Shown here: in pieces, positions 1 to 64,000 of the stretch
Layout of the letters: the number at the start of each line of letters is the position of its first letter
Numbering within the stretch: position 1 is the first letter of the stretch
Assembly: GCF_022045235.1 (NCBI RefSeq)
Contig: NW_027266265.1
Span: forward strand, 14,136,001-14,200,000
DNA length: 64,000 bases
Source of the DNA: Haliotis cracherodii
Lineage: Eukaryota
Direction of reading: 5' to 3'
The notes under the pieces: generated by a model
Told to the model about the DNA's origin: nothing
Databases searched by the model: none
What the model saw: the letters and a program-made list of their open reading frames with translations, nothing else
Translations under genes and position numbers: made by a program

Positions 1-1361
1 TCCCCAGTTTGTCTTACATTAACGTGTTCCCGGTCTATCTGCCATAAGTGTGTCCTCAGTCTGTCTGACATAAATGTGCCCCAAGTCTATCTGACATAAG
101 TGTGTCCCCAGTCTGTCAGTCATACGTGTGTCCCCAGTCTGTCTGACATAAATGTGTCCCCAGTCTGTCTGACATAAGTGTGTCCTCAGTCTGTCTGTCA
201 TAAGTATCCCCAGTCTGTCTGACATAAGTGTGTCCTCAGTCTGTCTGTCATAAGTATCCCCAGTCTGTCTGACATAAGTGTGTCCCCAGTCTGTCTGACA
301 TAAGGGTGTCCCCAGTCTGTCAGTCATACGTGTGTCCCCAGTCTGTCTGACATAAATGTGTCCCCAGTCTGTCTGACATAAGTGTGTCCTCAGTCTGTCT
401 GTCATAAGTATCCCCAGTCTGTCTGACATAAGTGTGTCCTCAGTCTGTCTGTCTTAAGTATCCCCAGTCTGTCTGACATAAGTGTGTCCCCAGTCTATCT
501 GACATAAGGGTGTCCCCAGTCTGTCAGTCATACGTGTGTCCCCAGTCTGTCTGACATAAATGTGTCCCCAGTCTGTCTGACATAAGTGTGTCCTCAGTCT
601 GTCTGTCATAAGTATCCCCAGTCTGTCTGACATAAGTGTGTCCTCAGTCTGTCTGTCATAAGTATCCCCAGTCTGTCTGACATAAGTGTGTCCCCAGTCT
701 GTCTGACATAAGTGTGTCCTCAGTCTGTCTGTCATAAGTATCCCCAGTCTGTCTGTCATAAGTATCCCCAGTCTGTCTGACATAAGTGTGTCCCCAGTCT
801 GTCTGACATAAGGGTGTCCCCAGTCTGTCTGTTATGAGTGTGTCCCCAGGCTGTCTGTCATGAGTGTGTCACCAGTCTGTCTGTCATAAGTATCCCAGTC
901 TGTCTGACATAAGTGTGTCCCCAGTCTGTCTGTCATAAGTGTGTCCCAAGTCTGTCTGTCATAAGTGTGTCCCCAGTATTTTTGACATACGTGTGTCCCA
1001 AGTCTGTTTGACATACGTGTGTCCCCAGTCTGTCTGACATACGTGTGTCCCCAGTCTGTCTGACATACGTGTGTGCCCAGTCTTTCTGCCATAAGTGTGT
1101 CCCCAGTCTGTCTGCCATACGTGTGTCCCCCGTCTGTCTGACATACGTGTGTCCTCAGTCTGTCTGTCATAAATGTGTCCCAATCTGTCTGACAGGCGTG
1201 TGTCCTCAAGCTGTCTGTAATAAGTGTGTCCCCAGTCTTTCTGTCATGAGTGTGTCCCCAGTTCCATCATAAGTTTGTCCCCAGTCTCTGACATAAATGT
1301 GTCCCCAATCTGTCTGACATACGTGTGTCACCAATCTGTCTGCCATACGTGTGTCCCCAGT
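1..1361. repeat. 26-bp minisatellite (CCCCAGTCTGTCTGACATAAGTGTGT)n, block before unit 1
   Basis: Direct tandem periodicity. Confidence 0.95.
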
Positions 1362-1827
1362 TGGGAACTTCTCTAAACCTATTCTACAGAATCGAGCAGC
1401 ATATTTAGTGCGGATCATCTTATGTCAGACAGCACGTTAACTCGAGATGAATGTCACGTCTATTACAACCTGGAGCGTTAGGTGAAAAGTTAACGCACTA
1501 GAAGAGCTTCCTGTCAACTATTATACCAGAAACTCAACAGTGAATATTTGATGACAAATGTTGACTGTGAACAACTTACTGACATATATGTGAACGCTAT
1601 GGATTTGTTTTGAATCAATACTGGCTGTTGTGTGTAATATAACACAAACAATATGAGAAAAAGACACGGACATAATATTTTTATGACGAATCACAGGCTT
1701 GCTCTGGTATTCAGTGGAGAGTGCACCCAAACAAAAGGGACACAACTCCGCATTGACTAATTTCAGTCCAGTGTAACCCTGCAGCCATGATGGAATTTGT
1801 GGATGATAGCGATTCTTTTTCCAAGTG

Positions 1828-1999
1828 ACGAAGTGAGTGAGTGAGTATGGTTTTACGCAGCTTTTAGCAATATTCCAGCAATATCACGGCGGGGGACACC
1901 AGAAATGAGCTTCACACATTGTACCCATGTCGGGAATCGAACCCGGGTCTTCGGCGTGACGAGCGAACGCTTTAACCACCAGGCTACCCCACAGTCCCA
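1828..1999 (-). mobile_element. tRNA-derived SINE (family A) upstream of gene copy 1
   Basis: Minus-strand A box (GTAGCCTGGTGG), B box (GGTTCGATTCC) and (ACTC)n tail; 11-bp TSD TTTTCCAAGTG at 1817-1827 and 2000-2010. Confidence 0.9.
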
Positions 2000-2281
2000 T
2001 TTTCCAAGTGTTTTGTTCACTTGTGATCTTAACTGTTCCACCTCGAGTTTCAAACTGTGAAATATATTATTATGAAATATCGACGCGTGTTAGGCGTGAG
2101 TGAAGCGCTTGGTTTTCTTAATGTAAAGTAATCATGGAATTAAAGATGCACCCTGACGTCTTTTACAGCTTTGACAGGAGACTTAATCTGTGCGTCTTCA
2201 ACACGCATAATTTGTTATGTGTCGTGAAGAGACGGAGCCCAGCTTACATAAAGCCGTATCGTGTATGGTGAACACTGTCAG

Positions 2282-2469
2282 TGACGTCATAGACAGAAAC
2301 AGTGGAAATGACGTCACAGAATGGTTCCATGACGACGTTGATGGTTCCCAAATCAGTCGCCGACACAACTTGGTGGTGTTCAGACGTACATGTGTTGCTG
2401 TTGAAAAACTTCACATTTGTTGCTGGTCTGTGTCTACTTGCACAAGTCTACACCTCATCTCAGTATTAG
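2282..2469 (+). promoter_or_regulatory. Putative promoter and non-coding exon 1 of the array gene (present in every unit)
   Basis: Two perfect CRE palindromes TGACGTCA (2282-2289, 2309-2316), an Inr-like TCAGTC (2353-2358), then a strong donor AG|GTAAG at 2469/2470 that can splice to the acceptor directly before the ATG. Confidence 0.55.
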
Positions 2470-2673
2470 GTAAGCAATGCCAGTTTAACTCCTACTGTTG
2501 GTTTACTTTTACTGATAGCGTTTGTTTCCTAACCCTCGTTCACATCTATATTTCATGGCTCTGAAATTCTTTATCAATAAATTACCTTTGTATTAAATGA
2601 CACTCCGTCTCCAATGTAATTACGGAACTCAAATAATTCCTAAATTCAAATGTGATTATGTTTTGTCCCACAG

Positions 2674-3795
2674 ATGAAGATGTATCCACAAGAACGACTG
2701 AAGAGTAGGAAACTACTCTCCCCCATACTCGAGGCGAACGAGCGTCAGTCTAACCCTCGTAGTCCACGAACGCCAGAACTGCATCAAGATTTACTTGGTA
2801 GGAGATCCTGAATTTATGATACAAAACAAATTAAATGCAAGACATCATCACTTGATGTGTTTGTTTGAAGCAATTACAGTTACATTCCAAGTATGTCTTT
2901 ATATAACAGTGGAATCGAGTCGGGTGTTTGTACTTTTGTTTTTGTTTTCGTTTCCAGTTCAGTACATGGACCTGAAATCTCAAGTCGGAAATTTGGAGGA
3001 AAGGTAGGCACAGTCTCGTTTAATATTCATGAACGTTCGTCTAAAATATACAAAAGGAAAAACAAGAAATGTGCATCTCATTCAAATATCATAGATAAAA
3101 TGACTTTGAGAAACGATATCTTCTAAACTATCGACATATCTTTTTTCAGTCTTCTCGATCACCTTTTCAATGAGAACCAGAAGCTGAGAGAGGAGAACGA
3201 GCGACAGGCCCGACAACTTCGGGAGGACAACGCCTTAAGGCTGAAAGTTGAGTCGGAGAGGCAGGACTATAGGCTGGAGTATTTCAACTACCGTCTCAGT
3301 TACACAATGGCGCAGGCTGAGCTCCAGGAACTGAAACAGACGCTAGAGGGACTGGCGGGGGACTGGGAGAAGGAGAAGCGGACAGAGATGGAGCAGAGGA
3401 AGAAGCTGGAGGAAGAGCTGGCAGCTCTCCAGCACCAGACTGCCCCTCTGACCTGTCACACTCCTGGCAATAAGCGGACCTGTTCCTCCAGCGTCAGTCC
3501 TCCAGTTCAACCAAGGAAGGCTCGAAGACCTTACACAGGAAAGTCAAAGGACAAGGTTCCAAGCAGGATCTCACATGTGAAGACAGACTTCTCTGCTTCC
3601 GGTGACAACTTGGTGCAGGCCAAGGCCACAGATAAGAATGAAACCAAGTTGAAGGTCACTTCCAGTGTTAGATCCATTCTGAAAGACACCAAGACAGGAC
3701 AGGGTGCTGAAAGGAAACCAACCAGATCCTCCAGGAACCTTTCTGTTAGATTCACAAAGGAAATGCCAGTTGGAAAGATCCGTCGCGAAATGTAA
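2674..3795 (+). CDS. Array gene copy 1: 271-aa uncharacterised coiled-coil protein with LSPILE, SILK and LSVRF motifs; exons 2674-2797, 2958-3003, 3150-3795
   Basis: GT-AG introns with pyrimidine tracts (cccacag|ATG, G|gtagga, tttccag|TT, AG|gtaggc, ttttcag|T). Phases 1 and 2 join into one 816-nt frame: MKMYPQERLKSRKLLSPILE...VQYMDLKSQVGNLEESLLDHLFNENQKLREE...MAQAELQEL...KIRREM*. The structure is conserved in all 8 copies. Confidence 0.85.
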
Positions 3796-5149
3796 TTACG
3801 ACCCTCGCCACAAGTAACAAACTTTATAAACTGTTTAATTGTTGGTTCTTTAATTCATATTGATTTCACATTCTTGTAATTCCGTGTGTAAAATAATCGC
3901 TGACTATGTTGTGCATGTGTCAGTGTTTCTCTGTTAACATCTGGGTAATATATCACGTTACTGAAGAAACTGCTTTGTGTTTGTACTTACAACCTCATCA
4001 ATTATGTGGGAAGTCAATGATCACCTCTCAACTCTGACCAGGATGATGCATGTCCGTCATGCCCCAAAGTCGTGGGTCGATGCTCACACTTTTTACCACT
4101 GGTTTGCCTGCTCCCGTGCAGACACTGTCATGCTACGCGTCACGATACTAAATCCGTACGTCACACGTGTTTCGCATTCGTGACTAACTGTCACGCTTCG
4201 CGGGAATAGATCACGATAGATGAAAGTTGATGAAGAAAACAAATACTTTCATATTTATCTTTAGGTTTATATCGAACACTGAAGCTAAAAGGTCATATAT
4301 ATTTCTTCTCACGGAGTAATTAGCTACAGGACGCAATTCGTTACATGTTCAATGAGTGAGTATACACCCTGACACAAGGTAGACAACTCTGTTCCCCTTA
4401 TTTCGTGGAGGGACATGAAATGTTGGAAACATGATTTAGTTCCCCAAATTTCTTCTTTCTTTTCCTTCAAAATAGCATGACATTCCCTCGGATTAACATT
4501 TGTTCGTTGGGAACATGGAAGCAGGTTGTTTTCTACATAAATCGAAAATAATAGATGAGATATTATACACTGTGTCGTAATAACTATATTAATGGTCATG
4601 AAATCATTTTGAAATGGATTAATAAGTCCCTATTTAGTTACTGACATGGGTCTATAGAGTGAAGAATACCGAGTTCGTCATTGACCCTTTGAACCTTCAC
4701 CCGCCTTTGTGACCGATGTTTGTTAACCAGTTTTTATACATGCGCATATGGCATGCATATCTACGTTATAGATATCTTTGCAAATGTAGCGTATAAACGT
4801 AAATTTACAAAGATATGCCCAGTGCAGCTATATCTCAAGACAAGCGAGTGTGCCGCCACTCTGTCTGACGTGATGTGCCACTGTACTGTGCCTCCAATCT
4901 GTATAAATATAGTGTGCCCCCACCTGTCTACAGTAATTGTGCCACCACTCTGTCTGAGGGAATGTGCCACTGTACTGTGCCTCCAATCTGTTTAAATATA
5001 GTGTGCCCCACCTGTCTATAGTAATTGTGCCCCCAGTTTGTCTGACGTAATGTGCACAAGTCCAGTTTTTCTATATGACCATTTTGCAGGAATATTTACG
5101 CTTCGCATATCGGTTCAAATGCAGGGTAAAAACGTATTTTTTCATTTAT

Positions 5150-6475
5150 CTCCAGTCTGTCTGACATAAGCGTGTCCCCAGTCTGTCTGACATGAGCGTG
5201 TCCCCAGTTTGTCTGACATAAGCGTGTCCCCAGTCTGTCTGACATAAGCGTGTCCCCAGTCTGTCTGACATATGTGTGTCCCCAGTCTGTCTGACATAAA
5301 TGTGTCCCCAGTCTGTCTGGCATGAGTGTGTCTCCAGTCTGTCTGCCATATGTGTGTCCCCAGTCTGTCTGTCATAAGTGTGTCCCCAGTCTGTCTGTCA
5401 TGAGTGTGTCCCTAGTGTTTTTGACATACGTGTGTCCCCCGTCTGTCTGACATACGTGTGTCCCCCGTCTGTCTGACATACGTGTGTCCCCCGTCTGTCT
5501 GTCATAAGTGTGTCCCCAGTCTGTCTGTCATACGTGTGTCTCCAGTCTGTCTGTCATACGTGTGTCTCCAGTCTGTCTGTCATAAGTGTGTCTCCAGTCT
5601 GTCTGACATACGTGTGTCCCCCGTCTGTCTGACATACGTGTGTCCCCAGTCTGTCTGTCATAAGTGTGTCCCCCGTCTGTCTGACATACGTGTGTCCCCC
5701 GTCTGTCTGACATACGTGTGTCCCCAGTCTGTCTGTCATAAGTGTGTCCCCAGTCTGTCTGTCATACGTGTGTCTCCAGTCTGTCTATCATAAGTGTGTC
5801 CCCCGTCTGTCTGACATACGTGTGTCCCCCGTCTGTCTGACATACGTGTGTCCCCAGTCTGTCTGTCATAAGTGTGTCCCCAGTCTGTCTGTCATACGTG
5901 TGTCTCCAGTCTGTCTATCATAAGTGTGTCCCCAGTCTGTCTGACATTAGTGTGTCTCCAGTCTGTCTATCATAAGTGTGTCCCTAGTCTGTCTGATATA
6001 AGTGTGTCCCCAGTCTGTCTGTCATACGTGTGTCCCCAGTCTGTCTGTCATACGTGTGTCCCCAGTCTGTCTGTCATAAGTGTGTCCCCAGTCTGTCCGA
6101 CATAAGTGTGTCCCCAGTCTGTCTGACATAAGTGTGTCCCAATCTGTCTGAGAGACGTGTGTCCTCAAGCTGTCTGTAATAAGTGTGTTCCCAGTCTTTC
6201 TGTCATGAGCGTGTCCCCAGTTCCATCATAAGTTTGTCCCCAGTCTCTGACATAAATGTGTCCTCAGTCTGTCTGACATAAATGTGTCCCCAGTCTGTCT
6301 GACATAAGTGTGTCCCCATTTTGTCTGACTTAAGTGTGTCCCCAGTCTGTCCGACTTAAGTATGTCCCCAGTCTGTCTGACAGAAATGTGTCCCATGTTT
6401 GTCTGACATGTGTTTCCCCAGTCTATCTGACATAAGTGTGTCCCCAGTCTGTCTGACATAAGTGTGTTCCCAGTT
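5150..6475. repeat. 26-bp minisatellite block before unit 2
   Basis: Same monomer. Confidence 0.95.
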
Positions 6476-6939
6476 GGGAACTTCACCAAACCTATTCTAC
6501 AGAATCGAGCAGCATCTTTAGTATGGATCATCTTATGTTAGACAGCACGTTAACTCGAGATGAATATCACGTCTATTACAACCTGGAGCGTAATTAAAAA
6601 CGCTAACGCACTAGAAGAGCTTCCTGTCAACTATTCAAACAGAAAAACTCAACAGTGAATATTTGATGACAAATGTTGACTGTGAACATCTTACTGGCAT
6701 ATTTGAAAGCTATGGATTTGTTTTGAATCAATACGGGCTGTTGTGTGTAATATAACACAAACAATATGAGAAAAGACACGGACATAATATTTGTACGACG
6801 GATCACAGGCTTGTTCTGGTATTCAGTGGAGAGTCTGCCCAAACAAAAGGGACACAACTCCGCATTGACAAATTTTAATCCAGTGTAACCCTGCAGTCAT
6901 GATGTAATTTGTGGATGATAGCGATTCTTTTTCCAAGTG

Positions 6940-7107
6940 CGTAAGTGAGTGAGTATGGTTTTACGCAGCTTTTAGCAATATTCCAGCAATATCACGGCGG
7001 GGGACACCAGAAATGAGCTTCACACATTGTACCCATGTCGGGAATCGAACCCGGGTCTTCGGCGTGACGAGCGAACACTTTAACCACCAGGCTACCCCGC
7101 CGTCCCA
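6940..7107 (-). mobile_element. SINE family A (unit 2 copy)
   Basis: Same position and TSD as in unit 1. Confidence 0.85.
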
Positions 7108-7780
7108 TTTTCCAAGTGTTTTATTCACTTGTGATCTTACTGTTTAACCTCGAGTTTCAAACTGTGAAATATACTATTATGAAATATCGACGCGTGTTAG
7201 GTGTGAGTGAAGCGCTTGGTTTTCTTAATGTAAAGTAATCATGGAATTAAAGATGCACCCTGACGTCTTTTACAGCTTTGACAGGAGACTTAATCTGTGC
7301 GTCTTCAACACGCATAATTTGTTATGTGTCGTGAAGAGACGGAGCCCCGCTTACATAAAGCCGTATCGTGCATGGTGAACACTGTCAGTGACGTCATAGA
7401 CAGAAACAGTGGAAATGACGTCACAGAATGGTTCCATGACGACGTTGATGGTTCCCAATCAGTCGCCGACACAACTTGGTGGTGTTCAGACGTACATCTA
7501 TTGCTCCTGCAAAACTTCACATTTGTTGCTGATCTGTGTCTACTTGCACAAGTCTACACCTCATCTCAGTATTAGGTAAGCAATGTCAGTTTAACTCCTA
7601 CAGTTGGTTTACTTTTACTGATAGCGTTTGTTTTCTAACCCTCGTTCACATCTATATTTCACGGCTCTGAAATTTGTTATCGGTAAATTACCTTTGTATT
7701 AAATGACACTCCGTCTCCAATGTAATTACGGAACTCAAATAATTCCTAAATTCAAATGTGATTATTTTTTTGTCCCACAG

Positions 7781-8903
7781 ATGAAGATGTATCCACAAGA
7801 ACGACTGAAGAGTAGGAAACTACTCTCCCCCATACTCGAGGCGAACGAGCGTCAGTCTAGCCCTCGTAGTCCAAGAACACCAGAACTGCATCAAGATTTA
7901 CTTGGTAGGAGATCCTGAATTTATGATACAAAACAAATTAAATGCAAGACATCATCACTTGATGTGTTTGTTTGAAGCAATTACAGTTACATTCCAAGTA
8001 TGTCTTTATATAACAGTGGAATCGAGTCGGGTGTTTGTACTTTTGTTTTTGTTTTCGTTTCCAGTTCAGTACATGGACCTGAAATCTCAAGTCGGAGATT
8101 TGGAGGAAAGGTAGGCACAGTCTCGTTTAATATTCATGAACGTTCGTCTAAAATATACAAAAAGGAAAAACAAGAAATGTGCATCTCATTCAAATATCAT
8201 AGATAAAATTACTTTGAGAAACGATATCTTCTAAACTATCGACATATCTTTTTTCAGTCTTCTCGATCACCTTTTCAATGAAAATCAGAAGCTGAGAGAG
8301 GAGAACGAGCGACAGGCCCGACAACTCCGGGAGGACAACGCCTTAAGGCTGAAAGTTGAGTCGGAGAGACAGGACTATAGGCTGGAGTATTACAACTATC
8401 GTCTCAGTTACACAATGGCGCAGGCTGAGCTCCAGGAACTGAAGCAGACGCTAGAGGCACTGGCGGGGGACTGGGAGAAGGAGAAACAGACAGAGATGGA
8501 GCAGAGGAAGAAGCTGGAGGAAGAGCTGGCAGCTCTCCAGCGCCAGACTGCCCCTCTGACCTGTCACACTCCTACCAATAAGCGGACCAGTTCCTCCAGC
8601 GTCAGTCCTCCAGTTCAACCAAGGAAGGCTCGAAGACCTTACACAGGAAAGTCAAAGGACAAGGTTCCAAGCAAGATCTCACATGTCAAAACAGACTTCT
8701 CTGCTTCCGGTGACAATTTGGTGAAGGCCAAGGCCACAGATATAAATGAAACCAAGTTGAAGGTCACTCCTGGTGTAAGATCCATTCTGAAAGACACCAA
8801 GAGGGGACAGGATGCTGAAAAGAAGCCAACCCGGTCCTCCAGGAACCTTTCTGTTAGATTCACAAAGGAAATGCCAGTTGGGAAGATCCGTCACGAAATG
8901 TAA
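7781..8903 (+). CDS. Array gene copy 2 (exons 7781-7904, 8065-8110, 8258-8903)
   Basis: Same splice sites and exon sizes (124/46/646 nt) as copy 1; open frame. Confidence 0.85.
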
Positions 8904-9541
8904 TTACGACCCTCCCCACAAGGAACAAACTTTATAAACTGTTTAATTGTTGGTTCTTTAATTCATATTGATTTCACACTCTTGTAATTCCGTGTGTAAA
9001 ATAATCGCTGATTATCTTGTGCATGTGTCAGTGTTTCTCTGTTAACATCTGAGTAATATATCACGTTACTGAAGAAACTGCTTTGTGTTTGTATTTACAA
9101 CCTCATCAATTATGTGGGAAGTCAATGATCACCTCTTAACTCTGACCAGGATGATGCATGTCCGTCATGCCCCAAAGTCGTGGGTCGATGCTCACACTTT
9201 CTACCACTGGTTTGCCTGCTCCTGTGCACACACTGTCACGCTTCGCGAATAGATCACGATAGATCGGTATGGGGCGTTAAATTAGTTTGAAATTAACCTT
9301 AAATTTAATCTATGCATGGAGAAAATTGAATGTGTCTATATTCGCTATACAGAAATTTGTAAAAGAGATATGAAATGTCTTGTTGAAAGTTGATAAATAA
9401 ATCAAATACTTTCCTATTTGCCTTTAGGTTAATATCGAACCCTGATGCTAAATAGTCATATTTATTACCCACATGGTGAAGATACAGGACTACTTTTTTC
9501 ATTCATAAGATTTTGCGAGACGTCATTCATTTTGGGTTTAG

Positions 9542-9722
9542 TGAGTGAGTGAGTGAGTGAGTGAGTGAGTTTGAGTTTACGCCGCTTTTAGCAATGTTCC
9601 AGCAATATTACGGCGGGGGACACCAGAAATGGGCTTCACACATTGTACCCATGTTGGGATTCGAACCCGAGTCTTCGGCGTGACGAGCGAACGCTTTAAC
9701 CACTAGGCTACCCGACCGCCCC
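9542..9722 (-). mobile_element. SINE family A, independent insertion in the unit-2 spacer
   Basis: tRNA head and long (GAGT)n tail on +; imperfect TSD TTTTG(G/T)GTTTAG. Confidence 0.85.
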
Positions 9723-10562
9723 TTTTGTGTTTAGAATACAGTACCACAGCTTCTTGTGAAGACGATCGCTGCCGTATGTCACGTGTCTCAAAGACAAGCA
9801 ACTAGTTTTAAAGAACTCGCGACCTTCGTATTGTTAGCCCGATAGCGAACCGACTGAGCAACGTCCACAAGTGAAACTTGTGCAAATTTACCTTGTCATG
9901 AATACGCCGTTACGGAACTGAACGAACATTTTTAGATGCAAGATATGTAAAATCAAAAATTATTTCTGGGGGATTCTTTGACGAAGAACTTGAAATCATA
10001 CGCGCATTCTGATTGGTTTGTTGTATTTTCGCACATAACATTCATCGATAGAGTCTTCTTGGAGGTTACGGAAAGGGGCGAGTGGTGACGAATGTCGTGA
10101 CTGTAGTCTACGGACACCTACGAGTGATCCCGATGCCATTTGGCACACTCGTCCCATTCCGTAATCTACAAGATACTGAGTGGTGAGGAATGAGCCGATA
10201 TGGCGAGAACTCAAAACGGCTCTTGGCGTCAAACGTCAGACGTCGAACCTGCGGTTACGCATGAATGACATGGAATTTAATCAATCGTCGGGTGATTTTT
10301 GTGACAGAAAAGTGTGGTAGAGAATACTGTAAGGATAATGTGGATAATTGTTAGGAACGAGGGAGGCATAAGCATGGCTAGTGACGACACAAGGGTGAGT
10401 TCGCTTTTAAATCAGTACTTAATAAATGTAGCGTGTATACAGTTTCCAGTAGCCAAAATATTCGACAGAAAACCATTTCATCTTTTTTTCTCGACGTTTT
10501 TGTGTGAAGAATATTAGGAGCATCTATAGAATCAACAATAGCCACTAAACGGGTACCGGAGC

Positions 10563-11766
10563 ACCTTTAGAATACAGTACCACAACTTCTCGTGAGGACG
10601 ATCTCTGCCGAAAGTCACATGTCTCAAAGACAAGCAACTAGTTTTTGTGAGAATCCGTCGGACGCGAACCCGCGACCTTCCGATTGTTAGCCCGACAGTT
10701 TACCGTCTGAGCTACGTCCACAAGCAACCAGTTTTTGTGAGAATCCGTCGGACGCGAACCCGCGACCTTCGGATTGTTAGCTCGCCACTGAGCTGCGTCC
10801 CCACTGTGAAACAAAGTGCAAATTGACCTAGTCATGCCCATGACGTTACGGAACTGAACGAAAAGGGTCGAATAGGTGACGGACACTTACGAAGTTTACG
10901 GGTAGGCATGGTGTCTCGTGACTTTAGTCTACGGACACTTACGAATGATACCGATGCCATTTGGCACACTCGTCCCATTCCGTAATCTACAAGATACCTC
11001 GTGGTGATGAATGAGCCGATATGGCGCGAACTGAAAACGGCTCCAGGTGATTTTTGTGACAGAAAAGTGTTGTGGGGAACACTGTAAGGATGAACGAGGG
11101 AGGCACCCTGGCTTGTGTGAATGTTCCAGGACAGTTTCCAGTAGCCAAAATAGTCGACACAAAACCATTGCATCCTTTATACTCGACGTTTTTGTGTGAA
11201 GAATATAAGGAGCCTCTATAGAATCTATAACAGCCACTAAACGATTACCTAACCCTAATGTTTGTAAAGGGGATCCAAGGGCTAAGGATAGAGTTCGGGG
11301 TAACCTACCCTAACACTGGCGACATTTGGATGTGTTCAGCGATATCCCTTATAATCTGCATTCTTGTGCATAATAATGAAAATTAATGAACCGGAAAAAT
11401 AATATATGTATATTAGTTCCCATTTATAACCATTTTTAGCTGCTTGAATTACGAGAAATACGAAATAAAAAATATATAAAAAATAAAAGTGCTTTCGTAA
11501 ACTAGCGCTTGTTCTAAAATACGCCGCCGCAGGCTAAATATAGCAACATATATGTTTATATAGCATATAAACAAATATTCAAAACTCTCAACACCGCTGG
11601 GCGTATTCAATGACATTGCGTGTAGAGATGATAGATCACTGGGAGGAGCTTATGCACACTCATTGAACCCTGACGTCGCCGGTGTGACTGGCAACAAAAT
11701 ACTACAAATTACGTAATAGGGTATTGTCACGTGTTTGAAAAGTTTGTGGTACTGTATTCTAAAGGT
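10563..11766. mobile_element. Non-autonomous inverted-repeat-bounded element (MITE or Helentron-associated-like)
   Basis: Perfect 23-bp inverted repeat ACCTTTAGAATACAGTACCACAA at 10563-10585 and 11744-11766; no coding capacity; a diverged copy of its left ~0.7 kb sits at ~9730-10550. Confidence 0.6.
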
Positions 11767-13021
11767 AGGGTCCCCATGAGCGTGACGCACCCGACCACTT
11801 TCGCAACTTTCAATTTGATTAACGTAAAGGGATAAGCGTGGTGAAGTGAGTCGGTTTAAACAATCTGGGCAGATATTTAGACTTACTTGGGATGTTCCGG
11901 TTGTGCCATCAGTGTCCCCTTCGAAGCGTATTTAGTGGCACTGTTTCGGGAGTTGTTTGTTCACGACTGTACGACCAGATCACTCAAAGTGAACATTTCC
12001 CATACAAATCATTCGAAAACTCCACTGAAGTGTGCCTAAATATCTGATTATGTGGCCCAAAATATCCCAAATGTGAACAATAACATTCCCCATCTCCAGC
12101 GTAAAACGCAGTGAGTAGATCACGGTTGTCTTTTCTTATTCCGGTGGTGACCTTGCCCTTCGTTCGAAGCTGTCACTGACATGCAAGCAGACCCGAGTTT
12201 GTTGATTCTCACGTCTTCAGTTATAGGGTGGTACAGTTAACATGAATGTCTTTGGCGAACACTCTGATTTCCCTCTTCCAAAATGGTTCGGACATGATAT
12301 AAATTCAGCTGATCATTTTGAATGCACAGACGGGACCCCGGCAGTGCGAGTGACCGACCCTTGGTCCGATATTCAAAGCGCGGCGCTAATGTGACATTTC
12401 AAATTTTCTTATAAAGGTTTCCTGCGTACTAACGACATGACTCTTGAACCTTAAGTTGAAGAAATTCTTCCAAAAGGATCTTGAGTGTCGGTGCTGATTT
12501 GTTTGCAAATACAACTGCAGGCGCATGTTGTTAATGCGTATACATAGAAATGTCAACATTGCCCATATATTGGGCATATATCAATATTCATGCGCAACCA
12601 GATTTTGCAACCGGTTTCAGTTTATTCTGTCAATGAACGAAAGTTGTTATGTATTTACACTTAAATATATATTCAACGTGGATCAGATACCATAGAAAGT
12701 CCATTCGTTTCGTTAAAATGGTATCTAACGAGAATGAGTGTAGTATTCTCTATATATTTCTTCTTACCGAGTAATTAGCTCCAGGAAGCAATACGTTACA
12801 TGTTCAATGAGAAAGAATAAACCCTGACACAAGGTAGGTAACTCTGTACCTCTTGTGCCGGTCATGCGTGGCTCTATTTCGGGCACAATGCAAAGAAGGG
12901 ACATGAAATGTTGGAAACAGTATTTCGTTTCCCAAATTTCTTCTCCTTTTCCCCTCAAAATAGCATGATATTCTCTCGGACTAATACGTTGGTTTCTACA
13001 TAAATAGAAAATAATATATTA

Positions 13022-13150
13022 GTGTGACATGAGTGTGTCCCATGTCTGTCTGACATAAGTGTGTCCCCAGTCTGTCTGACATAAGTGTGTCCCCAGTCTG
13101 TCCGGTATAAGCGTATCTCAAGTCTGTCTGACATAAGTGTGTTCCCACTT
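13022..13150. repeat. 26-bp minisatellite, contracted to ~5 monomers (before unit 3)
   Basis: Same monomer. Confidence 0.9.
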
Positions 13151-13609
13151 GGGAACTTCTCCAAACCTATTCTACAGAATCGAGCAGCATATTTAGTACG
13201 GATCATCTGATGTCAGACAGCACGTTAACTCGAGATGAATGTCACGTCTATTACAACCTGGAGTGTTAGTTGAAACGCTAACGCACTAGAAGAGCTTCCT
13301 GTCAAATATTAAACCAGAAAAACTCAACAGTGAATATTTGATGACAAATGTTGACTGTGAACAACTTACTGACATATATTTGAAAGCTATGGATTTGTTT
13401 TGAATCAATACGGACTGTTGTGTGTAATATAACACAAACAATATGAGAAAAAGACACGGACATAATATTTTTACGACGGATCAAAGGCTTGCTCTGGTAT
13501 TCAGTGGAGAGTGCACCCAAACAAAAGGGACACAACTCCGCAGTGACTAATATCAGTCCAGTGTAACCATGATGTAATTTGTGGATGATAGCGATTCTTT
13601 TTCCAAGTG

Positions 13610-13781
13610 TGTAAGTGAGTGAGTGAGAATGGTTTTACGCAGCTTTTAGCAATATTCCAGCAATATCACGGCGGGGGTCACCAGAAATGAGCTTCTCACA
13701 TTGTACCCATGTGGGGAACAGAACCCGGGCCTTCGGCGTGACGAGCGAACGCTTTAACCACCAGGCTACCCCACCGCCCCA
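13610..13781 (-). mobile_element. SINE family A (unit 3 copy)
   Basis: Same position and TSD. Confidence 0.85.
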
Positions 13782-14455
13782 TTTTCCAAGTGTTTTGTTC
13801 ACTTGTGATCTTAACTGTTCCACCTCGAGTATCGAACCGTGAACTATACTATTATAAAATATGGACGCGTATTAGATGTGAGTGAAACACTAGGTTTTCT
13901 AAATATAAAGTAATTATGGAATTAAAGATGTATGCTGACGTCTTTGACTGCTTTGACAGGAGACTTAATCTGTGCGTCTTCAACACGCATAATTTGTTAT
14001 GTGTCGTGAAGAGACGGAGCCCAGCTTACATAAAGCTGTACCGAGCATGGTAAACACTGTCTGTGACGTCATAGACAGAAACAGTGGAAATGACGTCACA
14101 GAATGGTTCCATGACGACATTGATGGTTCCCACTCAGTCGCCGACACAACTTGGTGGTGTTCAGACGTACATCTATTGCTCCTGCAAAACTTCACATTTG
14201 TTGCTGATCTGTGTCTACTTGCACAAGTCTACACCTCATCTCAGTATTAGGTAAGCAATGTCAGTTTAACTCCTACAGTTGGTTTACTTTTACTGATAGC
14301 GTTTGTTTTCTAACCCTCGTTCACATCTATATTTCACGGCTCTGAAATTTGTTATCGGTAAATTACCTTTGTATTAAATGACACTCCGTCTCCAATGTAA
14401 TTACGGAACTCAAATAATTCCTAAATTCAAATGTGATTATTTTTTTGTCCCACAG

Positions 14456-15578
14456 ATGAAGATGTATCCACAAGAACGACTGAAGAGTAGGAAACTACTC
14501 TCCCCCATACTCGAGGCGAACGAGCGTCAGTCTAGCCCTCGTAGTCCAAGAACACCAGAACTGCATCAAGATTTACTTGGTAGGAGATCCTGAATTTATG
14601 ATACAAAACAAATTAAATGCAAGACATCATCACTTGATGTGTTTGTTTGAAGCAATTACAGTTACATTCCAAGTATGTCTTTATATAACAGTGGAATCGA
14701 GTCGGGTGTTTGTACTTTTGTTTTTGTTTTCGTTTCCAGTTCAGTACATGGACCTGAAATCTCAAGTCGGAGATTTGGAGGAAAGGTAGGCACAGTCTCG
14801 TTTAATATTCATGAACGTTCGTCTAAAATATACAAAAAGGAAAAACAAGAAATGTGCATCTCATTCAAATATCATAGATAAAATTACTTTGAGAAACGAT
14901 ATCTTCTAAACTATCGACATATCTTTTTTCAGTCTTCTCGATCACCTTTTCAATGAAAATCAGAAGCTGAGAGAGGAGAACGAGCGACAGGCCCGACAAC
15001 TCCGGGAGGACAACGCCTTAAGGCTGAAAGTTGAGTCGGAGAGACAGGACTATAGGCTGGAGTATTACAACTATCGTCTCAGTTACACAATGGCGCAGGC
15101 TGAGCTCCAGGAACTGAAGCAGACGCTAGAGGCACTGGCGGGGGACTGGGAGAAGGAGAAACAGACAGAGATGGAGCAGAGGAAGAAGCTGGAGGAAGAG
15201 CTGGCAGCTCTCCAGCGCCAGACTGCCCCTCTGACCTGTCACACTCCTACCAATAAGCGGACCAGTTCCTCCAGCGTCAGTCCTCCAGTTCAACCAAGGA
15301 AGGCTCGAAGACCTTACACAGGAAAGTCAAAGGACAAGGTTCCAAGCAAGATCTCACATGTCAAAACAGACTTCTCTGCTTCCGGTGACAATTTGGTGAA
15401 GGCCAAGGCCACAGATATAAATGAAACCAAGTTGAAGGTCACTCCTGGTGTAAGATCCATTCTGAAAGACACCAAGAGGGGACAGGATGCTGAAAAGAAG
15501 CCAACCCGGTCCTCCAGGAACCTTTCTGTTAGATTCACAAAGGAAATGCCAGTTGGGAAGATCCGTCACGAAATGTAA
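14456..15578 (+). CDS. Array gene copy 3 (exons 14456-14579, 14740-14785, 14933-15578)
   Basis: Coding region appears identical to copy 2 at a 6675-bp offset. Confidence 0.85.
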
Positions 15579-16216
15579 TTACGACCCTCCCCACAAGGAA
15601 CAAACTTTATAAACTGTTTAATTGTTGGTTCTTTAATTCATATTGATTTCACACTCTTGTAATTCCGTGTGTAAAATAATCGCTGATTATCTTGTGCATG
15701 TGTCAGTGTTTCTCTGTTAACATCTGAGTAATATATCACGTTACTGAAGAAACTGCTTTGTGTTTGTATTTACAACCTCATCAATTATGTGGGAAGTCAA
15801 TGATCACCTCTTAACTCTGACCAGGATGATGCATGTCCGTCATGCCCCAAAGTCGTGGGTCGATGCTCACACTTTCTACCACTGGTTTGCCTGCTCCTGT
15901 GCACACACTGTCACGCTTCGCGAATAGATCACGATAGATCGGTATGGGGCGTTAAATTAGTTTGAAATTAACCTTAAATTTAATCTATGCATGGAGAAAA
16001 TTGAATGTGTCTATATTCGCTATACAGAAATTTGTAAAAGAGATATGAAATGTCTTGTTGAAAGTTGATAAATAAATCAAATACTTTCCTATTTGCCTTT
16101 AGGTTAATATCGAACCCTGATGCTAAATAGTCATATTTATTACCCACATGGTGAAGATACAGGACTACTTTTTTCATTCATAAGATTTTGCGAGACGTCA
16201 TTCATTTTGGGTTTAG

Positions 16217-16397
16217 TGAGTGAGTGAGTGAGTGAGTGAGTGAGTTTGAGTTTACGCCGCTTTTAGCAATGTTCCAGCAATATTACGGCGGGGGACACCA
16301 GAAATGGGCTTCACACATTGTACCCATGTTGGGATTCGAACCCGAGTCTTCGGCGTGACGAGCGAACGCTTTAACCACTAGGCTACCCGACCGCCCC
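16217..16397 (-). mobile_element. SINE family A (duplicate of 9542-9722)
   Basis: 6675-bp offset copy. Confidence 0.85.
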
Positions 16398-17237
16398 TTT
16401 TGTGTTTAGAATACAGTACCACAGCTTCTTGTGAAGACGATCGCTGCCGTATGTCACGTGTCTCAAAGACAAGCAACTAGTTTTAAAGAACTCGCGACCT
16501 TCGTATTGTTAGCCCGATAGCGAACCGACTGAGCAACGTCCACAAGTGAAACTTGTGCAAATTTACCTTGTCATGAATACGCCGTTACGGAACTGAACGA
16601 ACATTTTTAGATGCAAGATATGTAAAATCAAAAATTATTTCTGGGGGATTCTTTGACGAAGAACTTGAAATCATACGCGCATTCTGATTGGTTTGTTGTA
16701 TTTTCGCACATAACATTCATCGATAGAGTCTTCTTGGAGGTTACGGAAAGGGGCGAGTGGTGACGAATGTCGTGACTGTAGTCTACGGACACCTACGAGT
16801 GATCCCGATGCCATTTGGCACACTCGTCCCATTCCGTAATCTACAAGATACTGAGTGGTGAGGAATGAGCCGATATGGCGAGAACTCAAAACGGCTCTTG
16901 GCGTCAAACGTCAGACGTCGAACCTGCGGTTACGCATGAATGACATGGATTTTAATCAATCGTCGGGTGATTTTTGTGACAGAAAAGTGTGGTAGAGAAT
17001 ACTGTAAGGACAATGTGGATAATTGTTAGGAACGAGGGAGGCATAAGCATGGCTAGTGACGACACAAGGGTGAGTTCGCTTTTAAATCAGTACTTAATAA
17101 ATGTAGCGTGTATACAGTTTCCAGTAGCCAAAATATTCGACAGAAAACCATTTCATCTTTTTTTCTCGACGTTTTTGTGTGAAGAATATTAGGAGCATCT
17201 ATAGAATCAACAATAGCCACTAAACGGGTACCGGAGC

Positions 17238-18441
17238 ACCTTTAGAATACAGTACCACAACTTCTCGTGAGGACGATCTCTGCCGAAAGTCACATGTCTC
17301 AAAGACAAGCAACTAGTTTTTGTGAGAATCCGTCGGACGCGAACCCGCGACCTTCCGATTGTTAGCCCGACAGTTTACCGTCTGAGCTACGTCCACAAGC
17401 AACCAGTTTTTGTGAGAATCCGTCGGACGCGAACCCGCGACCTTCGGATTGTTAGCTCGCCACTGAGCTGCGTCCCCACTGTGAAACAAAGTGCAAATTG
17501 ACCTAGTCATGCCCATGACGTTACGGAACTGAACGAAAAGGGTCGAATAGGTGACGGACACTTACGAAGTTTACGGGTAGGCATGGTGTCTCGTGACTTT
17601 AGTCTACGGACACTTACGAATGATACCGATGCCATTTGGCACACTCGTCCCATTCCGTAATCTACAAGATACCGTGTGGTGATGAATGAGCCGATATGGC
17701 GCGAACTGAAAACGGCTCCAGGTGATTTTTGTGACAGAAAAGTGTTGTGGGGAACACTGTAAGGATGAACGACGGAGGCACCCTGGCTTGTGTGAATGTT
17801 CCAGGACAGTTTCCAGTAGCCAAAATAGTCGACACAAAACCATTGCATCCTTTATACTCGACGTTTTTGTGTGAAGAATATAAGGAGCCTCTATAGAATC
17901 TATAACAGCCACTAAACGATTACCTAACCCTAATGTTTGTAAAGGGGATCCAAGGGCTAAGGATAGAGATCGGGGTAACCTACCCTAACACTGGCGACAT
18001 TTGGATGTGTTCAGCGATATCCCTTATAATCTGCATTCTTGTGCATAATAATGAAAATTAATGAACCGGAAAAATAATATATGTATATTAGTTCCCATTT
18101 ATAACCATTTTTAGCTGCTTGAATTACGAGAAATACGAAATAAAAAATATATAAAAAATAAAAGTGCTTTCGTAAACTAGCGCTTGTTCTAAAATACGCC
18201 GCCGCAGGCTAAATATAGCAACATATATGTTTATATAGCATATAAACAAATATTCAAAACTCTCAACACCGCTGGGCGTATTCAATGACATTGCGTGTAG
18301 AGATGATAGATCACTGGGAGGAGCTTATGCACACTCATTGAACCCTGACGTCGCCGGTGTGACTGGCAACAAAATACTACAAATTACGTAATAGGGTATT
18401 GTCACGTGTTTGAAAAGTTTGTGGTACTGTATTCTAAAGGT
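17238..18441. mobile_element. Duplicate of the inverted-repeat element at 10563-11766
   Basis: 6675-bp offset copy. Confidence 0.6.
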
Positions 18442-19696
18442 AGGGTCCCCATGAGCGTGACGCACCCGACCACTTTCGCAACTTTCAATTTGATTAACGT
18501 AAAGGGATAAGCGTGGTGAAGTGAGTCGGTTTAAACAATCTGGGCAGATATTTAGACTTACTTGGGATGTTCCGGTTGTGCCATCAGTGTCCCCTTCGAA
18601 GCGTATTTAGTGGCACTGTTTCGGGAGTTGTTTGTTCACGACTGTACGACCAGATCACTCAAAGTGAACATTTCCCATACAAATCATTCGAAAACTCCAC
18701 TGAAGTGTGCCTAAATATCTGATTATGTGGCCCAAAATATCCCAAATGTGAACAATAACATTCCCCATCTCCAGCGTAAAACGCAGTGAGTAGATCACGG
18801 TTGTCTTTTCTTATTCCGGTGGTGACCTTGCCCTTCGTTCGAAGCTGTCACTGACATGCAAGCAGACCCGAGTTTGTTGATTCTCACGTCTTCAGTTATA
18901 GGGTGGTACAGTTAACATGAATGTCTTTGGCGAACACTCTGATTTCCCTCTTCCAAAATGGTTCGGACATGATATAAATTCAGCTGATCATTTTGAATGC
19001 ACAGACGGGACCCCGGCAGTGCGAGTGACCGACCCTTGGTCCGATATTCAAAGCGCGGCGCTAATGTGACATTTCAAATTTTCTTATAAAGGTTTCCTGC
19101 GTACTAACGACATGACTCTTGAACCTTAAGTTGAAGAAATTCTTCCAAAAGGATCTTGAGTGTCGGTGCTGATTTGTTTGCAAATACAACTGCAGGCGCA
19201 TGTTGTTAATGCGTATACATAGAAATGTCAACATTGCCCATATATTGGGCATATATCAATATTCATGCGCAACCAGATTTTGCAACCGGTTTCAGTTTAT
19301 TCTGTCAATGAACGAAAGTTGTTATGTATTTACACTTAAATATATATTCAACGTGGATCAGATACCATAGAAAGTCCATTCGTTTCGTTAAAATGGTATC
19401 TAACGAGAATGAGTGTAGTATTCTCTATATATTTCTTCTTACCGAGTAATTAGCTCCAGGAAGCAATACGTTACATGTTCAATGAGAAAGAATAAACCCT
19501 GACACAAGGTAGGTAACTCTGTACCTCTTGTGCCGGTCATGCGTGGCTCTATTTCGGGCACAATGCAAAGAAGGGACATGAAATGTTGGAAACAGTATTT
19601 CGTTTCCCAAATTTCTTCTCCTTTTCCCCTCAAAATAGCATGATATTCTCTCGGACTAATACGTTGGTTTCTACATAAATAGAAAATAATATATTA

Positions 19697-19825
19697 GTGT
19701 GACATGAGTGTGTCCCATGTCTGTCTGACATAAGTGTGTCCCCAGTCTGTCTGACATAAGTGTGTCCCCAGTCTGTCCGGTATAAGCGTATCTCAAGTCT
19801 GTCTGACATAAGTGTGTTCCCACTT
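19697..19825. repeat. 26-bp minisatellite, contracted (before unit 4)
   Basis: Copy of 13022-13150. Confidence 0.9.
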
Positions 19826-20280
19826 GGGAACTTCTCCAAACCTATTCTACAGAATCGAGCAGCATATTTAGTACGGATCATCTGATGTCAGACAGCACGT
19901 TAACTCGAGATGAATGTCACGTCTATTACAACCTGGAGTGTTAGTTGAAACGCTAACGCACTAGAAGAGCTTCCTGTCAAATATTAAACCAGAAAAACTC
20001 AACAGTGAATATTTGATGACAAATGTTGACTGTGAACAACTTACTGACATATATTTGAAAGCTATGGATTTGTTTTGAATCAATACGGACTGTTGTGTGT
20101 AATATAACACAAACAATATGAGAAAAAGACACGGACATAATATTTTTACGACGGATCAAAGGCTCTGGTATTCAGTGGAGAGTGCACCCAAACAAAAGGG
20201 ACACAACTCCGCAGTGACTAATATCAGTCCAGTGTAACCATGATGTAATTTGTGGATGATAGCGATTCTTTTTCCAAGTG

Positions 20281-20452
20281 TGTAAGTGAGTGAGTGAGAA
20301 TGGTTTTACGCAGCTTTTAGCAATATTCCAGCAATATCACGGCGGGGGTAACCAGAAATGAGCTTCTCACATTGTACCCATGTGGGGAACAGAACCCGGG
20401 CCTTCGGCGTGACGAGCGAACGCTTTAACCACCAGGCTACCCCACCGCCCCA
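20281..20452 (-). mobile_element. SINE family A (unit 4 copy)
   Basis: Same position and TSD. Confidence 0.85.
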
Positions 20453-21283
20453 TTTTCCAAGTGTTTTGTTCACTTGTGATCTTAACTGTTCCACCTCGAG
20501 TATCGAACCGTGAACTATACTATTATAAAATATGGACGCGTATTAGATGTGAGTGAAACACTAGGTTTTCTAAATATAAAGTAATTATGGAATTAAAGAT
20601 GTATGCTGACGTCTTTGACTGCTTTGACAGGAGACTTAATCTGTGCGTCTTCAACACGCATAATTTGTTATGTGTCGTGAAGAGACGGAGCCCAGCTTAC
20701 ATAAAGCTGTACCGAGCATGGTAAACACTGTCTGTGACGTCATAGACAGAAACAGTGGAAATGACGTCACAGAATGGTTCCATGACGACATTGATGGTTC
20801 CCACTCAGTCGCCGACACAACTTGGTGGTGTTCAGACGTACATCTGTTGCTGGCAACTTGCTGCTGCAAAACTTCACGTTTGTTTGCTGGTCTGTGTCTA
20901 CTTGCACAAGTCTACACCTCATCTCAGTATTAGGTAAGAAATGTAAGTTTAACTCCTACAGTTGGTTTACTTTTACTGATAGCCTTTGTTTGCTAACCCT
21001 CGTTCACATCTATATTCACTTGTCTGAAAGTCTTTATCAGTAAATTACTTTTGTATTCATTAACACACAGTCTCCAATGTAATTACGGAACTCAAATGTT
21101 TCTGTCTTTTTCTGATAGATTTTCACGCACATATGTAACGTGTAGATTGAATCACTTTGCCTATTTGTCTGATGTTTTAGTTATTGTTTTGTCCATAAAC
21201 TAGTTCTATTTGGATCAAATCTCAGTCTGCAATGTAAATGCTCCAATTCCTAAATTCATATTAGATGTATTTTTATCCCACAG

Positions 21284-22580
21284 ATGAAGATGTATCCACA
21301 AGAACGACTGAAGAGTCGGAAACTACTCTCCCCCATACTCGAGGCGGACGAGCGTCACTCTGACCCACGAAGTTCAAGAACGCCAGAACTGCATCAAGAT
21401 TTACTTGGTAGGAGATCCTGAATTTAAATACAAAACAAATTAAATGCAAGATATCATTACTTGATGTGTTTGTTTGAAGAAAATACAGTTACATTCCGAG
21501 TATGTTTTAGTCTTTATATAACAGTAGAATCGAGTCGGGTGTTTGTACTTTTGTTTTTGTTTTCGTTTCCAGTTCAGTACATGGACCTGAAATCTCAAGT
21601 CGGAGATTTGGAGGAAAGGTAGGCACAGTCTCGTTTAATATTCATGAACGTCCGTTTGGTGTGATAAGTCATAGAAATGAACATTTTAGTTTAATCTAGA
21701 ACCGACACAATCTTATTCTCTGTCAGTCATGAGACTTAATCGTAGCACATCTACCGTTACATTGTAGACCACGTGATGCCCATCCCTGATGCACACTGCC
21801 ATGCAGGTGCAATGTGTCTAATGTTGGCGTACAACATACAAAATAGAAAAATAAGAAATGTACACCTCATTTAAATATTGACAAAATGACTTTGAGAAAC
21901 GATATCTTCTAAACTATCGACATGTCTTTTTCAGTCTTCTCGATCACCTTTTCAATGAGAACCAGAAGCTGAGAGAGGAGAACGAGCGACAGGCTCGACA
22001 ACTGCGGGAGGAGAACGCCTTAAGGCTGAAAGTTGAGTCGGAGAGACAGGACTATAGGCTGGAGTATTACAACTATCGTCTCAGTTACACAATGGCGCAG
22101 GCTGAGCTCCAGGAACTGAAGCAGACGCTAGAGGGACTGGCGGGGGACTGGGAGAAGGAGAAGCAGACAGAGATGGACCAGAAGAAGAAGCTGGAGGCAG
22201 ATCTGGTAGCTCTCCAGCGCCAGACTGCCCCTCTGACCTGTCACACTCCTGCCAATAAGCGGACCAGTTCCTCCAGCGTCAGTCCTCCAGTTCAACCAAG
22301 GAAGGCTCGAAGACCTTACACAGGAAAGTCAAAGGACAAAGTTCCAAGCAGGATCTCACATGTGAAGACAGACTTCTCTGCTTCCGGTGACAACTTGGTG
22401 AAGGCCAAGGCCACATATAAGAATGAAAGCAAGTTGAAGGTCACTTCCAGTGTTAGATCCATTCTGAAAGACACAAAGAGAGGACAGGATGCTGAAAAGA
22501 AGCCAACCCGATCCTCCAGGAACCTTTCTGTTAGATTCACAAAGGAAATGCCAGTTGGAAAGATCCGTCACGAAATGTAA
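21284..22580 (+). CDS. Array gene copy 4, most divergent, with longer introns (exons 21284-21407, 21573-21618, 21935-22580)
   Basis: Same exon sizes and splice sites; open frame; last intron 316 nt vs 146 nt in copy 1. Confidence 0.85.
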
Positions 22581-23935
22581 TTACGACCCTCGCCACAAGG
22601 AACAAACTTTATAAACAGTTTAATTGTTGGTTCTTTAATTCATATTGATTTCACACTCTTGTAATTCCGTGTGTAAAATAATCGCTGCTTATGGCGTGCA
22701 TGTGTCATTGTTTCTCTGTTAACGTCTGGGTAATATATCACGTTACTGAAGAAACTGCCTTGTGTTTGTATTTACAACCTCATCAATTATGTTGGAAGTC
22801 AGTGATCACCTCTCAACTCTGATCAGGATGATGCATGACCGTCGTGCCCCAAAGTCGTGGGTCGATGCTCACACTTTCTACCACTGGTTTGCCTGCTCCC
22901 ATGCACACACTGTCACGCTACGCGTCACGATACTAAATCCGTACGTCACACGTGTTTCGCATTCGTGACTAAATGTCACGCTTCGCGGGAATAGATCACG
23001 ATAGATGAAAGTTGATGAAGAAAACAAATACTTTCATATTTACCTTTAGGTTTATATCGAACACTAAAACTAAAAGGTCATTTATATTTCTTCTTACCGG
23101 GTAATTAGCTTCAGGACGCAATTCGTTACATGTTCAATGAGTGAGTATACACCTTGACACAAGGTAGACAACTCTGTTCCCCTTATTTCGTGGAGGGACA
23201 TGAAATATTGGAAACATGATTTCGTTCCCCAAATTTCTTCTTTCTTTCCTTCAAAATAGCACGACATTCCCTCGGATTAACATTTGTTCGGCGGGAACAT
23301 AGAACCAGTTTTTTTTTCTACATAAATAGAAAATAATATATGAGATATTATACACTGTGTCGTAATAACTATATTAATGGTCATGAAATCATTTTGAAAT
23401 GGATTAATAAGTCCCCATTTAGTTACTGACATGGGTGTATGGAGTGAAGAATACCGAGTCCGTCATTGACCCTTTGAACCTTCACCCGCCTTTGTGACCG
23501 ATGTTTGTTAACCAGTTTTCATACATGCGCATATGGCATGCATATCTACGTTATAGATATCTTTGCAAATGTAGCGTATACACGTAATTTTACAAGGATA
23601 TGCCCAGTGCAGCTATATCTCGAGACACGCGAGTGTGCCGCCACTCTGTCTGAGGTAATGTGCCACTGTACTGTGCCTCCAATCTGTATAAATATAGTGT
23701 GCCCCCACCTGTCTATAGTAATTGTGCCCCCAGTTTGTCTGACGTAATGTGCACAAGTCCAGTTTTTCTATATGACCACTTTGAAGGAATATTTACGCTT
23801 CGCATATCGGTTCAAATGCAGCGTAAAAACGTATTTTTTCATTTATCTATCGTATATAAAAATATCCCAAGAAACACCAGCGTGTTATAATTCTGTCTGA
23901 CGTAATGTGCAGCCAGTTTCTCTGAATTAAATGCG

Positions 23936-24256
23936 CCCGACAGTCTGTCTGCCATAAGTGTTTCTCCAGACTGTCTGACATAAGCGTGTCCCCAGTCTAT
24001 CTGACATAAGTGTGTCCCCAGTCAGTCTGACATAAGCGTGTCCCAGTCTGTCTGACATAAGCGTGTCCCCAGTTTGTCTGACATAAGTGTGTCCCCAGTC
24101 TGTCTGCCATAAGTGTGTCCCCAGTCTCTCTGCCATAAGTGTGTCCCCAGTCTGTCTGCCATAAGCGTGTCCCCAGTTTGTCTGACATAAGTGTGTCCCC
24201 AGTCTGTCTGACATAAGCGTGTCCCCAGTCTGTCTGACATAAGTGTGTCCCCAGTT
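23936..24256. repeat. 26-bp minisatellite block before unit 5
   Basis: Same monomer. Confidence 0.95.
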
Positions 24257-24721
24257 GGGAACTTCTCCAAACCTATTATACAGAATCGAGCAGCATCTTT
24301 AGAATGGATCATCTTGTGTCAGACAGCACGTTAACTCGAGATGAATGTCACGTCTATTACAACCTGGAGTGTTAGTTAAAACGTTAACGTACTAGAAGAG
24401 CTTCCTGCCAACTATTACACCAGAAACTCAACAGTGAATATTTGATGACAAATGTTGACTGTGAACAACTTACTGACATATATTTGAAAGCTATGGATTT
24501 GTTTTGAATCAATACGGACTGTTGTGTGTAATAGAACACAAACAATATGAGAAAAAGACACGGACATAATATTTTTACGACGAATCACAGGCTTGCTCTG
24601 GTATTCAGTGGAGAGTGCATCCAAACAAAAGGGACACAACTCCGCAGTGACTAATTTCAGTCCAGTGTAACCCTGCAGTCATGATGGAATTTGTGGATGA
24701 TAGCGATTCTTTTTCCAAGTG

Positions 24722-24893
24722 CGTAAGTGAGTGAGTGAGTATGGTTTTACGCAGCATTTAGCAATATTCTAGCAATATCACGGCGGGGGACACCAGAAAT
24801 GAGCTTCACACATTGTACCCATGTCGGGAATGGAACCCGGGTCTTCAGCGTGACGAGCGAACGCTTTAACCACCAGGCTACCCCGCCGTCCCA
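24722..24893 (-). mobile_element. SINE family A (unit 5 copy)
   Basis: Same position and TSD. Confidence 0.85.
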
Positions 24894-25572
24894 TTTTCCA
24901 AGTGTTTTATTCACTTGTGATCTTAACTGTTCCACCTCGAGTTTCAAACTGTGAAATATATATATGTATTATGAAATATCGACGCGTGTTAGGTGTGAGT
25001 GGAGCGCTTGGTTTTCTTAATGTAAAGTAATCATGGAATTAAAGATGCACCCTGACGTCTTTTACAGCTTTGACAGGAGACTTAATCTGTGCGTCTTCAA
25101 CACGCATAATTTGTTATGTGTCGTGAAGAGACGGAGCCCTGCTTACATAAAGCCGTATCGTGCATGGTGAACACTGTCAGTGACGTCATAGACAGAAACA
25201 GTGGAAATGACGTCACAGAATGGTTCCATGACGACGTTGATGGTTCCCAAATCAGTCGCCGACACAACTTGGTGGTGTTCAGACGTGTATCTGTTGCTGT
25301 TGCAAAACTTCACATTTGTTGCTGGTCTGTGTCTACTTGCACAAGTCTACACCTCATCTCAGTATTAGGTAAGCCATGCCAGTCTAACTCCTACAGTTGG
25401 TTTACTTTTACTGATAGCGTTTGTTTCCTAACCCTCGTTCACATCTATATTTCACGGCTCTGAAATTCTTTATCAATAAATTACCTTTGTATTAAATGAC
25501 ACTCCGTCTCCAATGTAATTACGGAACTCAAATAATTCCTAAATTCAAATGTGATTATGTTTTGTCCCACAG

Positions 25573-26696
25573 ATGAAGATGTATCCACAAGAACGACTGA
25601 AGAGTAGGAAACTACTCTCCCCCATACTCGAGGCGAACGAGCGTCAGTCTAACCCTCGTAGTCCAAGAACGCAAGAACTGCATCAAGATTTACTTGGTAG
25701 GAGATCCTGAATTTATGATACAAAACAAATTAAATGCAAGACATCATCACTTGATGTGTTTGTTTGAAGCAATTACAGTTACATTCCAAGTATTTCTTTA
25801 TATTACAGTTGAATCGAGTCGGGTGTTTGTACTTTTGTTTTTGTTTTCGTTTCCAGTTCAGTATATGGACCTGAAATCTCAAGTCGGAGATTTGGAGGAA
25901 AGGTAGGCACAGTCTCGTTTAATATTCATGAACGTTCGTCTAAAATATACAAAAAGGAAAAACAAGAAATACTGCATCTCATTCAAATATCATAGATAAA
26001 ATGACTTTGAGAAACGATATTTTCTAAACTATCGACATATCTTTTTTCAGTCTTCTCGATCACCTTTTCAATGAGAATCAGAAGCTGAGAGAGGAGAACG
26101 AGCGACAGGCCCGACAACTCCGGGAGGAGAACGCCTTAAGGCTGAAAGTTGAGGCGGAGAGGCAGGACTATAGGCTGGAGTATTACAACTATCGTCTCAG
26201 TTACACAATGGCACAGGCCGAGCTCCAGGAACTGAAGCAGACGCTAGAGGGACTGGCGGGCGACTGGGAGAAGGAGAAGCAGACAGAGATGGAGCAGAGG
26301 AAGAAGCTGGAGGAAGAGCTGACAGCTCTCCAGCGCCAGACTGCCCCTCTGACCTGTCATACTCCTGCCAATAAGCGGACCAGTTCCTCCAGCGTCGGTC
26401 CTCCAATTCAACCAAGGAAGGCTCGAAGACCTTACACAGGAAAGTCAAAGGACAAAGTTCAAAGCAAGATCTCACATGTCAAGACATACTTGTCTGCTTC
26501 CGGTGACAGCTTGGTGAAGGCCAAGGCCACAGATAAGAATGAAAGCAAGTTGAAGGTCACTTCCAGTGTAAGATCCATTCTGAAAGACAGCGAGAGAGGA
26601 CAGGTTGCTGAAAAAAACCCAACGCGATCTTCAAGGAACCTTTCTGTGAGATTCACAAAGGAAATGCCAGTTGGAAAGACCCGTCACGAAATGTAA
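25573..26696 (+). CDS. Array gene copy 5 (exons 25573-25696, 25857-25902, 26051-26696)
   Basis: Same exon structure; open frame. Confidence 0.85.
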
Positions 26697-28133
26697 TTAC
26701 GACCCTCGCCACAAGGAACAAACTTTATAAACTGTTTAATTGTTGGTTCTTTAATTCATATTGATTTCACATTCTTGTAATTCCGTGTGTAAAATAATCG
26801 CTGACTATGTTGTGCATGTGTCAGTGTTTCTCTGTTAACATCTGGGTAATATATCACGTTACTGAAGAAACTGCTTTGTGTTTGTATTTACAACCTCATC
26901 AATTATGTGGGAAGTCAATGATCACCTCTCAACTCTGACCAGGATGATGCATGTCAGTCATGCCCCAAAGTCGTGGGTCGATGCTCACACTTTCTACCAC
27001 TGGTTTGCCTGCTCCCATGCACACACTGTCACGCTACGCGTCACGATACTAAATCCGTACGTCACACGTGTTTCGCATTCGTGACTAAATGTCACGCTTC
27101 GCGGGAATAGATCACGATAGATGAAAGTTGATGAAGAAAACAAATACTTTCATATTTACCTTTAGGTTTATATCGAACACTAAAACTAAAAGGTCATTTA
27201 TATTTCTTCTTACCGGGTAATTAGCTTCAGGACGCAATTCGTTACATGTTCAATGAGTGAGTATACACCCTGACACAAGGTAGACAACTCTGTTCCCCTT
27301 ATTTCGTAAAGGGACATGAAATGTTGGAAACATGATTTCGTTCCCCAAATTTCTTCTTTCTTTTCCTTCAAAATAGCATGACATTCCCTCAGATTAACAT
27401 TTGTTCGGCGGGAACATGGAACCAGGTTGTTTTCTACATAGATAGAAAATAATATATGAGATCCTATACACTGTGTCGTAATTACTATATAAATGGTCAT
27501 GAAATCATTTTGAAGTGAATTAATAAGTCCCCATTTAGTTACTGACATGGGTGTATGGAGTGAAGATAACCGAGTCCGTCATTGACCCTTTGAACCTTCA
27601 CCCGCCTTTGTGACCGATGTTTGTTAACCAGTTTTCATACATGCGCATATGGCATGCATATCTACGTTATAGATATCTTTGCAAATGTAGCGTATACACG
27701 TAATTTTACAAGGATATGCCCAGTGCAGCTATATCTCAAGACACGCGAGTGTGCCGCCACTCTGTCTGACGTGATGTGCCACTGTACTGTGCCTCCAATC
27801 TGTATAAATATAGTGTGCTCCCACCTGTCTATAGTAATTGTGCCCCCAGTTTGACATAATGTGCCACTGTACTGTGCCTCCAATCTGTATAAATATAGTG
27901 TGCCCCACCTGTCTATAGTAATTGTGCCCCCAGTTTGTCTGACGTAATGTGCACAAGTCCAGTTTTTCTATATGACTATTTTGCAGGAATATTTACGCTT
28001 CGCATATCGGTTCAAATGCAGCGTAAAAACGTATTTTTTCATTCATCTGTCGTATATAAAAGTATCTCAAGAAACACCAGGGTGTTATAATTCTGTCTGA
28101 CGTAATGTGCAGCCAGTTTCTCTACATTAAATG

Positions 28134-29558
28134 CGCCCCCAGTCTTTCTGCCATAAGTGTGTCCCCAGTCCGTCTGCCATAAGTGAGTCCCAAGTCTGTC
28201 TGACATAAATGTGTCCCCACTCTGTCTGACATAAGCGTGTCCCCAGTCTGTCTGAAAAACGTGTGTCCCCAGTCTGTCCGACTTAAGTGTGTCCCCAGTC
28301 TGTCTGACATAAGTCTGTCCCCAGTCTGTCCCCAGTCTGTCTGACATACGTGTGTTCCCAGTCTGTCTGACATAAGTCTGTCCCCAGTCTGTTTGACTTA
28401 AGTGTGTCTCCAATCTGTCTGACACAAGTGTGTCTCCAGTCTGTCTGACATAAGTGTGTACCCAGTCCGTCTGCCATAAGTGAGTCCCAAGTCTGTCTGA
28501 CATAAATGTGTCCCCACTCTGTCTGACATAAGCGTGTCCCCAGTCTGTCTGACATAAGTCTCTCCCCAGTCTGTCTGACATACGTGTGTCCCCGGTCAAT
28601 CCGACATAAGTGTGTCTCCAGTCTGTCCGGCATAAGCGTGTCCCCAGTCTGTCTAACATAAGTGTGTCCTCAGTCTGTCTGTCATAAGTGGGTCTCCCGT
28701 CTGTCCAACATAAGTGTATCCACAGTCTGTCTGACAAACGTGTGTCCCCAGTCTGTCCGACTTAAGTGTGTTCCCAGTCTGTCTGACAAACGTGTGTCCC
28801 CAGTCTGTCTGACTTAAGTGTGTCTCCAATCTGTCTGACACAAGTGTGTCTCCAGTCTGTCTGACATAAGTGTGTTCCCAGTCTGTATGACATAAGTGTG
28901 CCCACAGTCTGTCTGACATACGTGTGTCCCCGGTTAATCCGACATAAGTGTGTCTCCAGTCTGTCCGGCATAAGCGTGTCCCCAGTCTGTCTAACATAAG
29001 TGTGTCCTCAGTCTGTCTGTCATAAGTGGGTCTCCCGTCTGTCCAACATAACTGTATCCACAGTCTGTCTGACAAACGTGTGTCCCCAGTCTGTCCGACT
29101 TAAGTGTGTTCCCAGTCTGTCTGACAAACGTGTGTCCCCAGTCTGTCTGACTTAAGTGTGTCTCCAATCTGTCTGACACAAGTGTGTCTCCAGTCTGTCT
29201 GACATAAGTGTGTTCCCAGTCTGTATGACATAAGTGTGCCCACAGTCTGTCTGACATACGTGTGTCCCCGGTTAATCCGACATAAGTGTGTCTCCAGTCT
29301 GTCCGGCATAAGCGTGTCTCCAGTCTGTCCGACTTAAGTGTTTCCCCAGTCTGTCTGACATCCGTGTGTCTCCAGTCTGTCCGACTTAAGTGTGTCCCCA
29401 GTCTGTCTGACATAAGTGTGTCCCCAGTCTGTCTGACATAAGTGTGTCCCCATCTGTCTGACATAAGTGTGTCCCCAGTTTGTCTGACATAAGCGTGTCA
29501 CCAGTCTGTCTGACATAAGTGTGTCCCCAGTCTATCTTACATAAGTGTGTCCCCAGTT
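28134..29558. repeat. 26-bp minisatellite block before unit 6, with a 338-bp (13-monomer) higher-order duplication
   Basis: Same monomer; a variant string at ~28600 recurs at ~28938. Confidence 0.95.
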
Positions 29559-30023
29559 CGGAACTTCTCCAAACCTATTCTACAGAATCGAGCAGCATCT
29601 TTAGTATGGATCATCTTGTATCAGACAGCACGTTAACTCGAGATGAATGTCACGTCTATTACAACCTGGAGTGTTAGTGAAAACGTTACCGCACTAGAAG
29701 AGCTTCCTGTCAACTATTACACCAGAAACTCAACAGTGAATATTTGATGACAAATGTTGACTGTGAACAACTTACTGACATATATTTGAAAGCTATGAAT
29801 TTGTTTTGAATCAATACGGACTGTTGTGTGTAATATAACAAAAACAATATGAGAAAAAGACACGGACATAATATTTTTACGACGAATCACAGGCTTGCTC
29901 TGGTATTCAGTGGAGAGTGCACCCAAACAAAAGGGACACAACTCCGCAGTGACTAATTTCAGTCCAGTGTAACCCTGCAGCCATGATGGAATTTGTGGAT
30001 GATCGCGATTCTTTTTCCAAGTG

Positions 30024-30195
30024 CGTAAGTGAGTGAGTGAGTATGGTTTTACGCAGCTTTTAGCAATATTCCAGCAATATCACGGCGGGGGACACCAGAA
30101 ATGAGCTTCACACATTGTACCCATGTCGGGAATCGAACCCGGGTCTTCGGCGTGACGAGTGAACGCTTTAACCACCAGGCTACCCCGCCGTCCCA
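30024..30195 (-). mobile_element. SINE family A (unit 6 copy)
   Basis: Same position and TSD. Confidence 0.85.
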
Positions 30196-30868
30196 TTTTC
30201 CAAGTGTTTTATTCACTTGTGATCTTAACTGTTCCACCTCGAGTTTCAAACTGTGAAATATACTATTATGAAATATCGACGCGTGTTAGGTGTGAGTGAA
30301 GCGCTTGGTTTTGCTAATGTAAAGTAATCATGGAATTAAAGATGCACCCTGACGTCTTTTACAGCTTTGACAGGAGACTTAATCTGTGCGTCTTCAACAC
30401 GCATAATTTGTTATGTGTCGTGAAGAGACGGAGCCCAGCTTACATAAAGCCGTATCGTGCATGGTGAACACTGCCAGTGACGTCATAGACAGAAACAGTG
30501 GAAATGACGTCACAGAATGGTTCCATGACGACGTTGATGGTTCCCACTCAGTCGCCGACACAACTTGGTAGTGTTCAGACGTACATCTGTTGCTGCTGCA
30601 AAACTTCACATTTGTTGCTGATCTGTATCTACTTGCACAAGTCTACACCTCATCTCAGTATTAGGTAAGCAATGCCAGTCTAACTCCTACAGTTGGTTTA
30701 CTTTTACTGATAGCGTTTGTTTCCTAACCCTCGTTCACATCTATATTTCACGGCTCTGAAATTCTTTATCGATAAATTACCTTTGTATTAAATGACACTC
30801 CGTCTCCATTGTAATTACGGAACTCAAATAATTCCTAAATTCAAATGTGATTATGTTTTGTCCCACAG

Positions 30869-31989
30869 ATGAAGATGTATCCACAAGAACGACTGAAGAG
30901 TAGGAAACTACTCTCCCCCATACTCGAGGCGAACGAGCGTCAGTCTAGCCCTCGTAGTCCAAGAACGCCAGAACTGCATCAAGATTTACTTGGTAGGAGA
31001 TCCTGAATTTATGATACAAAACAAATTAAATGCAAGACATCATCACTTGATGTGTTTGTTTGAAGCAATTACAGTTACATTCCAAGTATGTCTTTATATA
31101 ACAGTGGAATCGAGTCGGGTGTTTGTACTTTTGTTTTTGTTTTCGTTTCCAGTTCAGTATATGGACCTGAAATCTCAAGTCGGAGATTTGGAGGAAAGGT
31201 AGGCACAGTCTCGTTTAATATTCATGAACGTTCGTCTAAAATATACAAAAAGGAAAAACAAGAAATACTGCATCTCATTCAAATATAGATAAAATGACTT
31301 TGAGAAACGATATCTTCTAAACTATCGACATATCTTTTTTCAGTCTTCTCGATCACCTTTTCAATGAGAATCAGAAGCTGAGAGAGGAGAACGAGCGACA
31401 GGCCCGACAACTCCGGGAGGAGAACGCCTTAAGGCTGAAAGTTGAGGCGGAGAGGCAGGACTATAGGCTGGAGTATTACAACTATCGTCTCAGTTACACA
31501 ATGGCACAGGCCGAGCTCCAGGAACTGAAGCAGACGCTAGAGGGACTGGCGGGCGACTGGGAGAAGGAGAAGCAGACAGAGATGGAGCAGAGGAAGAAGC
31601 TGGAGGAAGAGCTGGCAGCTCTCCAGCGCCAGACTGCCCCTCTGACCTGTCATACTCCTGCCAATAAGCGGACCAGTTCCTCCAGCGTCAGTCCTCCAAT
31701 TCAACCAAGGAAGGCTCGAAGACCTTACACAGGAAAGTCAAAGGACAAAGTTCAAAGCAAGATCTCACATGTCAAGACATACTTGTCTGCTTCCGGTGAC
31801 AGCTTGGTGAAGGCCAAGGCCACAGATAAGAATGAAAGCAAGTTGAAGGTCACTTCCAGTGTAAGATCCATTCTGAAAGACAGCAAGAGAGGACAGGTTG
31901 CTGAAAAAAACCCAACGCGATCTTCAAGGAACCTTTCTGTGAGATTCACAAAGGAAATGCCAGTTGGAAAGACCCGTCACGAAATGTAA
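30869..31989 (+). CDS. Array gene copy 6 (exons 30869-30992, 31153-31198, 31344-31989)
   Basis: Same exon structure; open frame. Confidence 0.85.
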
Positions 31990-33426
31990 TTACGACCCTC
32001 GCCACAAGGAACAAACTGTATAAACTGTTTAATTGTTGGTTCTTTAATTCATATTGATTTCACATTCTTGTAATTCCGTGTGTAAAATAATCGCTGACTA
32101 TGTTGTGCATGTGTCAGTGTTTCTCTGTTAACATCTGGGTAATATATCACGTTACTGAAGAAACTGCTTTGTGTTTGTATTTACAACCTCATCAATTATG
32201 TGGGAAGTCAATGATCACCTCTCAACTCTGACCAGGATGATGCATGTCAGTCATGCCCCAAAGTCGTGGGTCGATGCTCACACTTTCTACCACTGGTTTG
32301 CCTGCTCCCATGCACACACTGTCACGCTACGCGTCACGATACTAAATCCGTACGTCACACGTGTTTCGCATTCGTGACTAAATGTCACGCTTCGCGGGAA
32401 TAGATCACGATAGATGAAAGTTGATGAAGAAAACAAATACTTTCATATTTACCTTTAGGTTTATATCGAACACTAAAACTAAAAGGTCATTTATATTTCT
32501 TCTTACCGGGTAATTAGCTTCAGGACGCAATTCGTTACATGTTCAATGAGTGAGTATACACCCTGACACAAGGTAGACAACTCTGTTCCCCTTATTTCGT
32601 GGAGGGACATGAAATGTTGGAAACATGATTTCGTTCCCCAAATTTCTTCTTTCTTTTCCTTCAAAATAGCATGACATTCCCTCAGATTAACATTTGTTCG
32701 GCGGGAACATGGAACCAGGTTGTTTTCTACATAGATAGAAAATAATATATGAGATCCTATACACTGTGTCGTAATTACTATATAAATGGTCATGAAATCA
32801 TTTTGAAGTGAATTAATAAGTCCCCATTTAGTTACTGACATGGGTGTATGGAGTGAAGATAACCGAGTCCGTCATTGACCCTTTGAACCTTCACCCGCCT
32901 TTGTGACCGATGTTTGTTAACCAGTTTTCATACATGCGCATATGGCATGCATATCTACGTTATAGATATCTTTGCAAATGTAGCGTATACACGTAATTTT
33001 ACAAGGATATGCCCAGTGCAGCTATATCTCAAGACACGCGAGTGTGCCGCCACTCTGTCTGACGTGATGTGCCACTGTACTGTGCCTCCAATCTGTATAA
33101 ATATAGTGTGCTCCCACCTGTCTATAGTAATTGTGCCCCCAGTTTGACGTAATGTGCCACTGTACTGTGCCTCCAATCTGTATAAATATAGTGTGCCCCA
33201 CCTGTCTATAGTAATTGTGCCCCCAGTTTGTCTGACGTAATGTGCACAAGTCCAGTTTTTCTATATGACTATTTTGCAGGAATATTTACGCTTCGCATAT
33301 CGGTTCAAATGCAGCGTAAAAACGTATTTTTTCATTTATCTGTCGTATATAAAAGTATCTCAAGAAACACCAGGGTGTTATAATTCTGTCTGACGTAATG
33401 TGCAGCCAGTTTCTCTACATTAAATG

Positions 33427-34502
33427 CGCCCCCCAGTCTTTCTGCCATAAGTGTGTCCCCAGTCCGTCTGCCATAAGTGAGTCCCAAGTCTGTCTGACAT
33501 AAATGTGTCCCCAGTCTGTCTGACATAAGCGTGTCCCCAGTCTGTCTGACAAACGTGTGTCCCCAGTCTGTCCGACTTAAGTGTGTCCCCAGTCTGTCTG
33601 ACATAAGTCTGTCCCCAGTCTGTCTGACATACGTGTGTTCCCAGTCTGTCTGACACAAGTGTGTCTCCAGTCTGTCTGACTTAAGTGTGTCTCCAATCTG
33701 TCTGACACAAGTGTGTCTCCAGTCTGTCTGACATAAGTGTGTACCCAGTCCGTCTGCCATAAGTGAGTCCCAAGTCTGTCTGACATAAATGTGTCCCCAC
33801 TCTGTCTGACATAAGCGTGTCCCCAGTCTGTCTGACATAAGTCTCTCCCCAGTCTGTCTGACATACGTGTGTCCCCGGTCAATCCGACATAAGTGTGTCT
33901 CCAGTCTGTCCGGCATAAGCGTGTCCCCAGTCTGTCTAACATAAGTGTGTCCTCAGTCTGTCTGTCATAAGTGGGTCTCCCGTCTGTCCAACATAAGTGT
34001 ATCCACAGTCTGTCTGACAAACGTGTGTCCCCAGTCTGTCCGACTTAAGTGTGTTCCCAGTCTGTCTGACAAACGTGTGTCCCCAGTCTGTCTGACTTAA
34101 GTGTGTCTCCAATCTGTCTGACACAAGTGTGTCTCCAGTCTGTCTGACATAAGTGTGTTCCCAGTCTGTATGACATAAGTGTGCCCACAGTCTGTCTGAC
34201 ATACGTGTGTCCCCAGTTAATCCGACATAAGTGTGTCTCCAGTCTGTCCGGCATAAGCGTGTCTCCAGTCTGTCCGACTTAAGTGTTTCCCCAGTCTGTC
34301 TGACATCCGTGTGTCTCCAGTCTGTCCGACTTAAGTGTGTCCCCAGTCTGTCTGACATAAGTGTGTCCCCAGTCTGTCTGACATAAGTGTGTCCCCATCT
34401 GTCTGACATAAGTGTGTCCCCAGTTTGTCTGACATAAGCGTGTCACCAGTCTGTCTGACATAAGTGTGTCCCCAGTCTATCTTACATAAGTGTGTCCCCA
34501 GT
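33427..34502. repeat. 26-bp minisatellite block before unit 7
   Basis: Same monomer. Confidence 0.95.
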
Positions 34503-34950
34503 TCGGAACTTCTCCAAACCTATTCTACAGAATCGAGCAGCATCTTTAGTATGGATCATCTTTTATCAAACAGCACGTTAACTCGAGATGAATGTCACGT
34601 CTATTACAACCTGGAGTGTTAGTGAAAACGTTACCGCACTAGAAGAGCTTCCTGTCAACTATTACACCAGAAACTCAACAGTGAATATTTGATGACAAAT
34701 GTTGACTGTGAACAACTTACTGACATATATTTGAAAGCTATGAATTTGTTTTGAATCAATACGGACTGTTGTGTGTAATATAACAAAAACAATATGAGAA
34801 AAAGACACGGACATAATATTTTTACGACGAATCACAGTGGAGAGTGCACCCAAACAAAAGGGACACAACTCCGCAGTGACTAATTTCAGTCCAGTGTAAC
34901 CCTGCAGCCATGATGGAATTTGTGGATGATAGCGATTCTTTTTCCAAGTG

Positions 34951-35122
34951 CGTAAGTGAGTGAGTGAGTATGGTTTTACGCAGCTTTTAGCAATATTCCA
35001 GCAATATCACGGCGGGGGACACCAGAAATGAGCTTCACACATTGTACCCATGTCTGGAATCGAACCCGGGTCTTCGGCGTGACGAGTGAACGCTTTAACC
35101 ACCAGGCTACCCCGCCGTCCCA
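34951..35122 (-). mobile_element. SINE family A (unit 7 copy)
   Basis: Same position and TSD. Confidence 0.85.
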
Positions 35123-35795
35123 TTTTCCAAGTGTTTTATTCACTTGTGATCTTAACTGTTCCACCTCGAGTTTCAAACTGTGAAATATACTATTATGAAA
35201 TATCGACGCGTGTTAGGTGTGAGTGAAGCGCTTGGTTTTGCTAATGTAAAGTAATCATGGAATTAAAGATGCACCCTGACGTCTTTTACAGCTTTGACAG
35301 GAGACTTAATCTGTGCGTCTTCAACACGCATAATTTGTTATGTGTCGTGAAGAGACGGAGCCCAGCTTACATAAAGCCGTATCGTGCATGGTGAACACTG
35401 CCAGTGACGTCATAGACAGAAACAGTGGAAATGACGTCACAGAATGGTTCCATGACGACGTTGATGGTTCCCACTCAGTCGCCGACACAACTTGGTAGTG
35501 TTCAGACGTACATCTGTTGCTGCTGCAAAACTTCACATTTGTTGCTGATCTGTATCTACTTGCACAAGTCTACACCTCATCTCAGTATTAGGTAAGCAAT
35601 GCCAGTCTAACTCCTACAGTTGGTTTACTTTTACTGATAGCGTTTGTTTCCTAACCCTCGTTCACATCTATATTTCACGGCTCTGAAATTCTTTATCGAT
35701 AAATTACCTTTGTATTAAATGACACTCCGTCTCCATTGTAATTACGGAACTCAAATAATTCCTAAATTCAAATGTGATTATGTTTTGTCCCACAG

Positions 35796-36919
35796 ATGAA
35801 GATGTATCCACAAGAACGACTGAAGAGTAGGAAACTACTCTCCCCCATACTCGAGGCGAACGAGCGTCAGTCTAGCCCTCGTAGTCCAAGAACGCCAGAA
35901 CTGCATCAAGATTTACTTGGTAGGAGATCCTGAATTTATGATACAAAACAAATTAAATGCAAGACATCATCACTTGATGTGTTTGTTTGAAGCAATTACA
36001 GTTACATTCCAAGTATGTCTTTATATAACAGTGGAATCGAGTCGGGTGTTTGTACTTTTGTTTTTGTTTTCGTTTCCAGTTCAGTATATGGACCTGAAAT
36101 CTCAAGTCGGAGATTTGGAGGAAAGGTAGGCACAGTCTCGTTTAATATTCATGAACGTTCGTCTAAAATATACAAAAAGGAAAAACAAGAAATACTGCAT
36201 CTCATTCAAATATCATAGATAAAATGACTTTGAGAAACGATATCTTCTAAACTATCGACATATCTTTTTTCAGTCTTCTCGATCACCTTTTCAATGAGAA
36301 TCAGAAGCTGAGAGAGGAGAACGAGCGACAGGCCAGACAACTCCGGGAGGAGAACGCCTTAAGGCTGAAAGTTGAGGCGGAGAGGCAGGACTATAGGCTG
36401 GAGTATTACAACTATCGTCTCAGTTACACAATGGCACAGGCCGAGCTCCAGGAACTGAAGCAGACGCTAGAGGGACTGGCGGGCGACTGGGAGAAGGAGA
36501 AGCAGACAGAGATGGAGCAGAGGAAGAAGCTGGAGGAAGAGCTGGCAGCTCTCCAGCGCCAGACTGCCCCTCTGACCTGTCATACTCCTACCAATAAGCG
36601 GACCAGTTCCTCCAGCGTCGGTCCTCCAATTCAACCAAGGAAGGCTCGAAGACCTTACACAGGAAAGTCAAAGGACAAAGTTCAAAGCAAGATCTCACAT
36701 GTCAAGACATACTTGTCTGCTTCCGGTGACAGCTTGGTGAAGGCCAAGGCCACAGATAAGAATGAAAGCAAGTTGAAGGTCACTTCCAGTGTAAGATCCA
36801 TTCTGAAAGACAGCAAGAGAGGACAGGTTGCTGAAAAAAACCCAACGCGATCTTCAAGGAACCTTTCTGTGAGATTCACAAAGGAAATGCCAGTTGGAAA
36901 GACCCGTCACGAAATGTAA
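35796..36919 (+). CDS. Array gene copy 7 (exons 35796-35919, 36080-36125, 36274-36919)
   Basis: Same exon structure; open frame. Confidence 0.85.
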
Positions 36920-38356
36920 TTACGACCCTCGCCACAAGGAACAAACTGTATAAACTGTTTAATTGTTGGTTCTTTAATTCATATTGATTTCACATTCTTG
37001 TAATTCCGTGTGTAAAATAATCGCTGACTATGTTGTGCATGTGTCAGTGTTTCTCTGTTAACATCTGGGTAATATATCACGTTACTGAAGAAACTGCTTT
37101 GTGTTTGTATTTACAACCTCATCAATTATGTGGGAAGTCAATGATCACCTCTCAACTCTGACCAGGATGATGCATGTCAGTCATGCCCCAAAGTCGTGGG
37201 TCGATGCTCACACTTTCTACCACTGGTTTGCCTGCTCCCATGCACACACTGTCACGCTACGCGTCACGATACTAAATCCGTACGTCACACGTGTTTCGCA
37301 TTCGTGACTAAATGTCACGCTTCGCGGGAATAGATCACGATAGATGAAAGTTGATGAAGAAAACAAATACTTTCATATTTACCTTTAGGTTTATATCGAA
37401 CACTAAAACTAAAAGGTCATTTATATTTCTTCTTACCGGGTAATTAGCTTCAGGACGCAATTCGTTACATGTTCAATGAGTGAGTATACACCCTGACACA
37501 AGGTAGACAACTCTGTTCCCCTTATTTCGTGGAGGGACATGAAATGTTGGAAACATGATTTCGTTCCCCAAATTTCTTCTTTCTTTTCCTTCAAAATAGC
37601 ATGACATTCCCTCAGATTAACATTTGTTCGGCGGGAACATGGAACCAGGTTGTTTTCTACATAGATAGAAAATAATATATGAGATCCTATACACTGTGTC
37701 GTAATTACTATATAAATGGTCATGAAATCATTTTGAAGTGAATTAATAAGTCCCCATTTAGTTACTGACATGGGTGTATGGAGTGAAGATAACCGAGTCC
37801 GTCATTGACCCTTTGAACCTTCACCCGCCTTTGTGACCGATGTTTGTTAACCAGTTTTCATACATGCGCATATGGCATGCATATCTACGTTATAGATATC
37901 TTTGCAAATGTAGCGTATACACGTAATTTTACAAGGATATGCCCAGTGCAGCTATATCTCAAGACACGCGAGTGTGCCGCCACTCTGTCTGACGTGATGT
38001 GCCACTGTACTGTGCCTCCAATCTGTATAAATATAGTGTGCTCCCACCTGTCTATAGTAATTGTGCCCCCAGTTTGACGTAATGTGCCACTGTACTGTGC
38101 CTCCAATCTGTATAAATATAGTGTGCCCCACCTGTCTATAGTAATTGTGCCCCCAGTTTGTCTGACGTAATGTGCACAAGTCCAGTTTTTCTATATGACT
38201 ATTTTGCAGGAATATTTACGCTTCGCATATCGGTTCAAATGCAGCGTAAAAACGTATTTTTTCATTTATCTGTCGTATATAAAAGTATCTCAAGAAACAC
38301 CAGGGTGTTATAATTCTGTCTGACGTAATGTGCAGCCAGTTTCTCTACATTAAATG

Positions 38357-39381
38357 CGCCCCCCAGTCTTTCTGCCATAAGTGTGTCCCCAGTCCGTCTG
38401 CCATAAGTGAGTCCCAAGTCTGTCTGACATAAATGTGTCCCCAGTCTGTCTGACATAAGCGTGTCCCCAGTCTGTCTGACAAACGTGTGTCCCCAGTCTG
38501 TCCGACTTAAGTGTGTCCCCAGTCTGTCTGACATAAGTCTGTCCCCAGTCTGTCTGACTTAAGTGTGTCTCCAATCTGTCTGACACAAGTGTGTCTCCAG
38601 TCTGTCTGACATAAGTGTGTACCCAGTCCGTCTGCCATAAGTGAGTCCCAAGTCTGTCTGACATAAATGTGTCCCCACTCTGTCTGACATAAGCGTGTCC
38701 CCAGTCTGTTTGACATAAGTCTCTCCCCAGTCTGTCTGACATACATGTGTCCCCGGTCAATCCGACATAAGTGTGTCTCCAGTCTGTCCGGCATAAGCGT
38801 GTCCCCAGTCTGTCTAACATAAGTGTGTCCTCAGTCTGTCTGTCATAAGTGGGTCTCCCGTCTGTCCAACATAAGTGTATCCACAGTCTGTCTGACAAAC
38901 GTGTGTCCCCAGTCTGTCCGACTTAAGTGTGTTCCCAGTCTGTCTGACAAACGTGTGTCCCCAGTCTGTCTGACTTAAGTGTGTCTCCAATCTGTCTGAC
39001 ACAAGTGTGTCTCCAGTCTGTCTGACATAAGTGTGTTCCCAGTCTGTATGACATAAGTGTGCCCACAGTCTGTCTGACATACGTGTGTCCCCAGTTAATC
39101 CGACATAAGTGTGTCTCCAGTCTGTCCGGCATAAGCGTGTCTCCAGTCTGTCCGACTTAAGTGTTTCCCCAGTCTGTCTGACATCCGTGTGTCTCCAGTC
39201 TGTCCGACTTAAGTGTGTCCCCAGTCTGTCTGACATAAGTGTGTCCCCAGTCTGTCTGACATAAGTGTGTCCCCATCTGTCTGACATAAGTGTGTCCCCA
39301 GTTTGTCTGACATAAGCGTGTCACCAGTCTGTCTGACATAAGTGTGTCCCCAGTCTATCTTACATAAGTGTGTCCCCAGTT
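38357..39381. repeat. 26-bp minisatellite block before unit 8
   Basis: Same monomer. Confidence 0.95.
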
Positions 39382-39846
39382 CGGAACTTCTCCAAACCTA
39401 TTCTACAGAATCGAGCAGCATCTTTAGTATGGATCATCTTGTATCAGACAGCACGTTAACTCGAGATGAATGTCACGTCTATTACAACCTGGAGTGTTAG
39501 TGAAAACGTTACCGCACTAGAAGAGCTTCCTGTCAACTATTACACCAGAAACTCAACAGTGAATATTTGATGACAAATGTTGACTGTGAACAACTTACTG
39601 ACATATATTTGAAAGCTATGAATTTGTTTTGAATCAATACGGACTGTTGTGTGTAATATAACAAAAACAATATGAGAAAAAGACACGGACATAATATTTT
39701 TACGACGAATCACAGGCTTGCTCTGGTATTCAGTGGAGAGTGCACCCAAACAAAAGGGACACAACTCCGCAGTGACTAATTTCAGTCCAGTGTAACCCTG
39801 CAGCCATGATGGAATTTGTGGATGATAGCGATTCTTTTTCCAAGTG

Positions 39847-40018
39847 CGTAAGTGAGTGAGTGAGTATGGTTTTACGCAGCTTTTAGCAATATTCCAGCAA
39901 TATCACGGCGGGGGACACCAGAAATGAGCTTCACACATTGTACCCATGTCTGGAATCGAACCCGGGTCTTCGGCGTGACGAGTGAACGCTTTAACCACCA
40001 GGCTACCCCGCCGTCCCA
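39847..40018 (-). mobile_element. SINE family A (unit 8 copy)
   Basis: Same position and TSD. Confidence 0.85.
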
Positions 40019-40691
40019 TTTTCCAAGTGTTTTATTCACTTGTGATCTTAACTGTTCCACCTCGAGTTTCAAACTGTGAAATATACTATTATGAAATATC
40101 GACGCGTGTTAGGTGTGAGTGAAGCGCTTGGTTTTGCTAATGTTAAGTAATCATGGAATTAAAGATGCACCCTGACGTCTTTTACAGCTTTGACAGGAGA
40201 CTTAATCTGTGCGTCTTCAACACGCATAATTTGTTATGTGTCGTGAAGAGACGGAGCCCAGCTTACATAAAGCCGTATCGTGCATGGTGAACACTGCCAG
40301 TGACGTCATAGACAGAAACAGTGGAAATGACGTCACAGAATGGTTCCATGACGACGTTGATGGTTCCCACTCAGTCGCCGACACAACTTGGTGGTGTTCA
40401 GACGTACATCTGTTGCTACTGCAAAACTTCACATTTGTTGCTGATCTGTATCTACTTGCACAAGTCTACACCTCATCTCAGTATTAGGTAAGCAATGCCA
40501 GTCTAACTCCTACAGTTGGTTTACTTTTACTGATAGCGTTTGTTTCCTAACCCTCGTTCACATCTATATTTCACGGCTCTGAAATTCTTTATCGATAAAT
40601 TACCTTTGTATTAAATGACACTCCGTCTCCATTGTAATTACGGAACTCAAATAATTCCTAAATTCAAATGTGATTATGTTTTGTCCCACAG

Positions 40692-41815
40692 ATGAAGATG
40701 TATCCACAAGAACGACTGAAGAGTAGGAAACTACTCTCCCCCATACTCGAGGCGAACGAGCGTCAGTCTAGCCCTCGTAGTCCAAGAACGCCAGAACTGC
40801 ATCAAGATTTACTTGGTAGGAGATCCTGAATTTATGATACAAAACAAATTAAATGCAAGACATCATCACTTGATGTGTTTGTTTGAAGCAATTACAGTTA
40901 CATTCCAAGTATGTCTTTATATAACAGTGGAATCGAGTCGGGTGTTTGTACTTTTGTTTTTGTTTTCGTTTCCAGTTCAGTATATGGACCTGAAATCTCA
41001 AGTCGGAGATTTGGAGGAAAGGTAGGCACAGTCTCGTTTAATATTCATGAACGTTCGTCTAAAATATACAAAAAGGGAAAACAAGAAATACTGCATCTCA
41101 TTCAAATATCATAGATAAAATGACTTTGAGAAACGATATCTTCTAAACTATCGACATATCTTTTTTCAGTCTTCTCGATCACCTTTTCAATGAGAATCAG
41201 AAGCTGAGAGAGGAGAACGAGCGACAGGCCCGACAACTCCGGGAGGAGAACGCCTTAAGGCTGAAAGTTGAGGCGGAGAGGCAGGACTATAGGCTGGAGT
41301 ATTACAACTATCGTCTCAGTTACACAATGGCACAGGCCGAGCTCCAGGAACTGAAGCAGACGCTAGAGGGACTGGCGGGCGACTGGGAGAAGGAGAAGCA
41401 GACAGAGGTAGAGCAGAGGAAGAAGCTGGAGGAAGAGCTGGCAGCTCTCCAGCGCCAGACTGCCCCTCTGACCTGTCATACTCCTGCCAATAAGCGGACC
41501 AGTTCCTCCAGCGTCGGTCCTCCAATTCAACCAAGGAAGGCTCGAAGACCTTACACAGGAAAGTCAAAGGACAAAGTTCAAAGCAAGATCTCACATGTCA
41601 AGACATACTTGTCTGCTTCCGGTGACAGCTTGGTGAAGGCCAAGGCCACAGATAAGAATGAAAGCAAGTTGAAGGTCACTTCCAGTGTAAGATCCATTCT
41701 GAAAGACAGCAAGAGAGGACAGGTTGCTGAAAAAAACCCAACGCGATCTTCAAGGAACCTTTCTGTGAGATTCACAAAGGAAATGCCAGTTGGAAAGACC
41801 CGTCACGAAATGTAA
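40692..41815 (+). CDS. Array gene copy 8 (exons 40692-40815, 40976-41021, 41170-41815)
   Basis: Same exon structure; open frame. Confidence 0.85.
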
Positions 41816-43004
41816 TTACGACCCTCGCCACAAGGAACAAACTGTATAAACTGTTTAATTGTTGGTTCTTTAATTCATATTGATTTCACATTCTTGTAAT
41901 TCCGTGTGTAAAATAATCGCTGACTATGTTGTGCATGTGTCAGTGTTTCTCTGTTAACATCTGGGTAATATATCACGTTACTGAAGAAACTGCTTTGTGT
42001 TTGTATTTACAACCTCATCAATTATGTGGGAAGTCAATGATCACCTCTCAACTCTGACCAGGATGATGCATGTCAGTCATGCCCCAAAGTCGTGGGTCGA
42101 TGCTCACACTTTCTACCACTGGTTTGCCTGCTCCCATGCACACACTGTCACGCTACGCGTCACGATACTAAATCCGTACGTCACACGTGTTTCGCATTCG
42201 TGACTAAATGTCACGCTTCGCGGGAATAGATCACGATAGATGAAAGTTGATGAAGAAAACAAATACTTTCATATTTACCTTTAGGTTTATATCGAACACT
42301 AAAACTAAAAGGTCATTTATATTTCTTCTTACCGGGTAATTAGCTTCAGGACGCAATTCGTTACATGTTCAATGAGTGAGTATACACCCTGACACAAGGT
42401 AGACAACTCTGTTCCCCTTATTTCGTGGAGGGACATGAAATGTTGGAAACATTATATCGTTCCCCAATTTTTTTCTTTAATTTCCTTCAAAATAGCATGA
42501 CATTCCCTCGGATTAACATTTGTTGTTTTCTACATAAATCGTAAATAATATATGAGATATTATACACTGTGTCGTAAAAACTATATTAATGGTCATGAAA
42601 TCATTTTGAAATGGATTAATAAGTCCCCATTTAGTTACTGACATGGGTGTATGGAGTGAAGAATACCGAGTCCGTCATTGACCCTTTGAACCTTCACCCG
42701 CCTTTGTGACCGATGTTTGTTAACCAGTTTTCATACATGCGCATATGGCATGCATGTCTACGTTATAGATATCTTTGCAAATGAAGCGTTTAATTGTGCC
42801 CCCAGTTTGTCTGACGTAATGTGCACAAGTCCAGTTTTTCTATATGACCATTTTGCAGGAATATTTACGCTTCGCATATCGGTTCCAATGCAGCGTAAAA
42901 ATGTATTTTTCATTTATCTGTCGTATATAAAAATATCTCAAGAAACACCAGGATGTTATAATTCAGTCTGACGTAATGTGCGGCAAGTATCTCTAAATTA
43001 AATG

Positions 43005-46000
43005 CGCCCACAGTCTGTCTGGCATAAGTGTGTCCCCAGTCTGTCTGCCATAAGTGTGTCCCCAGTCTGTCTGACTTAAGTGTGTCCCAAGTTTGTCTGA
43101 CACAAGTGTGTCCCCAGTCTGTCCGACATAAGTGTGTCCCAAGTTTGTGTGCCCACAGTCTGTCTGACACACGTGTGTCCTCAGTCAATCCGACATAAGT
43201 GTGTCTCCAGTCTGTCCGGCATAAGCGTGTCCCCAGTCTGTCTGACATAAGTGTGTCCTCAGTCTGTCTGTCATAAGTGGGTCCCCAGTCTGTCTGATAT
43301 AAGTGTGTCACCAGTCTGTCTGACATACGTGTGTCCCCAGGCTGTCCGACTTAAGTGTCTCCGCAGTCTGTCCGATATAAGCGTGTCCCCAGTCTGTCTG
43401 ACACAAGTGTGTCCTCAGTCTGTCTGTCATAAGTGGGTCCCCAGTCTGTCTGCCATAAGTGTGTCCCCAGTCTGTCTGTCATAAGTGTGTCCCAAGTCTG
43501 TCCGACATAAAGGTGTCCCCAGTCTGTTTGCCATAAGTGTGTCCCCAGTCCGTCTGTCATAAGTGTGTCCCCAGTCTGTCTGTCATAAGTGTATCCCCAG
43601 TCTGTCCGACTTAAGTGTGTCCCCAGTCTGTCCGACTTACGTGTGTCCCCAGGCTGTCCGACTTAAGTGTATCCCCAGTCTGTCTGACATAAGTGTGTCC
43701 CCAGTCTGTCTGTCATAAGTGTATCCCCAGTCTGTCTGATATAAGTGTGTCCTCAGGGTGTCTGACTTAAGTGTATCCCCAGTCTGTCTGATATAAGTGT
43801 GTCACCAGTCTGTCCGACATAAGTGTGTCCCCAGTCTGTCTGACATAAGTGTGTCACCAGTCTGTCTGTCATAAGTGTGTCCCCAGTCTGTCTGTCATAA
43901 GTGTATCCCCAGTCTGTCCGACTTAAGTGTTTCCCCAGTCTGTACGACTTACGTGTGTCCCCAGTCTGTCTGCCATAAGTGGGTCTCCAGTCTGTCCGAC
44001 TTACGTGTATCCCCAGTCTGTCCGACTTAAGTGTATCCCCAGTCTGTCTGACATAAGTGTGTCCCCAGTCTGTCTCTCATAAGTGTATCCCCAGTCTGTC
44101 TGATATAAGTGTGTCCTCAGGCTGTCCGACTTAAGTGTATCCCCAGTCTGTCTGTCATAAGTGTATCCCCAGTCTGTCCGACTTAAGTGTGTCCCCAGTC
44201 TGTCCGACTTACGTGTGTCCCCAGTCTGTCTGCCATAAGTGGGTCTCCAGTCTGTCCGACTTACGTGTATCCCCAGTCTGTCCGACTTAAGTGTATCCCC
44301 AGTCTGTCTGACATAAGTGTGTCCCCAGTCTGTCTCTCATAAGTGTATCCCCAGTCTGTCTGGTATAAGTGTGTCCTCAGGCTGTCCGACTTAAGTGTAT
44401 CCCCAGTCTGTCTGATATAAGTGTGTCACCAGTCTGTCAGACATAAGTGTGTACCCAGTCTGTCCGACATAAGTGTATCCCCAGTCTGTCTGTCATAAGT
44501 GTGTCCCCATTCTGTCTGTCATAAGTGTGTCCCCAGTCTGTCTGATATAAGTGTGTCACCAGTCTGTCCGACATAAGTGTGTCTCCAGTCTGTCTGACAA
44601 TAAGCTTGTCCCCAGTCTGTCTGACATGAGCGTGTCCCAAGTTTGTCTGACATAAGCGTGTCCCACGTCTATCTGACATAAGTGTGTCCCCAGTCTGTCT
44701 GACATAAGTGTGTCCCCAGTCTGTTTGACATACTTGTGTCCCCAGTCTGTTTGACATACGTGTGTCCTCAGTCTGTCTGTCATAAGTGTGTCCCCAGTCT
44801 TTCTGACATAAGCGTGTCCCAATCTGTCTGACAGACGTGTGTCCTCAAGCTGTCTGTAATAAGTGTGTCCCCAGTATTTCTGTCATGAGTGTGTCCCCAG
44901 TTCCATCATAAGTTTGTCTCCATTCTCTGACATAAATGTGTCCTCAGTCTGTCTGACATACGTGTGTCACCAATCTGTCTGCCATACGTGTGTCCCCGGT
45001 CTCTGTGACATACGTATGTCCTCAGTCTGTCATAAGTGTGTCCCCAATCTGTCTGTCACGAGTGTGTCCCCTGTGTGTCTGACATACGTGTGTTCCCAGT
45101 CTCTCTGACATACGTGTGTCCTCAGTCTGTCTGACATAAGTGTATCCCCAGTCTGTCTGACATACGTGTGTCCCCAGGCTGTCTGACATAAGTGTGTCCC
45201 CAGTCTGTCTGACATACGTGTGTCCCCCGTCTTTCTTACATACGTGTGTCCTCAGTCTGTCTATCATAAGTGTGTCCCCAGTCTGTCTGACATAAGTGTG
45301 TCCCCAGTCTGTCTGACATAAGTGTGTCACCAGTCTGTCTGACATAAATGTGTCCCCAGTCTGTCTATCATAAATGTGTTCCCAGTCTGTCTGTCATAAG
45401 TGTGTCCCCAATCTGTCTGTCACGAGTGTGTCCCCTGTGTGTCTGACATAAGTGTGTCCCCAGTCTGTCTGACATAAGTGTGTCACCAGTCTGTCTGACA
45501 TAAATGTGTCCCCAGTCTGTCTATCATAAATGTGTTCCCAGTCTGTCTGTCATAAGTGTGTCCCCAATCTGTCTGTCACGAGTGTGTCCCCTGTGTGTCT
45601 GACATACGTGTGTTCCCAGTCTCTCTGACATACGTGTGTCCTCAGTCTGTCTGACATAAGTGTATCCCCAGTCTGTCTGACATACGTGTGTCCTCAGTCT
45701 GTCTGACATAAGTGTATCCCCAGGCTGTCTGACATAAGTGTGTCCCCAGTCTGTCTGACATACGTGTGTCCCCCGTCTTTCTTACATACGTGTGTCCTCA
45801 GTCTGTCTATCATAAGTGTGTCCCCAGTCTGTCTGACATAAGTGTGTCCCCAGTCTGTCTGACATAAGTGTGTCACCAGTCTGTCTGACATAAATGTGTC
45901 CCCAGTCTGTCTATCATAAATGTGTTCCCAGTCTGTCTGACATAAGCGTGTCCCAATCTGTCTGACAGACGTGTGTCCTCAAGCTGTCTGTAATAAGTGT

Positions 46001-46700
46001 GTCCCCAGTATTTCTGTCATGAGTGTGTCCCCAGTTCCATCATAAGTTTGTCTCCAGTCTCTGACATAAATGTGTCCTCAGTCTGTCTGACATACGTGTG
46101 TCACCAATCTGTCTGCCATACGTGTGTCCCCGGTCTCTGTGACATACGTATGTCCTCAGTCTGTCATAAGTGTGTCCCCAATCTGTCTGTCACGAGTGTG
46201 TCCCTGTGTGTCTGACATACGTGTGTCCCCAGTCTCTCTGACATACGTGTGTCCTCAGTCTGTCTATCATAAGTGTGTCCCCAGTCTGTCTGTCATACGT
46301 GTGTCCCAAGTCTGTCTGACATACGTGTGTCCCAAGTCTGTCTGACATAAATGTGTCCCCAGTCTGTCTGACATAGGTGTGTCCCCAGTCTGTCTGACAT
46401 AAGTGTGTCCCCAGTCTGTCTGACATAAATGTGTCCCCAGTCTGTCTGTCATACGTGTGTCCCAAGTCTGTCTGACATAAATGTGTCCCCAGTCTGTCTG
46501 ACATAGGTGTGTCCCCAGTGTGTCTGACATAAGTGTGCCCCCAGCCTGTCTGTCATGAGTGTGTCCCCAGTCTGTCTGACATAAATGTGTCCTCAGTCTA
46601 TCTGTCATGAGTGTGTCCCTAGTCTGTCTGACATAAGCCTGTCCCAGTCTGTCTGACATCCGTGTGTCCCAAGTCTATCTGACATGTGTGTGTGCCCTAA
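43005..46700. repeat. Long terminal 26-bp minisatellite block (~3.7 kb) closing the array
   Basis: Same monomer, with internal higher-order duplications; joins unique DNA at ~46700. Confidence 0.95.
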
Positions 46701-48315
46701 GTGAGTCATCATTGCAGAGGTCACGTTTTTATGACATTGTTTTTGATATTTTAACAGTTGTTGGAGTTTATTTATATGCGGTGGCTTTAAGTAACATTAT
46801 TCTGTACTTGAAAAGTTGCTACGTGTTTTACAAAACGGCATTGATAAATCAATCACTTTTAACCTCACATTGAAAGCTGTGGGTTCGTACGAGTAGTATG
46901 TATAGATTTTGAACTAAGTACTTCGCTGTCACTACGTGAGCAGTTTACGGCTTGCGGGAAAGTCGCCAGTTAAAGCGGTTCAAATGTTTAGGTATCGCTA
47001 AGGACGCTGTGAAAGGTATGAGCGTGGAGTTCAAGTTTCCTAGCAAACATGGATGACAGCCGGGAATTTATAACACGAGTTGACATTGGTTATAGCAGCT
47101 TATTCCATGACGAAATCCTGAAGCTACGAAACCACCCGAGGAAATAGGACTGCAGAGCGTATTGTCGCTAGGCTAGGTAGGACGAGTGTTTATTTTAACA
47201 CCCAGCTTGTCCATGTATATTACACGCTTCGAAACTCAATCATTGTTCAGATGACTGTAGGCTCCTGCTTTATATTGCTAACCTCTGTGTGGTGATCCTA
47301 ACGGCTTTACAACAACGTTTATTAAAATGTCGTAGCTTAACGGACTTCTAAGACCGGGTGGGTTTACTCGCCCACAGCAGGTTGTTGGGTAGGCTGGTAC
47401 ATTGGAGTGCGACAAGGTTGATGTATGTACACCCTGTTCTTTCAAATTCTGTCTTGGAGACGACAGGCATAGGTAATGTTCACTAGGCTGTGTCAGTCTA
47501 ATCTTTCTGGTCACCGATAAAATCCGTTTCTGTTTACATATGATAACAGCTGCGGTGTTATATGCTTTTAACGCATGCTGTAGTATTCACAATGAAGTAC
47601 ATGGCTGATTATGATTACCAAGATAATCGCCTCTGTACAGAACTATTAAGTCTGTTGTATACAGGTAACTCTAAAGCTATAATCCTTTCATAGATTTCTA
47701 ATACACATGCAATGTTCACAACGGGAATTCCACACTGCTGTTCGAAGCTGGAGTGTCAATGCCCGGCTAAGATGCGAAGCGTGTTCTTTTCACTGTATTA
47801 TTTGAGCTGGATCTACCATGTTCCCACATTCTGTTCAGGATTAGTGCAGTTGCATTACTTAATCGGTTTAATCGGCGTTTACTGACAGACTGTCCAAGGT
47901 AAGAACTAACACAGCCAGCAAATCTGTCTCTTCAAACTCATATCGTGGATAAAATTGACATGCTTACAGTCCGGTGTCGGCCAAGAAGACATTGTTAATA
48001 AATGCCCCATTATGCTTTTGTATCGGAATATATCAAGACTGTGTTAACCTATTTCAAGAGGGAAAACGAGACATAAATTGCCGGGCAAAAGAAAGTATAT
48101 ACCTATGTTTAATGATGGCTTTATGCAAGAAATGGTTACTTGTATTTGATACGGGTACCATAGTTGTTTTTTGGACCTTAAGAAGTGTTTCAGTGACTGT
48201 TTTGATAACGTTTGTAATTTTTTTGGTCAAATCGAATTTTCACGTGTATGCTTTCTTTTGCCCTGCAGTTTGTGTGAACTAACAAACTGTTTGAAATACT
48301 GTGTTAACTCATGTC

Positions 48316-48477
48316 GGTGGGGTAGCCTAGTGGTTAAAGCGTTCGCTCGTCACGCCGAAGACCCGGGTTCAAATCCCTACATGGGTACAATGCGTGAAGC
48401 CCATTTCTGGTGTCCCCCGCCATGATATTGCTGGAATATTGCTAAAAGCGGCGTAAAACCATACTCACTCACTCACT
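48316..48477 (+). mobile_element. tRNA-derived SINE family A
   Basis: GGTGGGGTAGCCTAGTGGTTAAAGCG...GGTTCAAATCCC head, same body as the other copies, (ACTC)n tail. Confidence 0.9.
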
Positions 48478-49554
48478 ATTATTATAATTATTATTTATGT
48501 GTTGTAGACAGTATGGATATTTTCTAAATTTGTGAAATAATGCCATTGTCGCTCCATGTGAATCTAAGGCAAACAAACACACAAACAAACAATTATCAAA
48601 GAAAGAAACGAAAACACCAGTTCACAAGCTAATACAGACGGGTTCATGTCCAGACAGTGACATTACCACTTTGAAGATTAGATGATAATTATGCCAAGAT
48701 GGTATTTTTGCTAGCCGTCAAAGGTCTCTTTTTCTTTAAAAAAACCCATATATCTTAAGGATACAATTACTCTTTTATTTATTGGTATAGGTCTGGGTAT
48801 ACTGTATATGTACTCCGGACGGTATTCATATCTAAGGTGCTACATAATACTATAAATGGCTTGGAGCAGGGATTAGAGGGTGTAAACGACAATGCTGATT
48901 AATTGGTGGCACACATGGTTGCCGTTATGATATTGTTCGGCTTGAACGCGGATATATTGTTGCTGATATAACACTGTGTAGTACATGTACCGTTATCCCA
49001 TTGCGCTCGAACACGCAGATCGGTCATTATTATGTTTCATTCAGTGTACTTTGTTCGGTTCTTCAAGGGGGACTGCTCGATTGACTTCCATTATGCAAAT
49101 GTCTGTTTCACGTGATGAACAAGCTGACCCAATATAGTAGCAAAACGTGAACTGTGTAGACCCGGACAATTGAACTGTGCGATAATTGAAGCGATAAGTG
49201 TGTACGTAAGCCCTAGGTCCGGTTATTTAAAGGCTTGTTAACTGATTGGTACGTTTCAGTCCCTTGTCTTGAACGGATGTATGTATACCCCGCCTGTCTC
49301 CAGATCCACGGCATATGATGATGACGGCTAGCCACGCCCATGTAGATAACTAGACATGACTAGACCGTTTGTAGCTCACCTGAACGCTACCTATGTGTGT
49401 AGATAGTATTACACGACTGTGTGTGTGTCACTATTTCTAATTCAACCATGCAGCTGATATTCACTATTTTATCTCCAGAAATATAGACTGAGATTCGGAT
49501 GGATTGGCACGTTCAAGGCAAAGGCTAGCCAGGACTAGACTGAAGGTAGTTCAC

Positions 49555-50250
49555 ATAAGTGGATGACCTGAACATACATACGTGGAGGACCTGAACACAC
49601 ATTCGTGGAGGACCTGAACACATTCGTGGAGGACCTGAACACACATACGTGGAGAAACTGAACACACATACGTGGAAGACCTGAACACACGTGGAGGACC
49701 TGAACACATACGTGGAGGACCTGAACACACATACGTGGAGGACCTGAACACACATACGTGGAAGACCTGAACACACATACGTGGAGGACTGAACACACAT
49801 ACGTGGAGGACCTGAACACACATACGTGGAGGACCTGAACACACATACATGGAGGACATGAACACACATACGTGGAGGACCTGAACATACATACGTGGAG
49901 AACCTGAACATACATACGTGGAGGACCTGAACACACATACGTGGAAGACCTGAACACATACGTGGAAGACCTGAACACACATACGTGGAAGACCTGAACA
50001 CACATTCGTGGAGGACCTGAACACACATACGTGGAGCACCTGAACACACATACGTGAAAGACCTGAAAACATTCGTGGAGGACCTGAACACACATACGTG
50101 GAGGACCTGAACACACATACGTGAAGGACCTGAACACACATACGTGGAGGACCTGAACACACATACGTGGAGGACCTGAACACGCATACATGGAGGACCT
50201 GAACACACATACGTGGAAGACCTGAACACACATACGTGGAAGACATACAT
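49555..50250. repeat. 23-bp minisatellite (GTGGAGGACCTGAACACACATAC)n just upstream of the ASB start codon
   Basis: Tandem periodicity, ~30 units. Confidence 0.95.
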
Positions 50251-50308
50251 ACATAAAAGTGCATCTGAAGACGACACAATGAAGTGAACGCTTGCCTCGA
50301 GTGGTTCA

Positions 50309-53300
50309 ATGAAGAATCTGACAATGCTGCAGAGGAAGCCGAGACAAGACCCCGCGGTGCGCGACTTCTTCCAGGCGGTGAGGACGCGGAACCACAAGAA
50401 GGTGAGGATGATGCTGAAGAACAAGACCGTGCAGGACCCGGATGTTAGGGACGTGGAGGATCCGCTGCGACCCACGGCGTTGTTGGTGGCTAGTGAGATC
50501 GACGACGAGGAGACAGCGTGGCTACTGCTGAAGCCCAAGAACAAACCAGCTGACGTTAACGCTGAAACTGTTAGAGGGAGGAGGGCAATCTGGTGAGTTA
50601 AGGGACTGACTGCATGTTATCTCTGAGCAGGTTTTGTTTATTTTGTTTATTTTGTTTATCATAGCACATTTTTTTCAGGACATCCTGCACTTACAGCGAA
50701 CATATATTTCTTTTTGTGTAACGCCTGACTCTAAATTAATTATTTTCCAGTATGTTATTCACAGGAACACGTATCCCTAAAAATATTAATGATAATACCG
50801 TGTTTCATAATTGTTTCAGTAAAATTTCGTTGGTCAGTAAACGCGCTTATGGGCGAATACAAAACGTCTTCATTTATTTAAACGACAGAAGTCGACTGAT
50901 TATCCGGACGATATAACTGGGAACAGTACATGGTTTCAATGTGAGTTGATTTGTAGAGATTGTTAACCATCAGAGAAAATTATTTACGAATTTGTCCTTC
51001 CGTGGAGGTGGGCGGCCAAACACGGGAGCGAGAAGCTGGCAGAAGTTCTACTCAGGAAGCCTGGATGTGAGGTGAACGAGTTGGACAAGGAGACAGGTGG
51101 GTGTGAGGTGGACGAGTTGGACGAGGAGACAGGTGGGTGTGAGGTGGACGAGTTGGACAAGGAGACAGGTGGGTGTGAGGTGAACGAGTTGGACAAGGAG
51201 ACAGGTGGGTGTGAGGTGGACGAGATGGACGAGGAGACAGGTGGGTGTGGTGTGAGGTGGACGAGTTGGAAAAGGAGACTGATAGGTGTGAGGTGGACGA
51301 GTTGGAAAAGGAGACTGATTGGTATGAAGTGAACGAGATGAACGGGTGGGTCAGACTGATGGATGTGAGGTGAACGAGTTAGACAAGGAGACAGGTGGGT
51401 GTGAGGTGGACGAGTTGGACGTGGAGACAGGTGGGTGTGAGGTGGACGAGATGGACGAGGAGACAGGTGGGTGTGGTGTGAGGTGGACGAGTTGGAAAAG
51501 GAGACTGATAGGTGTGAGGTGGACGAGTTGGAAAAGGAGACTGATTGGTATGAAGTGAACGAGATGAACGGGTGGGTCAGACTGATGGATGTGAGGTGGA
51601 CGAGTTAGACAAGGTGACAGGTGGGTGTGAGGTGGACGAGATGGACGAGGAGACAGGTGGGTGTGGTGTGAGGTGGACGAGTTGGAAAAGGAGACTGATA
51701 GGTGTGAGGTGGACGAGTTGGAAAAGGAGACTGATTGGTATGAAGTGAACGAGATGAACGGGTGGGTCAGACTGATGGATGTGAGGTGGACGAGTTAGAC
51801 AAGGTGACAGGTGGGTGTGAGGTGGACGAGTTGGACGAGGAGACAGGTGGGTGTGGTGTGAGGTGGACGAGTTGGACAAGGAGACTGATTGGTATGAAGT
51901 GAACGAGATGAACGGGTGGGTCAGACTGATGGATATGAGGTGGACGAGTTAGACAAGGTGACAGGTGGGTGTGAGGTGGACGAGTTGGACGAGGAGACAG
52001 GTGGGTGTGGTGTGAGGTGAACGAGTTGGACAAGGAGACTGATGGGTGTGAGGTGTACGAGTTAGACAAGGAGACTGATGGGTGTGAGGTGTACGAGTTA
52101 GACAAGGAGACTGATGGGTGTGAGGTGTACGAGTTAGACAAGGAGACTGATGGGTGTGAGGTGTACGAGTTAGACAAGGAGACTGATGGGTGTGAGGTGT
52201 ACGAGTTAGACAAGGAGCAGGTGGGTGTGAGGTGTACGAGTTAGACAAGGAGACTGATGGGTGTGAGGTGTACGAGTTAGACAAGGAGACTGATGGGTGT
52301 GAGGTGTACGAGTTAGACAAGGAGCAGGTGGGTGTGAGGTGTACGAGTTAGACAAGGAGACTGATGGGTGTGAGGTGTACGAGTTAGACAAGGAGCAGGT
52401 GGGTGTGAGGTGTACGAGTTAGACAAGGAGACTGATGGGTGTGAGGTGTACGAGTTAGACAAGGAGACTGATGGGTGTGGTGTGAGGTGTACGAGTTGGA
52501 CGAGGAGACAGGTGGGTGTGGTGTGAGGTGTACGAGTTAGACAAGGAGACTGATGGGTGTGGTGTGAGGTGGACGAGTTGGACGAGGAGACAGGTGGGTG
52601 TGGTGTGAGGTGTACGAGTTAGACAAGGAGACTGATGGGTGTGGTGTGAGGTGGACGAGTTGGACGAGGAGACAGGTGGGTGTGGTGTGAGGTGTACGAG
52701 TTAGACAAGGAGACTGATGGGTGTGAGGTGTACGAGTTAGACAAGGAGACTGATGGGTGTGGTGTGAGGTGTACGAGTTGGACGAGGAGACTGATGGGTG
52801 TGGTGTGAGGTGTACGAGTTAGACAAGGAGACTGATGGGTGTGGTGTGAGGTGGACGAGTTGGACGAGGAGACAGGTGGGTGTGGTGTGAGGTGTACGAG
52901 TTAGACAAGGAGACTGATGGGTGTGAGGTGTACGAGTTAGACAAGGAGACTGATGGGTGTGAGGTGTACGAGTTAGACAAGGAGCAGGTGGGTGTGAGGT
53001 GTACGAGTTAGACAAGGAGACTGATGGGTGTGAGGTGTACGAGTTAGACAAGGAGACTGATGGGTGTGAGGTGTACGAGTTAGACAAGGAGACTGATGGG
53101 TGTGAGGTGTACGAGTTAGACAAGGAGACTGATGGGTGTGGTGTGAGGTGGACGAGTTGGACGAGGAGACAGGTGGGTGTGGTGTGAGGTGTACGAGTTA
53201 GACAAGGAGACTGATGGGTGTGAGGTGTACGAGTTAGACAAGGAGACTGATGGGTGTGAGGTGTACGAGTTAGACAAGGAGCAGGTGGGTGTGAGGTGTA

Positions 53301-55993
53301 CGAGTTAGACAAGGAGCAGGTGGGTGTGAGGTGTACGAGTTAGACAAGGAGACTGATGGGTGTGAGGTGTACGAGTAAGACAAGGAAACGGGTGGGTGTG
53401 AGGTGAATGGGTGGGTCACCCCTCATCACCAGGTGGACATGGAGAGTGGTACATGTATGTGGATCATCTATCAGCATTAGGTTGAGCCAAACGAATATGT
53501 ATGTCATACTGGGGATATAAAAGTGGTTTCATGGATATGTCGGTGTTGCTATGTCTTGGTGAGTTTGTAATGGGCAAGTAACATTCCTGATGATGTCGTC
53601 AGGTTGTGCGCCACTTTATCGAGCGATCATCAGCAACTCGGACGCTGTGGTCAAGCTTCTCATCCACAATGGAGCAGACGTCAACATGCGCAGACTCGGC
53701 TTTGGCGTCGGAGCAGAAACTCCGCTGATCAAGTATGATATGACTTATTATAATATCAATAGGCATTTCAACAGGGAATCAAACCTAAGGGATAGTACTT
53801 TCGGAAACAACTTTCATGACATCCAAGTGATTTGTTTTGGGCAAAACTGAGGCAATTTTTCCCCCAGTATTTTCTGGATTTAAATAAATTTATCAAAATC
53901 CCCATATTCAACATTTATTGTATAATGGGTAGGTTTCTCGGCAGGATAAAGCCAACGGATAAAAACCATATCCGTTGGGGTCATATGCAGATAGAGATGC
54001 AAATATCAAAGGTCAAGTAGGACTACTTTCACTGTTTATAAACAAATATGGCGTCGCCCTCGTCATTCGGCGATCGAGTCAGAATTAACCATCCGGAATC
54101 TGGATAATTGCTATCATTATCAAAAGAACAGTTTAATATACTGAAAATCAGTGTCTAACTGTGACGTAGCTAAGGCATTTTATAAGTTTTGGCAACTTTG
54201 GAGATATAGGCTAAATCTCGAAACAATTTTGCGAGGGCACGAGGCCTAGCCAAGCGGGATCAGTAGCCATATCTGTGCTTGAGACCTCTGCGGCTTGAAA
54301 CCTTCTCCACAAATTAAAATAGTTGGATATGGCCGAAATATGTTTGAATTGTTACCTTGTTTTGTTTTGTCGCTGTGTGTACATCTGACTACACGTCTTA
54401 ACGTTATGACTGGTCAGGCCGACTGTCAACAACGTCTGACCGTGGTCATGACGTCTCATAGACTAGGGTTAGAGTAGCTTCCCTTTGACAAAGGGCAGTT
54501 ACTCTAGCGGACAGACCGATGGATCGCCGCGAGAAGCAATTAAAAAACAATTGTTGTTTTGCGTATATGTTGCTTCGCCACTGTATAAGAAACAGATTTC
54601 TGTTGGAACTATATTGGCTACTGTCAGTGTCCGACTGACACATCACTTACCCTGTGACGTAATCAATATTAATGCGCGCATTCCAGGAAAACTCGCAATG
54701 TTTCGGTAATGTTTGTGAGAGAGGGAAAGCGATTTTGAAGCACAGAATTAAAGAATTACATTATATGATAAGGCTCGCTAAATACAATGTTTATTCCTAA
54801 TGCAGGATATTTACCATCCCCAAACACACTCGCGTGATAACCTCTATGAATCAGGCAAATATATTTTGTCTTATTATAAAAGTAGGGATGTTTTTAAGCT
54901 TAAGAATGTAAGGATGCATTTTTTCAGTAAAGTTCGTAAATACCACCCCACTCATGCGGGGTTATCGATTCCTATTCACGATCCGACAGGTCCTCGTCTG
55001 TTTTCCTTAACGGAATATTGCTAAATTTAACCCCTCTCAACCCTTTAGATACTTCATTGATGGTTAACCTCCATACTGTAGATACTATCGTCTTCTCATT
55101 TATATCCACGGAGTTTAGATTCCATGTCAGGTGGAGATACTTCTTCAATACTTTCATGACTGAACCACTCTTTGAAACTTTTCAGGGCCGTTCAGTTGAA
55201 CAACAAAGCAATTTGTGAATGCCTAATCAACTCCCTGTGCAACATCCAGGCAAGAACAGACAACAACATGAACGCCCTCCACTACGCCGTGGCATACCGG
55301 CGCTACGACATCTGCGAGGTGCTTTTAGAGAACCAGATCAAGATCCATGCCAAGAGCACCCATGGCGTTACAGCAATGACGATCGCCATTGAACATCACA
55401 ATGCAGCAATGGTCAAGATACTCATTCAATACGGCTACAAGATTGACAAGAAGTACAAGTGGAAGGAGACGCCATTAGAGCAGGCAATAAAGCTCCATAG
55501 TGAGGCTTGTGCAATCACTCTTGTTCACGCCGGATGTAGCATAGACACTCTGCGTGGGAAGCCATCTTTCTTCTACATGGCACTAAATGAAAAACTATTT
55601 TCCTTAGTGAAGCTTTTAGTGGACATAAGGCCTTCCTTCCTCAACGAAAGGTGGATCTGGTCGAGACAATGGCCTGTTGCAATATTTCAGATGCCCGAAG
55701 TGTGTGTCTGGTTGACTAACGAGAGCCGCAAGCCACGGAGTTTGAAGTCAATATGCAGGGGGAAAATATTCAAAATGCTTGGAAGATATCCTAGTTCCAA
55801 ATCAGACAAACTGCCAATACCTGACGGACTTAAAGAATTCCTAAAGTATAACCATCATATTAGAGAAGACTTTTATTGTCAAATTCCGTTGGATATTCAA
55901 GAATGCCCATTCGATTGTCCTTCCGGCTGTCCCATCAAGTACTGTCCCCCTCTCGACATCCCATCATCAGACTCAGACGGGATTGATTTCTGA
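50309..55993 (+). CDS. Ankyrin repeat and SOCS box (ASB-like) protein, ~436 aa; exons 50309-50592, 51008-51096, 53603-53732, 55186-55993
   Basis: Phase-compatible GT-AG splicing yields continuous ankyrin repeats (TALLVAS, AIWWAAKHG, APLYRAI, TPLIKAV, NALHYAV, TPLEQAI) and a SOCS box (PRSLKSICRGKI...LPIPDGLKEFL). The start codon is inferred; upstream non-coding exons are unresolved. Confidence 0.88.
51062..53410 (+). repeat. 36-bp minisatellite derived from the ASB exon 2 3' end plus splice donor
   Basis: Unit GTGGGTGTGAGGTGGACGAGTTGGACAAGGAGACAG; the first unit overlaps coding sequence (GCEVNELDKET). Confidence 0.95.
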
Positions 55994-56428
55994 ACAGATT
56001 GGGGTTGTTTTCCACTACTTAATACAACTTGATGGACAGCTCAAAGTGTAGTCGACCGCCACCGTGATCTAGTGGATAGAGTGACGAGATCAGATATATT
56101 TTTTTCAGCCACAGCTACAAAACCACATATTTATTTTTTATCTAAAACCATGAGCCTTATATTTTTGTGGCAAGTAATTTCGGATTTGTTAACAGTCTGT
56201 AGCACATTATTTTTCTCTCCTGAATTTACGGGGACAATTTATTTTTTCGATACAATCCGACAATATTTGGCAAAATGTCCACAGAAATCTAGTTGTTCTG
56301 CCTATTTAGGCATGAGATAATTAAACACAACAATGTCATTGGTCGGGTTAGACTCTCGTTCGATGTGTTTCGAGATACAGTGAAGATGTGATCATCGGTT
56401 TTAATCTGACATATGCATGGTACGTTTT

Positions 56429-56699
56429 GTTTGTTTGTTTGTTTGTTTGTTGTTTAACGCCGCACTCAGCAATGTTCCAGCTATGACGGCAGTCTGTAAA
56501 TAATCGAGTCTGGACCAGACAATCCAGTGGGTGACATCATGAGCATCTATTCATGCAATTGGGATACGATGACATGCATCAACCATATCAGCGAGCATAA
56601 CCACCCGATCCCGATAGTCGCCTCTTACGACAAGCTAGTCGCCTTTTACGGGAAGCATGGGTTGCTGAAGATCTATTCTACCTCGCATCATCACGGGTC
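56429..56699 (-). mobile_element. Short retroelement family B (SINE-like, no evident tRNA head) downstream of the ASB stop
   Basis: (AAAC)n tail; 11-bp TSD TGGTACGTTTT at 56418-56428 and 56700-56710; related copies at ~60905-61146 and 63200-63423. Confidence 0.8.
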
Positions 56700-59227
56700 T
56701 GGTACGTTTTGACTACCAGTGGTCCGGTTTTACCAGAAAAATGAGCCTTTACGACCAAATCGGTTCATCCGTTTTGGCGCTGGTTCGTTTTGACTGGCAC
56801 CAATTGTAAAAAGCGCCAGGAATATGTCTTGAAAGTTTGCCAGGAATATATGTCTTGAAAGTTTCCCAGGAATGGCAGACAGAACTGTATACGTGGCGAG
56901 CATGCTGATTTTGTACAATTATACATGCATAGGTCATGCTATCTTGAGGTTCAGATGTGGGACTGAATTACTGTTCTATGAAAATTGCTCCCCAAAAACA
57001 TTGGGTATCATTGAAGCTACATTTCTATGTTTGAACTCAATTGGGATGGTGATTTTTATACATGAATATAAAATTGCAATAAAATGTTTTTTGTGTTTAA
57101 ATAAGGTTGTGTTCTCATCAAGCAGATCAACAGATCCAGTTGTTCGTACAAACGTGTGAGAAAGCTGGAATAAATCTGTAAAACATGAAATTAAAAAAAA
57201 AACGTGGCCTGAAGAGTGTTAAAACTTAAGGCCCCCTGAAGCCATTGGTGTATTGCAGAGCATACCATACATGTATTGCCAAGCATGTGAATGGATTTAG
57301 AGCAAGGTTCTGGAAACAAACTCTATGCTCATCTGAAGTTGTTTGTTGTTTAACACTACACTCAACAGTATTTACGTGGTGTCGTAGCCATCCGGGAGGC
57401 AGGCAATTTGTTTTAGCCGGATTTTCTTATAGAACACATTTAACCTTGTGAATGTTAACTTAAACTTGATACGTGTACAAATATTTGCCCCCTAAGCCAA
57501 GCCGCCATGACAAGCCAACGCTTTAACCACTAGGCTACCTGACCGGCTTTTAAGCAGAATGAAGTCCAAGCATGGGCGTTATGATCCTCTGTATGGAACT
57601 ACATCCGAATCACGCTTCTGTCTCCAATCTGTGCATGTATTTTGTGCATAAAAACAAACAAACAAACCACTCTTATCATACTTTATTAGAATATTGAGTC
57701 AAAAGACCTTCAAGTATTCATTACATATGGTACTACATGAATCCAAGCTTAAAAGTGTAAAAAATATAACAATGACAGAGATCCGGGTAACCACATGGTT
57801 CTGTCAATTTTTTTATTTCAATATATTTTCATCTATCCTATAGCTCAAAAATAAAGCAATTGGTCACATGCAATAATTGTTTTGTTTGTTGCTCTAAGAA
57901 GATTTCTTATGATTGTTGAAACGTATTTTTGTTGTTTTCATAAAGCTATATTTTGTTTATTTTGCATAACACTTCACATCATTCCTGCTATATGATGACA
58001 ACCTGTAAATAATCATACGAAAATAATGGATGATCAAGTACAAAATAGTTGAACCACTATATTGTTCTCACCTGAAATATTGGTCAATGACGAAAGAAAT
58101 AATCCTGTTTATCATCAGGCAATTCCACTTCATCAGACATAAACACGGTATAAAAATGTGGAAGTCGTGGAAGTTAAGGAAACACATATCACATATATAT
58201 CGACAAAAGAACAAATGAGGTAACTATAGTTTAAAGGACATATTATTTATCATACCTTTTGAGCAAGTGATAATAGAAGGGATTAGTGAAGACTATGAAT
58301 TAGGGCTGGGACAAGACAAAATTTACTACCCGGGGACCCACTGTAGTTCTCAAGAGACGGGTACAAAATGTCTGATTGGGACTATGTGGATATGGAGAAG
58401 TAACCAGCACTGTTGTTGATAGGATTCTTGGATCCATCAGTGTATGTATGGGCCCAGCTGTCCCAGGTAGTTTGAATTTTAGTGATAGCTGCTGATCGTC
58501 CTAGGGTTGGGTTTAATTTCCTCACTCTAGTTGTTGCATTTTATACACAGAATATCTCCACTTCAGAGGCTATAGCCTAATCACTGTGTTACTATTGTTA
58601 ATTGAGGGTGTAATGTGAGGACAAGGTGTCTGTACGTAAGAGTAAATCAGTTGCCTTCAATTGTTTCTTGCGGCTTTGAACAGACGCGCACAACCGCAGA
58701 TGTTTAGATTGGCAGATTCATGGTGACACCTGAGCAGCTCTTTATATGATAAAATATGCAGCAAATGGCCGGGACCAAATGAAAAGTTCGTTATATCTGT
58801 CAGTTCGTTATAAGCCTGTTATAAATGTAGTTTTCTGTATACAGTATCATGTCAAGTGAGAAGCGTTGTTGTTTTTGTAAAATGGTCCGAGTACTTGCTT
58901 GCTTCCCATTGGCTAGAACCAGCCCGTCACTTGAATCGTTGGTCACAAATAGCAACATATGTATTCATAGATGATGGAGGAATACTCTTTGTTTGTTCAC
59001 AATGGCAAAACTTTGGATCATATGGTTTGTATCATTTCTTTGTTCACAATGGCCGTTCCAGGATAAAAAGATTAAATATAATTCTTACACAAGGGAGTTG
59101 GTGAATATAACTGAATTTCAAATTAGGTCTTCAGATTTTTTGTTTGCGATTGTGTTTCCCCTGGAGATGATTGATCTGTCCTGGGTGACGAGAAGGTAAG
59201 ACGTGGAGGAATGGCCGAACCCCTCGG

Positions 59228-62200
59228 CTACTGTGTCGTCAGCCTCTTCACCGTCCCCCGGACTCCGTCCAGGGCCAGCATCTCACCTGTGATGAAGCAA
59301 AGGACGAGATGCCTCAGGATCAGTCAGTCATACGTCGATACCTCTGACCTTCAGGATCTGACCAACCCCTCATAGGCTGAGATGAACCACAAGCTAATTC
59401 TGACCAAATCTTTAAATATGAGTGAGTGAGTATGGTTTTACGCTGCTTTTAGCAATATTTTAGCAATATTCCAGCAATATCACAGCAGGGGACACCAGAA
59501 ATGGGCTTCACACATTGTACCCACGTCAGGAATCGAACCCGTGTCATCGGGGTGATGAGCAAACGCTTTAACCACTAGGCTACCCACCGCCCCTCTTTAA
59601 ATATGAAGCATGCATAAGCCATCAGATGAGCCATTCAGAAGTCAGTTTCTCAAATATTCTGCTTCACTGTCAAACTAACTTTTTAATGTTATCAACACAA
59701 TGTATTTTCAGTTGCAGTTTCTGATTGGTAAATTTCCTAACTGCCTGTCTGATTCTGAAACTTTGGTCTGAACAAAAGCAAACCAACACAAGGAACAAAT
59801 GTTCCCATGACAGCTCACCCTTTTCACTGTTCATGCCATGGCACTTAGAAAAAACCCAGGGTGAAACATATTCCTGACTGTGCTTCCTTTATTATTCTCC
59901 ATTAGGAACTGCCTGTTTATATCGTGTTTTCGAGACAAACTACTCTGACTCTGAGGTTGTAGATTTCCACCGTTTAACTGACTGAATGTTCACCTGACAT
60001 GACCTTTTATAGAGGGATTGTCAGATCTTGAAGGAGTGACGTATCTTACCGGAGTAAAAATATCACATCTGAATGAGTGAGGGTCTTTCTTTATTCTGAA
60101 CTATCTAGGTGAGGTGAAATGGGGTCCATCACGTCCAAGATTATTGCACTTTTATAGTGACGTGCATGTACGTGTGTGTGTTTGTGTGGCTGCTTGAACT
60201 CACTGAGATACCATGCTGCAGTTTAACATGAATACCCCACTCAGACACAGTATACTGACTCCGAGCCGACCAGTCCTTGTTTTAACCCCTGGGTAACAAC
60301 AAGGACATCTTTTAACATCTTTTGGTATGACGCGACCGGGGATCGAACCCCAGACCTTCCGCTCTCCGGGCTGACGCTCTACAATTGGACCACTGAGGTA
60401 GTCCTGAACTAAGTATTAATGCAACATTTTAGGGAAGTTGCAGATGCTCATCAGAATCATTGACCACCTCCATGGTCTAGTGGTAGAGTGTCTGCCTCAA
60501 GAATGAGAAAGATCATTGGTCTATCCCTGGCTGTGCCATGCCAAAAGACGTTAAAATATAGTACTTTTTGTTCCCCTGCCTGTAAATCTGGTATATGGCA
60601 TTAAGGGGATAACCAAGGACTGGTCAGTTCGGAGTCCCTTCCCAAACACACACACACTAACATTATAATTGCAAACATGACGTTACACTCAGCAGTTCAT
60701 TAGCATCAGAAGACCTATTTAAAGACACTGTACTGTCTTCTGATTCCGGATATAACTCAGACTCACCTGACTTTATCCTTATAGTTGCGTCAGCCACATT
60801 CACAACGCAGGGGATGCCATATTCCCGCGCGACCACGGCCCCTGGCAGAAACAACAGCAGGTCAGGTTACAATGTCATGGAACTTTATACAACAAACAAC
60901 AGCTTTGAGTACCCCCCAGAGTGGGCTGGAATTGGTCCTAGCAGCTTATGCTCATGGTAAGAGGCGACCTTTGGATCAGGTGGTCAGGCTTAGTAACTCG
61001 TTTGATGGCCTGTCCAGGTACCCCAGTCGCATGGATTGTTGCTCATAATATCAATCACTGGATTGTCAGACTTGATTATTTACCGGCTGCCATCATGTAG
61101 CTGGAATCATGCTGAGTGAGGCCGTAAACAACTGATAATCAAACAAATGTAACATGTCCTCAGTCAGTGAATGTTTGAAAACCAGCGGTGCTTCCCACAG
61201 AATACTGGCCACCTACCCACAGAATCAGAATACTGGCAACCCACTAACAGAGTACTGGCAACCAACCAACAGAGTACTGGCATCCCACACACACAGTACT
61301 GGCAACCCACAGAGTACTGGCAACCTACAGAGTAGTGGCAACCCACCCACAGAGTACTGGAGCCCCACAGAGTACTGGCAACCCACAGAGTACTGGTAAC
61401 CTGCTCACAGAGTACTGGCACCCCACCCACAAAGTACTGGCAACCCACAGAGTAGTGGCAACCCACCAACAGAATACTGGCAACCCACAGAGTACTGGTA
61501 ACCTGCTCACAGAGTACTGGCACCCCACCCACAGAGTACTGGCACCCCACCAACAGAGTACTGGCAACCAACAGAGTACTGGCAACCCACCCACAGAGTA
61601 CTGGCAACCCACCCACAGAGTACTGGCAACCCACCCACAGAGTAGTGGCAACCCACCAACAGAATACTGGCAACCCACAGAGTACTGGTAACTCACCCAC
61701 AGAATACTTGCAACCCACAGAGTACTGGCAACCCAGCCACAGACGTAGCCCACAATAACTTCTCTCCATACAACACTACCAACCAATAGATACCAACCCA
61801 AATTGTGGGGCAGTACAACAGATATTGGGCTTCACATGTCATCAGTGATGTGCTGGAATATTGCTGGAATAAACTAACACAACTGAAGGTGTAATGAATC
61901 TGTGTCATGTACATATGCCTGCTGTGTTTACCATGTGAGAGCAGCCCGCCTATTTCCGTGACGAGTCCCGCAATAAGGGGGAAGTAGGGGGACCAGCCCA
62001 CGTCTGTGCACATCACAACCAGGACGTCACCAGCCTGGAACACATACACACATTAATATAGGCACTAGACACACACTGGGTATCATACAAGACACATCTA
62101 CATTCTCATCTGTGTGATACACATATACAATCTCACTGATATGATCTCACCTGTATGTTATCAAATGTATACAACACAGGTATGTTCTCACCTGTATACA

Positions 62201-63078
62201 ACACGCAGGTATGTTCTCATCTGTATACAACACACATGTATGTTCTCACCTGTATACAAGACACAGATATGTTCTCACCTGTATACAACACACAGGCATG
62301 TTCTCACCTGTATAGAACACACAGGTCACAGGCACACAGGTATGTTCTCACTTGTATACAACACACAGGTATGTTCTCATCTGTATACAACACACAGGTA
62401 TGTTTTCACCTGTATACAACACACAGGTATGTTTTCACCTGTATACAACACACAGGTATGTTCTCACCTGTATACAACACACAGGTATGTTCTCACCTGT
62501 ATACAACACACAGGTATGTTCTCACCTGTATACAACACACAGGTGTGTTCTCACCTGTATACAACACACAGGTATGTTCTCACCTGTATACTGCCAGCGT
62601 CTTCAAGTCTGGTGATGATTCTGGCTGGGCCCTGCACCTCACCCTGGCTGACTGGCATACCTGGACACAGAGATCAGTGTTACCATGGTTACTGCACAAC
62701 AGGAACACTCATATATATTTTCCCCTGGATACAGCAGTCTCCCTATCCCCAGATGCCTCCCCATTCTTAGGAACCTCTCCACCTCCAGCATCCTCCCTAC
62801 ACCCAATGTAGGGTGTTCCCACCCACAGGAACCTCCCTACACCCAGCAATTTTCCCACCCACAGGAACCTCTCCACCTCCAGCATCCTCCCTACACCCAG
62901 CGATGTTCCCACCCACAGAAACCTCCCTACACCCAGCAATGTTCCCACCCATAGGAACCTCCCAAACTCCCCACCACAAATCTTAAGAATTTTTGAATCC
63001 AATATTGTACATAACATTATCACCTCTGAGTACATCTGTAGTGTTGATCGAGGAGGCCTCTCTGTTCCTGTCATCGAT
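59228..63078 (-). CDS. 3' part of a PEP-utilising enzyme gene with a C-terminal phospho-His swivel domain (rifampin phosphotransferase / PigC / PEP synthase-like); exons 63078-63024, 62660-62584, 62034-61932, 60841-60767, 59286-59228; 5' part lies beyond the window
   Basis: Spliced frame ...VLRGMPVSQGEVQGPARIITRLEDAGSIQAGDVLVVMCTDVGWSPYFPLIAGLVTEIGGLLSHGAVVAREYGIPCVVNVADATIRIKSGEMLALDGVRGTVKRLTTQ*. GGxxSHxAVVARE is the PEP-utiliser mobile-domain signature. All intron phases are compatible. A further exon end may lie at 63975-64000 (low confidence). Confidence 0.88.
59422..59593 (-). mobile_element. SINE family A in the last intron of the PEP-utiliser gene
   Basis: 13-bp TSD TCTTTAAATATGA on both sides. 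Confidence 0.9.
60165..60403 (-). mobile_element. tRNA-derived SINE family C
   Basis: Minus-strand tRNA head (B box GGTTCGATCCC), then GGACTGGTCGGCTCGGAGTCAG...GTGTCTGAGTGGGG core. Confidence 0.65.
60463..60636 (+). mobile_element. SINE family C, degenerate and 3'-truncated, divergent from the previous copy
   Basis: GGTCTAGTGGTAGAG A box; shares CCAAAAGACGTTAAAA and GGACTGGTCAGTTCGGAGTC with the neighbouring copy. Confidence 0.55.
60905..61146 (+). mobile_element. Short retroelement family B, degenerate
   Basis: GTAAGAGGCGAC...ATCACTGGATTGTC...GCTGGAATCATGCTGAG similarity to 56429-56699. Confidence 0.6.
61190..61745. repeat. ~18-22-bp intronic minisatellite (CAGAGTACTGGCAACCCA)n
   Basis: Tandem periodicity. 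Confidence 0.9.
62145..62591 (-). repeat. 29-bp minisatellite made of the exon end plus splice donor of the PEP-utiliser gene
   Basis: Minus-strand unit GTATACAG|GTGAGAACATACCTGTGTGTT; the first unit is the real junction at 62584/62583. Confidence 0.92.
62765..62970. repeat. C-rich ~36-57-bp intronic tandem repeat
   Basis: GGAACCTCCCTACACCCAGCAATGTTCCCACCCACA recurs about 4 times. Confidence 0.75.
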
Positions 63079-63199
63079 CTGGTTAAAGAGAGACAACAAT
63101 ATAATGATAACACTGTGACTTTCCACAGGTTTACAGACAAATACCGCACGTTTCCCATGACATCACGGCATGATCTACATATACATAGATAGGTAGTCA

Positions 63200-63423
63200 T
63201 TTGTTTGTTTGTAGTTTAAAGCTGCACAATGCAATATACAGCAGTCGGTAAATAATCGAGTCTGGACCAGACAATCCAGTGATTGGTATCATGAGGATTG
63301 ATCCACACAATTGGGATACAATGATATGCATCAACCAAGTCAGCGAGCCTAACAACCTAAGTCGCCTGTTACGGTAAGCATGGGACACTGAAGACCTGTT
63401 CTAACACGGATCTTCACAGGTCA
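63200..63423 (-). mobile_element. Short retroelement family B
   Basis: Shares AAATAATCGAGTCTGGACCAGACAATCCAGTG core and GTTT tail with 56429-56699. Confidence 0.75.
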
Positions 63424-63521
63424 GTCTTGTTATCAACACAGCTCCCTGTAGAAGGAAAACATTTCAATTACAACATTTCTGAAATTCCAACATAGAGCCA
63501 ACATAGAGACACTCAATATAA

Positions 63522-63859
63522 CAGGGGGTGTAATACCGTATTCGACGTAATAAGGGCACTCTCAAAATTAAAAATAGGGTGCTCTTATTAAAATATTACG
63601 TTGGTGAAAAAAACAGAGTTGAAAGATAAATTTTATAGTTTATAGTGACATCCTGAAATGTTTATGTACGACAGATATATTTTTCCAGAATTTAATTGCC
63701 CATAATTAAGGGTGCATATAACACATGAGTGTGTATTATACGCAAATAAATAAGTCTTATGTACATTGATCAATCAGAAGGGGTGCTAATTGGGATTGTT
63801 CACTAGCAAATATATCAGCAAATATCGCCGTAGTAACCAGGCCCCTATTACAACCCCTG
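63522..63859. mobile_element. Putative MITE (hAT-like CAGGGG termini)
   Basis: 14-bp TIR with 1 mismatch: CAGGGGGTGTAATA ... TATTACAACCCCTG; no TSD seen. Confidence 0.5.
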
Positions 63860-64000
63860 CTGGGCTGATATGGCTTATTAAAGTTATCAATACATTTTAA
63901 ATGGGCCACCGATATCAGCCCAGGAGGTAAGAAATTAGAGTTATGTCCCTTTGTATATTGTCTGCTCGGCTCACTTTTCCATGACAGTCTTCCGAAGAAG

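What the first reader, a model, noticed from the sequence alone, without database searches (positions are those of the whole stretch)
2674..41815. Amplified orphan gene encoding a candidate dual PP2A-B56 / PP1 phosphatase scaffold
Seen: the spliced 271-aa protein has LSPILE at aa 15-20 (copy 1: 2716-2733) followed by S/T-P sites (SPRTP in most copies), a ~110-aa coiled coil, a basic disordered tail, SILK at aa 232-235 (3673-3684) and LSVRF 18 aa later (3739-3753). All three motifs are invariant in the 8 copies, although neighbouring residues vary. Established: LSPIxE is the canonical PP2A-B56 LxxIxE docking motif, enhanced by CDK phosphorylation as in RepoMan/CDCA2. SILK upstream of an RVxF (extended consensus [KRL][KRSTAMVHNQ][VI]x[FW]) is the PP1-docking pair of KNL1 and RIF1. 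RKLL overlapping LSPILE also fits an RxxL D-box. Inference: a lineage-specific, copy-number-amplified cell-division or germline regulator that recruits or titrates both mitotic phosphatases. I cannot assign it to a known family.
Basis: partly seen in the sequence, partly recalled or inferred. Interest (0 to 1): 0.85.

Follow-up and report, generated by a model that had tools for sequence, protein, structure and literature searches.

The report
Abalone-only amplified phosphatase-docking coiled-coil gene
Black abalone carries about 40 copies of a gene found only in abalone, whose paired-helix protein keeps a near-perfect docking site for the cell-division phosphatase PP2A-B56. Its second proposed docking site, for PP1, is confined to one branch of the family and is much less certain.

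Summary
The window is black abalone (Haliotis cracherodii), contig C2. It holds 8 intact tandem copies of a 271-aa gene with three coding exons.

- **Family size:** this array has 16 copies, a second array 2 Mb away has 7, and about 18 more distant paralogs lie elsewhere.
- **Expression:** spliced RNA contigs from four runs confirm both coding junctions and add a 5'UTR exon.
- **Range:** the family was found only in Haliotis. It has no Pfam or PDB relatives.
- **Shape:** a disordered N-terminus, one roughly 120-aa helix that models as a parallel in-register dimer, and a disordered basic tail.
- **B56 site:** LSP[IV]xE is the only conserved island of the N-terminus in every subfamily checked, down to about 25% identity, with synonymous codon turnover. 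In the most distant branch it reads LSPIPELPE, as in RepoMan. Abalone B56 keeps the binding-pocket exons. B56 docking is therefore well supported by sequence, but binding was not tested.
- **PP1 sites:** SILK and LSVRF occur only in the amplified C2 clade. LSVRF fails the canonical RVxF pattern, and SILK reads SIVK or SIMK in other species. The block is under purifying selection, but PP1 docking remains only a candidate.

Two earlier scan notes (s1-826477, s1-829654) may describe paralogs elsewhere in this genome; I did not verify this.

The parts
2217..2469 (+). 5'UTR exon of copy 1. The 3' end at 2469 is mapped; the 5' end is not mapped and 2217 is only the start of the 83-aa upstream ORF, by homology with copy 2 (7324-7575). 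The intron is 2470-2673.
   Evidence: Loose ends of RNA contigs in 4 runs read the letters of 2440-2468 directly before 2672-2674. Donor GT lies at 2470 and acceptor AG at 2672-2673. The upstream ORF was listed.
2674..3795 (+). Copy 1 coding region, 271 aa plus stop: exon 1 at 2674-2797, exon 2 at 2958-3003, exon 3 at 3150-3795.
   Evidence: Spliced contigs carry joints 2797/2958 and 3003/3150, both GT..AG.
2716..2733 (+). LSPILE (aa 15-20), a candidate PP2A-B56 docking motif of the LxxIxE type. A basic cluster RLKSRK lies just upstream and acidic residues sit at motif positions 8-9.
   Evidence: The consensus is taken from PMC10970375.
2773..3441 (+). Coding DNA for the long helix (aa 34-154), interrupted by the two introns. 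It is predicted to form a parallel in-register homodimeric coiled coil.
   Evidence: AlphaFold2 pLDDT 92-98. ESMFold2 homodimer score 0.44 against a best control of 0.00.
3523..3543 (+). RRPYTGK (aa 182-188), the most conserved element of the disordered tail across the family. Its function is unknown.
   Evidence: R183, P184, Y185 and T186 are invariant in A1 and nearly so in A2. It is also present in P0039-P0044.
3673..3684 (+). SILK (aa 232-235), a candidate secondary PP1 docking motif found only in the C2 clade.
   Evidence: The SILK definition is from PMC9813921.
3739..3753 (+). LSVRF (aa 254-258), a degenerate RVxF-like candidate PP1 motif inside the conserved block PTRSSRNLSVRFTKEMPVGK.
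7781..8903 (+). Copy 2 coding region (exons 7781-7904, 8065-8110, 8258-8903).
14456..15578 (+). Copy 3 coding region (exons 14456-14579, 14740-14785, 14933-15578). Its CDS is identical to copy 2.
21284..22580 (+). Copy 4 coding region (exons 21284-21407, 21573-21618, 21935-22580). Its introns are longer.
25573..26696 (+). Copy 5 coding region (exons 25573-25696, 25857-25902, 26051-26696).
30869..31989 (+). Copy 6 coding region (exons 30869-30992, 31153-31198, 31344-31989).
35796..36919 (+). Copy 7 coding region (exons 35796-35919, 36080-36125, 36274-36919).
40692..41815 (+). Copy 8 coding region (exons 40692-40815, 40976-41021, 41170-41815). This is the last copy of the 16-copy array.
5152..6474 (.). 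One of the 26-bp minisatellite arrays that separate the gene copies. The others are at 1-1361, 13025-13147, 19700-19822, 23941-24255, 28092-29557, 33431-34502, 38361-39380 and 43011-46697. Their variable length accounts for part of the unit-length variation (4.4-6.7 kb).

Best explanation
This is a real, expressed multigene family restricted to Haliotis. Black abalone has about 40 loci, 23 of them in the C2 clade, and 8 of those lie in this window. The family evolves by tandem duplication. Each gene encodes a small protein with three regions: a disordered N-terminus, a roughly 120-residue helix that pairs into a parallel in-register dimer, and a disordered basic tail.

The N-terminus carries a high-affinity-type LxxIxE motif of the form [RK]-rich, then L-S-P-[IV]-x-E, then acidic residues. 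I infer that it docks the conserved pocket of the B56 regulatory subunit, probably more tightly once Ser16 is phosphorylated by a proline-directed kinase. On this reading the dimer presents two docking sites. It would either bring PP2A-B56 to whatever the coiled coil and tail bind, with the protein itself as one substrate, or compete with other LxxIxE clients for B56.

The heavily amplified C2 clade has also acquired a constrained C-terminal block that contains SILK and a degenerate RVxF (LSVRF). This block may add PP1 docking.

Shown here: gene structure, splicing, copy number, taxonomic range, purifying selection, motif conservation, the helix, and conservation of the B56 pocket. Modelled only: the dimer. 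Inferred: binding to B56, binding to PP1, and any cellular role.
For: Gene and family:
- Eight intact copies with GT..AG introns. There are 16 plus 7 copies in two arrays, of which 21 are intact.
- Pairwise dN/dS between copy groups is 0.2-0.5.
- Spliced contigs in 4 runs from 4 coded organisms. RefSeq models of 271 aa exist in H. cracherodii and H. rufescens.

Structure:
- A single helix at aa 34-154 with pLDDT above 90, and disordered ends.
- Homodimer score 0.44 against a best control of 0.00. That mark was reached by 21 of 30 microbial proteins solved as pairs of one chain and by 0 of 23 solved as single chains (on eukaryotes 17 of 29, and 0 of 30). The three runs agree in at least 95% of contacts, and the partner pLDDT is 83. 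Contacts are i-to-i, meaning parallel and in register.

Motif:
- S16, P17 and E20 are invariant in A1, and L15 and I18 are kept in at least 90% of sequences.
- The motif is kept in the 25-30%-identical subfamilies as QVLSPIPES or QVLSPVLEF.
- It reads LSPIPELPE in P0043 and P0044. That is the RepoMan peptide PLLSPIPELPE crystallised on B56gamma (PMC7108865).
- Codons for L, S, P and I vary synonymously among paralogs.
- The conserved positions are exactly P1, P2, P4 and P6 of [LMFI]xx[ILV]xE, P5 varies, and P8-P9 are acidic (PMC10970375).
- A basic cluster N-terminal to the motif resembles the B56 basic-patch enhancer (PMC7108865).
- The strict motif appears in 2.5e-4 of shuffles.

Partner:
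- There are two B56 genes in the genome.
- Their exons for HEAT repeats 3-4 are nearly identical to human B56gamma, including H187. H187A is the LxxIxE pocket mutant (PMC6398977).

PP1 block:
- V256 and F258 are invariant in the clade across 4 species.
- dS is 0.27-0.41 with dN/dS about 0.2 over aa 229-258, and only synonymous changes occur in PTRSSRNLSVRF.
Against: - No binding was tested or modelled. A model with B56 or PP1 could not be run because those partners were available here only as separate exons.
- Predictions of short docking motifs have high false-positive rates, and a Ser-Pro site can serve other readers.
- The basic cluster sits 2-7 residues from the motif. The published basic patches lie 5-24 residues upstream of the motif, within about 15 on the paper's own description.
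- The family does not exist outside Haliotis, so there is no deep conservation to lean on.
- For PP1: LSVRF fails the canonical RVxF pattern. Position 1 reads I or M in H. rubra and one H. asinina copy. SILK reads SIVK or SIMK there. Both motifs are absent from all other subfamilies.
- Tissue and stage of expression are unknown.
Confidence: 0.55

Rival explanations
1. Full dual scaffold. The C2-clade protein binds PP2A-B56 at its N-terminus and PP1 at its C-terminus through SILK plus LSVRF, and gene amplification sets the dose of a hub for both mitotic phosphatases.
For: All three motifs are present and invariant in 21 intact copies. The SILK-to-RVxF order and the 18-aa spacer resemble KNL1 and inhibitor-2 (my own knowledge). 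The pair occurs in 2e-4 of shuffles. The block is under strong purifying selection. The clade that carries the pair is the most amplified one.
Against: LSVRF lacks the basic residue next to V and fails the canonical pattern. The L varies to I or M, and SILK to SIVK or SIMK, in other species. The constrained block is longer than the motifs (PTRSSRNLSVRFTKEMPVGK), so it may be read by something else. The motifs are absent from every other subfamily.
Confidence: 0.22
2. The conserved N-terminal island is not a B56 site. It could be a proline-directed phospho-switch read by another module: an APC/C D-box (R..L..I), a cyclin RxL site, or an EB1 SxIP site in the LSPIPE branches. On this reading the family is a structural or regulatory coiled-coil protein unrelated to phosphatases.
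For: RKLLSPI fits R..L..[LIVM], and K10, R12 and K13 are also conserved. SPIP in P0009, P0021, P0039 and P0043 fits [ST]x[IL]P. The loose LxxIxE pattern occurs in 15% of shuffles.
Against: The R of the D-box or RxL is lost in the QVLSPIPE, RLSPVLE and QVLSPVLE branches, while L, S, P, I/V and E stay. The final P of SxIP is absent from most members, and the invariant E is not part of SxIP. The invariant positions coincide with the B56 determinants.
Confidence: 0.18
3. A divergent short shugoshin: an N-terminal coiled coil that binds PP2A-B56 directly, plus a C-terminal basic motif that binds chromatin.
For: Only a resemblance recalled from memory: a dimeric coiled coil plus a basic C-terminal block (RSSRNLSVRFTKEMPVGKIRR).
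Against: No match to Shugoshin_N or Shugoshin_C in Pfam scans of 16 members at E up to 10. A genome-wide scan with PF07557 found no hit over the cut-off and none at these loci. The C-terminal block is absent from most of the family.
Confidence: 0.02
4. A non-functional segmental duplication, with decaying or unexpressed open frames or an assembly artefact.
For: Copies 2 and 3 are identical over the gene and at least 1.2 kb downstream. That could be a very recent duplication or an assembly duplication. Two of the 23 copies are broken.
Against: Twenty-one of 23 frames are intact, with dN/dS of 0.2-0.5. Spliced transcripts exist in four runs. Orthologous arrays exist in H. rufescens, and copies in H. 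rubra and H. asinina.
Confidence: 0.02

Closest known systems
RepoMan (CDCA2)
   Same: One polypeptide carries a phospho-enhanced LSPIxE B56 site and a PP1 RVxF site. The most distant branch of this family has LSPIPELPE, letter for letter as in the RepoMan peptide 588-598 quoted in PMC7108865. A basic cluster lies N-terminal to the motif.
   Different: There is no sequence homology. From my own knowledge, RepoMan is about 1000 aa, has no coiled coil, has a canonical RVTF and no SILK, and is single-copy and widespread in vertebrates. This protein is 271 aa, is predicted to dimerise, occurs only in Haliotis, is amplified, and has a non-canonical RVxF.
BubR1 KARD motif
   Same: KKLSPIIEDDRE in BubR1 (PMC7108865) compared with RKLLSPILEADER here. 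Both have L at P1, S-P at P2-P3, I at P4, E at P6, acidic residues downstream and basic residues upstream.
   Different: BubR1 is a large kinetochore checkpoint protein, and only the short motif is alike. No kinetochore-targeting region is recognisable here.
KNL1 N-terminus and inhibitor-2 (SILK followed by RVxF)
   Same: SILK lies N-terminal to an RVxF-type motif within a disordered basic region.
   Different: The RVxF here is LSVRF, without an adjacent basic residue. The spacer is 18 aa against about 28-30 (my own knowledge). The pair is clade-specific and SILK is not kept across species.
Shugoshin (SGO1, MEI-S332)
   Same: A dimeric coiled coil associated with PP2A-B56, and a basic C-terminus.
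   Different: Shugoshin binds B56 through the coiled coil itself, not through LxxIxE. The Pfam Shugoshin_N and Shugoshin_C models do not match.
KIF4A, AIM1 and NHS (basic patch plus LxxIxE class)
   Same: A basic patch lies N-terminal to the LxxIxE motif (PMC7108865).
   Different: Here the patch lies 2-7 residues from the motif, closer than any published example (5-24 residues upstream, by the peptide numbering quoted in PMC7108865). Its contribution is untested.

Membership tests
LxxIxE-class PP2A-B56 docking motif | Sequence fits [LMFI]xx[ILV]xE, with the preferred L at P1, I at P4 and the invariant E at P6 | tested here: met
   LSPILE in 16 copies, LSPVLE in cluster B, and LSPIPE, LSPVLE or LSPIVE in paralogs. 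The consensus is from PMC10970375.
LxxIxE-class PP2A-B56 docking motif | Affinity enhancers: a phosphorylatable or acidic P2, and acidic residues at P7-P9 | tested here: met
   S16-P17 is invariant. P8-P9 read N/D-E or E-D/E in most members.
LxxIxE-class PP2A-B56 docking motif | Lies in an accessible disordered region | tested here: met
   aa 1-33 are non-helical, with pLDDT about 48-50.
LxxIxE-class PP2A-B56 docking motif | Conserved among relatives beyond the background of the surrounding disorder | tested here: met
   It is the only invariant island before the helix in A1 and A2, and it shows synonymous codon turnover.
LxxIxE-class PP2A-B56 docking motif | The host has B56 with an intact binding pocket | tested here: met
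   There are two B56 genes. Their exons align to human B56gamma 163-210 and 226-286 with near identity, including H187 (PMC6398977).
LxxIxE-class PP2A-B56 docking motif | Motif-dependent physical binding to B56 | not testable with these tools
RVxF-class PP1 docking motif | Canonical pattern [RK]x{0,1}[VIL][^P][FW] | tested here: not met
   The pattern has no match in the tail.
   LSVRF fits. ISVRF in H. rubra and MSVRF in one H. asinina copy fail at position 1, while V and F are invariant in the clade.
RVxF-class PP1 docking motif | Conserved in relatives | tested here: inconclusive
   Conserved within the C2 clade across 4 species under purifying selection. Absent from all other subfamilies.
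SILK-class PP1 motif | [GS]IL[RK], widened to G/S-I/V-L/V-K by the RRP1B structure | tested here: inconclusive
   SILK occurs in all H. cracherodii and H. rufescens copies. H. rubra and H. asinina have SIVK or SIMK. The definition is from PMC9813921.
Shugoshin | Match to the Pfam models Shugoshin_N (PF07558) or Shugoshin_C (PF07557) | tested here: not met
APC/C D-box degron | R..L..[LIVM], conserved among relatives | tested here: not met
   Present in the C2 clade and its close paralogs, but the R is lost in the QVLSPIPE, RLSPVLE and QVLSPVLE branches.

The most novel reading that the evidence does not exclude
The family is a copy-number-driven titrator or hub of the two main mitotic and meiotic phosphatases. 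A parallel dimer presents two BubR1- or RepoMan-grade B56 sites and, in the clade that gained a PP1-docking tail, also PP1. Its repeated tandem amplification in a broadcast-spawning mollusc would then reflect a dosage arms race, for example meiotic drive or its suppression, or germline conflict. That would make it a new kind of lineage-specific phosphatase regulator.
Probability: 0.1. Interest if true: 0.8.

Novelty: new member of a known kind. Interest (0 to 1): 0.5.

Why it matters
PP2A-B56 clients are usually single-copy, ancient and large. This is a young, genus-restricted protein with no detectable relatives that converged on the same optimal docking peptide as BubR1 and RepoMan. It was then amplified to dozens of copies, and one clade added a second constrained tail block. 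If binding is confirmed, it would be a natural bivalent B56 binder or competitor. It would also show how short docking motifs arise in new genes, and give a handle on phosphatase dosage control in molluscan cell division or gametogenesis. If binding fails, the family is still an uncharacterised, expressed, amplified abalone gene family with three conserved short motifs of unknown readers. One of these, RRPYTG[KR], is explained by no model so far.

Tried and rejected
- **Shugoshin idea (from my memory):** no Pfam match in 16 members, and none in a genome scan with PF07557. Rejected.
- **Pfam on exon peptides and on 16 full-length members:** only sub-threshold coiled-coil noise.
- **PDB profile search:** nothing below E = 1.
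- **ESM Atlas:** only generic unnamed coiled-coil clusters, best score 0.93 with 157 shared features, below the level that suggests kinship.
- **Range searches:** an exhaustive HMM search of 1.84 billion representatives and a wider profile search found Haliotis only.
- **Literature:** a search by LOC numbers found 0 papers. An abalone, tandem-duplication and coiled-coil search found nothing on this family.
- **Transposon or viral origin of the repeat unit:** the spacers hold no ORFs with content, only minisatellite frames, and intron positions are kept in dispersed paralogs. Rejected.
- **D-box, cyclin RxL or SxIP as the family-wide meaning of the N-terminal island:** the required residues are not conserved.
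- **Tissue of expression:** not obtainable, because run, sample and organism labels are coded.
- **Complex prediction with B56 or PP1:** not attempted, because only separate exons of those genes were available by reference.
- **Handling of the spliced model:** exons were joined only inside local scripts, for translation and dN/dS. Searches used exon references, and full-length work used the RefSeq protein P0001 and its relatives returned.

Full report
**1. What is in the window**

The stretch 2401-4000 recurs eight times on the + strand at 90-100% identity. Unit lengths are 4.4-6.7 kb. Each copy has three coding exons of 124, 46 and 646 nt with GT..AG introns and an open frame of 271 codons.

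The ATG is at 2674, LSPILE at 2716-2733, SILK at 3673-3684 and LSVRF at 3739-3753.

Between the copies lie arrays of a 26-bp minisatellite of very different lengths. The spacers hold no other credible gene.

**2. Organism and family size**

The contig lengths of this genome (C1 89,134,964; C2 59,495,813; C12 82,358,895) equal those recorded for Haliotis cracherodii RefSeq proteins. The window is therefore black abalone.

A six-frame search of the whole 1.18-Gb genome with the exon-3 peptide gave 47 exon-level matches:
- 16 copies in this array (C2: 14.089-14.178 Mb).
- 7 copies in a second array on the opposite strand at C2: 16.23-16.26 Mb.
- About 18 more distant loci on C1, C3, C7 (a cluster of 5), C11, C12, C45, C56 (clusters) and C78.

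Of the 23 C2 copies, 21 are intact. One has a premature TGA that removes the C-terminal block, and one has a frameshift.

**3. Expression and gene model**

Logan contigs of four runs, labelled as four different coded organisms, carry the joined form. The joints are 2797/2958 and 3003/3150, both GT..AG. One 1244-nt contig spans all three exons and the 3'UTR.

Loose ends in front of 2672 read the letters of 2440-2468. So there is a non-coding 5' exon that ends at 2469, followed by a 204-nt intron. The runs are only guessed to be RNA, but the spliced contigs themselves argue for it.

RefSeq has the same 271-aa models as 'uncharacterized protein', or with chance coiled-coil names.

The joined CDS was built only inside local scripts for translation and dN/dS. 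All searches used exon references or RefSeq protein ids.

**4. Selection**

Pairwise dN/dS between the copy groups is 0.2-0.5.

Divergence is a mosaic. Between copies 1 and 5, the introns and flanks differ by 1.4-2.7%. The helix-coding part of exon 3 differs by 4.4%, and the tail-coding part by 8.2%. Exon 3 therefore keeps older divergence, while the 5' part of the unit is homogenised, probably by gene conversion or unequal exchange.

Within the tail, aa 229-258 (SILK to LSVRF) have dS of 0.27-0.41 with dN/dS about 0.2. The codons of PTRSSRNLSVRF differ only synonymously, while replacements crowd just upstream.

In aa 155-228 some pairwise ratios exceed 1, but on 6-16 changes only, so nothing can be concluded.

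**5. Taxonomic range and relatives**

Three searches found only Haliotis proteins, from H. cracherodii, H. rufescens, H. rubra and H. asinina:
- A word-seeded search.
- An exhaustive HMM search of 1.84 billion cluster representatives.
- A second profile search that included the most divergent members.

No Pfam family, no PDB sequence and no named Atlas cluster matches. 'Orphan' is therefore fair at the genus level.

A tree of the C2 clade shows H. rufescens copies interleaved with H. cracherodii copies. There are also species-specific bursts: copies 5-8 plus one upstream copy, and the whole of cluster B. The H. rubra and H. asinina copies branch outside. Amplification therefore began before the H. 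cracherodii / H. rufescens split and is continuing.

**6. Structure**

AlphaFold2 with the family alignment gives one continuous helix at aa 34-154 (pLDDT 92-98). Residues 1-33 and 155-271 are unstructured.

Two copies of aa 30-160 were folded by ESMFold2:
- The score was 0.44 in three runs, against a best control of 0.00.
- That mark was reached by 21 of 30 microbial proteins solved as pairs of one chain and by 0 of 23 solved as single chains. On eukaryotes the counts were 17 of 29 and 0 of 30.
- The runs agree in at least 95% of contacts, and the partner pLDDT is 83.
- Contacts are residue i to residue i in an a/d pattern from 55 to 154, which means a parallel in-register dimer.

This supports dimerisation but does not prove it.

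**7. The N-terminal motif**

In the 16-sequence alignment, S16, P17 and E20 are invariant, and L15, I18, K10, R12 and K13 are kept in at least 90% of sequences.

The subfamilies that share only 22-30% identity still begin with QVLSPIPES, QVLSPVLEF or RLSPVLEE. This holds both in RefSeq models and in the first exons I located in this genome on C7, C56, C45 and C11. P0043 and P0044 read LSPIPELPE, identical to the RepoMan peptide crystallised on B56gamma (PMC7108865).

Codons vary synonymously across paralogs: CTC/CTG, TCC/TCT, CCC/CCT and ATA/ATT/ATC. The constraint is therefore on the peptide, not on the DNA.

The conserved positions are P1, P2, P4 and P6 of [LMFI]xx[ILV]xE. P5 is free (L, P, V or I), and P8-P9 are mostly acidic. 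These are the published affinity determinants (PMC10970375).

The alternatives fit less well:
- The R of the RxxL D-box or cyclin site is lost in three branches.
- The last P of an SxIP site is missing in most members.
- Neither alternative explains the invariant E.

The partner is present. The genome has two B56 genes. Their exons for HEAT repeats 3-4 are nearly identical to human B56gamma 163-210 and 226-286, including H187. H187A is the standard pocket mutant (PMC6398977).

I therefore rate B56 docking at about 0.6. It is an inference from sequence, not a demonstrated interaction.

**8. The PP1 pair**

SILK and LSVRF are present in all C2-clade copies that reach that far. One cluster-B copy has LSVSF.

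Across species, V256 and F258 are invariant, but the L is I in H. rubra and M in one H. asinina copy. SILK reads SIVK or SIMK there. SIVK fits the widened definition G/S-I/V-L/V-K proposed from the RRP1B structure (PMC9813921); SIMK does not.

It does not fit the canonical pattern, which needs a basic residue next to the V.

The other subfamilies have neither motif. The RVxF-like segment lies in a clade-specific insertion.

The constrained block is also longer than the two motifs. PP1 docking is a reasonable candidate for this clade, at about 0.3, but it is not a family property.

**9. An unexplained element**

The best-conserved part of the tail in the whole family is PP..P[KR]K..RPYTG[KR], at aa 174-188. 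It contains a basic cluster that looks like a nuclear localisation signal, and a Thr with Arg at -3 and -4. No motif class I know accounts for it. It could be the phospho-site on which a recruited phosphatase acts, but that is speculation.

**10. Verdict**

This is a real, expressed, abalone-restricted, tandemly amplified family of predicted dimeric coiled-coil proteins. Their defining short motif is a high-grade B56 docking site, and the amplified C2 clade carries an extra constrained tail block that may dock PP1.

The mechanism class, phosphatase docking through a short motif, is known. The family, its convergence on the BubR1 and RepoMan peptide, and its amplification are new.

Two earlier notes of this scan on other DNA of the same genome may describe paralogs. 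They are s1-826477 (an orphan with B56 motifs, SxIP and a coiled coil) and s1-829654 (a four-copy array of a three-exon coiled-coil gene). I could not confirm their identity.

Noticed in passing
window 1-1361, 5152-6474, 13025-13147, 19700-19822, 23941-24255, 28092-29557, 33431-34502, 38361-39380, 43011-46697: A 26-bp minisatellite (consensus TCCCCAGTCTGTCTGACATAAGTGTG) sits in every spacer between gene copies, with 5 to 137 repeats. It explains part of the unit-length variation and is a likely substrate for unequal exchange.
   Followed up: partly
window 9646-9717 (-) and 16321-16392 (-): A tRNA-like element lies at the Rfam threshold (29.3 against 29 bits) in the spacers of the two 6.7-kb units only. 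It is probably a tRNA-derived SINE carried along by the duplication.
   Followed up: no
window 7324-7575 (copy 2); homologous stretch about 2217-2469 in copy 1: The 5'UTR exon holds an 83-aa upstream ORF whose TAG stop is the last codon of the exon. In H. rufescens P0034 (339 aa) and in P0020 the stop is replaced and the frame runs into the main ORF. That gives an N-terminally extended isoform in other species.
   Followed up: partly
window 7508-20864 (copies 2 and 3): The two 6.68-kb units are identical over the gene, its introns and at least 1.2 kb downstream. They differ by 3.8% in the 600 bp upstream of the ATG. This is either a very recent duplication with a boundary there, or an assembly duplication.
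   Followed up: partly
window 3150-3795 against 2074-2673, 2798-2957, 3004-3149 and 3796-4395: The tail-coding DNA is 3-4 times more divergent between copy groups than the introns and flanks (8.2% against 1.4-2.7% for copies 1 and 5). So the 5' part of the unit is homogenised while exon 3 keeps old alleles.
   Followed up: yes
window 3523-3543 (aa 182-188) and homologous sites in all paralogs: RRPYTG[KR], preceded by PP..P[KR]K, is the most conserved tail element in the whole family and fits no motif class I know.
   Followed up: partly
window 50309-55993 (+), with a 36-bp minisatellite at 51062-53405: A neighbouring gene has ankyrin repeats and a SOCS-box-like C-terminal exon (ORF 55172-55993). 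I did not examine them.
   Followed up: no
L004 (G000:C2:14100585-14104226) and L031 (G000:C2:16246201-16248400): These are the two broken members of the C2 clade. One has a premature TGA that removes the RSSRNLSVRF block. The other has a frameshift after aa 174.
   Followed up: yes
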